A stretch of DNA of 64,000 nt from a bacterium. Lineage in GTDB: Bacteria; Patescibacteriota; Minisyncoccia; Phycocordibacterales; UBA12088. The first letter of the stretch is position 1. The number at the start of each line of letters is the position of its first letter. The notes under the pieces were generated by a model. That model made no database searches. It saw nothing but the letters and a program-made list of their open reading frames with translations, and was not told where the DNA came from. A program made the position numbers and the translations under genes. This document shows positions 1-64,000 of this stretch, piece after piece. Location of the stretch: positions 21,574 through 85,573 of the forward strand of contig QKEV01000008.1 of assembly GCA_003252295.1 (NCBI GenBank), in the 5' to 3' direction.

Positions 1-8342: not shown

Positions 8343-10645
8343 TGACCAAAAAGCTACCTTTCTATATCTTGAGTATTTGTTTACTCGCATTTATTAATAC
8401 AAGTACCATACATGCTGAAGATGAAGCGGATCTTCAAGATGCACTTGATGGTGGTAATGTAACGGTGCCTGATTCTACTCAAGATAATCAGACAAGTGAT
8501 ACAAGTGATACAAGTGATACAAGTGATACAAATGATACAAGTGATCCTACAAAAGTGTTTATTATTGATACCGGTGTCAACGCTGCTGAGTTTAAGGATA
8601 GTGAAGGGAACGTACTTCCTATTTCAGGTACGTACAATGCTACGGATGGTAGTAGTGATGTAACAGATAATGTGGGTCATGGTACTAACATGGCAAATAC
8701 TTACGGTCAGGAGATTGGAGACGAGATACAGAGTGGGAAGGTGCAGGTGTACGTGGTGAAGGTGAGTGACTCACCTCAGATAAATGAGACTAATATACAG
8801 AACGCCTTGACATACGTGAAAGAAAACTCTGCCAGTCCTGGGGCTGATATTGTGAGTATGAGTTTTGGTTCTCCAGGTATAAACAATACGGCTGAAACAC
8901 AAGCGCTACTGAACCAGCTCAATGATGCTGGTGTGGTAGTGGTTGCTGCAGTAGGTAATGACGGTAGTATTATTACTGACACAGACAGTATAGCTGGTGC
9001 CCCAGGAGTCCTTGGTGTTGGAGCGACTACTGAAGGTGATGATAATGCTATCACTAGCTATTCAAGCGGTAGAATTACTGCGAGTGCAGATATATATGCA
9101 AGCGAGGGTCCTACTGAGTTAGGGCAAGGTACGTCAGCAGCAACAGCAAGAGCGGGAGCTATTATTGCTGGGGAGATAGCAGCAGGTAACATAACTGATG
9201 AGGATGGTAATGGTCTCATTGACTCAAATGAGGTTGAAAAGTACTTAGCGAGTGGTCAAATGGAACCAAGGTCTGATTTTAATGTGACTGACCAGGCAAC
9301 GTACCAAACGATAGCAGCAAATGGTATGACATATGATGCTGATAAAAACGTATTTATAACAGAAGCTGGAGGTGAGGTCTCACCTCTGCTTTTGGGTATA
9401 AGTGATGACCCTACGGCAATAGAGGAAAACATGGAGTACTACGGTGATCAGGTAAAATCAATGTCTGCCGAGGATCTTGAGTTTGCTAAAAAGATAGGTA
9501 TGGCTCCTCTTTTGTATAACGAGGCTGTAAAACCTGCTCTTGATGACACTGGGTTTGCACCAAGCTTCTCTTCTACACAGGAACTAAAGGGTTACAAAGA
9601 TACGAATTTAGCAGCTGCTGGGTATGACTATGATCCTATCGCTGATACTTGGACAAATTATGATACAGGTGATGTTATTGCTGATAATGATCTTGATGCA
9701 ATGAACTATAGTGAGTTTGTCGAGACGATGCGAGAATCTAAACTCGAAAATCTTGGACTTGAAGAAACAACACAAGGTTGGGTGGATGGAGATGGAGTAG
9801 TTGTTATTCCAGCAAGTGAGAGTTTGGCAACGATGAGTGAAGGGGATTTCAAAACTTACGTACTTGCTGCGGGTGGCGATATCGGAGATAGTACGTTCTA
9901 TGACCCTTTTCCTTACACTCTTGATAATAAGGAAATCAACTTGGCATATGCTGGTTTTAAGTACAACACGTTCACTGATTCCTGGGAACCAGATACCTCA
10001 ACTGACAAGGGTATAGCGCTTGATGCTGCAGGTATCGATTCCTACTCTACTGAAGAAATAGTTGCTATGAGCGATGTTGAATTCACTGCACTCATGAGTG
10101 AAGCAGAACTTGCTGCAGATGGTTACACACCAAGTCCTGATATTGCAGGTGTTTGGGTGAGTGCTGATGACCCAGATGACATGATGACCATAAGTCCTAC
10201 AACAGGTTACGCGGTGCCGTACACAGCAGGGTCAACAGGTACCACAGGCGGTTCAACAGGTAGTACAGGAACAACAGGAAGCAGTAAAGGTTTAGTAAAT
10301 TGTGGTGGTACAAGCAATGGGGGATTTAAGGAGTGTGGCTTGTGTGACCTTACCACAACAGCAGCGAATGTATTAAACTTTTTAGTAGTAGCAACAGCTA
10401 TCATAGCAACACTCCTCTTCATTAATGCAGGCGTACTCTACCTCTTTTCAGCAGGAAACCCTGGCAGTATCGCAAAGGCGCATAAGATCTTTGTTAATAC
10501 ACTTGTTGGTTTTATTATTGTCCTTGCTGCATGGCTTATTATCAACCTTCTTATGGCATGGTTCTTTACTGGAGATCTATCCAAGGTTTTGCCTGGTGAT
10601 TGGAATACTGCACTCTGTCCTGGTAGTGGAGTTGTTGCACCATAG
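8343..10645 (+). CDS. Secreted subtilisin-like serine protease (S8) with D/T/S repeat linker and C-terminal two-helix membrane anchor
   Basis: Signal peptide MTKKLPFYILSICLLAFINTSTIHA. Catalytic triad context FIIDTGV (Asp), GHGTNMA (His), GTSAATARAGA (Ser). The C-terminus has the Cys motif CGGTSNGGFKECGLCDL followed by two hydrophobic helices. The in-frame ATG at 8210 belongs to an upstream extension that is probably not translated. Confidence 0.8.
8497..8550 (+). repeat. Tandem 9-bp repeat (gatacaagt)x~5, encoding (DTS)n
   Basis: agtgatacaagtgatacaagtgatacaagtgatacaaatgatacaagtgat. It is in-frame inside the subtilase gene. Confidence 0.8.
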
Positions 10646-10670
10646 AGAGAAGAACTTGTTAATAGAAAAA

Positions 10671-10702
10671 CACCCACTGTATGTATACAGCGGGTGTTTT
10701 GT
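10671..10702. terminator. Bidirectional intrinsic terminator between convergent genes
   Basis: CACCCACTGTAT-g-ATACAGCGGGTG + TTTT. The complementary strand shows an A-run/T-run. Confidence 0.55.
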
Positions 10703-10704
10703 CT

Positions 10705-11016
10705 CTACTCTTCTACAGAATCTGTTTTTGTTTCCTCCGTTATCGTTTCTGGTTTTGGTTCTGGAGTTGGTTCGTTTGGTGCTTCTTCCTGAACCATAGC
10801 AGTTTGCTCCTCGTGCTGAAACTCTCGAGAGTCCCGCTTGAGCATGGCATTTATTGGGCAGTAGCGTAAAAACGCTGTACCAGCGAGTATTGCAGCTATT
10901 GCAGCAAGTATGATGCGTACCACATAATTTTCAACAATAAAGAGTGCAAAGAGTACAATGAGTGCTCCAGCGAGAGAACGCATGTGTGACTCTTGGGTTC
11001 CAATGTTTTTATTCAT
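10705..11016 (-). CDS. Small membrane protein, DUF2892/YgaP-like (tentative), with proline/glutamate-rich tail
   Basis: Two TM helices, then a ...RYCPINAMLK motif resembling DUF2892. The C-terminus is EPTPEPKPE-rich. Confidence 0.45.
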   Translation of the reverse strand: MNKNIGTQESHMRSLAGALIVLFALFIVENYVVRIILAAIAAILAGTAFLRYCPINAMLKRDSREFQHEEQTAMVQEEAPNEPTPEPKPETITEETKTDSVEE

Positions 11017-11102
11017 ATTTTTACATTCATTAATGAGTACTATCAGAATACCTCACAAACCGTAATGTATGTTGAGTATTTCCACACTACCTGTGCATAC
11101 CG

Positions 11103-12494
11103 ATGCTATACTTTACAGTGATGCAACATGGAAAGAAACAGAAAAGGTTATTTAGCAACGCAGCTTGGGTAGCAATTATCTTCTTTTTTGGGAGTACTTT
11201 GTTGCTATGGTTATTTTCTGATCAGTTAGCAATAATGTTCCTCTATATTCCTGGTCAAAATATAAGCGACCTTGTCCTCTTTGGACGGGCAAAGGTTATT
11301 CTTGTTGCAATACTTTCGATTTTGTTTGCCCTTGTCTCGTATGTCCTTGTACTCAAGTACTCACTGATGACAGTACACAGACCACCCCCTCCAGTCATAC
11401 CACAGGAGGCATTTTCTGATCTCATGCTCTCTCGTGAGCAGTTTCGTAAGTTGTATGAGAATAGTCCAGTACCGTACTTTTCAATAGACAGTGTAGGAAA
11501 TATTCGTAACCCAAACACAGCAGCATTGCGATTTTTAGGAGGAACGCTCGAGGAGTGTATCTCAACTAATTTTTATTCGTTACTCATTGATGAGGGTGAC
11601 TCAAGTCAAGGTATGTCACTCTTGAAAGCAAAAGTAGAACGTTCTGTACCAATCTCGCAAGAAGAGATGCGTATCACTACTATCAACAGGAAAAAAGATC
11701 GGTATGCATTGGTCTCCATTTACTCACTTGCACATAATTCATCAGTTGCCTTTAGGCACCTCGTAACGCTTGTTGATGTAAGTAAGGAGCGTGAAAATGA
11801 GCAAGTGAAGACTGACTTTTTGCTTCTCGCTTCACATCAGCTTCGTACACCACTAACTACCATAAAGTGGCATATAGACTACCTACTTTCATCTGACTCA
11901 ATAGAAATGCCTGATCTGGTGCGTGAGTATCTAGAACAAATATACATTGGTAACGAACGAATGATTGAGCTTATTACAACACTCTTAACGGTTTCCAGGA
12001 TTGAGATGGGCGTTCTTGCACCACAGTATGAGGAGGTGGAGGTAAACAAGGTGGTGCAAGATATTCTCGCTGAACTTTCAGCTGATATAAAGAAACGTAA
12101 GACAGAGGTAGTGGTAACTACTGAGGGAGATGATGTTTTGACCACAGATTACACCATGCTGCGTATCATCATTCATAACCTTCTTACGAATGCCATCAAG
12201 TACACCTCAAATGGTGGAAAAGTAACCATTGAGTCAATGTTTTCGCCACATTCTTGTACGATCGCTGTTTCTGATACAGGGTATGGTATACCAATAGATG
12301 AGCAGGAAAAGATCTTCACCAAGATGTTCCGAGCGACGAATGCACGAAAGGTCTCTGCAAATGGTACTGGTTTAGGACTCTATATGAGTAGAGCATTTAC
12401 AGAGAAACTGGGTGGCAGTATGACCTTCTACTCTGAGGAAGAAAAGGGTACGACGTTTACGATAACTTTGCCACGCGTTGCACCAGAAGCCTAG
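11103..12494 (+). CDS. Sensor histidine kinase (TM + PAS-like + HisKA + HATPase_c)
   Basis: H-box LASHQLRTPLTTIKW. It has an N box (LLTNAIKYT), a G1 box (DTGYGI) and a G2 box (GTGLGLYMSRAF). The N-terminus is hydrophobic. Confidence 0.85.
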   Translation: MLYFTVMQHGKKQKRLFSNAAWVAIIFFFGSTLLLWLFSDQLAIMFLYIPGQNISDLVLFGRAKVILVAILSILFALVSYVLVLKYSLMTVHRPPPPVIPQEAFSDLMLSREQFRKLYENSPVPYFSIDSVGNIRNPNTAALRFLGGTLEECISTNFYSLLIDEGDSSQGMSLLKAKVERSVPISQEEMRITTINRKKDRYALVSIYSLAHNSSVAFRHLVTLVDVSKERENEQVKTDFLLLASHQLRTPLTTIKWHIDYLLSSDSIEMPDLVREYLEQIYIGNERMIELITTLLTVSRIEMGVLAPQYEEVEVNKVVQDILAELSADIKKRKTEVVVTTEGDDVLTTDYTMLRIIIHNLLTNAIKYTSNGGKVTIESMFSPHSCTIAVSDTGYGIPIDEQEKIFTKMFRATNARKVSANGTGLGLYMSRAFTEKLGGSMTFYSEEEKGTTFTITLPRVAPEA

Positions 12495-12552
12495 TAACGG
12501 TATTCTAGCAGTATATTTTAAATAAATAATTAGTAGTTTACTTATAGTCAGT

Positions 12553-12936
12553 ATGAATTCACAAAATACATGTTCAGTACTAATCGTTGATGATGAAGAG
12601 TCACTCGTGAACGTACTTGCTCGTAAGTTTGAGGATGAGGGAATAACAGCATATACAGCACTTGATGGTCGCGAAGGTCTCAACTTAGCTCTAGAAAAGC
12701 ATCCTGATATTATTTTGCTCGATATTATGATGCCTGAGATGGATGGTTTTGACGTCATGAAGCATCTTCAAGAGGATGCGTGGGGTAAAACAGTTCCTAT
12801 TATTCTCCTCACTAACTCTTCAAGTATTGATACGGTAGCAAAGGCAGTTACCTCAGGTATGAGTGAGTTTTTGGTAAAGACTGACATACGTCTTGATGAT
12901 GTAGTTGCAAAGGTGAAGGATAGGATACAGGGCTAA
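12553..12936 (+). CDS. Stand-alone response-regulator receiver domain (CheY-like)
   Basis: VLIVDDEESL...DIILLDIMMPEMDGFDV...PIILLTN. It is 127 aa with no output domain. Confidence 0.85.
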   Translation: MNSQNTCSVLIVDDEESLVNVLARKFEDEGITAYTALDGREGLNLALEKHPDIILLDIMMPEMDGFDVMKHLQEDAWGKTVPIILLTNSSSIDTVAKAVTSGMSEFLVKTDIRLDDVVAKVKDRIQG

Positions 12937-12963
12937 GAGAGTAATTTACGTATATACGTTACA

Positions 12964-12995
12964 GCAAGCCGCTCACATGAGCGGCTTGCTTTGTT
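12964..12995 (+). terminator. Intrinsic terminator
   Basis: GCAAGCCGCTCA-cat-GAGCGGCTTGC + TTTGTT. Confidence 0.6.
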
Positions 12996-13055
12996 AGGTG
13001 ATTATTCAGGTGATTAATACCCAAAAGGCACACGTCACCTGAATAGTTTTGAGAT

Positions 13056-14846
13056 TTATAAATCGAAGAAGTCCACAATCGTATCGTACAGTTCATCGAG
13101 ATTGTCACGCTTGCGGAGTATGTGGTCCTCGTCAGAGAAGGAGAGTGTCTCAAGGTTTACCCCTTGTTTTTCTGCAAACTCTACGTACTTGGTAGACTGC
13201 CATACCGGTACCGTCGAGTCATTCTCTCCCCACACCACGAGCACCTTGTCTTTTTTGGTGAGTTCATCCATGCCGGTAAACACACTTGCCTGCATGTAGG
13301 CATCTAGGTTGTCCGTATCAGGAACTCCATTAAACACGCTGGTGAATGGAGAGCTTGGTATAGCCTGAAGGAGTCCATACCAGTCAGACACACCGTTTAT
13401 TGAGATCACACCATCAAGTTTTTTTGGATAATCGACGATGCCACGTAGTGCCATGTATCCTCCATAGCTGTTACCAATGAGGTACACGTTATCTATATCC
13501 AAGTCTTTCTTGATGTCATCTATTGCGTCTTCAACATCTTCCATCTCCACATCACCGACATGCATAGTGAGTGCTTTTCTGAAGTCTGCACCGTAACCAG
13601 TAGAGCCGGTGTAGTCTATTTTGTAGACGTAGTTGCCATCTGCCACGAGCCGTTCAAGTAAGTCATCATAGACAGCGTAAGATAGGTATGAATGGTACTC
13701 TTTTGCTACCTGTCGCTGTGGGCCTCCGTGCATCCAAATGAAGAGGTTGCCGCTACCGCCTTTTGTAGGTGAGAGAAGTACTCCATTACTGTCTCCGTAC
13801 TCCACCACTTCTCGTTCTACCTTGCTCGAAAGTTTTGATGCTCGTACTGGTGTGAGGGTGGTTTCTTTTCCTGCATCATCTATAAGCATGAGATTTGTAT
13901 TTTTTCCTTCAGTTTTGAGAAAGGTGAGGAAAGTGCCATCACTGGTATCAACCCTCTTGATGTAGTCACCGTATGACACATCCTCCTCCACTTTTTGTGT
14001 CTTACTGTCTTTGTAGCTGAAGAGGTCCCATTCAAGTGGTCCATCTACATTTGCCATAAAGTAGAGTACATTGTTTGCAAAGAGGTAATCCTCTAATTCG
14101 GTTTCAGGTTTGGTGAGCTGTTTGAGTGAAGAAGGGTTAGTTTTTCCAAGATCACTTGTTTTCATGGTGTAGAGTGTTTTGTAGCCATCTACATCGTCAA
14201 GGAATGCTATTTGCTCTTCATTATCTGAAAATTCAAGATATGATTGCATAGATGAAGGTGGTGTGAGCTTTTTGCCATCAGAAAAACGCCATACCTCATG
14301 TTCAACTGTTGAGTAGTTGTAGCCAGCAACATAGTTACCGTCAGGTGAAATAGTAAGAAAAGCGAGAGTTTTTTGCAGAGTGAGTGTATTCTGCTTCTTT
14401 GTTTTTATATCGTAACGGGTGTAAGTGAGACCATCTTTAAAGATAACTGCAGTACTGTTCTTAGAAAATGATACCGTTGCACCTTTCTTGGTGTAGGGGA
14501 TGAGTGCGAGTTTTTTAGGTGTCTTTGTTGAGGTGTCGTAGAGGAAATAGTACACAGCAGTACCTGCAATAAATGGCTTGATACCAAGAGTTCCATCACT
14601 GTTTGTGACATATGCATTTGAACCTAAGAGTGTTGGGAGAAGGTTTGGTTCTTCTGAACCAACCTTATCGCAATCATTGTCAGTGGTGCAGGTGTAGTAT
14701 GTTGCACCTGCGGGTCCTTTGTACTGGAGTACGAGTGTATCTTTATACTGGCTTAGTAGTGAGCCATAATGTATTTCTCCAGCATGCGCTGTACTTGCTA
14801 CAAACAAGAGTGGCAGTGAGAGAATAAGGGATTTATGTAGTTTCAT
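13056..14846 (-). CDS. Secreted S9-family (prolyl oligopeptidase/acylaminoacyl-peptidase-like) serine peptidase with N-terminal beta-propeller
   Basis: Signal peptide MKLHKSLILSLPLLFVASTAHA. The C-terminal alpha/beta-hydrolase region has the nucleophile GNSYGGYMA. The N-terminal half is repetitive and beta-rich. Confidence 0.7.
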   Translation of the reverse strand: MKLHKSLILSLPLLFVASTAHAGEIHYGSLLSQYKDTLVLQYKGPAGATYYTCTTDNDCDKVGSEEPNLLPTLLGSNAYVTNSDGTLGIKPFIAGTAVYYFLYDTSTKTPKKLALIPYTKKGATVSFSKNSTAVIFKDGLTYTRYDIKTKKQNTLTLQKTLAFLTISPDGNYVAGYNYSTVEHEVWRFSDGKKLTPPSSMQSYLEFSDNEEQIAFLDDVDGYKTLYTMKTSDLGKTNPSSLKQLTKPETELEDYLFANNVLYFMANVDGPLEWDLFSYKDSKTQKVEEDVSYGDYIKRVDTSDGTFLTFLKTEGKNTNLMLIDDAGKETTLTPVRASKLSSKVEREVVEYGDSNGVLLSPTKGGSGNLFIWMHGGPQRQVAKEYHSYLSYAVYDDLLERLVADGNYVYKIDYTGSTGYGADFRKALTMHVGDVEMEDVEDAIDDIKKDLDIDNVYLIGNSYGGYMALRGIVDYPKKLDGVISINGVSDWYGLLQAIPSSPFTSVFNGVPDTDNLDAYMQASVFTGMDELTKKDKVLVVWGENDSTVPVWQSTKYVEFAEKQGVNLETLSFSDEDHILRKRDNLDELYDTIVDFFDL

Positions 14847-14994
14847 ATAGTTTTTATGTGATGAGCATTACGTAGTGTGTATTATACCTGACGATGCCAA
14901 AGTAAAAACTTTCGTTTACAAAGTGCACTGTCGTGGTAATCTGTAGTTCAGGTAATAGTACGTCTATTTTTAGTGAAAACATTCACATTCATGA

Positions 14995-15294
14995 ATGGAG
15001 GTGACCATGTTGCGAAGAATAGTACCCGACAGGGTGTGCTCAAAATGTTACGGGAATATACTTGCACAGCGGGTAGAAGTCTCTGGCAAGAAATGCTTAC
15101 GCTGTAAGGAGGAGTTTGTTGGTAATGATGTTTCTGTCTGCACAAGGTGCAATGGTATCGTTGTAAAATGTGATGTTTCCATTACTCAGTTTTTATGTGT
15201 AAGTTGTGGAGAAAATTTTCAGGGTACGAGCGAAACCGTTGGTGTTTCAAGACAACCAATACTTCAAAACTGCAGGCAAGGGCACTGGTGCTAA
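14995..15294 (+). CDS. Cys-rich zinc-ribbon protein (4x CxxC)
   Basis: CSKC, CLRC, CTRC and CVSC pairs. It is followed by a clean terminator. Confidence 0.4.
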   Translation: MEVTMLRRIVPDRVCSKCYGNILAQRVEVSGKKCLRCKEEFVGNDVSVCTRCNGIVVKCDVSITQFLCVSCGENFQGTSETVGVSRQPILQNCRQGHWC

Positions 15295-15311
15295 TGTGAG
15301 ATCTTTCTGGT

Positions 15312-15342
15312 AAAATGCCCCACTTTGTGGGGCATTTGTTGT
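15312..15342 (+). terminator. Intrinsic terminator
   Basis: ATGCCCCAC-tttg-TGGGGCAT + TTGTT. Confidence 0.6.
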
Positions 15343-15354
15343 ATTATGTAGGAC

Positions 15355-17151
15355 ATGAATAAAAAAATAGTGACGTTTTTTCAGATAGTCGCAGTTTTGT
15401 TCGTTTTTGTGCCACAAACAGTTTTAGGTGCCGAGGTGATACCGTCTTTTGATGCACGTGTCGTTGTGTACAAAAATGCAACAATAGAGGTGACAGAGCG
15501 TATTTTGTATGATTTTGGTGACAATGAACGCCACGGTATTTTTCGTGTTATTCCGTACAGCTATCAAGCAGGGAATGAGACCTATACAGCAGAAGTGAGT
15601 TCTGTGTTGGTGACTGATGGGATGGGTACACCACTACCGTTTACTGAGAGTAGGGGAAACGGTGAACTTACGCTGAAGATTGGTGATCCAAACAAAACAA
15701 TAACGGGGGAGCATGCATATGAGCTTACGTATGTAGTAGAGGGTCCTTTTTTGTACTATGAGGATTTCGATGAGTTATACTGGAACGTGACAGGATACTG
15801 GGAAAAACCTATCACGAATGCAAGTGTACTCGTTGATTTGCCGGTAGGTGCCGAGGTGCTTCAAGCTTCTTGTTACAAGGGAAAGGACGGTTCAAAGGAT
15901 CAATGTGATGAAAGTGTGCCACTCGTGAATACTGAACGTGCAGGATACAACGCGAAAGCACTCGATCTTAAGTCAGAAGAAGGGTTTACCATTGCAGTTT
16001 CTTTTCCTAAAGGGGTAATAGAAACGGAGCTATCTCAGAGGAGAGAGAGTAGTTCCGGGATCCTTTCTTCATGGGCCTTTTCACCATTCATACCTTCAGT
16101 TGTACCATTCTTCTTACTACTCACTTTAGTGTATCTGTGGTTTACGAAGGGACGTGACCCTGATGCTAGTAAAGTAATCGTGACCCAGTTTGAGCCACCA
16201 GAAGGTATGGGGCCATCAGTAGCAAGTGTTGTATATAGTGAAAAGGTGGAGGATGCTTCAATAGCGGCAGAAATACTGCGTCTTGCAGTCGATGGGTACA
16301 TCAAGATACATCGTCTTGAAAAAGATTTCTTAATATTTTCATTGTCAGACTATGTTTTTGCACGTGCAAACGACAAAGTTCCTGCTGATGAGGTGAGTGC
16401 TCGTGTACTTGAAAAAATATTTCAGGATGATTTCATGAGTGAAGAGGAAATAGGTGGCAAGAAGATACAGGTTGCGCTTCTTTCAAGAATGAAGAATGAA
16501 TTTGTTGATGAAAAAGATGCTATCGAGGATCTAGTGTACCAGACGGTAACAGAAGAGAACTATTTTATACAAAACCCTGACAAGGTACGCACGTGGTACG
16601 TTGTTGCCACAGTGCTGGTGAATGGTATATCAATTCTGTGGGCAACAGGTATTCTCTTACTTGGAAACAATCAAGGTACATCTGACTTTGTTTGGACGTA
16701 TGGACCTCTTGCAGTTATTTTGGCACTTGCGTTCTTTTTCAGTCTTCACATGCCTGCTCGAACAAAAGAGGGGGTTCGTTTACAAACTCACCTTAAGGGT
16801 TTTAAGCGATACCTCGATATAGCAGAAAAAGACCGTATCGCCTTTCATGATGCTCCAGAAAAAAAAGGCGATACCCCTGAGAGAACAGTTGAGATATTTA
16901 GTCGATTTTTGCCATATGCGGTGATGTTTGGAGTTGAAGAGAACTGGGCAAAACAGTTTGAAGACATCTTCACAGAAGCTCCTCAATGGTATGAGGGAGG
17001 TAATGGAACTTTTTCACCAAGCGTGTTTGCTACTGATATGAAAATGTTTACACAGAGTGTCAGTACTGCAACAATGCCGCAATCCTCAGGTTCTGGGGGC
17101 GGTGGCAGTGTTGGTGGCGGCTTCGGAGGTGGAGGTGGAGGTTCCTGGTAA
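15355..17151 (+). CDS. DUF2207-family membrane protein with Gly-rich C-terminus
   Basis: The architecture is signal peptide, a ~230-aa extracellular domain, TM helices, then a cytoplasmic region ending GSGGGGSVGGGFGGGGGGSW. This is typical of DUF2207. Confidence 0.6.
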   Translation: MNKKIVTFFQIVAVLFVFVPQTVLGAEVIPSFDARVVVYKNATIEVTERILYDFGDNERHGIFRVIPYSYQAGNETYTAEVSSVLVTDGMGTPLPFTESRGNGELTLKIGDPNKTITGEHAYELTYVVEGPFLYYEDFDELYWNVTGYWEKPITNASVLVDLPVGAEVLQASCYKGKDGSKDQCDESVPLVNTERAGYNAKALDLKSEEGFTIAVSFPKGVIETELSQRRESSSGILSSWAFSPFIPSVVPFFLLLTLVYLWFTKGRDPDASKVIVTQFEPPEGMGPSVASVVYSEKVEDASIAAEILRLAVDGYIKIHRLEKDFLIFSLSDYVFARANDKVPADEVSARVLEKIFQDDFMSEEEIGGKKIQVALLSRMKNEFVDEKDAIEDLVYQTVTEENYFIQNPDKVRTWYVVATVLVNGISILWATGILLLGNNQGTSDFVWTYGPLAVILALAFFFSLHMPARTKEGVRLQTHLKGFKRYLDIAEKDRIAFHDAPEKKGDTPERTVEIFSRFLPYAVMFGVEENWAKQFEDIFTEAPQWYEGGNGTFSPSVFATDMKMFTQSVSTATMPQSSGSGGGGSVGGGFGGGGGGSW

Positions 17152-17203
17152 TTGCAGTAATTACTAAAATGAAGTAGGTCCAACCTGCTTTATTATATGA
17201 AAT

Positions 17204-18556
17204 ATGTTGGATTGTAGAGAAATATTTGAAGGAAAGAAGGTAACTCAAATGGGCTTGGGTCTTTTGGGTGGTGGTACAGGTGATGCTGAGTACATGGCAA
17301 AAAATGGTGCCGAGGTTTTGATAACAGATCTAAAAACAGAGGAACAATTGGTATCATCAGTAGAACAGCTTCAAAAGTTTCCAAACATATCGTTCAGACT
17401 TGGGGAACACAAGGAGGAAGACTTTTTCAATAGGGATTTCATTTTAAAGGGCCCAAGTGTTCCCTTGAGTAATGTTTTTATTGAAACAGCAAGAAAAAAC
17501 AATGTGCCGGTGGATATGAGTGCATCACTCATGCTTCGTATCGCACATGTACCTGCTATCGGTGTTACAGGAACGAGGGGGAAGTCTACAGTCGTGCACT
17601 TTTTGAGCACTATGCTAGAGAAGGATGGTAGAGCAGTACTCACTGGTGGCAATGTAAAAGGTTTATCGAGTTTAGCACTTTTGGATCAAGTAGAGGCTGA
17701 TTCTGTGGGAGTTTTTGAACTCGACTCATGGAAATGCCAAGGTTTTGGGGAAGAGAGGAGTTTGCAGCATGATCGTGTGCAACAAGGATCACACTCACCG
17801 CAAGTTGCTGTGTTTACGACATTCATGCCTGATCATATGAACTACTACAAGGGTGATATGGGAGCATACCTTGCCGATAAGGCGAACATCTTCCTACACC
17901 AGAGTACTGGAGACGTGCTCGTGATAGGCAAGCAGGCACTTCCAGCTGTAGAAACGTATAAAAAGCACATCAAAGCGGATGTTGTGGTAGCAGACGAAAG
18001 TTCTTTGCCCAAGGGCTGGAAGGTTGGTCTTTTGGGTGAGCATAACAGGTATAATGCTGGTGTCGCTGTTGCAACCGCTCGAGCGTTTGGTGTGGATGAT
18101 GAGGTCATACGTGAAGTGGTAGAGACTATGTTGCCGCTTCCAGGAAGGTTGGAACTGGTAGGTGAGAAAAAAGGTGTACGATTTTACAATGATACTAACG
18201 CTACAACTCCTGAAGCAACCATGGTTGCCTTACGAGCACTTAAAGAAGTTGGTCCTATACGACTCATAACTGGTGGAACTGCAAAAGATCTTGATGCGGG
18301 TGCATTATTACCTCTCATCGGGGAGTATACTGAGGAAGTGGTGTTTTTAGATGGATCAGGTACAAGACAGCTACTTAATGGGAGAGAGGATAGGTTTACA
18401 GTTGTTAATTCACTGCAAAAAGCGTTCAGTGAGGTAATCAGTCATGCAAAAGAGGGGGATAGTATTCTTTTTTCGCCGGCATTTTCCTCATTTGAGATGT
18501 TTGCGAATGAGTTTGATAGAGGGGAACAATTTAATGCACTTGTAACAGGTTTGTAG
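17204..18556 (+). CDS. murD: UDP-N-acetylmuramoylalanine--D-glutamate ligase
   Basis: N-terminal Rossmann GLGLLGGG, the Mur-ligase P-loop GVTGTRGKSTV, and a C-terminal Mur-ligase domain. Confidence 0.8.
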   Translation: MLDCREIFEGKKVTQMGLGLLGGGTGDAEYMAKNGAEVLITDLKTEEQLVSSVEQLQKFPNISFRLGEHKEEDFFNRDFILKGPSVPLSNVFIETARKNNVPVDMSASLMLRIAHVPAIGVTGTRGKSTVVHFLSTMLEKDGRAVLTGGNVKGLSSLALLDQVEADSVGVFELDSWKCQGFGEERSLQHDRVQQGSHSPQVAVFTTFMPDHMNYYKGDMGAYLADKANIFLHQSTGDVLVIGKQALPAVETYKKHIKADVVVADESSLPKGWKVGLLGEHNRYNAGVAVATARAFGVDDEVIREVVETMLPLPGRLELVGEKKGVRFYNDTNATTPEATMVALRALKEVGPIRLITGGTAKDLDAGALLPLIGEYTEEVVFLDGSGTRQLLNGREDRFTVVNSLQKAFSEVISHAKEGDSILFSPAFSSFEMFANEFDRGEQFNALVTGL

Positions 18557-18557
18557 T

Positions 18558-19847
18558 ATGGATAAAAAAGAAACAATTTTTTTTGTAGGTATTGGAGGTA
18601 TCGGCATGAGTGCACTTGCCCAGCTGTATCTTTCCCAAGGGAAACTGGTGGTAGGTTCAGACAGAGGTACTTCAAAGGTAACAGAGCTGCTCAAGAGTAA
18701 GGGTGCTACGGTACTTGAAGGTCACAGTGCAGAACATGTACCACAAGAGACAGTTTTACTTGTGTACAGCGATGCAGTCCCTGAGGATAATGTTGAACGT
18801 ACTCGCGGAAGAGAACTAAATATTCGGGAGCTTTCATACTTTGAAGCACTCGGTGAGGCAACAGGTAGTGGAGTGTCTATTGTGGTTACAGGAACACACG
18901 GTAAAACTACCACTACTGCAATGATAGCGAAAGTGCTCATTGAGGCAGGAAAGAAACCTACGGTTATTGCAGGAAGTATACTGAGTGAGTACGGATCAAA
19001 TTTTATTGAGGGGAAACCAGATCTATTTGTTATTGAGGGATGTGAGTACCGAAGACATTTTTTACAGTTGCATCCTGATGTGTTGGTCATCAACAACATT
19101 GAACTTGATCATACTGACTACTACAGAGATCTTGAGGATATGCAGGACGCATTCCGTGAGGTTATAGGGCGTTTACCTGAAAAAGGGGTAGTGGTTACCA
19201 ATACTTCTTCAGAAGCAATCACTGTTGTGCTTGAGGGTGTAGAAAATACTATTGTGCCATTTCAAGGAACAGTAATACCTGAACTTCTCGTAAAAGGTGC
19301 ATACAATAAAGAAAATGCACGTGCAGCAAAAACAGCGGTATTGGCATGTTTTCCAGAAGTTGGTCTTTCAAAAATAGATACAGCACTGAGTTCTTTTGCG
19401 GGTACATGGAGACGGTTTGAATACAAAGGAAAAACAAAGAAGGGTGCATTGGTATACGATGACTATGCGCATCACCCAACTGCTGTTTTAGGAACCATAC
19501 AAATGGCAATGAGTGAGTTTCCTGATAAGAAACTTACTGTTGTTTTTCATCCACACCTGTACTCACGTACGAAGCAATTTTTTGATGGTTTTGCAGATGC
19601 ACTCGCTTATGCTAATGAAGTGCTACTACTCCCTATATATGCTGCACGTGAAGATAAAGATCCAACCATTTCTTCAGAGACACTTGCTGAAGCAGTAAAC
19701 TACAAAAAGGGAAATGCTCAGTTTGTAGAAACGTTTGCAGCAGCTAAAGAGGTGCTTGAGGAGAAAGGTAAGGATACACTCATCCTCACTATGGGTGCAG
19801 GAGATGTGTACCTTCTTGGCGATGAACTCATAGGTGTTGTGGAATAG
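18558..19847 (+). CDS. murC: UDP-N-acetylmuramate--L-alanine ligase
   Basis: FFVGIGGIGMSALAQ...VGSD N-terminus and the P-loop GTHGKTTTTAM. It lies directly downstream of murD. Confidence 0.85.
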   Translation: MDKKETIFFVGIGGIGMSALAQLYLSQGKLVVGSDRGTSKVTELLKSKGATVLEGHSAEHVPQETVLLVYSDAVPEDNVERTRGRELNIRELSYFEALGEATGSGVSIVVTGTHGKTTTTAMIAKVLIEAGKKPTVIAGSILSEYGSNFIEGKPDLFVIEGCEYRRHFLQLHPDVLVINNIELDHTDYYRDLEDMQDAFREVIGRLPEKGVVVTNTSSEAITVVLEGVENTIVPFQGTVIPELLVKGAYNKENARAAKTAVLACFPEVGLSKIDTALSSFAGTWRRFEYKGKTKKGALVYDDYAHHPTAVLGTIQMAMSEFPDKKLTVVFHPHLYSRTKQFFDGFADALAYANEVLLLPIYAAREDKDPTISSETLAEAVNYKKGNAQFVETFAAAKEVLEEKGKDTLILTMGAGDVYLLGDELIGVVE

Positions 19848-19868
19848 TCTTACAAAACTACTTCTATA

Positions 19869-19903
19869 CCATGTAATACTGTAGGTATTACATGGTAATT
19901 TTT
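19869..19903 (+). terminator. Terminator-like perfect palindrome
   Basis: ACCATGTAATAC-tgtagg-GTATTACATGGT: an 11-bp perfect stem, followed by AATTTTTA. Confidence 0.45.
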
Positions 19904-19907
19904 AGAT

Positions 19908-20360
19908 ATGGAACCAGAAACAACACAAGAAAACCAACAAGCACCAGAGCAGAACACGCAGCAAGAGGCATTTGTACCTCTCGATGAAGAGAAAGCAACA
20001 GCATCTACACCAACAGGTGAGTACAAAGATGAAGGATGGTCATGGGGAGCCATGATGTTCAACATGGCATTTGCCATTGCTGTTCGAGAGTACATGTACC
20101 TCTTCGTTTATCTACTCTTCTTGGTGCCGATTGTGAACTTTATTGCAATGCCGGCAGTCATGATATTCTTTGGGCTCAAGGGTAGGGAAATAGCACAGAA
20201 GAGTAAGGTGTTTGCAAACAAAGATCAGTACCTTGGCTTTATGAAAGCGATGGATCATGCAGGATTGATATCCTTTTATATATCACTTGCTTTCTTTGTG
20301 CTTGGAATTTTGGCAATGTTCGGTCTCGGCTCAATTGCCTTTATGGGCATGCACTACTAA
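19908..20360 (+). CDS. Hypothetical membrane protein (acidic N-terminus, 3-4 TM)
   Basis: 150-aa ORF followed by a hairpin terminator (GAACACCA...TGGTGTTC + TTTTTA around 20385-20420). Confidence 0.45.
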   Translation: MEPETTQENQQAPEQNTQQEAFVPLDEEKATASTPTGEYKDEGWSWGAMMFNMAFAIAVREYMYLFVYLLFLVPIVNFIAMPAVMIFFGLKGREIAQKSKVFANKDQYLGFMKAMDHAGLISFYISLAFFVLGILAMFGLGSIAFMGMHY

Positions 20361-20806
20361 TACCTCATCTAGATCAAACTATTACTAGAACACCACCAAA
20401 CAGAAGGATGGTGTTCTTTTTAATAGTCGCTGTGTTTTCGGTTGTATTCAGTGTACCGTTTCATATTTATTTGTGACCAAATTGTCTTTTTGTGTCTTTT
20501 AGAAAAAGACATGTGAATTGACAAAAAAAGTTTTATGCAACCTTATATACAATCCACAGAGTTTTCCACGAAAAAATACCTACTAATACACATGCTTTCC
20601 ACAGCTAATGCTATACTCATGTTAACCCCTGGTCTTGCCACGTATTGCAAGTAAACATATAAAGGACATCCTTAGTGTTCGTTTGTGGTGCAACTTATTA
20701 CAAGTAATTACTAGGGATAGGAAGACACGCTGGCTTCCGTAGGGAACTCGGAGAAATGAGTTACCTAAACTGTATGGCGTCACGCACCATACGGTCTTTT
20801 TTGCAT

Positions 20807-21967
20807 ATGTATTCACCATCACGCAGTATTGCGCTGCAATCGTGGTATATCCGCGTAGCAGTAGTAGTAACTGGAGCTCTTATTTTTTGGGCTTCTGGTC
20901 TTCCTGGCTCCCTGCTAGTTGCACGAGCCGATCAGGTAACAACGCTCTCTGATGTGCTTTCAACAAGTAAACCAGACACGGGAGCAAACCATACCATTAC
21001 ATTTGGCACACCTACGGGAGTTCCTGCAGATGGTTCAACTATAGTGGTAACTATGCCTACCGGATTTACCATGGGTTCACTTGGCGAGGATGATATTGAT
21101 ATTACAGATGATGGTGTCGACCTAACGACAGATACTGTCTGTGGAGCAGTGAATGCTGCAGTAACTGTTTCAGGACAGGATATAACCATTGAAATATGTA
21201 GTGGCGGCGGCGGTGCTATTGCAGCTGCGAGTACGATTACTATCGAGATAGGTACCAATGCTACAGCATCAGGTACTGGCGCAAACCAAGTAACTAACAA
21301 TGCTACAGTGGGTGAGTATGAGGTGTTGATAGGTGGAACTATGGCTGATGAGGGTTACACAAAAATTGCAATAATTGACAGTGTTACCATTACTGGTGAG
21401 GTTCAGAACTTCTTTGAGTTTACTATTGGTGGTGTTGATACGGGATTAACGGTAAATGCAGACGCAACACTTACCACTGGAACAACAACAGCCACATCAG
21501 TACCGTTTGGTATTGTTTCTGCAGGAAGTGAGTATGTACTTGCACAAGATCTTACGGTAAACACAAACTCAGCAAATGGTTTTATTGTTTCAGTGTTTGC
21601 AGATGGAGATCTTGAATCTTCAACAGGAGCAACGATTAACTCTTTCAGTGATGGAACGTATGAGGCAGTACCAACAACATGGGCACAACCTTCAGCAATA
21701 CCGGGTAGTGCGGATACATATGGACACTGGGGTGTTACAACAGAAGATACAACACTTTCTGATGATGATTCGTTTGGTGATGCATTGTATGTAGGTGATT
21801 TCGTAAGTAGTGCACGGGAAATAATGTATGCAACATCAAGTGCTGATGCTATTACCCCGGATATTGGTTCAACACGAGTTGGTTTCAAAATGGAGGTAAG
21901 TAGTATGCAGGAGGCGGCAACTGACTACACGACACGGCTTGTATATATAGCTACTCCGGTATTCTAA
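20807..21967 (+). CDS. Secreted Thr/Gly/Ala-rich beta-rich surface protein (hypothetical)
   Basis: Signal-like MYSPSRSIALQSWYIRVAVVVTGALIFWASGLPGSLLVARA, then a low-charge T/G/A/V-rich sequence. The ORF-track start at 20756 is probably an upstream extension. Confidence 0.5.
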   Translation: MYSPSRSIALQSWYIRVAVVVTGALIFWASGLPGSLLVARADQVTTLSDVLSTSKPDTGANHTITFGTPTGVPADGSTIVVTMPTGFTMGSLGEDDIDITDDGVDLTTDTVCGAVNAAVTVSGQDITIEICSGGGGAIAAASTITIEIGTNATASGTGANQVTNNATVGEYEVLIGGTMADEGYTKIAIIDSVTITGEVQNFFEFTIGGVDTGLTVNADATLTTGTTTATSVPFGIVSAGSEYVLAQDLTVNTNSANGFIVSVFADGDLESSTGATINSFSDGTYEAVPTTWAQPSAIPGSADTYGHWGVTTEDTTLSDDDSFGDALYVGDFVSSAREIMYATSSADAITPDIGSTRVGFKMEVSSMQEAATDYTTRLVYIATPVF

Positions 21968-22053
21968 AGTTTAGGTTTATTGGTTTTGAATTTTGAAAAT
22001 ACAGTATCTGTTTGATGCTGTATTTTCGTTTGTTTCAAGGTATACTCACTCTT

Positions 22054-22734
22054 ATGACAGCAAAACTGTATGTAGTTGCAACACCTATAGGAAACCTTGA
22101 GGATATTACCTTGAGAGCTCTTCGAGTGCTCAAGGAATCTGATGTGATTTTGTGTGAGGATACAAGGGTGACAAAGAAACTCCTTATACACTATGGTATT
22201 GCAACACCAACACTCTCATACCATACGCATTCTGGTGATGCGAAGTATGAAAAGGTATTTTCTTTTCTTGAGGATGGAAAGATGGTATCCCTTGTTTCAG
22301 ATGCTGGCACACCAACTATTTCAGATCCAGGTGCACGTTTGGTTGCTAAGATTCGTGAACAGTTTGGTGATACTGTTTCTATTGAGGCAATTCCCGGTCC
22401 GAGTGCAGTTGTTGCTGCACTTTCAGTAGCTGGGGTACACGCTGACACGTTCACTTTTTTAGGATTTCCACCACATAAGAAAGGGAGGGAAACATTTTTT
22501 ACCACACTTGCCACCTATGAACATACTGTTGTGTTTTACGAGTCGCCGCATCGTGTTATGAAGGCGCTCTATGCACTACGAGATCGACTTGAACCTGCAA
22601 AGAGTGTCACCGTGGTACGAGAAATCACTAAGGTTTTTGAAGAAGTGGTTTCTGGTACCTTGGATGAGGTTTGCGACCACTTCGAAGCACATACTGACAC
22701 GGTAAAAGGTGAATTCGTTATTATCATTTCGTAG
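22054..22734 (+). CDS. rsmI: 16S rRNA (cytidine1402-2'-O)-methyltransferase
   Basis: LYVVATPIGNLEDITLRALRVLKESDVILCEDTR and the tetrapyrrole-methylase fold. The likely start is MTAKLYVV. Confidence 0.9.
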   Translation: MTAKLYVVATPIGNLEDITLRALRVLKESDVILCEDTRVTKKLLIHYGIATPTLSYHTHSGDAKYEKVFSFLEDGKMVSLVSDAGTPTISDPGARLVAKIREQFGDTVSIEAIPGPSAVVAALSVAGVHADTFTFLGFPPHKKGRETFFTTLATYEHTVVFYESPHRVMKALYALRDRLEPAKSVTVVREITKVFEEVVSGTLDEVCDHFEAHTDTVKGEFVIIIS

Positions 22735-22770
22735 TTTGGTGGAAGTGCATAAAACAAGTACAATAGTCCC

Positions 22771-23040
22771 ATGCGAAAAGATATTTTTCTATACATCATT
22801 GGTCTACTTGTATTTTTGATACCATTTCTTGGTGTTCCAGAAGCTTGGAAGACTAACGCACTCTTCGTACTTGGGGCTAGTATCGTACTCGGTGCGTTTG
22901 CCTGCCGTATGACTATACGTCGACTTGAGCGAAACGAGCATGAATACTTCTATGAAGAGAACACCCCTAATGAGGGTCCTGATGTGACGAGTGTGGGTAA
23001 TCATAATTATCAAGAAGAGGGTGTGTACGAGGGTCAATAG
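22771..23040 (+). CDS. Small membrane protein (hypothetical)
   Basis: 89 aa with two predicted TM helices. Confidence 0.4.
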   Translation: MRKDIFLYIIGLLVFLIPFLGVPEAWKTNALFVLGASIVLGAFACRMTIRRLERNEHEYFYEENTPNEGPDVTSVGNHNYQEEGVYEGQ

Positions 23041-23053
23041 ATAGGAGAGTGGT

Positions 23054-24511
23054 ATGACCCAACCTAAAAAAACAAAGAAGGAAAAAAAGAAAGAAAAGAA
23101 ACGTGTTCCAGTAAAGAGAAATACTGTACTTTTTGGAGTGTTACTTTTGACCTTGGTTGCAATGGGTGCAGTCATGTTTTACTCATATCCTGCAATACTT
23201 TCTTCAAGGTACAGTGTTACCTCAACACATGCTGAAGCAGAGGGGGTAGATGTTGTAAGTGAAGTAGCAACAACAACTCCAGAACAGGAGGTTGAGGTGA
23301 GGGAAGAAATGGTGGGACCAATACCAGACTACATAGATACACCAGAAGCAGTGCGTGCAATTTACATGACCCAGTGTGTTGTGGGTACTCCATCGTTTCG
23401 TGCAGATCTCGTAGAGCTTATTGATGAGACGGAGCTCAACGCGGTTGTTATTGACATAAAGGACTATACCGGGAAACTTGCCTTTACTACAGATACTCCT
23501 GAACTTGCCCCATCGGTATCTGACCAGTGCGGTGCACGTGATATGAAGAGTTTTGTTGAACTGCTGCATGGGAAGGGTATTTACGTTATTGGACGTATTA
23601 CCGTGTTCCAGGATCCGTACTACTCACTTGCACATCCCGAACTTGCAGTGAAGTTTGCAAGTCCAGCAGGGGAGGTTTGGAAAGACAACAAAGGTCTTTC
23701 ATTTATTGATGTTGGTGCCGAGCCGTTTTGGGATTACATTGTTACGATCTCTCGTGAGGCGCATCTACTTGGCTTTGATGAACTCAACTACGATTATGTT
23801 CGTTTTCCATCTGATGGACCAATGAGTAATATTCACTTTGATTGGGCAGGGGACAGTACACCAAAGCAGGTTGCACTTGAGAAGTTTTTTGCATACCTCA
23901 GTAGTGAAATAAAAGATGAGACAAAGTATCCTATTGGAGTGAAGCCACCGGTTATCTCGGCTGACCTCTTCGGTATGGTAACGACAAACTATGATGACCT
24001 GAATATTGGACAGGTGCTTGAGCGTGCACTACCGTATTTTGATTACATAGACCCAATGGTGTACCCGAGTCATTACCCGAGTGGTTTTAATGGATGGAGT
24101 AATCCAAATACGGTGCCATATGCACTCATTAAGTTTGTGCTTGATAGTGCCGTGAGAAGAACAGTAGCGACACAGTCACCAATCGATACGTTGCTTTCAG
24201 ATCCTGTCATGAAGACAGTGGTTGTTCCTCCTGCAGCAAGCACCACAGCAACTACTACAAAGGAAGTGGCAACTGGTATGTACACGAAGGATGCATATGA
24301 TAAAGATAAGATACGTCCATGGCTCCAGGACTTTGACTATGGTGGTGATTACGATATACCGGAAGTGAAGGCACAGATCCAGGCAACGTACGATGCGGGT
24401 CTTGATTCGTGGCTACTTTGGGCACCTTCAAATCGATACACTCGCGGTGCATTGAAGGATGCCGTGGCTACACAGGCTACAGTTTCCACTTCAACTTCAA
24501 TCTCACTTTGA
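23054..24511 (+). CDS. Membrane-anchored putative glycoside hydrolase (DUF4015/GH-like TIM barrel)
   Basis: N-terminal lysine-rich stretch plus a TM. It has VVIDIKDYTGKL and ...GFDELNYDYVRFP motifs resembling the DUF4015 'putative glycosyl hydrolase' family. Confidence 0.55.
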   Translation: MTQPKKTKKEKKKEKKRVPVKRNTVLFGVLLLTLVAMGAVMFYSYPAILSSRYSVTSTHAEAEGVDVVSEVATTTPEQEVEVREEMVGPIPDYIDTPEAVRAIYMTQCVVGTPSFRADLVELIDETELNAVVIDIKDYTGKLAFTTDTPELAPSVSDQCGARDMKSFVELLHGKGIYVIGRITVFQDPYYSLAHPELAVKFASPAGEVWKDNKGLSFIDVGAEPFWDYIVTISREAHLLGFDELNYDYVRFPSDGPMSNIHFDWAGDSTPKQVALEKFFAYLSSEIKDETKYPIGVKPPVISADLFGMVTTNYDDLNIGQVLERALPYFDYIDPMVYPSHYPSGFNGWSNPNTVPYALIKFVLDSAVRRTVATQSPIDTLLSDPVMKTVVVPPAASTTATTTKEVATGMYTKDAYDKDKIRPWLQDFDYGGDYDIPEVKAQIQATYDAGLDSWLLWAPSNRYTRGALKDAVATQATVSTSTSISL

Positions 24512-24745
24512 TATAGAATTTATTCATTTGGATGAAGTTCGAGGCATCGAGGAAGCATTAGCTTGAGTTACACCACAAGGGTGCTTCATTTTTCTAATTC
24601 GTTCCTCATAAGAAAAATTAGTCGTACTAAACGTATTGTGAAAGTTATACTAACGAAGATAACAAAGAAATTCACCGAATGAATAGGTTCTATTGGTGGA
24701 GAGTAAAGCTAAACATAAACACAATACTACCGTATACTTACTAGT

Positions 24746-26695
24746 ATGAATGGACTTTCTATACGAAGTCTGATGAAGGATCATAACGTACCTGAAGATG
24801 AGCGCGTAACGTACTTTGGTGTCACAGACAGTAGAAACAGGATGCAACCGTTTGGCATAAAACGGGAGGATAGATCTCGTCATACCTACGTTATCGGAAA
24901 GACGGGAATGGGAAAATCTACGCTCCTCGAAAACATGGCAGCCCAAGATATTTTAAACGGCGAGGGTCTGTGTTTTATTGATCCGCATGGTGGTTCTGTT
25001 GAGATGATGCTCAACTACATTCCTGAAGATCGTGTGAAGGATGTGTTGTACTTTGCACCATTTGATATGGAGTATCCTATTTCCTTTAATGTGCTAGAGG
25101 ATGTTGATGCCGACAAGCGCCATTTGGTGGTAGCTGGACTCATGAGTACCTTCGAGAAGATATGGGTAGATGCTTGGAGTTCACGTATGGCATACATTTT
25201 GCAGAATACACTTGCAGCACTTTTGGAGTTCCCAGGAGCAACCTTACTTTCGGTAAACAGGATGTACATTGATAAAGAGTACCGAAAAAATGTTATAGCA
25301 AACATTACTGACTCATCAGTACGTTCGTTTTGGGTGGATGAGTACAGCAAGTACACAGATAGGTATGCACAAGAGGCAACACCTGCTATTCAGAACAAGA
25401 TTGGTCAGTTCTCTTCAAATGCACTCGTGCGAAACGTAATAGGGCAGCCGCACAGTTCCTTTGATATCCGTAAACTCATGGATGAACGAAAAATCTTTTT
25501 GGTAAATCTTTCAAAAGGGCGCATTGGTGAGGGTAACGCAAACCTGCTCGGTAACATGCTCATTACCAAGATCTACCTCGCTGCTATGAGCAGAGCTGAT
25601 GCTGCGCCGAGAGAGATGAAGGTACTCCCGCCGTTCTATCTTTTTGTTGACGAGTTTCAAAACTTTGCAAATCGAAGTTTTGCTGACATTCTCTCAGAGG
25701 CACGTAAGTACAAGCTTGCACTTACCATAGCACACCAGTACGTGGAGCAAATGGACGAGGAGGTGCGTGCTGCCGTGTTTGGAAACGTTGGAACAATGAT
25801 GACGTTTCGTGTAGGAGCGTACGATGCCGAGGTACTTGAAAAGGAATTTGCTCCAGTCTTCACAGCTGATGACTTGGTGAACCTTGGAGCTCGTCAGATA
25901 TACCTCAAGCTCATGATAGATGGTATTTCTTCAGCACCGTTCAGTGCCCGAACCTTGCCACCTGTTGAGGAACCTGAGGTGAGTCATAGGGACAGAGCCA
26001 TGGCATACTCACGGTCACTCTATGCTCAGCCACGTGGAGAAGTAGAAGCCCGTATCTCTGAATGGGTAAACATGAAGTATGAGGATCCTGAGAAGGACGC
26101 TAAAGATGCAGCACGTGCACAAAGAAGAGCAGAACGTGATAGGGATGAGAGAGGAGGTGGTAATAATGGCTTTGGTAACAATGGTGGACGTACGCCAAGA
26201 CGAAACGGTGAACAAAAGAAAAACGCAGAGAATAGTGACGAGTATAAAAAAGACCTACGTAATCTCCTCAAGAAAATGACACATGATACGAAGGGAGAGG
26301 TAAAAGGTAGTACTCCTCAGAAAGTAGTATCACAAAAGGTAGTGAACGAAGACAAGAAGGGTATATCTTCGCAAGAAAAAAGACCATTATCGAAACCTGC
26401 AACAACCTTTGTTCCCAAAAAAGATGATGGTAAGGGGATAACCGATGAGGGAAAGTCAGAGTTGCGAAACCTGTTGCAATCACTCACCAAGAAAACTCCT
26501 CAAAAGGAAGAGAGACAAGGTGAGAGTGCTGTAGGAGAAAAGGTGTCAAAAAAAGAATCTACTAAAGAGCAGGAATCAAAACAAGCGGAAGAGAAAAAGG
26601 AAGCAAGTGTTGCAAAGCACCGTATTGCTCCAATAGAGATACCAAAAGAAAAACTAGATGAGATGCTTCATGTAGATAAACCTAATCTTGAGTAG
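24746..26695 (+). CDS. P-loop ATPase of the TraG/VirD4/HerA (AAA_10/DUF87-like) superfamily with a long disordered K/E/R-rich tail
   Basis: Walker A HTYVIGKTGMGKSTLLENM. Walker B follows ~250 aa later (LFVDEFQNF). Then KYKLALTIAHQ (sensor/arginine region) and a low-complexity C-terminus (GGGNNGFGNNGG, KKE repeats). Confidence 0.5.
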   Translation: MNGLSIRSLMKDHNVPEDERVTYFGVTDSRNRMQPFGIKREDRSRHTYVIGKTGMGKSTLLENMAAQDILNGEGLCFIDPHGGSVEMMLNYIPEDRVKDVLYFAPFDMEYPISFNVLEDVDADKRHLVVAGLMSTFEKIWVDAWSSRMAYILQNTLAALLEFPGATLLSVNRMYIDKEYRKNVIANITDSSVRSFWVDEYSKYTDRYAQEATPAIQNKIGQFSSNALVRNVIGQPHSSFDIRKLMDERKIFLVNLSKGRIGEGNANLLGNMLITKIYLAAMSRADAAPREMKVLPPFYLFVDEFQNFANRSFADILSEARKYKLALTIAHQYVEQMDEEVRAAVFGNVGTMMTFRVGAYDAEVLEKEFAPVFTADDLVNLGARQIYLKLMIDGISSAPFSARTLPPVEEPEVSHRDRAMAYSRSLYAQPRGEVEARISEWVNMKYEDPEKDAKDAARAQRRAERDRDERGGGNNGFGNNGGRTPRRNGEQKKNAENSDEYKKDLRNLLKKMTHDTKGEVKGSTPQKVVSQKVVNEDKKGISSQEKRPLSKPATTFVPKKDDGKGITDEGKSELRNLLQSLTKKTPQKEERQGESAVGEKVSKKESTKEQESKQAEEKKEASVAKHRIAPIEIPKEKLDEMLHVDKPNLE

Positions 26696-28139
26696 AATGT
26701 TCTGGCGTAACGGTACAATCTTGCTGTTTACCTTACTTTTTACCCCTCTTGTTACAAATGCCTCAGTGTATATTTCTGAAGTTGCTTGGATGGGTGATAG
26801 TGATAATGCAAATGCAGAGTGGATAGAGCTTTACAATGATGGCGTAGAAGTTGATTTGTCAGAATGGACACTCACTGCAAGTGATGGTCAGCCGAGTATT
26901 GTGCTCACTGGTGTGCTTGGGGTAGATAGCTACGCGCTTCTCGAACGTACAAGCGATGAGACGGTTCCATTTCAGCCAGCTTTCATGGTGTACAGTGGAG
27001 CGCTCGGTAATACGGGGGAGTTACTTGAGCTACGTGATCAGAACGGAGTATTGGTGGATAGTGTTGATGGAAGTGATGAGTGGAGTATCGGAGGTAATAA
27101 CGATACGAAAGAAACATTGCAACGCTCTGGTAATCCACCGATTGGTACTTGGATAACGAGCACCCCAACGCCACAAGGTAGTGAACCTATTAGTGTTTCA
27201 AATGATGATGATGCTAATGAGGTGAGCAGTGCAGCACGGTCATTAAGTGCAGGTGGAAGGGTAATCTACGGAAAAGAAAGTGATGACGATGATGAAGTAC
27301 ATTTAGAACCAGCACTTATTTTAACTATTGGTGATGACCGTACGGTAACGAGAGGTGTACCGGTCACCTTCAGTGCAAAGACTTACACAGAACATGGGAG
27401 AGAACGGGTCATTGATACTGTTCAGTGGAGTTTTGGTGATGGGGCAGTTGCTGAGGGTAGAGAGGTTACTCACGAGTACAACTATACGGGTGATTACGTG
27501 GTTGCTGCTAGAGCAGTGCGTGGTGGCTTCATGGAAGAGATAACTGATTCAGATTCAGTGGTTATTCATGTAGTAGAACCGACCGTTAGCATAGTGCAGG
27601 CAAGTGGTGACTTTGTAGAGGTAAAGAATAACGGAAGGGAACGGTATGACCTTTCTGGTCATATTCTCACAACAGAGACTGCACACTTCGTGGTGCCGGA
27701 GAATACCTACATACTGCCGAATGCATCGGTGCGGTTTTGTAGAGAGTATACTGGGGTACATGGTAGTGCTGTTACCTTGCGATACCCTGGTGGTGAGGTG
27801 TTGAGTACCTATGCAACCACCGAAGAACTCGCTCCTGTGACACCAGTTGTCACGAAAGAGTACAGGGAGTTGGGTACCGTTGTGGAAGAAAAGAGTGTAC
27901 CTACCACTGAACAAGAGCTAGATGAAGTAGTATACCTACCCAGTGAAATAGCTGCAGTAGCACATGCTTACGATGGGGAGGTGTTCAGTTCGGGAGATGG
28001 TAGTACTGAACAGTCGCCCTGGTGGTGGATTCTTGGTCTATTTACCGCTATAGTAACTGTTATTGTCGTAACGCTCTTGGTGCGTCATGAGGAACAGGAG
28101 GTGATAGAAGGGTTTGTTATAGAAACAATTGATGGCTAA
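26688..28139 (+). CDS. Lamin-tail-domain (LTD) protein, secreted with C-terminal TM anchor
   Basis: ISEVAWMGDSDNANAEWIELYNDGVEVDLSEWTL is the LTD signature. A second LTD-like block follows (FVEVKNNGRERYDLSGHIL). The C-terminal TM is WWWILGLFTAIVTVIVVTLLV. Confidence 0.7.
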   Translation: MSRMFWRNGTILLFTLLFTPLVTNASVYISEVAWMGDSDNANAEWIELYNDGVEVDLSEWTLTASDGQPSIVLTGVLGVDSYALLERTSDETVPFQPAFMVYSGALGNTGELLELRDQNGVLVDSVDGSDEWSIGGNNDTKETLQRSGNPPIGTWITSTPTPQGSEPISVSNDDDANEVSSAARSLSAGGRVIYGKESDDDDEVHLEPALILTIGDDRTVTRGVPVTFSAKTYTEHGRERVIDTVQWSFGDGAVAEGREVTHEYNYTGDYVVAARAVRGGFMEEITDSDSVVIHVVEPTVSIVQASGDFVEVKNNGRERYDLSGHILTTETAHFVVPENTYILPNASVRFCREYTGVHGSAVTLRYPGGEVLSTYATTEELAPVTPVVTKEYRELGTVVEEKSVPTTEQELDEVVYLPSEIAAVAHAYDGEVFSSGDGSTEQSPWWWILGLFTAIVTVIVVTLLVRHEEQEVIEGFVIETIDG

Positions 28140-28151
28140 TTTTAAAGAGGT

Positions 28152-29033
28152 ATGGAAAACAAAAAAGTAATACTTGTAACGGGTGGTGCAGGGTTTGTGG
28201 GAAGTCATCTCGTGGAGGCGCTCGTTAGTGATGAGAACAACCAGGTTATTTCACTCGACAACTATTTTACCGGTTCAAAGGAGAACCATGTAGAGGGTGC
28301 TGAGTACCGTGAAGGGCATACCAAGGATATTGCCATGTTGGTACCTGAGCAACCTGACATCGTGTACCATCTCGGTGAGTACTCACGCGTTCGGCAAAGC
28401 TTAGATGAGCCGGATGTGGTGTGGGACCTCAACATGGCTGGGACACTTGCGGTGCTTGAGTACTGGCGTGAGAAAAAGTGTAAGCTGGTGTACGCCGGTT
28501 CAAGTACGAAGTTTACCGATACACGAGAGGACGGTGTCGAGGGGAGAAACCTTGCACCGTACACATGGGCAAAAGCTGCGACCACAGACCTCGTGGTGAA
28601 CTACGCTCGATGGTACAATCTTTCTTTTGTGAACACGTACTTTTACAACGTGTATGGTCCGCGAGAACTTGGTGGCAAGCATGGTACGGTGATACCAATA
28701 CTTTTAGATAGGTACAGAAAGGGAGAACCGCTCACTATTGCGAGCCCTGGAACACAAGAGCGTTGCTTTACCCATGTACTCGACACGGTAGATGGCATAC
28801 TCCTTGCTGCCAAGAAGGGTGAGGGTGATGGGTACGGTATTGGAACAGATGAAGTACATTCACTCTTGGAACTTGCTGAGATGATAGGAGGAGAAATAGA
28901 AATGTTGCCACAGACGAAGAGTACCCGTTCCTCAGACATTGTTGATTCAGAAAAAGTAAAAGCTCTTGGCTGGAAACCACGGCACACCCTCAAAGACTAC
29001 ATAGATGAGGTGAAGGGAAATATTGACATGTAA
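28152..29033 (+). CDS. NAD-dependent sugar epimerase/dehydratase (extended SDR)
   Basis: VILVTGGAGFVGSHL Rossmann motif. The YxxxK region is conserved. It is shorter than GalE, resembling a UDP-sugar decarboxylase or epimerase. Confidence 0.8.
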   Translation: MENKKVILVTGGAGFVGSHLVEALVSDENNQVISLDNYFTGSKENHVEGAEYREGHTKDIAMLVPEQPDIVYHLGEYSRVRQSLDEPDVVWDLNMAGTLAVLEYWREKKCKLVYAGSSTKFTDTREDGVEGRNLAPYTWAKAATTDLVVNYARWYNLSFVNTYFYNVYGPRELGGKHGTVIPILLDRYRKGEPLTIASPGTQERCFTHVLDTVDGILLAAKKGEGDGYGIGTDEVHSLLELAEMIGGEIEMLPQTKSTRSSDIVDSEKVKALGWKPRHTLKDYIDEVKGNIDM

Positions 29034-29094
29034 ACTAATACATCGTACTCTCGTGGTAGGTTTTCAACATTAAAAACATACAAGGAGGTGTTCT

Positions 29095-29574
29095 GTGGAT
29101 CTGTTTTCAAGAAAGACTCAGGGTGGGACTATCTACATACCGCCACTATGTAAGGTGAAGGTTGTTGATGACAGTATGCAGTTTCGTTACAAGTTGCCAA
29201 CAGGTGGAAAATTAGCACTTTGTGTTGCACCGCAATATGGGAAGGCAGACAAAGAAGGTCATTTTCACAAAGGTTTGGTTGAAGTGTACACGGTTCATTT
29301 GGGCTGGCTCGAAATAATCTTTCAGGATGCTTCGGGTGGTGAAATAGAACATACGGTTGTTGAACCGTACGGCACCAGTTGTTCGTTCGTTGCGTCAACA
29401 GGTATGAGGCATGCGATCATACAGGGACCAGAAACAGTGTTTGTTGTACAAACCATCGCAAATCATAAGCCGGTACCTAATCCAGAGAAGAATGGGAATG
29501 ATTGGTATCCTGCCGAAGAAAAGTTTAATGAACTTGTTCGCGAACACTTTCGTGTCCGAGGGTACGATATGTAA
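29095..29574 (+). CDS. Cupin-fold protein, possibly sugar 3,4-ketoisomerase-like (FdtA/WxcM type), tentative
   Basis: 159 aa with an HFHKG...E...H pattern. Its position is between a sugar epimerase and glycosyltransferases. Confidence 0.35.
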   Translation: MDLFSRKTQGGTIYIPPLCKVKVVDDSMQFRYKLPTGGKLALCVAPQYGKADKEGHFHKGLVEVYTVHLGWLEIIFQDASGGEIEHTVVEPYGTSCSFVASTGMRHAIIQGPETVFVVQTIANHKPVPNPEKNGNDWYPAEEKFNELVREHFRVRGYDM

Positions 29575-29631
29575 TTTTATAACACCCCTACGTGTGCTAT
29601 GTGCACGTAGGGGTGCTTGTATCAATAAAAT

Positions 29632-30834
29632 ATGCGGAATGGTATACTACTCTTCATGAAAAAACGCATACTACTGTTTTCTCTCGCATACTACCCGAGT
29701 CATGTTTCTGGAGCTGAGGCTGCAGTACGAGAGATTACTGACAGAATAAAACCTGAAGAAATTGAATTTGAACTTATTACCCACTGGTTTGATAAGTCAC
29801 AACCGAGGGAGGAAAAAATAGGGAACGTACTCGTGCATCGAGTGGGGGTGAGTGCGAACTACCTTTCAAAGATACTTTTTGTATTTCTTGCTGTACGTAC
29901 AGCACAGAGACTGCACAAAGAGAAACCATTTACCGGCATGTGGGCACTCATGACGTACATGCTCTTCCCGCTTTCACTCGCGCGAATGTTTGGCATGAAG
30001 CTTCCGTACGTCATTACGCTACAGGATGGTGATGCGTATGAGAAAGTGTTTGAGCGGTGGTTCATTAAGCCGTTTGCATGGATACTCGACTATGGTTTTA
30101 GGCATGCGACGGTGGTACAAGCAATATCAAACTATCTTGCTGAGTGGCCAGCAAAACGTGGTAGTGATGTTCCTGTGGAGATGATACATAACGGTGGTAA
30201 CCCACGGGACTTCATACGTGACCTCTTTAGTAAGGAGGAGATAGAAGACGCACGAAAAGGGATAGGTGTACTGGAAGGTGAAATACTTATAGGTAACACT
30301 GCTCGCTTGGTGTACCAGAAAGGGTGGGAAGACACCATTACTGCACTCTCACAGCTTCCAGAAAAGTACAAAATGCTCATCGTTGGTGGCGGGGAAGATG
30401 AAAAGAAGTACAGGGAGTTGGTGAAGAAACTTTCACTCGAGAGCAGAGTAATTTTTATTGGACAGGTAGACAGGAGTGAAGTGACCAGGTACCGAAGAAT
30501 GCTTGATGTGTTCGTTATGCCGAGCAGGTCAGAAGGCTTGGGTAATGCGGGACTCTCAGCTATGGCGAGCAAGATCCCACTCATTGCAACGCAAGAGGGT
30601 GGACTCGCTGAGTACGTGTTTGATGAGAAGAGAAATCCTGGAGTTCCGGCAACAGCCTGGGCGGTAGATAGGGATAGCCCAGGACAGATAGCAGAGACCG
30701 TGCAGTACATCATTGATCATCCGGAGAAACGGCAAAAGGTGGTGACCACAGCGTACGACATGGTGTCACGAAAGTACCGTTGGGATTCCATTGCGAAAGA
30801 TATGCAGGAGAAGGTGTTTTCTAAAATTACGTAG
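29632..30834 (+). CDS. Glycosyltransferase family 4 (GT-B)
   Basis: The C-terminal GT4 region has EGLGNAGLSAMASKIPLIAT. An alternative start is at 29656 (MKKRILLFS). Confidence 0.8.
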   Translation: MRNGILLFMKKRILLFSLAYYPSHVSGAEAAVREITDRIKPEEIEFELITHWFDKSQPREEKIGNVLVHRVGVSANYLSKILFVFLAVRTAQRLHKEKPFTGMWALMTYMLFPLSLARMFGMKLPYVITLQDGDAYEKVFERWFIKPFAWILDYGFRHATVVQAISNYLAEWPAKRGSDVPVEMIHNGGNPRDFIRDLFSKEEIEDARKGIGVLEGEILIGNTARLVYQKGWEDTITALSQLPEKYKMLIVGGGEDEKKYRELVKKLSLESRVIFIGQVDRSEVTRYRRMLDVFVMPSRSEGLGNAGLSAMASKIPLIATQEGGLAEYVFDEKRNPGVPATAWAVDRDSPGQIAETVQYIIDHPEKRQKVVTTAYDMVSRKYRWDSIAKDMQEKVFSKIT

Positions 30835-30835
30835 T

Positions 30836-31387
30836 ATGTTCAACGCACCAACACTAGTAGAGAAGGCGGTACGAGTGGCGACAGTAGCCCATAGTGGTCA
30901 GGTGCGGAAAAGTGATGGGTCTCCCTACATAGTGCATCCATACATGTGTGCACTGAAGCTCATGCAGTACGATTGCTCTGAGGAGGTGGTAGCCGCTGCA
31001 CTCACCCATGATGTACTAGAGGATACTGCCATAACCGAAGATGAGCTTCGACTCATACTTGGTAACGCAGTGGTGGATATTGTCACACATGTTTCAGAGG
31101 ATAAGAGGAAGGAATGGGAGGCAAGGAAAGAAGACTATGTAGAGATGGTGCGCAATGCTCCTCTTGAGGTAAAGCTCGTGAGTATTGTCGACAAGATACA
31201 CAACATGGAGAGTGTCCTCTTTGCTCATGAAAAAGATGGTGAAAAGATATGGAGTGTGTTCAACAAGGGAAAGGAAAAGAAATTGTGGTTTGAGGAGTTG
31301 TGCTTGAACATGTTCAAAGAGACACTGGAGCATCCACTCGTAGCCGAGTATGAGAAGCTCGTCGAAAAGATGCGAACTCTGATGTAG
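30836..31387 (+). CDS. HD-domain protein resembling (p)ppGpp hydrolase / small alarmone hydrolase
   Basis: AHSGQVRKSDGSPYIVHPYMCA...AALTHDVLEDT is the RelA/SpoT-type HD motif. The start overlaps the upstream stop by 1 nt. Confidence 0.7.
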   Translation: MFNAPTLVEKAVRVATVAHSGQVRKSDGSPYIVHPYMCALKLMQYDCSEEVVAAALTHDVLEDTAITEDELRLILGNAVVDIVTHVSEDKRKEWEARKEDYVEMVRNAPLEVKLVSIVDKIHNMESVLFAHEKDGEKIWSVFNKGKEKKLWFEELCLNMFKETLEHPLVAEYEKLVEKMRTLM

Positions 31388-32476
31388 CTAGTGCAGGTTC
31401 TTCTGTCGTTCAACTTCTTCCGTATCACGCAATCTATCGCGTGTTTTTTTGTATCCTTCTACGATGTTTGAATCGACTGTGGTGTTGTTGAGTTGTGCTT
31501 CAAGTACCCGTGACCAAAACTGTACACGTTCCTGTGTGAGAGTGGTGAGGTTGCCTTCAGTTTTTTCAAGCTTACTTGCGTAAAACCAGATGAGTTCGAG
31601 GAGTCGGTATATACGCATGAGCCGAAGTGATTCTAGTTCCCCCTTACTTCTGTTGTTTGCTACGTACTCATGTAGGGCTCGTTCGAGAGATGGATTATGA
31701 AGCGTCATGAAGTTCATGAGCCGTGCCCAACCTTCGTACTTGTTACCAAAGCGGATAGCAGTATGGTCAAGCAGGTAGATATCTTGCTCATGTACACGGA
31801 TGTTGTGGGGAACAAAGTCCCAGTGTGTAAGAAAGTTTGAGTATAGGTCGAGTATCTCTGAACCACTCTCAAGAGCTTCTTGTGCACGACGGAGTAGTTC
31901 AGTAAGTTCTGTCTTTTCTTTGAGCAGGCCGGACGTTTCTTGTACGAATGACTTTGCGTTTTCTAGATAGCGATCACTAGTGTATAGCTCAAAAACTTTC
32001 CGTATATTTTTGATGTGCCCGTACGTTGTTGCATGCGAACCTTCCTGAGCTTCCAGTGCCTTGAGTGCAAGGAAGAACTGCTCCTCTAGACTTCGTTCGA
32101 GAAAAGTTTTTTCCTGAGGTATGAACTCAGTGATGTAAAAGGTGTAGACACCATGCTTACCAAAGAGTATCTCTTCTGGTGAGTAGAAGGTGTTGTATGC
32201 AAAACGAATTTTCCTGAGCATGTCATGTGCTGCTCGTTCTTTCTCAAGTTCCTGGGCTATGGTGCTGTTGCTTGTAATCTTTATGATTACTTGCTTACCA
32301 GTTGTCGTTTGTGCGCCATAGAGTACGAGTTTTTCTCCAGAAAGGATGTAGCGTTCACCTTGTATGTGTGGTTGCTCGCTCGCAAGCTCAAACCCTTCAT
32401 CCAAGAGGAGTGGAGTGACTTCTTGAAGGTGTTGCTGGCAGTATGCTTCCCATTTTTCTTTTTGACTATCACCCAT
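31388..32476 (-). CDS. Protein-kinase-like / aminoglycoside-phosphotransferase-fold kinase
   Basis: Catalytic-loop HWDFVPHNIRV (HxDxxxxN) and a DxG-type LLDHTAIRFG. The start was chosen at the Met 2 nt after the upstream GT stop. The longer ORF to 32587 overlaps that GT. Confidence 0.5.
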   Translation of the reverse strand: MGDSQKEKWEAYCQQHLQEVTPLLLDEGFELASEQPHIQGERYILSGEKLVLYGAQTTTGKQVIIKITSNSTIAQELEKERAAHDMLRKIRFAYNTFYSPEEILFGKHGVYTFYITEFIPQEKTFLERSLEEQFFLALKALEAQEGSHATTYGHIKNIRKVFELYTSDRYLENAKSFVQETSGLLKEKTELTELLRRAQEALESGSEILDLYSNFLTHWDFVPHNIRVHEQDIYLLDHTAIRFGNKYEGWARLMNFMTLHNPSLERALHEYVANNRSKGELESLRLMRIYRLLELIWFYASKLEKTEGNLTTLTQERVQFWSRVLEAQLNNTTVDSNIVEGYKKTRDRLRDTEEVERQKNLH

Positions 32477-33614
32477 GATGTATTTTATTAAACGTATCAT
32501 TGAGTATCTGAATATGTTTGTCCCATGAAAATGTTTTCTCGAATACTTTCTTTGCATTACCTGAAAGTTCTGCAGCAAATGATTCATCCTCTAGGATTTC
32601 CAAAAGCATTTCTGCAGTGATATTGGCATTTGCTGGTTGTGTGAGGAGTCCTGTTTTTTCATGCATTATTCCCTCACGTATTCCGGGGACATGAGGTACA
32701 ACGACAGGTACACCATTTTGAAATGCTTCGTAGAGAAGCTCTGGTGTTTCCGCGTACGCTGCAGTAGAGAGAAAAGCACTTGCTGTTTGTAAGTGGTAGA
32801 GCTTTTCTGCTCGCGACACCTCACCAAGTAGGAGAACATTCTTTTCAAGTGAGAGCTCACGTATACTGTCCTCAAGTGCAACACGTTCTTCTTTTCCTCC
32901 GCCTGCTATGACAAGTTGCGCGTCTTCATGTACTCCACACACTTTTTGCATTGCTCTTAATGCTGTTGGTATATCTTCCCATGGAAAGAGAGAAGCTTTC
33001 ATGAAAACCTTGTTGCGTTGCTTCTTTTCAGTGAAGGGGAGGGAGAGTGGTTTGCGTGGAGCAGGGTTGAGGACACTAACACGGGTGTTCTGAAGCCCAT
33101 GTGTTCGGGTGAGGTCATCACATATGAACTGTGATGGTGCGAGTACATGTCTAGCATGCCGAAGTACGTACTGTTGTGTATGCCAAACTCCCCAGACACC
33201 ACCAGGTATCTTTTGCAGTTTTCGAAATGCACCTTGATGAATAGGGGCGGTGTCGGTATGGAGAAATCGCTCCCATGCTTCGTCCTCTGTGTAGTGTACG
33301 ATAACAGGCGTTTTGGTAAAACGTCCTGCCAGTACCGCAGGTAGTCCTGCAGCAACAGCTCGTTCTGTATAGATAATGTCTGCGCTTCGCGCCAGTTGCG
33401 TGAGGGTACGTGTGTAGTGAAAGAGTCGTACAAAAAGAGGAGTGTTCTTCTTTACTGTTTTTATCTCTACTCCCGCAATGGTTTCTATATGGTTTGCGTA
33501 GGTAAGTATAGTTATCTCATGGCCTTCTTTGAGATGCAGAGCAAGTTCCTGTATATACTGAGCTGAGTCACCAGTTTCAGGTGGGAAGAGTGGTGTTGCG
33601 ATAAGTATTTTCAT
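32469..33614 (-). CDS. Glycosyltransferase family 4
   Basis: MKILIATPLFPPETGDSAQY N-terminus. GT4 C-terminal motif. Confidence 0.8.
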   Translation of the reverse strand: MKILIATPLFPPETGDSAQYIQELALHLKEGHEITILTYANHIETIAGVEIKTVKKNTPLFVRLFHYTRTLTQLARSADIIYTERAVAAGLPAVLAGRFTKTPVIVHYTEDEAWERFLHTDTAPIHQGAFRKLQKIPGGVWGVWHTQQYVLRHARHVLAPSQFICDDLTRTHGLQNTRVSVLNPAPRKPLSLPFTEKKQRNKVFMKASLFPWEDIPTALRAMQKVCGVHEDAQLVIAGGGKEERVALEDSIRELSLEKNVLLLGEVSRAEKLYHLQTASAFLSTAAYAETPELLYEAFQNGVPVVVPHVPGIREGIMHEKTGLLTQPANANITAEMLLEILEDESFAAELSGNAKKVFEKTFSWDKHIQILNDTFNKIHHG

Positions 33615-33728
33615 CCCGTTAGAGACAGGAAACGCTTGAGGCGGTTCTTGATGTATCTTTTACCCATACCGGATTTAAGATATTTCTCGCGCGCCCTGGC
33701 ATCTTCCTCATTAAAACTATGCTTCATA
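33611..33728 (-). CDS. 38-aa basic micro-ORF, translationally coupled (ATGA overlap) to the downstream GT
   Basis: Manual translation gives MKHSFNEEDARAREKYLKSGMGKRYIKNRLKRFLSLTG. It is below the ORF-track threshold and is speculative. Confidence 0.25.
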
Positions 33729-33986
33729 GTAAATAATTGTAAAAGGACTCCTGTTCTTTGTCGAGTTGCTTTTGCCTTCTTGGTGAACCCTCAAGCGTTT
33801 CCGTAAATTATTGGTAATTCCTGTGTACATATCTCCATCTTTATTACTTTTTAGTACGTATACATACCACATAACTATTTGTCTCTAACGGGATTCATGG
33901 TCGAATCCTATCACAGCAACGGTTACCTGTGCAGTGTGTAAGTAGTATAACCATATTTATGCAATATTTGGTATACTGAAACGGTT

Positions 33987-34991
33987 ATGAAAGTACTTAT
34001 TGCAACACCTTTATCACCTCCTGACCCAGGAGGACCATCTTACTATTCAGCAAGCTTGTACGATGCTTTTCAGGCAATGGGGGAAGAGGTTGAAATGATC
34101 TCATTCCGCGATGTACGTGGACTTCCTCCAGGTATTCGACATTTCGTATTCTTTTTGATGGTGTTCTTTAAGTTACGCAAGATGGATGCACTCATTATGC
34201 TCGACACAGTGAGTGTCGCTATACCGGCGGCTATCGCAGGAAGAATATTGCGCAAGAAAATGGTAGTACGTGTAGGTGGTGATTTCCTGTGGGAGCGATA
34301 CGTAGAACGTACTGGGGAGAAGATACTACTTTCTGACTTTTACTTACAGGAGAGACCTTTTACAAAGAAAGAACGTTTTATTATGTGGTTGCAGAAGAGG
34401 TATGTATTTCGTGACGATGTACAGCTTGCTTTTAATACTGCATGGCAGTATGGGCTCTGGGCAGAGCCGTACGGTCTCAAGGATGAAAACGCGCAGGTTA
34501 TCGGTAATGCGTTTGACATAAACATGCAGAAGCAAGCTGCACCAGGTGAAGTATTTCTTGCAGCGTGGCGACCTACAGCATTTAAAAATATTGATACACT
34601 TGAGAAAGCGTATGAGCTAGCGAAGGCAGAAGACAGTACGATACAGCTTGAGATATACAAGAACATACCTCGTGAGTCGCTCCATGAGTATATGATGAGT
34701 GCTCGAGCACTCATCATTCCATCACTTTCAGAACTTGCACCAAACATGGCATACGAAGCACTTGCTATGGGGATACCTGTTATCCTTACGCAAGATTGCG
34801 GTTTGTATGACGAACTCAAGGACGTGGCACTATGGGTAGACCCACTCAGTCCGGAAGATATTGCCAGTAAGATGCTCTATCTCCAAGATGAGGAGAACTA
34901 TTTTGAGATGAAAGAGCGGGTGAAGTACTTTACTCGTGACCACTCATACATGAACATAGCTAACGAGTTTCTCTTTGTATTAAAAAAGTAG
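33987..34991 (+). CDS. Glycosyltransferase (GT4-like), divergent paralog of 32469..33614
   Basis: MKVLIATPLSPPDPGGPSYY parallels the N-terminus of the neighbouring GT. Confidence 0.7.
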   Translation: MKVLIATPLSPPDPGGPSYYSASLYDAFQAMGEEVEMISFRDVRGLPPGIRHFVFFLMVFFKLRKMDALIMLDTVSVAIPAAIAGRILRKKMVVRVGGDFLWERYVERTGEKILLSDFYLQERPFTKKERFIMWLQKRYVFRDDVQLAFNTAWQYGLWAEPYGLKDENAQVIGNAFDINMQKQAAPGEVFLAAWRPTAFKNIDTLEKAYELAKAEDSTIQLEIYKNIPRESLHEYMMSARALIIPSLSELAPNMAYEALAMGIPVILTQDCGLYDELKDVALWVDPLSPEDIASKMLYLQDEENYFEMKERVKYFTRDHSYMNIANEFLFVLKK

Positions 34992-35000
34992 GTGTATGTA

Positions 35001-35034
35001 TAGAAAATCGGGACCTGCATTACAGGTCCCGATC
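35001..35034. terminator. Bidirectional terminator hairpin
   Basis: ATCGGGACCTG-cattac-AGGTCCCGAT, with an A-run on + (a T-run on minus). Confidence 0.55.
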
Positions 35035-35045
35035 AAGGGAAGAAC

Positions 35046-35348
35046 CTAGCACCATAAACGTCCAGCTCCTTTAAGTACGAGTGATTTTGCATTAGCAAGC
35101 ACAGCCAACGGTGGGGGAGTTTCTTTTTTAGCTTCTTTTCTCTCACGCACCTCCTTAAGTGCGCTTTGGAAAAGCTCACTATCAACCGTACAGTTGTATG
35201 TACTGTGCAGTTTTGCAGGAATAATGACTGAAATAGTTTTTTCAGCTAACCTTTTAGTTGCTAAAGATAATCTAGAATTCCTTCTGAGCATTTTTTTTGC
35301 TGTAAGGTATTTCTCTGCTATCTTCAACAATTCTTTTGGCTTTTTCAT
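35046..35348 (-). CDS. Hypothetical basic helical protein
   Basis: 100-aa ORF with terminator and promoter context. No motif recognised. Confidence 0.35.
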   Translation of the reverse strand: MKKPKELLKIAEKYLTAKKMLRRNSRLSLATKRLAEKTISVIIPAKLHSTYNCTVDSELFQSALKEVRERKEAKKETPPPLAVLANAKSLVLKGAGRLWC

Positions 35349-35472
35349 TATGCACCTCCTTTGTGTTGTATGGTTACCGTATCTATGTATGAAAATAACA
35401 TAAAAACATATTGTTGTAAATACTTCCTATCTCACCTGCGTTAAGTTACATATTCGTGTAAGCTATAAGTAC

Positions 35473-36612
35473 ATGATGAAGTTACTACTTATTGGAACTG
35501 ATCGACACATCTTCGTGGAGGGAACAGAGGCGAGAAGTCGTATGGTGGGCTATGCGAGTGTTGCTGATGAGATACATGTTATCGTTTTTGCAAAGAGGGG
35601 ACTTGGTTTTACGCAAACACAGATAGCTCCAAATATTACCGTGTACCCAACCAACTCACGTACGAAGCTTCACTATATATTCGATGCTGTGCATTTGGGA
35701 AAGGGTGTGAAAGGAATCACGCACGTGAGTGCACAAGATCCCTTCGAGTGTGGTCTTGCCTCACTGTTTGTTGCGCGTTTTCACAAAGCGGCATTTCAGG
35801 TACAGATGCATATAGATGCATTTGGAAAATACTTCAAAGCTGAGTCTCTTCTCAACCCGTTACGCTCACTCATCGCACGCTATGTTTTGCCAAGAGCAGA
35901 TGGTATACGTGCTGTTTCTGAACGTATAAAGAAGTCTGTACTTAATCAGAGGATGAGGTTGCACTGTGAGCCAAAAGTTCTGCCAGTGTACGTGGATGTA
36001 TCTCGTTTTGAAACAGAAGAAGCAACAGTATCACTGCATGAGAAGTATCCACACTTTGACCCACTCATACTCACTGCAGGACGTTTGGTGCCACAGAAAG
36101 ATATGCCGACAGCGTTCAAGGCATTTGCTCAGTTTGTAGAAAAAGAAGAGAAATCAGGACTCGTTGTGGTGGGGGAGGGTCCTGATGAGGATGAGTTGAA
36201 AGAGCTTGTAGCTACACTTGGGCTTGATGGAAGAGTAGTGTTTGAACCGTGGCAAAAGGACGCATCCGCATACCTGTCATACCTAAAGACAGCGGACATA
36301 TTTCTCATGACATCAACACATGAAGGGTATCAACGCGCACTGGGTGAAGCTGCTGCCTCTGGTATTCCTGTTGTAACGACAGACACGGGACCGGTGGGTT
36401 CTGTGTACAAGGATGGTGACTCGGTACTCGTTTGTCCTGTGGGGGATGTCGCTTGTATTACTGAGAAGTTGCACATGCTAGCGAGTGACCCTGTGCTTCG
36501 GGAAAAGCTCAGTACTCGTGCTCGAAGAGTAGCGCATGACGCTATAGCTCCTGACTACGAAACATACATACAGCATTTTCGTGACCTCATTTTAGCGTGT
36601 GGTGGTAAGTAA
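35473..36612 (+). CDS. Glycosyltransferase family 4
   Basis: GT4 C-terminal region TSTHEGYQRALGEAAASGIPVVTTDTG. Confidence 0.75.
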   Translation: MMKLLLIGTDRHIFVEGTEARSRMVGYASVADEIHVIVFAKRGLGFTQTQIAPNITVYPTNSRTKLHYIFDAVHLGKGVKGITHVSAQDPFECGLASLFVARFHKAAFQVQMHIDAFGKYFKAESLLNPLRSLIARYVLPRADGIRAVSERIKKSVLNQRMRLHCEPKVLPVYVDVSRFETEEATVSLHEKYPHFDPLILTAGRLVPQKDMPTAFKAFAQFVEKEEKSGLVVVGEGPDEDELKELVATLGLDGRVVFEPWQKDASAYLSYLKTADIFLMTSTHEGYQRALGEAAASGIPVVTTDTGPVGSVYKDGDSVLVCPVGDVACITEKLHMLASDPVLREKLSTRARRVAHDAIAPDYETYIQHFRDLILACGGK

Positions 36613-36651
36613 CCTATTTGTTTTTACGTAGTTACTATATAGTAACAAGTC

Positions 36652-37650
36652 ATGACGGGGCAGAGGAAAAGACCAAGGGTGGTGACCATCGGTGGAGGTA
36701 CCGGTCATTTTGCACTGCTCAACGGTCTTAAAAAGCATAGGGTAGATATCACGGCGGTGGTTACCATGGCGGACGATGGTGGCTCGACAGGGGTACTCCG
36801 AGATGAGCTCGGTGTGCTTCCTCCAGGTGATCTGCGGCAATGTCTGGTGGCTCTCTCAGAGGCGGACGAACTCGTTCGTGAACTCTTCACGCATCGTTTT
36901 GATACGGGAACACTCAAGGGGCATAACTTTGGTAATTTGTTCATCAGTGCGCTGGAGCAGGTGTCGGGTTCTATCGAGCGGGCTGTAGAGGGTGCAGCAG
37001 ATGTTTTAAAGATCCAAGGTGAGGTTTTGCCGGTGACACTCGACAAGACCAAGCTGAGTGCGACACTTAAAGATGGTACGGTTTTGAATGGTGAGTACGT
37101 ACTCTCAGGCAGTCCTGATGTCTTTGTAAAAGGGGTAGCAAGTATGGAGCTGACACCAAAGGCGACACTCAACCCTCGAGTAGAGCGTGCTATTCGTCAG
37201 GCAGACCTGGTGGTGCTTGGACCGGGGAACCTGTATTCATCACTCATACCAAACATGCTCGTGCCACGACTCGGTGAGGTGCTACATAGTGCGTACGCTC
37301 CTGTTGTCTTTGTGGCAAACCTTATGAACAAGAAGGGGCACACGGATGACTTTGACTGTGCTCGGTACGTGGAGGAGGTAGAGCGGTACGCGGGGACAAG
37401 GTTTATTGATACCGTGTTGTATAACACAGAGCGTGTTTCAAAAGAGCTCGTGGAGCGGTATGAGAGTGAGGGTGTACCGGTGGTATGTCCATCGAGTGAT
37501 GATGGGGATGTGGAGTACATAGGTGCAGAGCTTATTTCAGACACCATGCCGGAGCAGAAAAAGGGGGATGCCATACAACGTACATTCATACGACACGACT
37601 CTGACAAGCTTGCAAGGGCTATCATGAAGGTACTCCACGGTACAATGTAA
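36652..37650 (+). CDS. YvcK/UPF0052 (CofD-like) gluconeogenesis-factor family protein
   Basis: VVTIGGGTGHFALLNGLK...TAVVTMADDGGSTGVLR...PPGDLRQ is the hallmark of the family. Confidence 0.85.
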   Translation: MTGQRKRPRVVTIGGGTGHFALLNGLKKHRVDITAVVTMADDGGSTGVLRDELGVLPPGDLRQCLVALSEADELVRELFTHRFDTGTLKGHNFGNLFISALEQVSGSIERAVEGAADVLKIQGEVLPVTLDKTKLSATLKDGTVLNGEYVLSGSPDVFVKGVASMELTPKATLNPRVERAIRQADLVVLGPGNLYSSLIPNMLVPRLGEVLHSAYAPVVFVANLMNKKGHTDDFDCARYVEEVERYAGTRFIDTVLYNTERVSKELVERYESEGVPVVCPSSDDGDVEYIGAELISDTMPEQKKGDAIQRTFIRHDSDKLARAIMKVLHGTM

Positions 37651-37714
37651 ATGTAGTAGCTGTACAAGAATGATTCACGTAACGTATGCCCTTTGTGTAT
37701 AAATCATGTAAATA

Positions 37715-38755
37715 ATGAAACTACTCATCCTCACACAAATAGTAGACAGAGAAGACCCCTTTTTGGGGTTCGTTCATACGTGGCTTGAAGCATTTGCGAC
37801 AAAGTTTGAGAAGATTACGGTGATTTGTTTGAAAGAAGGTAAACATGATCTACCTGAAAACATAGAGGTGTATTCACTCGGTAAAGAGGAAGGAGGGTCC
37901 CGTTTGAAGTATGTCAGACGTTTCTTGTGCTACATTTGGAAGTTTCGGAAAGAGTATGAAGGAGTGTTTGTGCACATGAACCATGAGTATGTGGTGCTTG
38001 GGGGATGGCTTTGGCGACTCATGGGGAAGAGGGTGACCTTGTGGCGTAACCACTTTGAGAAAAAGCTTTTGGTAGATATTGCAGCACCTTTCTGTCACAC
38101 AATCTTTTGTACCTCAAAGTACTCATACACTGCAAAGTTTAAAAAGACGGTCCTCATGCCGGTGGGTGTTCCCGAACAGGTTTTTCCTTTGGGTGATATG
38201 GAAGACAGGGAACCAAGCTCCATACTTTCATTTGGTCGTATCTCACCGGCAAAAAAAACAGAGCAACTCATCGAAGCTCTTTCGGTACTTCGAGATCGTT
38301 CTGTTGCGTTTACTGCAACCATATGTGGAGATGCATTACCCGAGTTACGTGACTACGAAACCATGCTTCACGACAAGGTAAAAGAACTTGGTTTGGAAGA
38401 ACAGGTTACTTTTATTCCTGGAATATCTTTTGAGAAGGTGCCGGAATTGTATAAAAAGTATATGATTAGTGTAAACCAGACTGAAAGTGGTTCGTATGAC
38501 AAGACAATCTTTGAGGCAATGCTTAGTGGAACACTTTCCTTGTCATGTAACGAAAACCTCAAAGGGGAGATTGATGACATATTTCTGTTTACCGAGGATA
38601 GTGTGAAGGAGCTTGCTGATCATTTGGAGCAGTTGCTACTCCTTCCTGATTATGAAAAAAAGCAAAAAGGTGAAGAGTTGCGCAGTTATGCGCTAGAAAA
38701 TCATAGTCTTTCAAGTTTGGTAGAAAAAGTTTTTAAAGAAATGCATGGAAAGTGA
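37715..38755 (+). CDS. Glycosyltransferase (GT-B, family 1/4-like)
   Basis: Gene context and C-terminal GT-B-like region. The motifs are weaker than in the other GTs. Confidence 0.5.
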   Translation: MKLLILTQIVDREDPFLGFVHTWLEAFATKFEKITVICLKEGKHDLPENIEVYSLGKEEGGSRLKYVRRFLCYIWKFRKEYEGVFVHMNHEYVVLGGWLWRLMGKRVTLWRNHFEKKLLVDIAAPFCHTIFCTSKYSYTAKFKKTVLMPVGVPEQVFPLGDMEDREPSSILSFGRISPAKKTEQLIEALSVLRDRSVAFTATICGDALPELRDYETMLHDKVKELGLEEQVTFIPGISFEKVPELYKKYMISVNQTESGSYDKTIFEAMLSGTLSLSCNENLKGEIDDIFLFTEDSVKELADHLEQLLLLPDYEKKQKGEELRSYALENHSLSSLVEKVFKEMHGK

Positions 38756-39926
38756 TACGCAGCAAAAGAAAAAGATTTTTATTCTTAATTACGATTGGCG
38801 TAACATCTTTCAGGATGACAGAGACGAGGTTTTTGAGAAATTACAGAGGGACATGTTTAACCCTGAGGTAAATGAGTTCTTCTTCTTTTCTTGGGCAAAG
38901 AGGTCATACAGTGAGTGTCGTGATACATGGTGCACGGTACACAAGAAAACCTTTGGTCTTGAAAAACTGCGACCACTCTTGAACCTGTGGGCATTTTTCT
39001 CAGTCCCCCTTACGGTGTATAGGCAGAAGGTGCGACCTGATGTGTGGGTGGTGTATGACTTTGGTATGGTACCTGCCGTATGGCTTGCGAGTAAACTTTT
39101 CGGTGGGGTGTTCGTTATGTACGTAAACAACCAAGCACAGATATACTCTGAGACACGGCGTTTTGGAAAAATAAAAGGTGCTTACTCGTGGGTGGCTGAG
39201 CGGATAGGTGCACCTTTTGTGAAGTACTTTTTTACTATCAACGAGACAATGTGTGATTACCTTATAGGTCTTGGTGCAAAGAGGGAGAACATTACTATCT
39301 ACAACGTAAACACTATAAACCGTGACAAGAAATATATAATGCAAGCTAAGGATGGGGTAATACGAACACGTTACAACATTCCACAAGAGACAAAGGTACT
39401 CATGGCAGTAGCTCGCCTAGAGGCAGAAAAAAACTATCCATTACTCATTGAACTTTTTGCAAAACTTTCAAAAGATCATGTGCTGTTTTGTCTTGGTATG
39501 GGAAGTCTTGAGAAGGAGTTAAAAAAACAAGCAGAAGCACTTGGTGTACGGGAGCGTATCTTTTTCCCGGGGTTTGTGGAACGTAACGATATTTGGAACT
39601 ACTACAAAGATGCGGATGTCTTCGTGTTGCTTTCAAAAGCCGAGGCGCTTGGTATAGTTTTCTGGGAAGCAATGTATGTAAACGTGCCCTGCATAGGTAG
39701 TGAAGTAGAGGGTATAATGGAGTCTCTGGGAGAGCAGGGTGAACGTGGGAAAATATGGCGCGAGCGTGAGGGTGAAGAAGGTTTTAAAAAGCTTATTGCT
39801 TTTTGTACGACAGAGAGTGAGGAAAGAAGTAAAATGGTCCAACAAGCGAAAAGTTTTGTTGAAGAACAGTTAAAGAACCATGCTACCATAAATGACTTTC
39901 TTGAAAATTTTGAATATGAAAAATAG
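38745..39926 (+). CDS. Glycosyltransferase family 4
   Basis: The C-terminus has EALGIVFWEAMYVNVPCIGSEVEG, the GT4 E-x7-E-like region. Confidence 0.7.
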   Translation: MESDTQQKKKIFILNYDWRNIFQDDRDEVFEKLQRDMFNPEVNEFFFFSWAKRSYSECRDTWCTVHKKTFGLEKLRPLLNLWAFFSVPLTVYRQKVRPDVWVVYDFGMVPAVWLASKLFGGVFVMYVNNQAQIYSETRRFGKIKGAYSWVAERIGAPFVKYFFTINETMCDYLIGLGAKRENITIYNVNTINRDKKYIMQAKDGVIRTRYNIPQETKVLMAVARLEAEKNYPLLIELFAKLSKDHVLFCLGMGSLEKELKKQAEALGVRERIFFPGFVERNDIWNYYKDADVFVLLSKAEALGIVFWEAMYVNVPCIGSEVEGIMESLGEQGERGKIWREREGEEGFKKLIAFCTTESEERSKMVQQAKSFVEEQLKNHATINDFLENFEYEK

Positions 39927-40536
39927 TTACAAACCAAGTTTACTGTACATTATTAAAGCGAGGCTCAAAGGAAAGAGTTTTGTGTATGAGTACTACTGTA
40001 AGGGTAAGAATACCTTGGACCTCGGATGTGGTGAGGGAGAGTTTTTACAACATGATAAGGAAAACATGAATGGGGTTGATCTCAACAAACGAGCTATAGC
40101 GAGGTTAGAGAGTGAGGGGTATAAGGTGAAGGAGGGAAGTGTTACAGACTTACCATATGAGAGTAATACCTTTGAAGTGGTCCATTGTCACAATGTTATT
40201 GAGCATGTTGATATAGCTACCGCATATACACTCCTTGAAGAAGCTAACAGGGTACTTAAAACTGGTGGGTATCTAGTACTTTCTTCTGAGGTAGTAACGA
40301 AAAAGTTTTGGGATACTTTTGGACATGTAAAACCATACCCACCTCATGCAGTGATAAAACTTCTGCGACCAGATAGTAGAGAAGGGTTTGATGGGGTAGA
40401 GGGTTTTGAACCAGTCGGTTTGTTTTATATAGGGGAGTACTTTAAGAATAAGGTGCTGTACCTACTCTCTTTTTGTCTTGGGTATCTAACACCTCTTTTG
40501 CGAAGAGAGTATTTCTTGGTTTTAAGAAAGCAGTAA
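39892..40536 (+). CDS. Class I SAM-dependent methyltransferase
   Basis: LDLGCGEGEF (motif I) ... VVHCHNVIEHV. Confidence 0.75.
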   Translation: MTFLKILNMKNSYKPSLLYIIKARLKGKSFVYEYYCKGKNTLDLGCGEGEFLQHDKENMNGVDLNKRAIARLESEGYKVKEGSVTDLPYESNTFEVVHCHNVIEHVDIATAYTLLEEANRVLKTGGYLVLSSEVVTKKFWDTFGHVKPYPPHAVIKLLRPDSREGFDGVEGFEPVGLFYIGEYFKNKVLYLLSFCLGYLTPLLRREYFLVLRKQ

Positions 40537-41490
40537 TTGAGATATATGAGGCAGATTTCATACGTGATTCCAGTTTACAATGAAGAAGATACTTTATCAG
40601 AATTGTATAAGGAACTTTCTAAGGTGCTTGAAAAGATTGAGTGTATTTTTGAATTGATTTTTATAAATGATGGTAGTACAGATAGTTCATTAAAAATATT
40701 AAAAGAGCTTCAAAAAGGTGACCCAAGAATAGTTATAGTAGAATTTTCAAGGAATTTTGGGCACCAGATAGCAATTACCGCTGGAATTGACTATGCGCAG
40801 GGGGATGCAGTTATTGTGATGGATGGAGATTTGCAAGATCCTCCTACTGTAAGTTTGAGATTTATTGAAGAGTGGGAAAAAGGCGCTGAGGTGGTATATG
40901 GACAAAGAAGAACCAGAAAGGACACTTGGTTTAAAGAAAAAACAGCCAATTTGTTTTATAAGGTTTTAAACTTACTTTCTGATGTAGAAATACCTCAAAA
41001 TACTGGGGATTTCAGATTGATGGACAGAAAGGTGGTTGAAGTTATAAAACAAATAAGAGAACATAATCGTTTTATGCGTGGTCTCTCTAGTTATGTTGGT
41101 TTTAAACAAAAAGCTGTTTTATTTGATAGAGATGAGCGTTACGCGGGTGTGACTCACTATCCACTTAAGAAAATGATCAAGTTATCACTTGATGCGATTA
41201 TTGGTTTTTCGACAGTACCACTTAAATTGATTAGTAGACTGGGGTTTGTTGTTTCTGGGTTAAGTATTTGTGGAATTGTATATGCTTTATTTATGAAGTT
41301 TTTCTATGCATCAATTACAGTTTCTGGATGGACCTTTCTTGTAATCTCAATCTTCTTCTTAAGTGGTATACAAATGATAATACTTGGGGTAATAGGAGGA
41401 TACTTGGGAAGAATCTATGACGAGGTTCGAAATCGTCCGCTTTATATTATTTCTCGTGTGAGTCGTGGAAAAAGTATCGAAAGCATCTAA
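40537..41490 (+). CDS. GT2 polyprenyl-phosphate glycosyltransferase (GtrB/DPM1/ArnC-like) with C-terminal TM helices
   Basis: ISYVIPVYNEEDTL...INDGSTDSS...DGDLQDPP (DxD), plus two C-terminal hydrophobic helices. Confidence 0.85.
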   Translation: MRYMRQISYVIPVYNEEDTLSELYKELSKVLEKIECIFELIFINDGSTDSSLKILKELQKGDPRIVIVEFSRNFGHQIAITAGIDYAQGDAVIVMDGDLQDPPTVSLRFIEEWEKGAEVVYGQRRTRKDTWFKEKTANLFYKVLNLLSDVEIPQNTGDFRLMDRKVVEVIKQIREHNRFMRGLSSYVGFKQKAVLFDRDERYAGVTHYPLKKMIKLSLDAIIGFSTVPLKLISRLGFVVSGLSICGIVYALFMKFFYASITVSGWTFLVISIFFLSGIQMIILGVIGGYLGRIYDEVRNRPLYIISRVSRGKSIESI

Positions 41491-41491
41491 T

Positions 41492-43222
41492 ATGAAGCAC
41501 TTTATTTCGTACTCGCTAATCGGTGTTGTTGGAGCAACATTAGATTTTGTTTTGTTTTTGTTACTTTTGCGTATCGGTATATATTATCAATTTGCAAATT
41601 TTTTTAGTACTTGTGCAGGTATTTTTAATAATTTTTTTCTTAATTCTTACTTTAATTTTAAAAAAACGGATAAATTATTACTCCGACTCGCAAGCTTTTT
41701 TAGTGTTGGACTTTTAGGTCTTGCAGTAACTACTTTGTTGCTTGCATTTTTTGTGGGTGTGCTTGACCTTAATGCTGGTTTTGTTAAATTTTTTTCAATT
41801 GGAGTTATTACTGTAGTGCAGTTTACACTCAATAAACATATTACTTTTCGTAACAGAAAAAAAGTACCTCAAGGAATTCCACGAGGGCATGTTGCGATAA
41901 TAGGGGGTGGTTTTACAGGACTTGTTGCTGCATACGAACTTTCAAAGTATGAACATATACAGGTAACTTTATTTGAGGGAGGTAAAGAAGTTGGTGGGTT
42001 GGCTGCATCAACAAAAATAGAGAATGAGTCAATTGAGGCGGCTTACCATCACACATTTATGGGTGACAAGGAACTCAAAAGACTTTTAATAGAACTTGGG
42101 ATAGAAAAACAAATGCAATGGTTACCAAGTAGTGTAGGGTTATATGTTGGAGGTACAATGTATTCTTTCATGGGAGCTATCGATTTACTCCGTTTCAAAG
42201 CATTGCCTTTTTTTGATCGTTTACGTACAGGTGTTATTTCAGTTATGTTACAGATGTTGCCATGGTGGGAATGCTTAACTACTCAAAAGGCATATACCTG
42301 GGTCTATCGTTGGTATGGAAAACGAGCAAGTCAAGTTATATGGGGTCCACTATTGCAGGCAAAATTTTCTACATACTATAAAGATATATCCATGGCGTGG
42401 CTTTGGGCACGATTACATAGCCGTGGCGCTTCACGGAAAAATATTTTTTCAAAGGAGCTACTCGGTTACCCTAAAGGCGGGTACCAAGTAATCGTTGCAG
42501 TTATTGTTGAAGAGTTACAAAGGCGTGGGGTAAATATTTTGACGAATGCACAAATTACTTCTGTAGATAATACTTCAGTTGAATATGGTGGTATAAGCAC
42601 TAGTTTTGACAAGATACTTTTTACCACCTCATCAAAGGTTGCTTCTCAACTTATCAAACCATCAGTTATTAGTAAAGAATATAGATGGTACAAGGAAAAG
42701 TTGAGCTCAATCCATTACATTTCTGCCGTGACACTTTTATTTTCTTCAACTCAAAATATAAGTTCATATTATTGGAATACTGTTGCTGACGATTCAATTC
42801 CATTTCTTGTTTTTATTCAGCATACCAAACTTGTGTCTAAGGGTAACTATGGTGGTAATCATGTATATTATATTGGATCATATCTTTCTAATAATGATAA
42901 ACAATTAACAATGAAAGATGAGGAGTTGATTAATTATTGGTTTTTGGGTTTAAAGAAAATGTTTCCTCATTTTGATCGTTCGTGTGTAAGGGAGAAACAG
43001 TTATTTCGTTTTTCGAATGCACAACATGTCGTTGACACTTCTTATGTATCGCGTATACCTTCTTATCAAACTCCGCTCCCAAATGTATTTATTGCAAACT
43101 TTTCTCAAATTTTTCCTGAGGATCGTGGTATAAATTATGCTGTACGAGAAGGTAAACGTGTTTCTGAATATATGATAAATTCTTTAACTGAACAAAAAGA
43201 TACTAATGATATAAAGGGATAA
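41492..43222 (+). CDS. Fusion protein: GtrA-like membrane domain + NAD(P)/FAD-dependent oxidoreductase (amine-oxidase/UGM-like fold)
   Basis: The N-terminal ~130 aa have 4 TM helices with the GtrA-family pattern (SYSLIGVVGATLDFVLF...). Then VAIIGGGFTGLVAAYEL (GxGxxG) follows. It is a paralog of 47648..49228. Confidence 0.65.
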   Translation: MKHFISYSLIGVVGATLDFVLFLLLLRIGIYYQFANFFSTCAGIFNNFFLNSYFNFKKTDKLLLRLASFFSVGLLGLAVTTLLLAFFVGVLDLNAGFVKFFSIGVITVVQFTLNKHITFRNRKKVPQGIPRGHVAIIGGGFTGLVAAYELSKYEHIQVTLFEGGKEVGGLAASTKIENESIEAAYHHTFMGDKELKRLLIELGIEKQMQWLPSSVGLYVGGTMYSFMGAIDLLRFKALPFFDRLRTGVISVMLQMLPWWECLTTQKAYTWVYRWYGKRASQVIWGPLLQAKFSTYYKDISMAWLWARLHSRGASRKNIFSKELLGYPKGGYQVIVAVIVEELQRRGVNILTNAQITSVDNTSVEYGGISTSFDKILFTTSSKVASQLIKPSVISKEYRWYKEKLSSIHYISAVTLLFSSTQNISSYYWNTVADDSIPFLVFIQHTKLVSKGNYGGNHVYYIGSYLSNNDKQLTMKDEELINYWFLGLKKMFPHFDRSCVREKQLFRFSNAQHVVDTSYVSRIPSYQTPLPNVFIANFSQIFPEDRGINYAVREGKRVSEYMINSLTEQKDTNDIKG

Positions 43223-43226
43223 TTGT

Positions 43227-44888
43227 ATGTTATTTGATTTTGGTTCAATTAAAAAACATGGAATGATCGTCACCTTTCTTTTTGTCTGGACTTGCCTACA
43301 TGTGGTTGGTGTTACTTATGGTACCCATAATCTTCCATTACACCAGTCATATATAGGAGATGAACAAGCTCCAGTAAATGGTGCTTTGCATATCTTGCAA
43401 GATAAAAGTTTGTTAGCTGTACACAATTTAAAAACCTTATACTATGGTCCAGTTTTTGCGGTCTTTGCGTTACCAGCTGTAGTATCTGATTTTACTGTAC
43501 GGTTTGTGACAGGTGAGGTTTCTGGTGCTGATGATTATAAAAATTTTATTTTGTGGAATTGGGGAGGAATAGTTCTTGGTATACGGATTACAGCAACACT
43601 GGTAAGCTTAATGACTCTCATATTTGTGTACAAAATATTGTCCTTAGAAAGTATTAATGAAAAGAAGGATATGTTATTAGCTTTTTTTGGTACAACAATC
43701 GTTGGTTTAAATTTTTATTTTTTTGAATATTCACATTTTTTTAAACATTGGGTCTTTGTGATTTTCTTTTTGGTGGCACAAATATATTTTGCATTACGTT
43801 TACGTGAGGTAGATGGTAAAAGAAGTATCTACTGGATTTTGCATGGTATATGCTTTGTTTTAAGTTTCGGTATTAACTATTTGAGCGCTATATACGCAAT
43901 AGCTTTTCTACCACTACTTTATCTTTTGTGGATTAAAAAAGATAAAGTAGCAAGAAAATATATCTACCTTTATGTGGGTGGTGTGTCATTTACATCATTA
44001 CTAATATTGTTGTGGCATCCCTATGCCTTTTTAAGATATTTAGGTTTTTTAAATATAGGTGATGTAACTTCAGGAGGTGTTGGGAATACCTATAATCCGG
44101 TAACCTCCGTGGATAATTCATGGGGGTATTACTTAACAGAAATATTTTTCAATAATCTTCCTTTAGTTATTGGTGTATTAATTTTGCTATACTTACTGTA
44201 TAAAAGAGGTGTTATAAAAAAACAACTCTATTGGTTGTGGATGTTTATAAGCATTGCTTTAATAAACATGTTAGTCTTCTGTCCATCAACACATCATGAA
44301 GGGAGGTACATGCTTCCAACTATTATGATGTTACTTTTGTTGACAGGTGTTGCGTTGGTTAAATTTATAAACAATATCAAAAATCACGAGTTAGTGATCT
44401 TTCGTTTAGTATCTCTATTGTTAATTTTATATATTGGTTTTCATGTTGTGCATATCGGAAAATGGATAGAAATATATGCCCAAGGTCCGGTTGAAAAAGA
44501 GATATTAAAAGAAATATTTGAAAGGCAGGAAAAAAATGAAGACTTGTCTACAAATCCCGTTTTGCTTATACAGTCATATATTGCAGGTAATGTGCATACC
44601 AAAGAAGCATATGAGTTTTATATTGAAAAGAGGGGACGTGAAGATATGAATTTATATAAAGCGATAATGTCTGCACCACTCCCTGATAATATAGATTTAC
44701 TAAATGCACGTTATGTTTTTGATCAAGATCTACCTCAGGGGTATTTAGAAATTTCTGAATATGAAATGGTGTACCAGTATCTTACACCTAGATCTAAGGA
44801 ACTTAACTTGTTTGATTATTTTGATGAGAATCTGTTGAGACTTTGGTATTGGAAAAGTTTTTCTCCAAGGTATGTAAGAATAAAGTAA
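43227..44888 (+). CDS. Polytopic membrane protein, probable GT-C glycosyltransferase (ArnT/PMT-like)
   Basis: About 12 TM helices. There is an N-terminal loop with GDEQ (DE-type motif). Its position is after the GT2 + GtrA genes. Confidence 0.5.
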   Translation: MLFDFGSIKKHGMIVTFLFVWTCLHVVGVTYGTHNLPLHQSYIGDEQAPVNGALHILQDKSLLAVHNLKTLYYGPVFAVFALPAVVSDFTVRFVTGEVSGADDYKNFILWNWGGIVLGIRITATLVSLMTLIFVYKILSLESINEKKDMLLAFFGTTIVGLNFYFFEYSHFFKHWVFVIFFLVAQIYFALRLREVDGKRSIYWILHGICFVLSFGINYLSAIYAIAFLPLLYLLWIKKDKVARKYIYLYVGGVSFTSLLILLWHPYAFLRYLGFLNIGDVTSGGVGNTYNPVTSVDNSWGYYLTEIFFNNLPLVIGVLILLYLLYKRGVIKKQLYWLWMFISIALINMLVFCPSTHHEGRYMLPTIMMLLLLTGVALVKFINNIKNHELVIFRLVSLLLILYIGFHVVHIGKWIEIYAQGPVEKEILKEIFERQEKNEDLSTNPVLLIQSYIAGNVHTKEAYEFYIEKRGREDMNLYKAIMSAPLPDNIDLLNARYVFDQDLPQGYLEISEYEMVYQYLTPRSKELNLFDYFDENLLRLWYWKSFSPRYVRIK

Positions 44889-44924
44889 AGACACTTTTTA
44901 GTATATGATATTTATTTAATTTTT

Positions 44925-45848
44925 ATGTCAGAAAATATCGAAAAAAATTTTGTTCATATAATTGGAATTGGAGCTTACAAAGCAGCAAGCACTTGGGTGC
45001 ACACATGTTTACGTGAACACCCAGAAATATGTACAGCAACACTTAAGGAGACAAATTTTTTTGGTTCAAATTTTGAAAAAGGGTTTGATTGGTATAAAGG
45101 TCTTTTTGGTGATTATAAAGAAAAAGAACATTTACGTGCTGAATTTTCTCCTGAATATTTAGTAAACAAGGAATCTGCAGGAATGATAAAGATGTATGCA
45201 CCAGACGCAAAACTTATAGTAAGTTTACGAAATCCAATAAATAAAATCTCATCTCGTTATTATTATGATATAACAATTGGAAAGAAAAAACAGAGATTAG
45301 GTTTGAATGAGTGGTTAGAAAAAAACATCGAAAAGCCTAGTAAGTATTTTTTATCTGTTCTTGAGGAAAACAAATACTCCAGTGGTCTGAAGTTGTATTA
45401 TAGTCTTTTCCCAAAAGAACAGATATGTATTGTTTTGGTAGATGATATTAAGAAGGATCCTAAAATGGTGATCAGTAAAATATATAGTTTTCTTGAAGTT
45501 AATAGTACTTTTATTCCTGAAAGTTTGGAAAAAAAAGTAAATTTTACTACTGCAGATACTGTACATTTTCCTGCAATTAATAGATTTCTTTTTCAAATAC
45601 AGGCGAAGGTTAAGAATAGTCATTACGCTAATTTTTTTGTTCCAATGCTTAAGTTTTGTGGTTTTAATTTTCTTGCTAAGAAGCTTTTTCACATAAACAG
45701 AAATCATAAGGATGAAAATCATAGGGAATTAAAAAAGGAAAAAATAAGACAAGATTTAAGAAGAGAATTATATTCTCTTTTTGAGAATGATATCAAGGAA
45801 ACAGAAAAGCTGATTGGTAAAAAACTAGATGGTTGGAAAATTGATTAA
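44925..45848 (+). CDS. Sulfotransferase (PAPS-dependent)
   Basis: The 5'-PSB-like motif is YKAASTW (K-x-x-S/T-T-W). The 3'-PB-like motif is SLRNPINKISSRYYY (RNPxDxxxSxY). Confidence 0.65.
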   Translation: MSENIEKNFVHIIGIGAYKAASTWVHTCLREHPEICTATLKETNFFGSNFEKGFDWYKGLFGDYKEKEHLRAEFSPEYLVNKESAGMIKMYAPDAKLIVSLRNPINKISSRYYYDITIGKKKQRLGLNEWLEKNIEKPSKYFLSVLEENKYSSGLKLYYSLFPKEQICIVLVDDIKKDPKMVISKIYSFLEVNSTFIPESLEKKVNFTTADTVHFPAINRFLFQIQAKVKNSHYANFFVPMLKFCGFNFLAKKLFHINRNHKDENHRELKKEKIRQDLRRELYSLFENDIKETEKLIGKKLDGWKID

Positions 45849-45986
45849 ATTAATCAACATTTTTAAATTCCTTATTCTCTATATAAGAGCTTTAAAATAA
45901 GAGGAGATAACAGAAAGCGGTTATGGACACTTCTTGTTTTTGTTATGTGGTGGAAAAAATGGGTGAAAAAAAACGATTAAAGTGTT

Positions 45987-47027
45987 TTATGAAAGCCACT
46001 TTAAAATCTTAATCACTCCCATTTTAGCGTTTTGTTTATGTGCAGACACGTTTTGACGTGTTGCAATGGAAGTTTTGTTCTCATGGTAATACTTGTATGC
46101 CTCAAGAAGCATGTCTTCGTTGGTGTGGGTTGGTTGCCAATCCATCTCCTTCTTTATCTTGGCTGTGTCAAAAATAAAGTCTTCAGCTATCATCTTGTAT
46201 TGATAAGGACCAAGTGGTGATAATCCAAGTTTGTGTGCTAGACGCATAACCCACAAAATGAGTTTACGCGGTAGCCCTCTCACCTTTGATGTGGAATTGG
46301 TGTGTGTGATGACGTACTCATACACCTCCTTAAAACTTTTTACATTATCACTACCAATGTTGTAAATAACAGTTTTTTGTACATCAAGTGCTTTCAGGCA
46401 TGCATTAACAAGATCGTCTGCATAAATAAATTGGTATTTATTTTTACCACCACCTACAACCCAGACAATTCGGTTTTCATCCATAAACTCATACAAGATT
46501 GATAAAAGACCTAAACGACCTGCAGATATAATCGTTGGGCATCGAAACATTACTGAATGAATATGGTTACTGTATTCTGTGAGAATTTTCTCACCCTCAA
46601 CTTTTGTTTTACCGTAAATCTCAACAGGATTTGGTGTGTCTGTTTCTAGTACTGGTCGCCCCATAGGTTCACCCCAAAGGCAGTTGCTCGAGATAAAGAT
46701 AATTTGATCTGTGCCATGTTTCCTACACATTTCCGCAATGTTGCGTGTTCCATCGACGTTTGATTCCCATAAAAATTGCTTATCTTTTGCAATGTGTGCT
46801 AGCTGTGCCGCCAGATGAAATACACCATCAAATGGTCCATGTGCGCTAAAAATACTATCTAGGAGTTTCTGGTCTCGTATATCGCCGACGATACTTACCA
46901 GGTTGGTGTGTATCTTATCGTCGGGTTCTAGATCAATGTTTACAACACGGTGTCCATCCTTAAGGAGACGTTCTTTTAGAATCGTGCCAAAAAAACCTGA
47001 GCCACCTGTAATCAAAAAACTCTTCAT
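45987..47027 (-). CDS. NAD-dependent epimerase/dehydratase (extended SDR)
   Basis: FLITGGSGFFGT Rossmann motif and YGKTK (YxxxK). Confidence 0.85.
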   Translation of the reverse strand: MKSFLITGGSGFFGTILKERLLKDGHRVVNIDLEPDDKIHTNLVSIVGDIRDQKLLDSIFSAHGPFDGVFHLAAQLAHIAKDKQFLWESNVDGTRNIAEMCRKHGTDQIIFISSNCLWGEPMGRPVLETDTPNPVEIYGKTKVEGEKILTEYSNHIHSVMFRCPTIISAGRLGLLSILYEFMDENRIVWVVGGGKNKYQFIYADDLVNACLKALDVQKTVIYNIGSDNVKSFKEVYEYVITHTNSTSKVRGLPRKLILWVMRLAHKLGLSPLGPYQYKMIAEDFIFDTAKIKKEMDWQPTHTNEDMLLEAYKYYHENKTSIATRQNVSAHKQNAKMGVIKILKWLS

Positions 47028-47054
47028 ATTCTCTATCCTATCATAATAATGTCC

Positions 47055-47492
47055 TTATATTCGGTTATCTGAAAATGCAAAGAACTTTATTGCAAAAAAA
47101 TTAACAAAAAAACCAACCACCAGCGCAATACCTTTTGCCGGCATAACTTCGCAGGACGCGCCCTCAACTAATGCTATCACAACCAATAAATTAACGAGTA
47201 GACCAAAACCACTTGAAGCATAGTGTTTAATACATGTTCGAGTCCATGATGAGGAACGAGCAAAGACAAACTTATTTGAAAAGAGAAAGTTGGTCATTGT
47301 TCCTGACATAAAACCTGCGAAAACTGCAACAGTGTAGTGTACAAAAGGAACTTTTAGTACGAGATACACTGACAAAAGGTCTACGCATGCTGAAACAATA
47401 CTTACAAACAAGTAACGAAATAGTTGCCAAGTAAGGAATTTTGGAAATGGTACTGTAAGCAGTTTTTCTTGTAGATGGGTGTAAATGTTCAC
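47055..47492 (-). CDS. GtrA-family polysaccharide-synthesis membrane protein
   Basis: 145 aa with 4 TM helices. GtrA-like motifs (RYLFVSIVSACVDLL...FLFSNKFVF). Confidence 0.75.
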   Translation of the reverse strand: MNIYTHLQEKLLTVPFPKFLTWQLFRYLFVSIVSACVDLLSVYLVLKVPFVHYTVAVFAGFMSGTMTNFLFSNKFVFARSSSWTRTCIKHYASSGFGLLVNLLVVIALVEGASCEVMPAKGIALVVGFFVNFFAIKFFAFSDNRI

Positions 47493-47647
47493 GTACCTAC
47501 AATAATAATATATTTACAGTATGTTAACTACGTTTTATATGTAATTTCTATGATTGAGTATGAGTTTAGATGGAACTATAAGGATGGTATACTGGAATTA
47601 TTAAAGCAGTAAGCCAAATTCTAAGCTAATTCGGAATATTTATCATT

Positions 47648-49228
47648 ATGAAAAAGAAAGCAGTAATTATAGGTGGTGGTCCTGCAGGTCTAACAGCAGC
47701 GCATGAGTTGCTTGCTACTACTGATATACATCCTGTGGTGTTTGAGAAGGGTGAAATGTTTGGTGGTATAGCAAGAACAGAGAACTATAAAGGCAACAGG
47801 ATAGATATCGGTGGACATCGTTTTTTCTCAAAATCAGACAGGGTGATGGATTTCTGGCGAGCTTTTCTACCTGTTCAAGGGTACCCTGCGCAGGATGAGA
47901 TCAAACTTGGAGTAAAGAAGAGAGAAGAGTTTGTGTCAGATGGACCAGATCCGGAAAAAACTAACAATGTTATGTTGATACGTAGCAGACTGTCGAGGAT
48001 ATTTTACCTACGTAAGTTTTTTGACTATCCTGTAACGCTCAGTAAAAACACGTTACTCAACTTGGGTATAGTGAGAGTTGCTCGCATAGGTTTCAGCTAC
48101 ATAAAGATACGACTGTTTCCAAGAAAAGAAGAGAATTCGCTCGAAGACTTCTTTATTAACCGCTTTGGTGTTGAACTGTATAAAACTTTTTTTAAGGATT
48201 ACACGGAAAAGGTGTGGGGAATTCCTTGTACAAAGATAAAGGCAGAGTGGGGTGCACAGAGAATAAAAGGTCTATCTGTTACGAAGACTGTTTTACACGC
48301 ACTGCGTTCAGTACTTCCTAAGAGGAAAAGTATTGAGCAGAAAGATACTGAAACAAGTCTCATCGAAACATTTCTCTACCCTAAGCTTGGTCCGGGACAG
48401 ATGTGGGAGTCTGTAGCTCAAAGCATCATTGAAAGTGGTGGAGAAACTATCCTTAATAGTGAGATAGTGCGTATAAAGCTGCAAGGTAAAAAAGTTGTGT
48501 CGGTAACAGTAAAAGACAGAGGAAGTGGTAAAGAAGAAAGTGTTCCTGCTGACTACATCTTTTCAACCATGCCGATAAAAGAACTCATCACTTCCATGGA
48601 AGGTAGTGTTCCTGAAAGGGTGCATACTCTTGCGAAGGGACTTGAGTATAGGGACTTTATGACGGCTGGGTTGTTGCTCAACAAACTAAAGATTAAAAAC
48701 GAGACAAACATTAAAACAGTGGGGAACATCATTCCTGATAATTGGATATATATCCAAGAGCCGGATGTGAAGGTGGGAAGACTTCAGTTTTTTAACAACT
48801 GGAGTCCATATCTAGTGAGCAATGCAAACAAAGTCTGGATTGGGATGGAGTACTTTGCGAGTGAAGGGGATAAGCTTTGGTCGATGAGTGATGAAGCATT
48901 TTTAGAATTTGCAAAAGAGGAGCTTGCAAAGATAGGTATTTCTGATGAGAGTGATGTGGTAGATGGGGTGGTGATACGCGCTCCTAAAGCATATCCATCG
49001 TATACCGGAGAAGGGTATGACCACTTTAGTGAGATACGAGACTTTTGTGACAGTATTGAGAACTTGTACTTGATAGGTAGGAACGGTATGCATAAGTACA
49101 ACAACCAGGATCATTCAATGCTTTCAGCTTTTGAGGCAGTACGTCATATCCGTGAGAATTTGAAGACAAAAGAAAACATTTGGAACGTAAATGCGGAAAA
49201 GGAATATCATGAGGAGAAAAGTTCATAG
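47648..49228 (+). CDS. NAD(P)/FAD-dependent oxidoreductase (amine-oxidase/UDP-galactopyranose-mutase-like fold)
   Basis: [17 protein letters not shown] ... GGHRFFS. The family is shared with the C-terminal domain of 41492..43222. Confidence 0.7.
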
Positions 49229-50678
49229 CATACTACAGTCAGTCAAAGAGTATGTAGATCGTTCCCCAAAGATGTTCATCTTTTCGGGGTCTTTGCTATG
49301 GCTCTCAGTTGTTGTTCCTTTCATTTATACCTTTGGTAACATGCCGAGTACTATTCCTGTTTTACCAGGTGACCCTGGTGAGTATGTTGTTTTAGGTAAC
49401 GCTATCTTGAACCATGAGGTGTACAGTTTGTCTGAAGGTAATGAGAAGTTTTTTGATAGTTTCCGCACACCCGGGTATCCGGTTTTTATCGCATTAGTGT
49501 CAGACCTGTTTGGCTCACTAGACTATGTTATAGTCGTGCAACTACTTCTCTACGCTGCCTCTGCGGTACTCATCTTTAGTCTAGGAGAAATACTCTTTGA
49601 TAGGAAAGTTGCGTGGCTTACAACGATTCTGTGGATGATAAATCCTTCCGGAATATTTCATGCTTCATTTATTTGGACTGATTTCTTTTTTACTTTTGTA
49701 CTACTACTTTCTATCTCTACAGCTCTGTGGGCATATGCCAGTAAGGGGTATACTCACATACTCACTATTGCTTCAGGGTTGCTGCTTGGCTACGCGATTC
49801 TTGTGAGGCCTGTTGCTCAGTTTCTGCCCGTAATGGTCTTTCTCATACTTGCATTACTGTTGCTGTCTAAAGTGACAAGGTGTTTTGTTGGTAAAAAAGG
49901 TTTGCTACTGATTTTTCTGTGGTTTGTTTCTTGTGTGGTTGTTGTCTCACCATGGTCAGTGAGGAACTATGTACGCTTTGATACCTTTGAAATCTCTTCA
50001 GTGAGCGCCTTTAATCTTCTCTACTACAACCTTACCGAGCATAATGCATACGAGAAGGGACTGCCTACTCCTGAGCAGCTAATCCCAGAAAGTGTCCCAT
50101 CGTATGATAAATCCCTGTTCCGGTCTTTTGTGTACCAAGAGTTGTATACAAATATTGCGAAGCGTTACCTACAGGAACATTGGTTTTCATATTTGAAATT
50201 TCATTTAGTAAAAACTACAGCATTCTTCATCGCTCCAAGTTATACCGATCTTGGCTTACTATTTTTCCCAGACATCGAGAAGACGTACAGAAGCGTTAGT
50301 TTGTCTTCGATAGCGTTGCATTTTGATGTAAAAAGTCTTTTCTCTCTCGTGTACTCACAAGTGAAGGTAGGGGACTACTCTTTTGTTTTGTACTTGGCAA
50401 ATGCTGTCTTTTGGGTGTACCTCTTCATGTTCTCTACCGTGACTCTAGTTGTCTCTCTACTTAAAAAACCAAGAACAATGGAAACTTTTGTGATACTTTC
50501 GTTTGCGCTCTTGGTGTTATACTTTGCAGTACTCACTGGTCCGGTAGCAATAGCTAGGTATCGGTTGCCCGTTGAGCCGTATGTTCTACTCACCGCTGTG
50601 GCTGGATGCACGTACTTGTGCAGGTACCTGAAGAGTGGAAGGTTGAGTATGAAAAAGAATGGTTACGTAGGTATGTAA
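49191..50678 (+). CDS. Polytopic membrane protein, probable GT-C glycosyltransferase (ArnT/PMT-like); start uncertain (alt. 49269)
   Basis: About 11 TM helices. There is a conserved RTPGYP loop and a DxxE-like motif (DPGEY). It overlaps the upstream gene by 38 nt if the start is taken at 49191. Confidence 0.5.
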
Positions 50679-50723
50679 TTAATTATATACCTAGAAATTT
50701 CTTTTTCAGTTACATGTTACAGT

Positions 50724-51785
50724 ATGCGTATTATGAGTAAGACAGTGCTCTATTTTGGAAATATTGATATGGAAAACTCCCGTAACAAGGTGTTTTCTTT
50801 GGGGTTGAAGCGTAATGGTGTAGAAGTGCATACATGTACCAGTACTGCAAAAGGTCTTAAGAAGTTTTGGAGACTATATAAAAAACATAAAGAGTTTAGA
50901 GATAAATACAGTGCTCTTATTGTTGGCTACGGTGGACGTATTACCGTGCCTCTTGCAAAACTCATCTCAGACAAACCGGTCATCTTTGATGCACTTTGCT
51001 CATACTACGAGACGGAAATACTTTCTCGAGATGCACTCAAAGAGTATCCGTTTCGAAATGCACGGGTGAGGTTTGTAGACTGGGTGTCTACCAAGTTTGC
51101 TGACAAAGTGCTTGTAGAGACACAAAAACAAAAGGAGTACTTCATAGAAAAACTAAAGGTGCCTGAAGAGAAACTTGTTGTTGTGTACACAGGGGTAGAC
51201 GATACTACGTTCGTACTAGATTCAGGGGTAGAAAAGTTTGAGAAGTTTACTGTGCTCTTTCGCGGGAGAATAATGATAGAGGCGGGAGTGCCTACTGTGG
51301 TGAGAGCTGCAAAGCTTTTGGAGGATGAAGATATACATTTTCTCATCCTAGGATACGGTCATGACAGGGCAAACAAAGAGTTTCAGGAAAGTTTAGAAAA
51401 GGAAGACCCAGGCAACCTAGAGGTGATAGACTGGCATGTGAGGTTTGATGAGTTAGTAGAGTACACGCAACGATCTCACATATCACTTGGGCAGTTTGCA
51501 GATCATGAACGTTTGAAGCGGACAGTACCACATAAGGCGTACGAAGCGATGGTGATGAAGCTTCCATATATTACAGCACGGACTGAGGGTATCAGTGAGA
51601 TACTAGAGGATGGTAAGCATTGCCTCATGACTAATCCAGAAGATGCAGAAGGTTTGGCACAGCAGATAAAGAAACTCTATGAAGACCAATCATTAAGAGA
51701 GAAGTTATCAGAAGAGTCACGTGCACTCTATGAGCAAAAGTTTACTCCAAAGGAGATAGTAAAACCTTTATTAGAAATATTGTAG
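50724..51785 (+). CDS. Glycosyltransferase (GT-B, GT4-like)
   Basis: C-terminal GT-B region and gene context. The motifs are divergent. Confidence 0.55.
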   Translation: MRIMSKTVLYFGNIDMENSRNKVFSLGLKRNGVEVHTCTSTAKGLKKFWRLYKKHKEFRDKYSALIVGYGGRITVPLAKLISDKPVIFDALCSYYETEILSRDALKEYPFRNARVRFVDWVSTKFADKVLVETQKQKEYFIEKLKVPEEKLVVVYTGVDDTTFVLDSGVEKFEKFTVLFRGRIMIEAGVPTVVRAAKLLEDEDIHFLILGYGHDRANKEFQESLEKEDPGNLEVIDWHVRFDELVEYTQRSHISLGQFADHERLKRTVPHKAYEAMVMKLPYITARTEGISEILEDGKHCLMTNPEDAEGLAQQIKKLYEDQSLREKLSEESRALYEQKFTPKEIVKPLLEIL

Positions 51786-51795
51786 TAGAAAAAAT

Positions 51796-52446
51796 ATGAT
51801 AGCAACTTTAAAAAGGATTCGGGTAAAAATTTTAAACAAGATACGTGAAGGGAAACAGCAATTTGGCTTTTTACAGAGAAAGTATATTACGCCAAAGATA
51901 CCTGAAAATGAAGATGGTAAGGTGTATGTAAACTTAGGGTGTGGGGTAAATACCTCAGAGGAGTTTATTAATGTAGACACGAGAGGGTTCCCACACACGC
52001 ACTACATTCATGAGGTGGAAGACCTTTCTATGTTTGAGGATGGTTCTGTAGATTTACTGTATGCGAGTCATTTACTGGAGCATGTGGACAGGTCAAAAGT
52101 TCCTACAGTACTTAAAGAGTGGAAACGTGTTTTAAAGAGTGGAGGTGTGTTGCGTTTTGGAGTACCTGACTTTGATGGTTTGGTGGAAGTGTACAACGCA
52201 AACAAAAAGAATATTGAGTCGATAATGGCACCACTCATGGGCGGTGAGGGGAAGTATGATGATCATCATACAGCTTGGAATTTTGCATATGCTGAGAAAC
52301 TGCTAAAAGAAGCAGGGTATAGCGTAGTACGAACATGGGATCCGGAAAAAGTTGAGCACCATGATTTTAGTGACAAAACCATGCGAAAAATCGAAGTTGG
52401 AGAAAGAAAAATATCAATTAGTTTAAATGTTGAAGCGGTGAAGTAG
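51796..52446 (+). CDS. Class I SAM-dependent methyltransferase
   Basis: VYVNLGCGVNT (motif I) ... LLYASHLLEHV ... GGVLRFGVPD. Confidence 0.75.
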   Translation: MIATLKRIRVKILNKIREGKQQFGFLQRKYITPKIPENEDGKVYVNLGCGVNTSEEFINVDTRGFPHTHYIHEVEDLSMFEDGSVDLLYASHLLEHVDRSKVPTVLKEWKRVLKSGGVLRFGVPDFDGLVEVYNANKKNIESIMAPLMGGEGKYDDHHTAWNFAYAEKLLKEAGYSVVRTWDPEKVEHHDFSDKTMRKIEVGERKISISLNVEAVK

Positions 52447-52453
52447 GAAACGA

Positions 52454-53164
52454 CTATTCTCTAATAAAAAGAGAATCCTCAAAGAGTGGAAGCATGTTTT
52501 TACTGTTTCTTTTAGTACCAACATCCCCTTTGTATGTAAAACCAAGGTTTGTTAGTAGTGTATAGATATCAGCAAAGAGTGGTTGTCCTTTGTATAATTC
52601 GTAGTAAGCAGTTTCTATCAGTATTATGGAAGTTTCCTCAATGATGTTTTTTGCTCCAGAGAGCACCTTGTCTTCGTATCCTTGCACGTCAAGTTTTAAA
52701 AGAATCTCTTTCTTTAAGTTGTTTGCAGATAAGACAGTATCAAGAGTTTTCACGATTATCTTTTCTTCAGTTGTATCTTTTGTAAAAGGAAAAATTTCTT
52801 CTGCAAAGGCTGAGTTTTCAAGTATTGATGAACTTGGTGCGTAGGCATTTTTGTTCATTGATACTTCTTCGTTTTTGTCACCAAGTGCGAAGTTGAGCGC
52901 TGTAAAGTTTTTATCTTCACTAAAGTTTTCCTTTAAGGTTTTAAAGGTTTCTTGCAGTGGTTCAAAAGAGTAAATAGTAGCATCAGGTAAAACAGTCCTT
53001 ATGTCTGTTGCAAATTGACCAATGTTTGCACCTGCATCGATAACTGTTTCGATTTTATACTCATTTAAAAATAGGTAAGGGTGAAGATCTCCTGTATATT
53101 TTGTTACTTGTAAGCCCAATTTATTTACCGTCTTTTTTGTTATTTCTTTTGGTTTTGTTTTCAT
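52454..53164 (-). CDS. FkbM-family methyltransferase
   Basis: TVIDAGANIGQFA together with FALGD are typical of Methyltransf_21/FkbM. Confidence 0.75.
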   Translation of the reverse strand: MKTKPKEITKKTVNKLGLQVTKYTGDLHPYLFLNEYKIETVIDAGANIGQFATDIRTVLPDATIYSFEPLQETFKTLKENFSEDKNFTALNFALGDKNEEVSMNKNAYAPSSSILENSAFAEEIFPFTKDTTEEKIIVKTLDTVLSANNLKKEILLKLDVQGYEDKVLSGAKNIIEETSIILIETAYYELYKGQPLFADIYTLLTNLGFTYKGDVGTKRNSKNMLPLFEDSLFIRE

Positions 53165-53173
53165 AAAATTAGA

Positions 53174-54430
53174 TCAATGTTTTATTTTTTCAATACTTTC
53201 GTGTGCAAAAAGATATGATACTTGTAGATAAACAACACTATAAAGTAACTTTACAAATATTGCACCCCAAATACCGTATAAGAAGATGCAAACAATTGAC
53301 AAGATTATCTTAAAGAAGGGAAGTGTTACGTGAAGTATGTATAGAGATTTTTTTTCATAATTTGCCCATAGGGTAGGGATTAATATATAAGATGGTAAAA
53401 GAATTAAGGATAATACGTACACCTGTGAGTAAGGTAGTGAACTAAGGTAGTTTGAAAAGAAAAGTTTGTATCCAAATGGTGCAAGTAAAAGGTAAAAAAC
53501 CATGATCACTGATGCTATAAGTAGAAGCTGTTTTGTTTTTCTCCTTATACTATCCCAAGTCTTATGTTTATTTTCTGCAAGTTTTGGAAGCGCTAAGGGT
53601 GTTAATGATGTAAAAAGTGCTCTTAACCTGTCAGGTATGAGTACCGCAAAAGAGTAGATTGCAAGTTGCACTGGTCCAAGCAGGTGATAGATAATAATAT
53701 TATCTGTCTGTTGTGCCATTGAGTTTAGGATATTTGTCAAACTTTGATGTTTGGTGTAGGAAATATCCGACATATCAATTTCACTGTTTGTGGTCGGATA
53801 TTTTTTTTGTATAAAAAAGCAAAAAAAGGTATTTACTAATCCATTAACAACAAAATAAGCACATACTAACCAAATGGCACTTGGTGCAAAAAAGATCACA
53901 TAAACTGTTACTAAAAAGTAGACCAGAGTGGTTATGTTTGAGTACATTGTTGAGGTGCGGAACATTTTTTTACCTCTCAGAAAAGCCTGGTAGGTATTCA
54001 TCGTGTTTGACAGGGGACCAAAGATAGCAACAATTATAAATGAAATAGCATATGCTATGTTTTCGTTATAGAGATAGTACACTGCAAGAAATAAGGAAAA
54101 AAGAAAATACAACAGGGACCATTTCAATTGTATTTTGATAGATTTTTTAAACATACTGTCACGTCCTTGAGCCACAGCACGTATGACAGTAGTGTTCATA
54201 CCGGTGAGTGTAAAAGCGCTTAGAAGAGCAGCTGTAGAGAATATGTATTTATAAATACCGTAGGTATTTGGGTCAACAAAATTGGCAAGTAGTATTGAGA
54301 GTGTAAACGAGGATATTATTCCAACAATTTGTCCAACACCTAACCAGAAACCATTCTCTCCAATGTAAATCATGTCAGTCTTTGTGTAACGTTCAGTCCA
54401 CTTAAGAAACCTGTATATTTTGCTTTGCAT
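53174..54430 (-). CDS. Wzx-type oligosaccharide flippase (MOP/polysaccharide biosynthesis protein family)
   Basis: 418 aa with about 12 TM helices. The N-terminal region is MOP-flippase-like. Confidence 0.7.
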   Translation of the reverse strand: MQSKIYRFLKWTERYTKTDMIYIGENGFWLGVGQIVGIISSFTLSILLANFVDPNTYGIYKYIFSTAALLSAFTLTGMNTTVIRAVAQGRDSMFKKSIKIQLKWSLLYFLFSLFLAVYYLYNENIAYAISFIIVAIFGPLSNTMNTYQAFLRGKKMFRTSTMYSNITTLVYFLVTVYVIFFAPSAIWLVCAYFVVNGLVNTFFCFFIQKKYPTTNSEIDMSDISYTKHQSLTNILNSMAQQTDNIIIYHLLGPVQLAIYSFAVLIPDRLRALFTSLTPLALPKLAENKHKTWDSIRRKTKQLLLIASVIMVFYLLLAPFGYKLFFSNYLSSLPYSQVYVLSLILLPSYILIPTLWANYEKKSLYILHVTLPFFKIILSIVCIFLYGIWGAIFVKLLYSVVYLQVSYLFAHESIEKIKH

Positions 54431-54548
54431 GTATGGTAATTATAACCATAAAATATACATAAAAGTTGTGTAAATAACATATGTGACAACAGTAGTTTTT
54501 ATGTATCTTTGTTTTGTTATTAAAAGTAACAAATGATACAATCTGCAA

Positions 54549-55334
54549 ATGTCTGTTGAGGAGTATGCAGAAATGGTCAAAGATGTTAGCTCACTTTCTC
54601 TTGAGTATTACAAGAGGAGTGTTGAAGTTACCTACAAAGAAGATGACTCGCCACTCACTGAAGCGGACAGAGTGGTGCATAGGCATCTGGTTTCCGAACT
54701 ATCAAAGACAAACATACCAGTGCTTTCTGAGGAGGGGAATCAGGAGGTGAGTTCTACTGATGGGGAACTATGGGTGATTGATCCAATAGATGGTACAAAG
54801 GATTTTATACAAGGAACTGATCAATTCTCAACGATGGTTGCTCTAGTGCAGGACGGTGTGCCGATTATGGGTATAGTATACGCACCAGCACTAGATGAGC
54901 TTTACTTTGCTGAGAAAGGAAAAGGTGCCTACTTACAAGTGGGTGACAAGGTGGAACGTTTGACTGTTTCTGATAGAGGAGACCTTGCTGACGCGACACT
55001 TGTAGTGAGTCGTAACCACGGAAGTCCCGAGTATGAGGAAAAGCTTGAGGAGATTGGTGTTAAAAAGAGGGAGAAAGGGTCTATAGGAATAAAACTTGGT
55101 GAGATAGCAAAAGGTGATGCCGAAGTATACGTAAATCACTACCGTAAGCTTGGTTGGTGGGATGTGCTTGCGCCACAGATCATACTTGAGGAGGCGGGAG
55201 GTAAGGTGACTGGTTTGAGTGGAGAGGTGTTGCGGTATGATGAGCCGCCGTATCAGGTAGTGGAGGGTGTGCTTGCATCAAACGAGTTACTGCATGATTC
55301 TGTACTTGTAAGTTTTAACGAGATAGAAAGATAA
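54549..55334 (+). CDS. Inositol-monophosphatase-fold phosphatase, CysQ-like 3'(2'),5'-bisphosphate nucleotidase
   Basis: WVIDPIDGTKDF metal-binding motif and EEG...D pattern. The length is ~260 aa. Confidence 0.7.
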   Translation: MSVEEYAEMVKDVSSLSLEYYKRSVEVTYKEDDSPLTEADRVVHRHLVSELSKTNIPVLSEEGNQEVSSTDGELWVIDPIDGTKDFIQGTDQFSTMVALVQDGVPIMGIVYAPALDELYFAEKGKGAYLQVGDKVERLTVSDRGDLADATLVVSRNHGSPEYEEKLEEIGVKKREKGSIGIKLGEIAKGDAEVYVNHYRKLGWWDVLAPQIILEEAGGKVTGLSGEVLRYDEPPYQVVEGVLASNELLHDSVLVSFNEIER

Positions 55335-55353
55335 CCTATGGAGGAAGAATGTA

Positions 55354-55800
55354 GTGTTAGTCTTACAGCAAGTAACAATGGTTTTGTGCACTGGCTTTAT
55401 GGGCTTTTTGGTACCTGGTAAAACCACTGTTGCCGATAGAGTCTATAAAGAGGTACATGGGAAAGGTTTACCTATTGTGCGACTTGATGGTGACGTCGTA
55501 AGAGAAAATCTAACCGAAGACTTAGGTTTTAGTTGAGAAGATAGAAATGAAAATACACGCCGTGTTGGTTTTGTTGCTGACCTTTTGAGTAAGAATGGTG
55601 TAGTTGTGTTATCGTCGTTTATTACAGCTTATGAAGAGTGGAGAAAATGGCTCAGAGAGAGGGGATGCTTTCGTTTATAGGAATTTCGGACGTGTTTGAA
55701 ACTCCAGAAAAAACAGATGTTTGTTTGCAGTGGAGTGAAAAGTCAGCAGAAGAGAGTAAAACCCATTATTGATTATTTGAAAGAGGGTAGGATGATTTGA
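55354..55800 (+). pseudogene. cysC: Adenylyl-sulfate (APS) kinase gene disrupted by an in-frame TGA, a frameshift and an internal deletion
   Basis: The first frame has GFLVPGKTT (P-loop) and VRLDGDVVRENLTEDLGFS, followed by a stop. Downstream reads EDRNENTRRVGFVADLL...VVLSSFI, then in shifted frames DVFETPEKTDVCLQ and KPIIDYLKEGRMI. These match APS-kinase blocks LDGDNVRxxLxxDLGFS, DRxENIRR, FISP, EVFVDTPLEVCEQ and ILDYLKERG. Confidence 0.65.
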
Positions 55801-55826
55801 TAAAAAAGTGCTTCTTTTATATTTCG

Positions 55827-56882
55827 TTAAGAATTATGGATTTTTTTTAAAAATTTCGATAATTCTCTTGCATAAATTTCAGCATCTGCATTTTTGACAA
55901 CAAAATCTCGAGCATTCTTTCCTAAAAATTTTCTTTTGTTTTCATTATTGTATAAATCTCGAATTGCTTTTTGCATTGCCTTCACATCGTGTTTGGGCAC
56001 AAAGACACCATTCTTTCCATCTTGTATATAGGAAGATAGGGCTTTTGTTTTTGTAGCTATTATAGCCTTTCCGCTTGCCATGGCTTCAATAACTACATAT
56101 GTTCCCATTGAATCATTGTTGTCTTCTTTCATGTTTAGTCCGACAATGTTGATCCTTGCTCTATTGTAAAGTTTTTTCATTTCTTCATGAGTATAAAATC
56201 TTGCAGTTACATTTTTTGGTAAGGGTTCATACTGTGCCACTCGCTCTGGTTTGGTTGCGATGTGTAACTGAATTTCTGGTAATCCTTTCATTGCTTCGAT
56301 AAGTGTTCCAAAGTCGCGACTTGGATCAAGTCCAACAGAAATAATGTAGTCTCCTTCTTCCGTATCTGATGGTGTAAAATATTTTGTATCAACACCTTCA
56401 AATAAAAATTTTGCGCGTTCTCCCATATAAGGGAACATTTTTCGTAAAGAATCTTCTTCTGCTTGTGAAAGTGCCACAATACCATCAGCTTTTGAAACAG
56501 CATATTTAAAAAGTTTTGTCCTAAGTGTTTTTTCTTTTTCTATGGTACCAGTAATATTTGCATCATAAATAACCCACTTCGGTCTAGGTAAATGAAAAAT
56601 TGCTTTAAAGAGCAGGGATGCATAAGCTCCTCCTGTGAAAACGATATCATACTTAAAAAAGTATGGGAAAAAAGGTAAATGCATCCAAAAAATATTTAAA
56701 ATCCTTCTCCATACTTTTGCTACGGGATTGGGAAGTATGTGTTCAGGGTCAAAAAAATTTGTTTCAATACCATATTTTCTTATGCGGTACATACCAATAA
56801 AATGGTTGTCATGACCTTTGCCAGATTCAAAATTTTTTGCTTGTTCAATACGAGGACGACTGAACAAAAATAACACCTTCAT
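55827..56882 (-). CDS. Glycosyltransferase family 4
   Basis: GT4 C-terminal region (VIEAMASGKAIIATK). Confidence 0.75.
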   Translation of the reverse strand: MKVLFLFSRPRIEQAKNFESGKGHDNHFIGMYRIRKYGIETNFFDPEHILPNPVAKVWRRILNIFWMHLPFFPYFFKYDIVFTGGAYASLLFKAIFHLPRPKWVIYDANITGTIEKEKTLRTKLFKYAVSKADGIVALSQAEEDSLRKMFPYMGERAKFLFEGVDTKYFTPSDTEEGDYIISVGLDPSRDFGTLIEAMKGLPEIQLHIATKPERVAQYEPLPKNVTARFYTHEEMKKLYNRARINIVGLNMKEDNNDSMGTYVVIEAMASGKAIIATKTKALSSYIQDGKNGVFVPKHDVKAMQKAIRDLYNNENKRKFLGKNARDFVVKNADAEIYARELSKFLKKIHNS

Positions 56883-56946
56883 AAAATATTTATTACATTA
56901 GTGATTGTAACATTAGTATAGTTAAAATTGTTAACAAGAAATAAAA

Positions 56947-59628
56947 ATGTGGATAGTAGACAGAGTTTTAAAAAATAATGTTATTTTAATAATATTAATA
57001 GTTCTTTATTTTTTTAACATGTTTTTTAGAAGAGTTTTAATAAAAAATATCATACAACTGTTTGTGTTGTCTGTTGTTGCCGCTGCTCCAAGTGATTTTT
57101 TATTTGCAGAAGAAATACAGACCATTAAAAGTGATGTATCATTATCGGATGGTTTAGTATCGTATTGGTCAATGGATGAGGAAATTGGTATCAGAAAAGA
57201 CATTGTAGGAGGAAATGATTTAATACCAGAAGGAAACGTGATAGGAATTTCAGCGGTACAAGGATATGGTGCTGATTTTGTAAAGAATAATATTGAATCA
57301 CTGTATGTAGAACATGTTCCTGAATTAGAACCAGGTAGTGATTACAGTATTTCTCTTTGGTACAGACATGATAGTTCTGAATATAATGTTCAAAGTGTAA
57401 TTTCAAAGGATGGTGTGAATCCATTAAAAGGATACACTTTATTTACAGATGATGGTTCTATTTTGTATATGACACATCAGAATATAACCACGTTGCATGG
57501 TCCAACCCTTGAAGTTGGTAAGTGGTATCACATTGTCGCAACACATGATGCTACAAATAATTTAAATTTTCTATACGTAAATAATTCTGCACCTTATACA
57601 GTACCTGGTGGGTATTTGGATTCCGAAGGAGCGACTTTAAGAGTAGGTGGATATAACTATAATACAAATTATTATTCTGACGGTGCAGTTGATGAGTTAG
57701 GTTACTGGAATCGGGTACTTACTCAGGAGGAGGTAGGTCGTTTGTATAACGAAGGTGAAGGTGTGCCATATGATGTTAGTAATGAAGATGTTGACGATGG
57801 GGTGTCGTCTGTAGCTTTTATTCCAGGTATTACAGGTAGTAGGTTATACGTAAATAGTTTATTTGGTGAAGATAAGTTGTGGGAGTCAATACGTTTAGGT
57901 GATTTGAGTGATATTGGTTTTACTAAAGATGGTGTGAGTGAGCGAAATGATGTATATACGAGAGATGTTGTGGAAACACTTCGCCCAGTAGTTGAGTGGT
58001 GGGATTACGCAGAGGGGTATAGTGATTTTATGGAATATCTCAATATCCTTACTCAAGAAGGTTTAATAAATGAATGGGAGGCACTTCCATATGATTGGCG
58101 TATGGCAACCGATAAACTTTTTCACTATGGTGAAAATTTGGGTAATGGAAATATTTCATATCTGACAGGTGAGCAAGATGAACCATACATTATTACTCGA
58201 CTAGAAGAACTTGCAGAAAACTCTCAAACAGGAAAGGTGACTATTGTTGCGCACAGTAATGGTGGTTTAGTAGCGAGAAATCTTTTGAAGTATTTACAAG
58301 ATACAAATCATCCTTTGTTTGAAAAAATTGATAAAGTGATACTTGTTAGTTCACCACTTCTTGGCACCCCTAAAACTATTGGAGAATTATTGCATGGTAC
58401 GACTAATATCGTAGAAGGTGCCACACGGGACGCAATGGAAAATATGCCAGGGGTGTATGGGTTGTTGCCATCGCAAATACTTATGAGTAATTTAAATGAC
58501 CCGGTAGTTGAAGTAGATTATCTTGCTCAAATTGAAAATCCATTTAAGAATTTTTACGATACAAAAATAACAACATATGATGATCTTGTGGCGTTCTTGC
58601 TTGGCGAATTGGCGCCTAGAAATGAACCAGATAGTACTGAGACATGGATGCCAAATATACTTAACAAAACTATTCTAGAGGATGTACGGAGTATGCATAG
58701 TGGTGTCGACAGTCAAGATTTTCCTGAAAATATTGAGGTGGTGTCGATCATAGGAACTGATCTTCCAACCGCTCGTGCTGTTCGATATACAAATTGTCTT
58801 GAGTATCATGTTGCATGTGTGGGAAAGGAGAGCGAGACATTACATGAATGGCTTTTTACTACAAGAGGTGACGGAACAGTTGTTACAACCTCGGCAAAGG
58901 GTGGTGTTGGGGTAGATAAAACAGTGTTTGTTTCACTTACAAAAATTGGTAAGGATGAAGGTGAAAATTATAGACATGCCACCATATTGTCTTCTTTATA
59001 TGTGCAAAATGTGATTAAGAGTGTGCTTTTGGGAATGAGTGATGAAATTGAAGGTGGAACTGAAGGTGTGAATACTGTAAAACGAATAGAACTCAAAGTG
59101 TATTCGCCTGTTGATGTGCATTTCTATAAAGATGATAACCATACCGGTGTGGTTAAAAATGGTGAAGAAAATGATTTTGGTAGGGAGTATGAACAAGAAG
59201 TACCAACATCATACTATCGTGAATGGGGTGAGGTTACTTACTTAGGAACCGAGTTGTATGATGATAATCTGGACATAACTTTTAAAGGGAAAGAAGTGGG
59301 TATGTTCACTTTAACGTTTGATGTGTATTTAGGGGAAGAATTACTTGATTCATATATATTTAAAGATATTCCTGTGAATTCAAAGACGGAAGGTTGGATT
59401 GAATTGACTGAAGGTGGGGAACCAATTTTGCACTATGATGGTGATGGAGATGGGGAAATCGATTTTACATTGAAACCGGATGATAGTATTCCTGATTCAC
59501 TTAGGAAATGGGTAAGAAACAAATTTCGTGTGATAGCAGAACTTATGCAACAAAAAGGAAAAGGTGTTGCAATAGCAATTGAAAGTCAGTTTAGTGAGAT
59601 ATCTCATAAGTTACAAAAAACATATTAA
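56947..59628 (+). CDS. Secreted/membrane-anchored protein: LamG-like (concanavalin-A-like lectin) domain + alpha/beta-hydrolase (lipase/PGAP1-like) domain
   Basis: N-terminal TM/signal. LamG_3-like block (SISLWYRHDSS...GKWYHIVATHDATNNLNFLYVNN). GxSxG nucleophile context IVAHSNGGLVARNLL. Confidence 0.5.
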   Translation: MWIVDRVLKNNVILIILIVLYFFNMFFRRVLIKNIIQLFVLSVVAAAPSDFLFAEEIQTIKSDVSLSDGLVSYWSMDEEIGIRKDIVGGNDLIPEGNVIGISAVQGYGADFVKNNIESLYVEHVPELEPGSDYSISLWYRHDSSEYNVQSVISKDGVNPLKGYTLFTDDGSILYMTHQNITTLHGPTLEVGKWYHIVATHDATNNLNFLYVNNSAPYTVPGGYLDSEGATLRVGGYNYNTNYYSDGAVDELGYWNRVLTQEEVGRLYNEGEGVPYDVSNEDVDDGVSSVAFIPGITGSRLYVNSLFGEDKLWESIRLGDLSDIGFTKDGVSERNDVYTRDVVETLRPVVEWWDYAEGYSDFMEYLNILTQEGLINEWEALPYDWRMATDKLFHYGENLGNGNISYLTGEQDEPYIITRLEELAENSQTGKVTIVAHSNGGLVARNLLKYLQDTNHPLFEKIDKVILVSSPLLGTPKTIGELLHGTTNIVEGATRDAMENMPGVYGLLPSQILMSNLNDPVVEVDYLAQIENPFKNFYDTKITTYDDLVAFLLGELAPRNEPDSTETWMPNILNKTILEDVRSMHSGVDSQDFPENIEVVSIIGTDLPTARAVRYTNCLEYHVACVGKESETLHEWLFTTRGDGTVVTTSAKGGVGVDKTVFVSLTKIGKDEGENYRHATILSSLYVQNVIKSVLLGMSDEIEGGTEGVNTVKRIELKVYSPVDVHFYKDDNHTGVVKNGEENDFGREYEQEVPTSYYREWGEVTYLGTELYDDNLDITFKGKEVGMFTLTFDVYLGEELLDSYIFKDIPVNSKTEGWIELTEGGEPILHYDGDGDGEIDFTLKPDDSIPDSLRKWVRNKFRVIAELMQQKGKGVAIAIESQFSEISHKLQKTY

Positions 59629-59687
59629 AGTATTTGTAAAATTTCTTTATTGAAATAGTTTCTTCATCACGACGATGTTTTTCCAGA

Positions 59688-62012
59688 GTGACAAGTATGT
59701 TACGACGACGGTGTCGTGGTATAGTAGTGACCATGTTAAAAAGCACACTTCGATGGGTAGCTATAGCAGGTATTTTTGCGATACCGGTTATTCTGCCATT
59801 CATCGTTTCTTCGTCAATGTTCTTTCCATTCATTACGGGAAAGAATTTCACTTTTAGAATACTAGTAGAAATAGTTTTAGGAGCGTGGGCGGTACTTGCC
59901 TTCATGGACGCACGATATCGACCCAAGTTCTCTTGGGTACTGGCAACAGTAACCCTGTTTGTTCTCATTATTGGACTTGCTGACTTTACCGGCAGTAATG
60001 TCTTCAAAAGTTTTTGGAGTAACTTTGAACGTATGGAGGGATACATTGCAGTATTGCACCTCTTTGCTTACTTCATAGTGGCTGGAACAGTACTCAGTAC
60101 AGAGAAACTTTGGAAGGTATTCTGGTACGCATCTCTCGGAGCAAGTGTGCTTGTAGCTATCGTTGGTCTTGGTCCTATTTTTGACGACCCAACACACTTT
60201 TACCAAGTGCGAATAGAAGCTCGTTTTGGAAACCCTATCTACCTTGCAGTGTACTCACTCTTCCATGCCTTCATCGCACTCATTCTAGCAGAAAAGTGGC
60301 GCGGGATAGTGTGGCACCGAGTGTTGCTGATAGCGGTTGCAGTACTGCATATGGTCATTGTGGTTCTTACCCAGACTCGTGGTACGACTTTTGGTTTACT
60401 CGGCGGTCTCATGGTTGCTACATTACTCATCGCAATCTTTGAACGGGAACGAAAGGCACTCAGGGTAGGAGCAATTGCCGTACTCTTAGCTGTAGCAACA
60501 CTCGTTGGAACAGGATATGCAATAAAGGATACTAACTACGCAAAGACAACGCCGATTCTTGGCAGGTTCACACAGATAGAGCTCACAACAGGTACGGTAC
60601 ACGCTCGTTTTATGAACTGGGGTATGGCATGGCAGGGAGCAAAGGAACGACCGATACTAGGATGGGGACAGGGTAACTACGAGTATGTGTTCTCAAAATA
60701 CTTTGACCCAGGTATGTATGGTGAAGAGCCATGGTTTGACCGTACACACAACATTTTCTTTGACTGGCTCGTTGCAGCAGGTTTTCTTGGTCTCCTCTCT
60801 TACCTACTCATGCCCGCATCGCTCTTGGTGAGCTTGTGGACAGTAGATAGAGAGAATCTAGAAGGTCGTAAGTGGTCACTGAAAAAGTTACTAAGTTTTG
60901 AAACCATAAAGAACATCTTTGTGAAGCGTGATCATGCGTTTACTCCTACAGAGCGTGCGCTCTGGACAGGGCTTGTGGCTGCATACATGTTCCATAACCT
61001 CTTTGTATTTGATAATATCATCAGCTACATCCTTTTCTTCTCAGTACTTGCATACATTCACTTTAGGGTGACGGAGGATGATAAGTCACTATGGAACGAT
61101 GTAACCATCTCTGAGGAAACAATCACTACAGCGGTAATGCCGGTAACACTCGTCGTCGTTGGACTCTTGATATGGTATATAAATGTTCCAGGTATCAAGA
61201 CATCGCAAGCACTCATTGATGCTCTACAACCTCAAAAGACCCTTCCGACGGGGCAGGTGGTACAGCAGACACCTGAGGATGTGTTAGCTCACTACAAGCG
61301 TGCACTTGACTATGACCAGCTCGGTCGTCAGGAAGTGCGAGAACAAGCTGCACAAATGGCTGCAAACTTCCAACGAAACGAGAATGTGTCACAGGACACT
61401 AAGGTCGCTTTCAAGAATCTTGCGATGGCGGAAATGCAAAAGGAAGTAGACCGTAACCCAAACTCAGCACGTCTTGAACTCTTCATGGCAGCACTCTATG
61501 GCGGTTATGGACAGCTCGATAAGGCAGAGGAAACATTTAAGAGAGTTCTGGAACTTGCGCCAAGAAAACAGATTGTCATGTTCCAGTTAGGTGAGGTGCT
61601 TACTCTTGAAGGTAAAAATGATGAAGCGGTAGAGGTTCTCAAGGAGGCGTATGAAGCTGAGACGGAGTTCAGTGAAGCTGCTTCACGGTATGCTGCTGCT
61701 CTCATACGTGCTGGACGAGACAAGGAAGCTGTCGACTTTATAACAGAACGTTTTGGTGATGTAACATACGACGACGGACGGGTCTTTGGTGCGTGGATGC
61801 AGGCAAAACGTTACGACATTATTGCAGCCATTCTTGAGAACAGGATAGCTGCAAACCCTGATGACCTGCAGCAGTACGTTTCTCTTGCTGTTGCTTACAA
61901 TGAATTGGGAGAGTCAGAAAAGGCTATCGCTATACTTGAAGGTGTAAAGGATGACCACCCAGAGTATACCGATCAGATGGATACATTTATAAAAGAAATT
62001 CGCGGCTGGTAG
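59688..62012 (+). CDS. O-antigen-ligase-like (Wzy_C) polytopic membrane protein with C-terminal TPR repeats
   Basis: About 12 TM helices in the N-terminal 450 aa. The C-terminal ~250 aa are helical repeats (TPR-like). An alternative start is at 59733. Confidence 0.6.
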   Translation: MTSMLRRRCRGIVVTMLKSTLRWVAIAGIFAIPVILPFIVSSSMFFPFITGKNFTFRILVEIVLGAWAVLAFMDARYRPKFSWVLATVTLFVLIIGLADFTGSNVFKSFWSNFERMEGYIAVLHLFAYFIVAGTVLSTEKLWKVFWYASLGASVLVAIVGLGPIFDDPTHFYQVRIEARFGNPIYLAVYSLFHAFIALILAEKWRGIVWHRVLLIAVAVLHMVIVVLTQTRGTTFGLLGGLMVATLLIAIFERERKALRVGAIAVLLAVATLVGTGYAIKDTNYAKTTPILGRFTQIELTTGTVHARFMNWGMAWQGAKERPILGWGQGNYEYVFSKYFDPGMYGEEPWFDRTHNIFFDWLVAAGFLGLLSYLLMPASLLVSLWTVDRENLEGRKWSLKKLLSFETIKNIFVKRDHAFTPTERALWTGLVAAYMFHNLFVFDNIISYILFFSVLAYIHFRVTEDDKSLWNDVTISEETITTAVMPVTLVVVGLLIWYINVPGIKTSQALIDALQPQKTLPTGQVVQQTPEDVLAHYKRALDYDQLGRQEVREQAAQMAANFQRNENVSQDTKVAFKNLAMAEMQKEVDRNPNSARLELFMAALYGGYGQLDKAEETFKRVLELAPRKQIVMFQLGEVLTLEGKNDEAVEVLKEAYEAETEFSEAASRYAAALIRAGRDKEAVDFITERFGDVTYDDGRVFGAWMQAKRYDIIAAILENRIAANPDDLQQYVSLAVAYNELGESEKAIAILEGVKDDHPEYTDQMDTFIKEIRGW

Positions 62013-62046
62013 CAGCAGCGTTTAATAGTAAATAAAAAACGTAGGT

Positions 62047-62313
62047 ATGGCAGAAAAAAAGGCAACAAAAAAAGTAGCAAAAAAGGTTACCGCTAAGAAA
62101 GCTGCACCAAAGCAGGTAAAGAAAGTGGTTGCAAAGGCAAAAAAAGCACCCGTTGATAAGAATGTCCGAAAGATACAGCGACAGGCAAATGGTTCGACAA
62201 CGATAGTGCTTCCAGCTGAACTGCTTCGTGAGTTGAAATGGAAACCAAAGATGAACGTGACAGTTAAAAAGAGGGGTGAAGGTATTTTGATAGAAAAAGT
62301 GAAGACTAAGTAG
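62047..62313 (+). CDS. AbrB/MazE (SpoVT-AbrB swapped-hairpin) DNA-binding protein with N-terminal lysine/alanine-rich histone-H1-like tail
   Basis: The C-terminus QANGSTTIVLPAELLRELKWKPKMNVTVKKRGEGILIE is AbrB-type. The N-terminus is AEKKATKKVAKKVTAKKAAPKQVKKVVAKAKKAP. Confidence 0.55.
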   Translation: MAEKKATKKVAKKVTAKKAAPKQVKKVVAKAKKAPVDKNVRKIQRQANGSTTIVLPAELLRELKWKPKMNVTVKKRGEGILIEKVKTK

Positions 62314-62327
62314 GAAATCAAAAAAAC

Positions 62328-62355
62328 TTGCATTTTTTTCAGACTATGCTATAGT
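62328..62355 (+). promoter_or_regulatory. Sigma70-like promoter (TTGCAT - 16 nt - TATAGT)
   Basis: Near-consensus -35 and -10 hexamers with 16-nt spacing, read directly from the sequence. Confidence 0.4.
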
Positions 62356-62361
62356 AGTCAG

Positions 62362-62424
62362 CGAGTGCCAGAGTGCTACTCTGGAAAAGAAAAACTGCGA
62401 AAGGATCCCGTCAGGGATTTTTTC
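62362..62424 (+). ncRNA. Candidate small RNA (~60 nt) bounded by promoter and intrinsic terminator
   Basis: Internal hairpin CAGAG-tgcta-CTCTG, then terminator GGATCCC-gtca-GGGATTTTTT. There is no ORF. Confidence 0.3.
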
Positions 62425-62584
62425 GTTTCTGGATAAACTTTTTTTACTATTTTCTCCTTTACCAAAAGGATGTAGATGCTATACTCTTTCTATGTTCCTA
62501 GTATGGAGCGTCGCGGCACTCACAAAATTAGTTTTTCTTTGGAGCTCGCACCGACGTTCCATACTGGGTGCATAATGTAACTAT

Positions 62585-63625
62585 ATGGAGATACTCGAGC
62601 ACGTATCAATGTGTGACCATACGACACTTCGCCTCGGCGGGGAAGTGCGTTTTTTTGTATCTATAGCTTCAGTACCAGAGCTTCGGGAAGCACTCGTTTT
62701 TGCCCAAGATAAGAAAATTCCTTTTGTTGTTGTAGGAGGAGGATCTAATGTGCTGTTTGTTGATGATGAATGGAATGGACTTGTGATACATATGAAGCTT
62801 ATGGGGAGAGAGTATGAGGAGGGTAACAAGGGAGATGCAAAAGTGACAGTCGCTGCAGGAGAAATATGGGATCAGTTTGTAGAGGAGACAGTATCACTTG
62901 GGTACTGGGGTATTGAAAACCTTTCACGTATTCCAGGTACGGTGGGTGCAGCGCCGGTACAGAATATTGGTGCGTACGGTGTGGAGGTGGCAGAAGTAAT
63001 CGATTGGGTGGAAGTGTTAAATGCTAAAACTAATGAGCTGCATATCCTTTCGTCGTCAGAGTGTAGGTTTGGTTACCGTGATTCTATCTTTAAACATGAG
63101 GAAGGGAAGGACTACATTATTACTCGTGTATCATTTCGTTTCACTACACAGCCACAACCACGGCTCGAGTACAAGGACCTATACGAGTACTTTGGTGTGC
63201 GTACAGATGTATCGGTAACTGAAGTACGTGAGGCAATAAATAAAATACGAGAAGCAAAATTTCCGTCACTCATGAAGGTGGGTACTGCTGGTTCTTTTTT
63301 CAAAAATCCAATTGTGAGTGAGCAACTCATTGTTGAGATGGAAAAGTGGCTTGATACACCAATACCACACTACACACTGAAAGATGGAACGGTAAAAATT
63401 CCTGCAGGATGGATACTAGAGCGGCTCGGTTGGAAGGGTAAACGTGAGGGTAATGTAGGTTGCTGGGAAAAACATGCACTGCTTTTAGTACACTATGGCG
63501 AAGGTAGCGCCAAAGAATTTCTCAATTTTGTAGAGAAAGTGAAGAAGAGTGTAAAAGAAAAGACAACAATTATACTTGAACCAGAGGTACGTATTGTTGG
63601 TGCTGAAGTGACGACGTCGACATAA
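62585..63625 (+). CDS. murB: UDP-N-acetylenolpyruvoylglucosamine reductase
   Basis: FAD-binding PCMH-type N-terminus (TTLRLGGEVRFFV...VVGGGSNVLF) and MurB C-terminal domain. Confidence 0.85.
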   Translation: MEILEHVSMCDHTTLRLGGEVRFFVSIASVPELREALVFAQDKKIPFVVVGGGSNVLFVDDEWNGLVIHMKLMGREYEEGNKGDAKVTVAAGEIWDQFVEETVSLGYWGIENLSRIPGTVGAAPVQNIGAYGVEVAEVIDWVEVLNAKTNELHILSSSECRFGYRDSIFKHEEGKDYIITRVSFRFTTQPQPRLEYKDLYEYFGVRTDVSVTEVREAINKIREAKFPSLMKVGTAGSFFKNPIVSEQLIVEMEKWLDTPIPHYTLKDGTVKIPAGWILERLGWKGKREGNVGCWEKHALLLVHYGEGSAKEFLNFVEKVKKSVKEKTTIILEPEVRIVGAEVTTST

Positions 63626-63663
63626 AAAAATAACACAAAAAGGTTATCCACATAAAAACTTTC

Positions 63664-63690
63664 TAACTGCTTTTTTTGCAGTTTTTTTAA
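63664..63690 (+). terminator. Intrinsic terminator after murB
   Basis: AACTGC-ttttttt-GCAGTT + TTTTTTT. Confidence 0.55.
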
Positions 63691-63778
63691 ATGATAATAG
63701 TAGTAGCAGGCGACAACAAGTTTTGAAATACAAACTGGTCGACGTCGTTTGTTGTTCTATAGAATAATAAATAGAAGT

Positions 63779-63976
63779 ATGCCAGCAAAGAAGAAGAAAG
63801 CAGCTCCAAAGAAAAAGAAGGCTGCTCCAAAGCGCAAGGCTGCAGCAAAGAAGAAGACAGCTAAGAAGACTACACGTCGTAAGGCTGCTCCAAAGAAGAA
63901 GGTTGCTAAGAAGAAGAAAGCTGCTCCAAAGCGCAAACCAGCTGCAAAGAAGAAAAAGACTACTCGCAAGAAGTAA
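63779..63976 (+). CDS. Histone-H1-like lysine/alanine/proline-rich nucleoid protein
   Basis: MPAKKKKAAPKKKKAAPKRKAAAKKKTAKK... with internal DNA repeats (gctgctccaaagcgcaa occurs twice). The ORF-track start at 63749 is probably an extension. Confidence 0.5.
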   Translation: MPAKKKKAAPKKKKAAPKRKAAAKKKTAKKTTRRKAAPKKKVAKKKKAAPKRKPAAKKKKTTRKK

Positions 63977-64000
63977 TAGCCCTTTTGTTCTTTTCAGAAA

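Follow-up and report, generated by a model that had tools for sequence, protein, structure and literature searches.

AT-rich blocks form a patchwork in the variable part of a putative surface glycan locus of an uncultured Paceibacteria bacterium

Results and discussion

We analyzed a stretch of 64,000 nucleotides (hereafter the window) from an uncultured Parcubacteria/Paceibacteria (CPR) bacterium. Three AT-rich blocks, whose edges coincide with gene borders, lie in a region that is best explained as the variable portion, between conserved, housekeeping-like anchors, of a cell-surface glycan locus of the Wzx/Wzy type. On balance, we favor a separate history as the source of the composition of these blocks, namely acquisition or allele replacement from lower-GC lineages that was not recent and involved no recognizable mobile element.

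On the left, a homologue of CofD/YvcK and several GT4 genes serve as anchors. On the right, the Wzy_C-TPR protein has 3541 homologues, the nearest of which (self excluded) is 65% identical. It is conserved across Paceibacteria, where 80 genome loci were recovered, and the order Wzy-TPR/MurB/SecA forms a conserved anchor in relatives. The genes of the region are listed below with GC content and with the z-score of the synonymous AT shift, conditioned on the amino acids of each protein; bit scores refer to Pfam unless stated.

39892-40536, + strand: SAM methyltransferase MT11a, left edge of block A (Methyltransf_11 63 bits; transitional GC 0.386; z -2.4)
40537-41490, + strand: GtrB-type polyprenyl-phosphate glycosyltransferase, GT2 (GT2 117 bits; GC 0.345; z -6.6)
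41465-43222, + strand: GtrA (residues 16-128) fused to an FAD amine-oxidase-type oxidoreductase (GtrA_DPMS_TM, PF04138, 74 bits; Amino_oxidase 78 bits; NCBIfam PRK07233 405 bits, cutoff 252; GC 0.345; z -9.7)
43227-44888, + strand: GT-C fold membrane glycosyltransferase (predicted structure; GC 0.321; z -11.2)
44925-45848, + strand: PAPS-type sulfotransferase (Sulfotransfer_1 54 bits; GC 0.292, GC3 0.208; z -8.8)
45987-47027, - strand: NAD-dependent epimerase/dehydratase, SDR (Epimerase 133 bits; GC 0.394; z -1.8)
47055-47492, - strand: stand-alone GtrA-family protein (GtrA_DPMS_TM 58 bits; z -2.4)
47648-52446, + strand: middle backbone overall (Pfam, NCBIfam; z -2.5 to +0.2), composed of the next four genes
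47648-49228, + strand: FAD oxidoreductase
49191-50678, + strand: PMT_2-type GT-C
50724-51785, + strand: GT4g
51796-52446, + strand: methyltransferase MT11b
52454-53164, - strand: FkbM-family methyltransferase, block B (Methyltransf_21 73 bits; GC 0.336; z -4.8)
53174-54430, - strand: Wzx-type flippase, block B (Polysacc_synt 64 bits, cutoff 28; GC 0.338; z -5.1)
54549-55334, + strand: CysQ-like 3'(2'),5'-bisphosphate nucleotidase, between blocks B and C (Inositol_P 167 bits; NCBIfam CysQ TIGR01331 191 bits, cutoff 229; GC 0.452; z -0.1)
55354-55772, + strand: cysC (APS kinase) pseudogene (in-frame TGA at 55534-55536, TAG at 55678-55680, frameshift and internal deletion of ~35 codons)
55827-56882, - strand: GT4 glycosyltransferase GT4h, block C (Glycos_transf_1 67 bits; GC 0.338; z -8.0)
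56947-59628, + strand: secreted LamG-domain and LCAT-type alpha/beta hydrolase, block C (Laminin_G_3 62 bits, LCAT 58 bits; GC 0.360; z -12.7)
59688-62012, + strand: Wzy_C (O-antigen ligase/polymerase family) and TPR protein, right anchor (Wzy_C 69 bits, cutoff 32; native GC 0.457)
62585-63625, + strand: MurB, conserved flank (Pfam; syntenic in L003, L005, L007 and L011)

The gene identities that an initial annotation had proposed were all verified by profile, structure or tblastn evidence, although its list of island genes omitted GT4h.

Three blocks with sharp borders

The initial annotation had described two AT-rich islands within flanks of 45-50% GC. In 200-bp bins, the mean GC is 0.339 between 40537 and 47492 (P-value 4e-16 against the rest of the window, Mann-Whitney test) and 0.358 between 52454 and 59630 (P-value 6e-12), as compared to 0.434 (SD 0.045) outside. 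The low GC is therefore real, with flanks at about 43.5%. The minimum over 5 kb is 0.324 inside these stretches and 0.415 anywhere outside. The signal resolves into three blocks rather than two: block A (40537 to ~45990), block B (52454-54548) and block C (55827-59630), the last two being split by the CysQ-like gene of native composition. All dips begin and end at gene borders, with a GC step of at most 300 nt.

The shift is also visible in codon usage. GC3 ranges from 0.21 to 0.31 in the AT-rich genes, as compared to ~0.30-0.52 elsewhere, and only eight genes have a significant synonymous AT shift (z from -4.8 to -12.7; background SD 2.1, range -4.5 to +5.7). LamG-LCAT shows the strongest shift of the window and the sulfotransferase the lowest GC. 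Since the epimerase and the stand-alone GtrA, whose shift is marginal, are not distinguishable from the background, the first island ends at ~45.9-46.0 kb and not at 47.5 kb as annotated. The dinucleotide distance delta*, which depends partly on codon usage, amounts to 112 in block A and to 104 in block C, as compared to 36-43 +/- 10 for background segments of equal length, none of which reaches the value of the block (0 out of 138 and 0 out of 144, respectively). Block B alone is not significant (P-value 0.13). Genes of the same classes with native composition lie nearby: PMT_2 GT-C, GT4g and MT11b are neighbours of the AT-rich genes for GT-C, GT4h and FkbM. Gene class therefore does not explain the dip.

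Since the source is a metagenome assembly, the mosaic could be an artifact, either because the contig is a chimera of organisms that differ in GC or because of the amino acid composition of membrane proteins, which several low-GC genes encode (GT-C, Wzx, GtrA). We consider this extremely improbable. The Logan assemblies of run SRR7216773 reproduce the mosaic: one contig (L001) equals positions 26652-44890 exactly and another (L093) equals 52858-56579 with 3 SNPs. Independent contigs thus cross the left junction of block A and the junctions between block B, cysQ, the cysC pseudogene and block C (0 and 3 mismatches, respectively). Logan contigs also break within the AT-rich blocks, at 44890, 52858 and 56579, and lend no independent support to the junctions at ~45.9, 52.45 and 59.63 kb. 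However, gene order agrees with that of relatives, and a mis-join would require long exact k-mers, which organisms 10% apart in GC would not have in common. As for membrane proteins, the shift survives amino acid conditioning, affects the soluble sulfotransferase, FkbM, GT4h and LCAT, and spares the membrane protein PMT_2.

Gene content of the blocks

Block A is best explained as an extended GtrABC-like module of three components, plus a sulfotransferase. The GT2 matches sll0501/GtrB in the PDB (5EKP, E-value 1.4e-92 over residues 6-307) and ArnC (2e-46); it would load a sugar onto polyprenyl phosphate. For the fusion of GtrA and FAD oxidoreductase, the presumed role is to flip the lipid-linked sugar and possibly to oxidize it; the GT-C would transfer this sugar to the glycan outside the membrane. 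In Pfam the GT-C has only a match to DUF6056, below threshold. Its AlphaFold model (pLDDT 90.8, pTM 0.92) resembles GT-C enzymes in all top PDB matches, with ALG12, STT3/PglB, ArnT, ALG9, Pmt4 and AftA leading the Foldseek results (probability 1.00, TM 0.42-0.52). It has 78 homologues, the best of which (self excluded) is 60% identical, and all those with a name belong to Patescibacteria. The homologues of the sulfotransferase are instead scattered. The best are 34-37% identical, and those with a name come from Promethearchaeota, Bacteroidia and Desulfosediminicola; the homologue search returned none labelled as Patescibacteria and none above 37% identity. By eye, YKAASTW and RNPINKISS can be recognized in its translation as PAPS-binding motifs.

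Between blocks B and C lie two genes that had been counted as island cargo. Both the CysQ-like gene and the cysC pseudogene have native GC and look like remnants of the resident backbone. The position of CysQ is confirmed by the independent contig L093, in which the sequence of the pseudogene is identical. In tblastn the pseudogene shares 47% identity with residues 33-121 of E. coli CysC across the stop, and its C-terminal motif lies in another frame. No ATP sulfurylase match was found among the window ORFs of at least 100 aa, and the APS kinase gene cysC is a pseudogene; relatives L082 and L052 have an intact bifunctional Sat-CysC.

The same locus in relatives

The gene content between the anchors differs in every relative that we examined (L003, L005, L007/L010, L008, L011 and L094-L096). 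Apart from the same strain, the collections searched contain no relative closer than ~65-70% protein identity. In the closest one, L008, the GT2, GtrA-FAD and GT-C of block A have syntenic orthologues that are not AT-rich. The L008 GT2 is 69-71% identical with a GC of 0.409, and the same GtrA-FAD fusion is present with 55-56% identity. Overall, the trio is 55-71% identical between window and L008, and flanking and middle pairs are 37-72% identical. The GC3 of the trio is 0.07-0.09 lower in the window, identical residues included, and GC1 is 0.05-0.12 lower. In all eight pairs outside block A, Wzx included, the window GC3 is above or within 0.01 of that of the L008 copy. A trio that is syntenic, diverged like its flanks and not AT-rich in L008 fits allele replacement or old acquisition, and not a fresh insertion.

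MT11a is absent from the corresponding position of L008, where GT4f is directly followed by GT2. The sulfotransferase and the epimerase are specific to the window as compared to L008, which has just a 288-bp spacer at the position of the former and no counterpart of the latter. The stand-alone GtrA is only 29% identical to the GtrA of L008, which sits after the FAD oxidoreductase on the + strand. The genes of the middle backbone have syntenic orthologues, 37-72% identical in global alignments, with lower GC in L008 than in the window.

In block B, the best homologue of FkbM among fetched loci is 56% identical and occupies the same position after GT4g in L095/L096, of ~35% GC; the window FkbM does not match that of L008. 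The position of Wzx is conserved in relatives. Among 80 Paceibacteria loci, 24 carry a Wzx upstream of Wzy-TPR, and the GC of this Wzx is lower than that of the Wzy-TPR of the same locus by a median of 0.048. In block C, the best homologue of GT4h in any fetched locus is 33% identical, and the best full-length representative of LamG-LCAT 44%. LCAT homologues adjoin Wzy-TPR in L003, L007 and L011, where they have native GC and are 30-37% identical to the window copy. The window LCAT is 0.10 in GC below its own Wzy-TPR, which is itself 58-64% identical to the copies of these three relatives. Since the three core genes of block A, as well as Wzx and LCAT, occupy conserved positions, a simple insertion is excluded; replacement is what we infer.

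The same conserved positions would also be expected if resident, fast-evolving genes had drifted in situ, under weak codon selection or low expression and AT-biased mutation, without any transfer. Glycan genes are somewhat AT-richer than the core in most relatives. The 10 kb upstream have lower GC in 29 out of 38 distant loci (median -0.015), Wzx shows the low median reported above, and L003, L010, L011 and L094 have GC dips of their own. An intrinsic property of such genes could therefore account for part of the dip. For wzx and wzy, low GC has been said to need explanation (PMC3715488), and drift would account for the lack of both a donor and a mobility signature. Yet, across the 38 distant loci, the interquartile range of the deepest 2-kb dip found upstream is 0.026-0.059, as compared to ~0.11 in the window: a dip as deep as this one is not generic. 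Drift also sits poorly with the sharp, gene-bounded borders, the native composition of neighbours of the same classes, and a sulfotransferase with no relatives in the lineage. Moreover, block A proteins have diverged from L008 no more than the flanks, and hence show no sign of relaxed constraint, and the AT-rich genes are not the same across relatives of this locus. We therefore regard drift alone as possible but rather unlikely.

Mobility and donors

The gtrB/gtrA/GT-C architecture of block A may also recall the enterobacterial gtrABC operons, so that block A could be what is left of a serotype-conversion cassette brought into the glycan locus by a phage or an island. Such operons have been described as carried by phages and acquired by horizontal transfer (PMC11194591). 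Paceibacteria prophages with group-1 glycosyltransferases have in addition been reported (PMC12455944). This origin is very unlikely and largely refuted by our data. Pfam scans of all window ORFs of at least 100 aa detected no integrase, transposase or phage gene, and neither a tRNA near the blocks nor flanking repeats were found. Among 2.9 million viral contigs, none carries a relative of the GT-C family, of the sulfotransferase or of GT4h, and the block A trio has a syntenic counterpart on the chromosome of L008.

The search for a near-identical donor of the blocks returned none. The description of the blocks as horizontally acquired or recently exchanged thus stands in part. Codon usage, the dinucleotides of blocks A and C, sharp edges, variable content and sulfotransferase homologues of at most 37% identity make exchanged cassettes plausible. 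"Recent" is unsupported, given the lack of donor, tRNA, integrase, transposase, repeat and viral link. Under the separate history that we favor, a native backbone (FAD oxidoreductase, PMT_2 GT-C, GT4g, methyltransferase, cysQ and decayed cysC) would have been interrupted by three AT-rich blocks, either acquired or swapped in for homologous resident alleles. The lower-GC donors would mostly have been other Patescibacteria, with the sulfotransferase possibly coming from outside the group. These exchanges would not be recent and would involve no recognizable mobile element, a route also proposed for the GC mosaics of O-antigen clusters.

Comparison with known systems

The oxidoreductases of the locus invite a parallel. 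In mycobacteria, DprE1/DprE2 together with the GtrA-like Rv3789 and the GT-C AftA constitute the route to lipid-linked arabinofuranose. As in that route (PMC11194591), an FAD oxidoreductase, an SDR-type reductase/epimerase, a GtrA-like protein and a GT-C co-occur in the window, and the analogy suggests that a lipid-linked sugar may be oxidized and reduced before transfer. DprE1, however, belongs to the VAO family, whereas the window enzyme is of the amine-oxidase/phytoene-desaturase type (PRK07233/PRK07208), and the window has no phosphoribosyltransferase.

Block A resembles GtrABC systems in having a GtrB-type GT2, a GtrA-family protein and a GT-C transferase in one operon, and their extended relatives in that the window holds two GT-C, two FAD oxidoreductases and an SDR epimerase (PMC11127046, PMC11194591). 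It differs in the fusion of GtrA to the FAD oxidoreductase, in the lack of phage context and in a GT-C from a family confined to Patescibacteria, with no Pfam membership above threshold. Like classical genomic islands, the blocks have atypical base composition and dinucleotide signature and carry accessory cargo; unlike them, they lack tRNA, integrase, transposase and flanking direct repeats, and are embedded gene for gene in a conserved framework.

In overall design, the region resembles enterobacterial O-antigen clusters. Those of Salmonella are segmented in GC, with glycosyltransferase, wzx and wzy genes at 28-37% in a genome of 51-52% (PMC3715488), and the galactose-initiated ones likewise place a Wzx/Wzy-family glycan locus between conserved flanks (PMC3715488). 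As in these mosaics, the GC segments of the window are bounded by genes and nowhere exceed the genome average, glycosyltransferases and wzx are among the lowest, and content varies by lineage. There are also differences. The host is a monoderm-like CPR bacterium without LPS, and Wzy_C-TPR is conserved and of native GC, unlike the variable, AT-rich enterobacterial wzy. No initiating polyprenyl-phosphate phosphoglycosyltransferase (WbaP/WecA type) is seen, with 0 Bac_transf or Glycos_transf_4 matches among all window ORFs of at least 100 aa; it may be encoded elsewhere in the genome. Finally, variation of the window locus is documented between species ~60-70% identical rather than between strains or serotypes. 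An effect on surface antigenicity, such as the serotype-like variation initially proposed, is possible. We conclude that the AT-rich blocks are an ordinary, well-precedented mosaic in a variable polysaccharide locus, the same patchwork long known in O-antigen clusters, and that this patchwork points to the exchange of modules between lineages.

Three AT-rich gene blocks in the glycan locus

The initial annotation had described two AT-rich islands in the glycan locus (40537-47492 and 52454-59630), set in flanks of 45-50% GC. The overall GC content of the window is 41.3%. In 200-bp bins, the sequence outside the two stretches has a mean GC of 0.434 (SD 0.045), compared with 0.339 in the first stretch (P-value 4e-16, Mann-Whitney test) and 0.358 in the second (P-value 6e-12). 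At the 5-kb scale, GC never falls below 0.415 outside the stretches and reaches 0.324 inside them, and maximum-likelihood segmentation of GC returned change points at approximately 39.8, 46.0 and 59.9 kb. The dip is real and goes beyond chance fluctuation. Windowed GC and codon usage, by which the annotation proposed to check the islands, both set the stretches apart from the rest of the window; the flanks measure approximately 43.5% GC, less than had been claimed.

Per-gene GC and GC3 revealed that the dip is uneven among genes. In a synonymous test, we fixed the amino-acid sequence of every gene and sampled its synonymous codons from background usage (background z: SD 2.1, range -4.5 to +5.7). 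Eight genes display a strong synonymous AT shift and seven genes of the locus are background-like.

Synonymous shift of glycan-locus genes (amino-acid-conditioned z)
GT2, block A, -6.6
GtrA-FAD oxidoreductase, block A, -9.7
GT-C, block A, -11.2
Sulfotransferase, block A, -8.8
FkbM, block B, -4.8
Wzx, block B, -5.1
GT4h, block C, -8.0
LamG-LCAT, block C, -12.7
Reverse-strand epimerase, background-like, -1.8
Reverse-strand GtrA, background-like, -2.4
FAD oxidoreductase, background-like, -1.1
PMT_2 GT-C, background-like, +0.2
GT4g, background-like, -0.9
Methyltransferase MT11b, background-like, -2.5
CysQ, background-like, -0.1

Set against their unshifted neighbours, the eight shifted genes therefore form three AT-rich blocks. 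The low GC and the codon shift of the two islands were borne out, but their boundaries were wrong:

40537 to ~45990, block A, GC 0.326
52454-54548, block B, GC 0.330
55827-59630, block C, GC 0.349

The middle section has a GC of 0.404-0.408, depending on its exact bounds, with no synonymous shift. It is slightly low because the whole glycan locus, from ~37.7 kb on, is also mildly shifted, by -0.02 to -0.03, as a result of amino-acid composition. Protein composition does not account for the dip itself, since the shift remains once the protein sequence is fixed, soluble proteins are shifted too, and the membrane protein PMT_2 is not. The dinucleotide relative-abundance distance from background is 112 for block A and 104 for block C, and no background segment of equal length is as high (36-43 +/- 10); for block B, which is 2.1 kb long, the distance is not significant. 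At gene borders GC changes in steps, inside one 300-nt bin.

Two further genes have unusual composition. A CofD/YvcK-family gene lying among GT4 genes (36652-37650) has the highest GC of the window (0.518, z +5.7), is also kept in L008, the closest syntenic relative (69% identity), and looks like a housekeeping gene inside the glycan locus. The ORF at 42-392 is unlikely to be a real gene in that frame, because its codon-position GC pattern is inverted (GC1 0.30, GC3 0.53).

Host and gene identities

The window encodes a subtilase with T4SS pilin, a TrwB-like ATPase, Mur ligases and MurB, and among named homologues, those closest to Wzy-TPR and GT-C belong to Parcubacteria, Paceibacteria and Patescibacteria. 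Upstream of the glycan locus lie surface and T4SS-like components typical of the Candidate Phyla Radiation (CPR):

8210-10645, subtilase with a fused C-terminal T4SS-pilin domain
24746-28139, TrwB/TraG-like coupling ATPase followed by a lamin-tail/PKD protein

All gene labels of the initial annotation were checked. GT2 is a GtrB-type polyprenyl-phosphate glycosyltransferase (sll0501/GtrB, PDB 5EKP, E 1.4e-92; ArnC, 2e-46). The next gene (41465-43222) fuses GtrA to an amine-oxidase-type FAD oxidoreductase (Pfam; NCBIfam PRK07233, 405 bits). By sequence, the GT-C gene (43227-44888) has only a sub-threshold match to DUF6056; its AlphaFold model, built with 35 homologues as input (pLDDT 90.8, pTM 0.92), retrieved GT-C enzymes throughout the top of the PDB list (ALG12, STT3/PglB, ArnT, ALG9, Pmt4 and AftA). 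Pfam and NCBIfam support the sulfotransferase, FkbM, Wzx, the CysQ-like phosphatase, GT4h and LamG-LCAT. In mechanism, block A corresponds to an extended GtrABC-like three-component system. We infer its specific chemistry: the fused gene suggests that a lipid-linked sugar may be oxidised or epimerised in a step coupled to flipping. A second GT-C, a second FAD oxidoreductase and an SDR epimerase near block A resemble extended Bacillus systems (PMC11194591).

Assembly and mobility

Independent Logan contigs (run SRR7216773) match 26652-44890 exactly and 52858-56579 with three SNPs. An assembly chimera was rejected, as the two contigs reproduce four junctions, namely the left edge of block A and those joining block B, cysQ, the cysC pseudogene and block C; the junctions at 45.9, 52.45 and 59.63 kb lie outside them. 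An artefact, either a chimera or a by-product of composition, is a highly improbable source of the mosaic. The Logan contigs end at 44890 (L001) and at 52858 and 56579 (L093), one end inside each AT-rich block, and the only three differences from the window are the SNPs at 53141, 53151 and 56535, in FkbM and GT4h. Such breaks and SNPs might arise if AT-rich DNA was poorly covered, or if micro-diversity among strains is concentrated in the blocks.

The window contains no integrases, transposases or phage genes, its only tRNAs (720-793 and 7517-7591) are not near the blocks, and the repeats found are short and at chance level, none of them a convincing flanking repeat. A mobile island was therefore rejected. 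A phage-borne cassette is a very unlikely origin: searches of viral contigs with the GT-C alignment, the sulfotransferase and GT4h returned zero relatives. A 20-nt unit, TTAAAGAGTGGAAACGTGTT, occurs in two tandem copies near the 3' end of MT11b (52112-52151), and a third copy (85% identity, 52479-52498) lies just past the MT11b-FkbM junction, within the 3' end of FkbM on the other strand. These repeats may be due to chance or be a recombination scar.

Comparison with relatives

Single-protein searches recovered no relatives, either with LamG-LCAT against genome contigs or with PMT_2 against metagenome contigs; alignment-based repeats succeeded. The relatives retain Wzy-TPR, MurB and SecA as a syntenic anchor, upstream of which gene content is different in each relative examined.

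Gene content upstream of the anchor in relatives' loci
L005: Ku, LigD
L003: NeuB, CMP-sugar synthetase, methyltransferase, LCAT, toxin-antitoxin pair
L007/L010: GT47, FkbM(-), Wzx(-), epimerases, GT2, LCAT
L011: two GT-C, Wzx(-), LamG-LCAT

Toxin-antitoxin genes adjoin Wzy-TPR at L003:9308-9842 (YafQ/RelB) and L011:13602-13811 (a MazE-like gene), at the border where the locus passes from variable to conserved.

L008 and the window share the order GT4d, CofD, GT4e, GT4f, GT2, GtrA-FAD, GT-C, FADox (the FAD oxidoreductase), GtrA, PMT_2, ..., GT4g, MT11b, ..., FkbM, Wzx(-). Because of this shared order, GT2, GtrA-FAD and GT-C are not an insertion. These three genes share 55-69% identity with their L008 orthologues, and flank and middle pairs share 37-72% (global alignment). 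The L008 copies have a GC of 0.37-0.41, with no marked AT-richness. GC3 in the window is 0.07-0.09 below L008 for the three genes, identical residues included, and GC1 is 0.05-0.12 below. In all eight other orthologue pairs, Wzx among them, GC3 of the window is higher than that of L008 or within 0.01 of it. Compared with L008, the window alone carries MT11a (a methyltransferase at the left edge of block A), the sulfotransferase, the epimerase and GtrA on the reverse strand, its FkbM allele, cysQ with the cysC pseudogene, and GT4h. Between CofD and GT4e of L008 lies a small 23S_rRNA_IVP-family gene (L008:3177-3533, GC 0.283) absent from the window, a further AT-rich indel of small size in this locus.

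The LCAT adjoining Wzy-TPR in L003, L007 and L011 has native composition; that of the window is 0.10 lower in GC than its own Wzy-TPR. It shares only 30-37% identity with those three, compared with 58-64% for Wzy-TPR, and LamG-LCAT reaches 44% with the best full-length representative of 1.84 billion searched. In the fetched loci, the FkbM closest to that of the window (56%) belongs to a relative of ~35% GC (L095/L096), where it occupies the same place after GT4g. Homologues of the sulfotransferase all share at most 37% identity; those named are from Promethearchaeota, Bacteroidia and Desulfosediminicola, with no Patescibacteria label among the homologues. The self-match of GT-C led only to the same Logan contig, so the missing self-match of the sulfotransferase carries no information.

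AT-richness as a partly intrinsic property of glycan loci

AT-richness is partly intrinsic to such loci. Wzx is present in 24 of 80 Paceibacteria loci, each time upstream of Wzy-TPR, with a median GC 0.048 below its own Wzy-TPR. The upstream 10 kb has a median GC 0.015 lower than downstream sequence, and is lower in 29 of the 38 loci with full flanks (P-value 0.003). In these 38 loci, the upstream and downstream sides do not differ in their deepest 2-kb dips (median 0.040, interquartile range 0.026-0.059, maximum 0.148); that of the window is ~0.11. For distant relatives, we thus rejected a dip common to every Paceibacteria Wzy-TPR locus. Closer relatives do show their own gene-bounded dips, with different genes affected.

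Gene-bounded GC dips in closer relatives
L007/L010: FkbM and Wzx, GC 0.42 vs 0.50-0.58
L011: two methyltransferases, GC 0.38-0.40 vs 0.51-0.58
L094: most of the locus, GC 0.28-0.39 vs 0.42-0.46
L008: PMT_2 through Wzx

Since the affected genes change from lineage to lineage, history fits the AT-rich pattern better than function.

A decaying sulfation branch

The remnant of cysC (55354-55772) shares 47% identity with residues 33-121 of E. coli CysC. It carries an in-frame TGA and then a TAG, is frameshifted, and has lost ~35 internal codons. Genetic code 25 does not rescue it: TGA terminates 4 of 48 normal genes, and the TAG and the frameshift would remain. As TGA is a normal stop in the host genome, this is a true pseudogene. 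In at least 6 of 80 distant Paceibacteria (L082, L052, L086, L092, L084 and L045), the gene directly upstream of Wzy-TPR encodes an intact APS kinase. Two of these genes (L082:8107-9816 and L052:8071-9720) are bifunctional, with PUA_2, ATP-sulfurylase and APS-kinase domains; the genes before them are Wzx and LCAT in L082, and Wzx and a sulfotransferase in L052. Sulfation genes beside Wzy-TPR are therefore a recurrent family-level architecture, which suggests that sulfated surface glycans may be a recurring trait of this CPR class. The native-GC cysQ and cysC pseudogene are best read as a resident backbone remnant, with AT-rich block C now between them and Wzy-TPR. The AT-rich sulfotransferase is intact and keeps its PAPS-binding motifs; the window encodes no ATP sulfurylase.

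Conclusions

On balance, we favour a conserved glycan locus of the Wzx/Wzy type, three modules of which have a history other than that of the backbone and were acquired or allele-replaced from lower-GC lineages. Such lineages, mostly other Patescibacteria, would have donated modules or alleles to the locus. The main rival explanation, that fast-evolving accessory genes drifted towards AT in place, is possible but less probable. Exchanged cassettes that diversify the glycan, as initially annotated, are plausible. That they were exchanged 'recently' is unsupported, as the events are not demonstrably recent, and CysQ and cysC, with their native GC, do not belong to the cargo.

O-antigen clusters of Salmonella are also segmented in GC, with glycosyltransferases, wzx and wzy at 28-37% compared with 51-52% for the genome, which has been attributed to transfer from low-GC donors that were not identified (PMC3715488). 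The locus described here shares this segmented low-GC structure, but differs in its CPR host, its conserved native-GC Wzy-TPR, the lack of an initiating transferase within the window, and in that its variation is documented between species only. These findings do not overturn current understanding; they extend the classical GC-mosaic polysaccharide locus, assembled from exchanged modules, to the CPR. They provide a corrected map of compositionally foreign and resident genes, indicate that Wzy-TPR/MurB can be used as an anchor to compare glycan loci across Paceibacteria, and point to an extended three-component glycosylation module (GtrB, GtrA-FAD oxidoreductase and GT-C) together with a decaying sulfation branch.

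Cell-surface structures of CPR bacteria are thought to mediate host attachment and are almost unstudied. We tentatively propose that the region upstream of the Wzy-TPR/MurB anchor may be, across Paceibacteria, a dedicated hypervariable, serotype-like glycan locus whose modules are swapped among CPR lineages of 35-58% GC. Its cargo would include uncharacterised GtrA-FAD chemistry and a glycan sulfation that is losing its PAPS supply in this lineage, and it could set host attachment or phage susceptibility of these episymbionts.

Follow-up and report, generated by a model that had tools for sequence, protein, structure and literature searches.

A decayed APS kinase gene beside an intact cysQ in a surface-glycan locus that also carries an intact sulfotransferase gene

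Can a locus still support glycan sulfation when its gene for making the sulfate donor is broken? We analysed a 64,000-nucleotide stretch of bacterial DNA (the window) in which a sequence-only reading had proposed a glycan sulfation module, consisting of a sulfotransferase, a PAP phosphatase and a decayed APS kinase gene. That reading had suggested either decay of the pathway or use of PAPS from elsewhere, with a host as one possible source. The main features are listed below, with the evidence in parentheses.

29632..62012, no strand assigned: Wzx/Wzy-type surface-glycan biosynthesis locus (Pfam and NCBIfam scans)
40537..45848, plus strand: low-GC block of tightly packed genes (GC 0.29-0.345)
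40537-41490, plus strand: GT2 in the low-GC block (domain scans)
41465-43222, plus strand: GtrA-FAD oxidoreductase fusion in the low-GC block (domain scans)
43227-44888, plus strand: polytopic membrane protein of 553 aa in the low-GC block (domain scans)
44925..45848, plus strand: PAPS-dependent, carbohydrate-type sulfotransferase, intact, 307 aa, predicted; last gene of the low-GC block (domain scans, HMM, PDB, AlphaFold2, Foldseek)
53174..54430, minus strand: Wzx-type flippase (Polysacc_synt, 1.7e-17; low GC, 0.338)
54549..55334, plus strand: CysQ-type 3'(2'),5'-bisphosphate nucleotidase (PAP phosphatase), intact, 261 aa (HMM, PDB, alignment)
55338..55800, plus strand: APS kinase (cysC) pseudogene (APS_kinase fragments, three-frame tblastn against intact homologues, alignments)
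59688..62012, plus strand: Wzy_C (O-antigen ligase/polymerase-like) protein with TPR repeats (domain scan)

The surface-glycan locus encodes many GT4 and GT2 glycosyltransferases, epimerases, methyltransferases, GtrA/FAD-oxidoreductase pairs, a PMT_2-like GT-C, a flippase and the Wzy_C protein, whose gene is the end of the locus (Pfam and NCBIfam scans). The locus is chromosomal, and gene content and the taxa of homologues indicate that it is probably from a CPR/Patescibacteria bacterium. Besides the kinase remnant, at least one other gene in the window is frameshifted, a GIY-YIG gene at 33617-33884.

We found that the window is a compositional mosaic. Genes of the low-GC block had GC z-scores of -4.4 to -6.8 relative to the genes of 1-40 kb, and the sulfotransferase gene was at the extreme (-6.8). 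In contrast, cysQ (+0.4) was typical of the remaining window. The two genes are 8.7 kb apart, with eight genes between them on both strands, and cysQ and the flippase gene are divergently oriented. Because their base compositions differ so sharply, the sulfotransferase gene and cysQ were probably inherited as separate units, and we propose that the low-GC block of glycan genes, including the sulfotransferase gene, was separately acquired. The genes of the proposed module are all in place, but the module is a loose grouping of three genes in differing states.

The product of 44925-45848 is, by sequence and predicted structure, a cytoplasmic PAPS-type sulfotransferase of the heparan-sulfate-sulfotransferase type. 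It passed the thresholds for Pfam Sulfotransfer_1 (2.5e-14; 53.7 bits, cut-off 22) and Sulfotransfer_3 (3e-09; 37.9 bits, cut-off 27), in agreement with the original assignment, and contains the motifs 'YKAASTW' and 'RNP'. Its matches in the PDB included 3rnl (1.7e-15) and 3-OST-3 (9.5e-11). Aligned with 3-OST-3, K19 in 'GAYKAASTW' (5'-phosphosulfate loop) corresponds to 'GVKKGGT', R102 and S110 in 'RNPINKISS' (3'-phosphate motif) to 'RDPVTRAIS', and E73 in 'EFSPEY' to 'EKTPSY'. Among 24 homologues R102 is invariant and S110 nearly so; E73, which we take to be the catalytic base from established knowledge of 3-OST and NST (the heparan-sulfate sulfotransferase clade), is nearly invariant across the family. 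All of the family-invariant residues are retained.

The AlphaFold2 model of the sulfotransferase (pLDDT 87.9) gave similar results. The best 21 Foldseek matches were all heparan-sulfate-type sulfotransferases or 3rnl, led by 3rnl, 3-OST-1/3/5 and NDST1. The predicted model shares its fold with heparan-sulfate 3-O-sulfotransferases, the NDST domain (PDB 1t8t, 3uan, 1nst) and bacterial 3rnl (probability 1.0, TM-score 0.62-0.77), and its residues for the 5'-phosphosulfate (Lys) and the 3'-phosphate (Arg and Ser) align with theirs, as does the Glu base of an 'E-x-[ST]-P-x-Y' motif. However, identity to these enzymes is only 17-20%, and the window enzyme has ~60 extra residues of lower confidence (~200-270). 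Unlike the Golgi heparan-sulfate sulfotransferases, it is predicted to be cytoplasmic and bacterial. The context of the locus suggests that the acceptor is a glycan, as do the contexts of the homologues, which are likewise found in glycan loci without neighbouring PAPS genes.

The gene at 54549-55334 encodes a CysQ-like protein, as had been read from the sequence. Its product matched Inositol_P (8.5e-49), and the best solved structure was CysQ 3b8b (1.2e-33). The top NCBIfam model was CysQ TIGR01331 (190.7 bits), followed by HisN (144.3). We classify the product as CysQ-like because its score is below the TIGR01331 equivalog cut-off of 228.8. The invariant CysQ residues are all present, including E61, E62, D78, G82, T83, W204 and D205, and with them the metal-binding motifs EE, DPxDGT and WD of the inositol-monophosphatase superfamily. 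The likely function is removal of PAP. The gene is tied to PAPS synthesis by the adjoining cysC remnant and by its nearest relatives, which are beside or fused to APS kinase; farther relatives have no linkage to PAPS synthesis genes.

We found that cysC is a genuine pseudogene. Two fragments scored above the APS_kinase cut-off of 21.1 (39 and 38.4 bits, covering HMM positions 6-52 and 55-94), and the C-terminal blocks were found in other frames. In the retained columns, identity to the closest intact kinases was 53-58%. The sequence-only reading had recognised the broken kinase gene, but placed its start at 55354 (GTG). The start is instead ATG 55338, which is 3 nt past the stop codon of cysQ (TAA) and in frame with that gene; cysC was once translationally coupled to cysQ. 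At least four disabling events were found (all on the plus strand):

55414..55418: lesion 1, a 1-nt insertion (T at ~55416) within the P-loop codons (three-frame map, alignment)
55537..55539: lesion 2, an in-frame TGA (K, R or P at this position in the closest homologues)
55644..55671: lesion 3, a deletion junction with loss of ~29 codons, and a frameshift (alignment, three-frame map)
55755..55760: lesion 4, a frameshift between '...SAEES' and 'VKPIIDYLKEGRMI' with its stop (three-frame map, alignment)

The P-loop had been described as present; in fact, the extra T ('GGTACC[T]GGTAAAACC') splits it over two frames, 'GLFGT' in one and 'GKTT' in the other, and the frame from ATG 55338 ends at TAA 55419-55421. 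The TGA and the missing middle segment were as described, but the gene has three frameshifts rather than one, namely those of lesions 1, 3 and 4. The ~29-codon (~88-nt) deletion removed homologue residues ~98-126, including eight invariant positions, and the invariant lid/substrate segment E..C..RD.KG.Y.KA..G is absent from the remnant. Comparison with 17 intact homologues also showed substitutions at three invariant positions: Y for T in FTGLSG, A for P in ISP and I for T in FTGI. With the insertion, the TGA and the two further frameshifts, no uninterrupted cysC frame with an in-frame P-loop is present, and the reconstructed protein scored 110.1 against 138.7 for TIGR00455.

Relatives have these genes as intact cysQ-cysC, as sat/cysC-cysQ, or as CysQ-CysC fusions. 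On contig L080, which encodes the nearest CysQ (64% identity), an open cysC N-terminus lies 15 nt downstream of cysQ, and its P-loop is intact. The next CysQ with a readable neighbour (53%, contig L081) is located after a sat-cysC fusion, and the closest intact cysC is part of a trpS-sat-cysC row. Fusions of the two proteins were found in uncultured bacteria and archaea, as CysQ-CysC (P0265, P0283, P0294) or CysC-CysQ (P0281, P0287, P0313, P0333, P0335). The CysQ-CysC fusions and the adjacent pair on L080 are collinear with the window, except that in the window cysQ and cysC are separate reading frames and the kinase half is destroyed.

The window contains no evident replacement for cysC. Searching it by tblastn with the L081 sat-cysC protein returned only the cysC remnant, and no ATP sulfurylase, even as a remnant, was found, in line with the original observation. 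Pfam scans of all long reading frames in the window revealed no sulfurylase domain, and no sat, cysDN or second cysC was found within these 64 kb of a contig of 103,848 bp. Any sulfation must therefore use PAPS from elsewhere than the adjacent wrecked cysC. Since that gene is wrecked and the window has no sulfurylase, the source is most likely outside the window.

The distribution of lesions argues that cysQ and the sulfotransferase gene are still under selection, as both are lesion-free. The ~551 nt of cysC contain 3-4 disabling events, and the 786 nt of cysQ contain none. The chance of finding zero lesions was ~0.02-0.045 for cysQ by itself and 0.002-0.007 when the sulfotransferase gene was included, figures that are based on very few events. 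The intactness of these two genes leans toward PAPS from elsewhere rather than decay of the pathway.

Our results are, with modest confidence, best explained by a native cysQ-cysC pair in which cysC has died while sulfation continues on PAPS from outside the window. The translationally coupled pair would formerly have provided the APS-to-PAPS kinase step and the removal of PAP. The kinase gene would then have decayed while cysQ stayed intact, so that the locus would no longer produce PAPS. The low-GC block, ~8.7 kb away and separately acquired, would have brought in the intact cytoplasmic sulfotransferase, which may act on the lipid-linked repeat unit and sulfate one of its sugars ahead of flipping by Wzx; CysQ would convert the inhibitory PAP to AMP. 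Because cysQ and the sulfotransferase gene are without decay, we infer that sulfation most likely goes on, with PAPS supplied by a second cysC or a sat-cysC located beyond the window; an extracellular origin is less likely.

However, our results might also reflect an ongoing loss of the entire sulfation pathway, with cysC going first. The sulfotransferase would then be an idle passenger of a recently arrived block or the next gene to decay, and cysQ would survive only through a different function or for want of time to decay. We consider this rather unlikely, although several observations fit it. The window lacks sat and a second cysC, the sulfotransferase block deviates strongly in composition, consistent with recent transfer, and the frameshifted GIY-YIG gene indicates that gene decay is under way in the window. 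The sulfotransferase may indeed have arrived recently with the low-GC block, in which case its intactness is weak evidence of selection. Retention of CysQ could reflect other sources of PAP or a different role of the phosphatase; in Absconditicoccus praedator, a glycan locus encodes a CysQ although neither cysC nor sat nor a sulfotransferase gene is within 10 kb of it, which indicates that CysQ can persist without adjacent PAPS genes. Against loss of the pathway, cysQ is lesion-free and has every invariant residue despite an operon partner with four lesions, and the sulfotransferase retains all of its family-invariant and catalytic residues.

Alternatively, the organism could live as an episymbiont and obtain PAPS or APS from the host. 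The APS kinase of the organism itself would be dispensable and discarded, and the sulfotransferase and the PAP-clearing CysQ would still be needed to sulfate the Wzx/Wzy surface glycan. The pattern expected from this is the one we found, with donor synthesis gone and donor use and by-product removal retained. The gene content looks CPR-like, and a standalone cysC with no sat within 10 kb is recurrent in CPR-like contigs, which hints at incomplete sulfate-activation pathways in the group. Nonetheless, we think that supply by a host is improbable. We identified no transporter candidate, a literature search on CPR sulfation returned nothing, and an internal source of PAPS in the genome beyond the window would be simpler. 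We also know of no demonstrated case of PAPS uptake by bacteria.

An artefact, or a minority allele in a population with an intact cysC, is a very improbable source of the lesions. Errors are possible in a metagenome consensus, and both assemblies that we compared may share the same or related libraries. But an independent Logan assembly (SRR7216773, contig L001) that spans 52858-56579, and was observed in 2 samples, had 3 SNPs outside the remnant and zero differences within it. Because L001 is identical across the remnant, the lesions are not an assembly error, a possibility that had been raised, and no intact cysC appeared. Further, the four lesions are independent and of differing kinds, including the ~88-nt deletion, the P-loop insertion is outside any homopolymer run, and the three substitutions hit invariant sites. 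The pseudogene is apparently fixed in the population.

UGA is read as Gly in some CPR lineages, and the A. praedator homologue has no translation under table 11, but expression of cysC by recoding of UGA plus programmed frameshifting is effectively refuted: TGA terminates 4 of the 46 long reading frames in the window and none needs read-through, the residues aligned with the remnant stop in the closest homologues are K, R or P rather than G or W, and three frameshifts and the loss of ~29 catalytic-lid codons are beyond rescue. The reading frames and the alignment thus indicate that UGA is not recoded, as first proposed, although the Asp or Glu said to align with the stop was found only as D in E. 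coli.

The locus resembles the sulfated capsular-polysaccharide cluster of Cobetia marina KMM 1449 (marine Gammaproteobacteria), in which a sulfotransferase gene and cysQ are amid PAPS-synthesis genes. That cluster contains cysNC, cysD, cysQ, a sulfate permease and ABC-transporter export, and in clusters of this type CysQ is assigned to PAP clearance after sulfate transfer (PMC11766843). In contrast, the window has only cysQ and a dead cysC and lacks both a sulfurylase and a permease; it encodes a Wzx/Wzy-type pathway, and the genome looks CPR-like. The same enzyme families, with the same logic of making, using and clearing PAPS and PAP, are found as CysC/CysQ in E. coli and CysNC/CysQ/Stf in Mycobacterium (PMC3141025). 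There the genes are intact, whereas the kinase gene of the window is a pseudogene; the E. coli enzymes serve sulfur assimilation, of which the window has no sign.

By itself, decay of a gene in a reduced genome is unremarkable; the case is of a common type, and its setting is of modest interest. With a second assembly and close relatives, a metagenome contig suffices for a confident call of a metabolic pseudogene. We found no report in the literature of sulfated surface glycans in CPR/Patescibacteria, and this locus is a concrete place to look for them. Loss of donor synthesis, with use and by-product clearance kept, is the pattern that metabolic dependence on a partner would give, and is also compatible with a second PAPS-synthesis locus in the genome. 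If PAPS or APS does come from a host, the organism would be scavenging an activated-sulfate cofactor.

We found that the APS kinase gene (cysC) directly downstream of cysQ is, with high confidence, a pseudogene. Two stop-free stretches downstream of cysQ each score above the APS_kinase threshold (HMM positions 6-52 and 55-94). A frame-corrected reconstruction matches several adenylyl-sulfate kinase models, all below cut-off because the middle of the protein is missing. We mapped the lesions by placing intact homologues on all three frames and then aligning them. The sequence-only reading had placed a broken APS kinase gene at 55354..55800. The gene is broken, but its ancestral start is the ATG at 55338, in frame with cysQ and 3 nt past that gene's TAA, and the damage is heavier than described. 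The frame from this ATG encodes 'MEEECSVSLTASNNGFVHWLYGLFGT', in which the '..KGFVLWFTGLSGS' strand and the N-terminal half of the P-loop can be matched. Four lesions follow.

~55416, + strand: lesion 1, an extra T in the P-loop, 'GGTACC[T]GGTAAAACC', moving 'GKTTVAD...' to another frame
55537-55539, + strand: lesion 2, nonsense, TGA at a codon for K, R or P in the closest homologues
55644-55671, + strand: lesion 3, a deletion of ~29 codons (homologue residues ~98-126) plus a frameshift
~55755-55760, + strand: lesion 4, a C-terminal frameshift parting '...SAEES' from 'VKPIIDYLKEGRMI*'

The TGA, a frameshift and the missing middle had been recognized earlier and are all real; the frameshifts in the P-loop and near the C-terminus come in addition. 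The P-loop had been listed as present. However, the 1-nt insertion shifts 'GKTTVAD...' out of frame and therefore splits the P-loop, leaving its halves in two frames. What looks like a P-loop in the ORF starting at GTG 55354 arises from the shifted frame. Lesion 3 removes eight positions of the catalytic lid (E..C..RD.KG.Y.KA..G) that are invariant in 17 intact kinases. Three substitutions in the retained part (T to Y in FTGLSG, P to A in ISP, and T to I in FTGI) also fall at sites invariant in these 17 homologues.

We rejected two other readings of the remnant. A repeat search of 39-62.5 kb gave chance-level matches only, which speaks against a gene broken by repeats or an IS element. The gene might also have encoded a different kinase of the cysC family, such as the Campylobacter CDP-amidate kinase Cj1415, whose role is in capsule phosphoramidate modification. 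However, the remnant shares 47% identity with E. coli CysC over an 89-residue stretch and 53-58% with kinases adjoining sat, and a PAPS-type sulfotransferase is present in the window.

The phosphatase gene next to the remnant is intact.

54549-55334, + strand: CysQ-like phosphatase, 261 aa, Inositol_P family (8.5e-49)

The family match bears out the earlier assignment. The top NCBIfam model was CysQ (TIGR01331): its score of 190.7 bits exceeds that of HisN (144.3) but falls short of the equivalog cut-off (228.8). The closest solved relative is Bacteroides CysQ 3b8b (1.2e-33), and E61, E62, D78, G82, T83, W204, D205 and every other invariant column are retained. A promoter and terminator scan around cysQ found nothing beyond the level of shuffled sequence: a single promoter-like site (54514-54542) and not one terminator.

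The nearest relatives of this CysQ are paired with APS kinases. In the closest one found (P0250, 64% identity, on contig L080), cysC begins 15 nt downstream of cysQ; its first 77 codons are open, its P-loop is intact, and it has K at the position of the window's TGA. P0252 (53% identity) lies directly downstream of a sat-cysC fusion gene on contig L081. The contig carrying P0251 (51%, L082) is too short to reveal any neighbouring gene. Several homologues (~37-44% identity), from uncultured organisms, join CysQ and APS kinase in single polypeptides, in both orders; the first order is collinear with the window.

CysQ-CysC fusions: P0265, P0283, P0294
CysC-CysQ fusions: P0281, P0287, P0313, P0333, P0335

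Our literature search found no description of such a fusion. Genome and metagenome collections supplied ~150 more distant CysQ loci; L087 alone carries an APS-kinase-like match, ~5 kb from its CysQ. A search of GTDB genomes and JGI metagenomes gave no close syntenic relatives, the best CysQ matches being only 35-41% identical. Tight cysQ-cysC pairing thus characterizes this CysQ clade. The pairing supports the assignment of the protein as a putative PAP phosphatase. Separately, a complete-length 1.13-Mb record of the CPR bacterium Absconditicoccus praedator (CP054059.1; L168, 8898-13867) has a CysQ among glycan genes, adjoining an EamA-family transporter and near an FkbM-type methyltransferase and a flippase, with no cysC, sat or sulfotransferase within 10 kb.

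The enzyme expected to use PAPS is also intact.

44925-45848, + strand: sulfotransferase, 307 aa, Sulfotransfer_1 (2.5e-14) and Sulfotransfer_3 (3e-09)

These HMM matches confirm the sulfotransferase proposed from its motifs. Three motifs align in register with human 3-OST-3: 'GAYKAASTW' over 'GVKKGGT' (the 5'-phosphosulfate Lys), 'EFSPEY' over 'EKTPSY' (the Glu base), and 'RNPINKISS' over 'RDPVTRAIS' (the 3'-phosphate Arg and Ser). All columns invariant among 24 family members are retained. An AlphaFold2 model (pLDDT 87.9) most resembles 3rnl, a bacterial sulfotransferase, and the 3-O- and N-sulfotransferases of heparan sulfate whose structures were solved with PAP. By eye, the N-terminus has no signal or membrane segment, and the enzyme should therefore act in the cytoplasm. 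Both homologues examined elsewhere (2/2) lie in glycan loci, and PAPS genes are absent from the 10 kb around them.

Searches of the window gave no further cysC or sulfotransferase. The absence of a visible ATP sulfurylase there, reported previously, was borne out, and not even a remnant was present. The intact kinase closest to the cysC remnant, P0120, is in a trpS-sat-cysC row. Two other close intact kinases (P0121 and P0123) come from standalone genes beside nifU-nifS on CPR-like contigs, with no ATP sulfurylase within 10 kb of cysC.

L072, 9298-9831: standalone cysC directly after nifU-nifS
L075, 10001-10534: standalone cysC directly after nifU-nifS

Genes for ValRS, TsaD, MurB, MurC and MurD and two tRNA genes mark the window as chromosomal. 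Its CPR/Patescibacteria-like content includes an 811-aa subtilase with a C-terminal T4SS_pilin domain (PF18895; 8210-10645, +), a VirD4/TrwB-like coupling ATPase (24746-26695, +) and an LTD/PKD protein; the first two are pieces of a type-IV-secretion-like apparatus. Where homologues of the window's CysQ and cysC are named, most belong to CPR bacteria and DPANN archaea. From gene content and homologue taxa, rather than a phylogeny, we infer a CPR/Patescibacteria placement.

Domain scans place the genes described here in a large glycan locus with many GT4 and one GT2 glycosyltransferases, epimerases, FkbM and other methyltransferases, a PMT_2-like GT-C, and two pairings of GtrA with an FAD-oxidoreductase.

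~29.6-62 kb: Wzx/Wzy-type glycan locus
53174-54430: Wzx
59688-62012: Wzy_C/TPR protein
40537-45848: low-GC block including the sulfotransferase
52454-54430: low-GC block
55827-59628: low-GC block

One GtrA pairing is a 585-aa fusion of a GtrA-like membrane domain and an FAD/amine-oxidase-type oxidoreductase (41465-43222, +); the other consists of divergent neighbours (47055-47492, -, and 47648-49228, +). Adjoining the glycan genes is an 893-aa low-GC protein with Laminin_G_3 (concanavalin-like) and LCAT/PGAP1-like lipase domains (56947-59628, +). Two long same-strand ORFs (31388-32587, -, and 32469-33614, -) overlap by 119 nt; the upstream one is a GT4 with a TGA stop, and the downstream one (399 aa) has no Pfam match and probably starts further in. 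A small GIY-YIG nuclease gene (33617-33884, -) is apparently frameshift-split, which would make it a second disrupted gene of the window: the Pfam GIY-YIG match of 33720-33884 spans positions 1-53 of 78 (8.3e-13), and the expected C-terminal '...REKYLKSGMGKRYIKNRLKRF' carries on at 33617-33790 in a different frame.

The glycan locus is a mosaic in which the three low-GC blocks, all strong outliers (GC 0.29-0.36, z -3.8 to -6.8), alternate with genes of typical composition, and we found no flanking repeats or IS elements at the block boundaries. This suggests that glycan genes were replaced horizontally more than once. The sulfotransferase is in a low-GC block and cysQ (z +0.4) resembles the first 40 kb of the window, so the sulfotransferase and the cysQ-cysC pair probably have different histories.

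The window no longer codes for the kinase step, but the enzyme that uses the donor and the phosphatase that clears the by-product are both intact. Before the lipid-linked repeat unit is flipped, the sulfotransferase would sulfate one of the unit's sugars, and CysQ would remove PAP. Taking the neutral disabling rate from cysC (3-4 events in ~551 nt), the chance of zero events is ~0.02-0.045 for the 786-nt cysQ and ~0.002-0.007 for cysQ plus the sulfotransferase, a crude estimate from few events in which the sulfotransferase may be a recent arrival. The estimate nevertheless leans towards continued selection, so a PAPS source outside the window is favoured. We consider it somewhat probable that PAPS is still available, most simply via a second locus in the genome beyond these 64 kb. 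The pathway could instead be decaying and the sulfotransferase orphaned; we regard this as rather unlikely. Host-derived PAPS or APS is more doubtful still.

Polymorphism or artefact is very unlikely. An independent Logan assembly (contig L001, 3,722 bp, run SRR7216773; the same contig in two samples) spans 52858-56579 and differs from the window by three SNPs (53141, 53151 and 56535) and no indels. It is identical across the remnant, which makes an assembly error there very unlikely, and repeats the same lesions rather than an intact cysC; the P-loop insertion is also outside any homopolymer run. Recoding or programmed frameshifting can be practically dismissed: TGA terminates 4 of the 46 long ORFs in the window, as expected from the earlier view that UGA is not recoded, the stop falls opposite K, R or P in the closest homologues (not Gly or Trp, and opposite the Asp previously given only in E. 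coli), and the deleted lid is beyond any restoration by recoding.

Polysaccharide clusters with a sulfotransferase, cysQ and PAPS-synthesis genes have been described in marine bacteria, including a Cobetia marina cluster with cysNC, cysD, cysQ and a sulfate permease (PMC11766843), and mycobacteria offer a well-known example of the PAPS/CysQ/sulfotransferase logic (PMC3141025). Our literature search found no report of sulfation in CPR bacteria. Compared with the marine and mycobacterial sets, the locus in the window is reduced, partly broken, and in an unusual lineage. Pseudogenes are common in small genomes, and the significance of this locus with a decayed cysC is modest.
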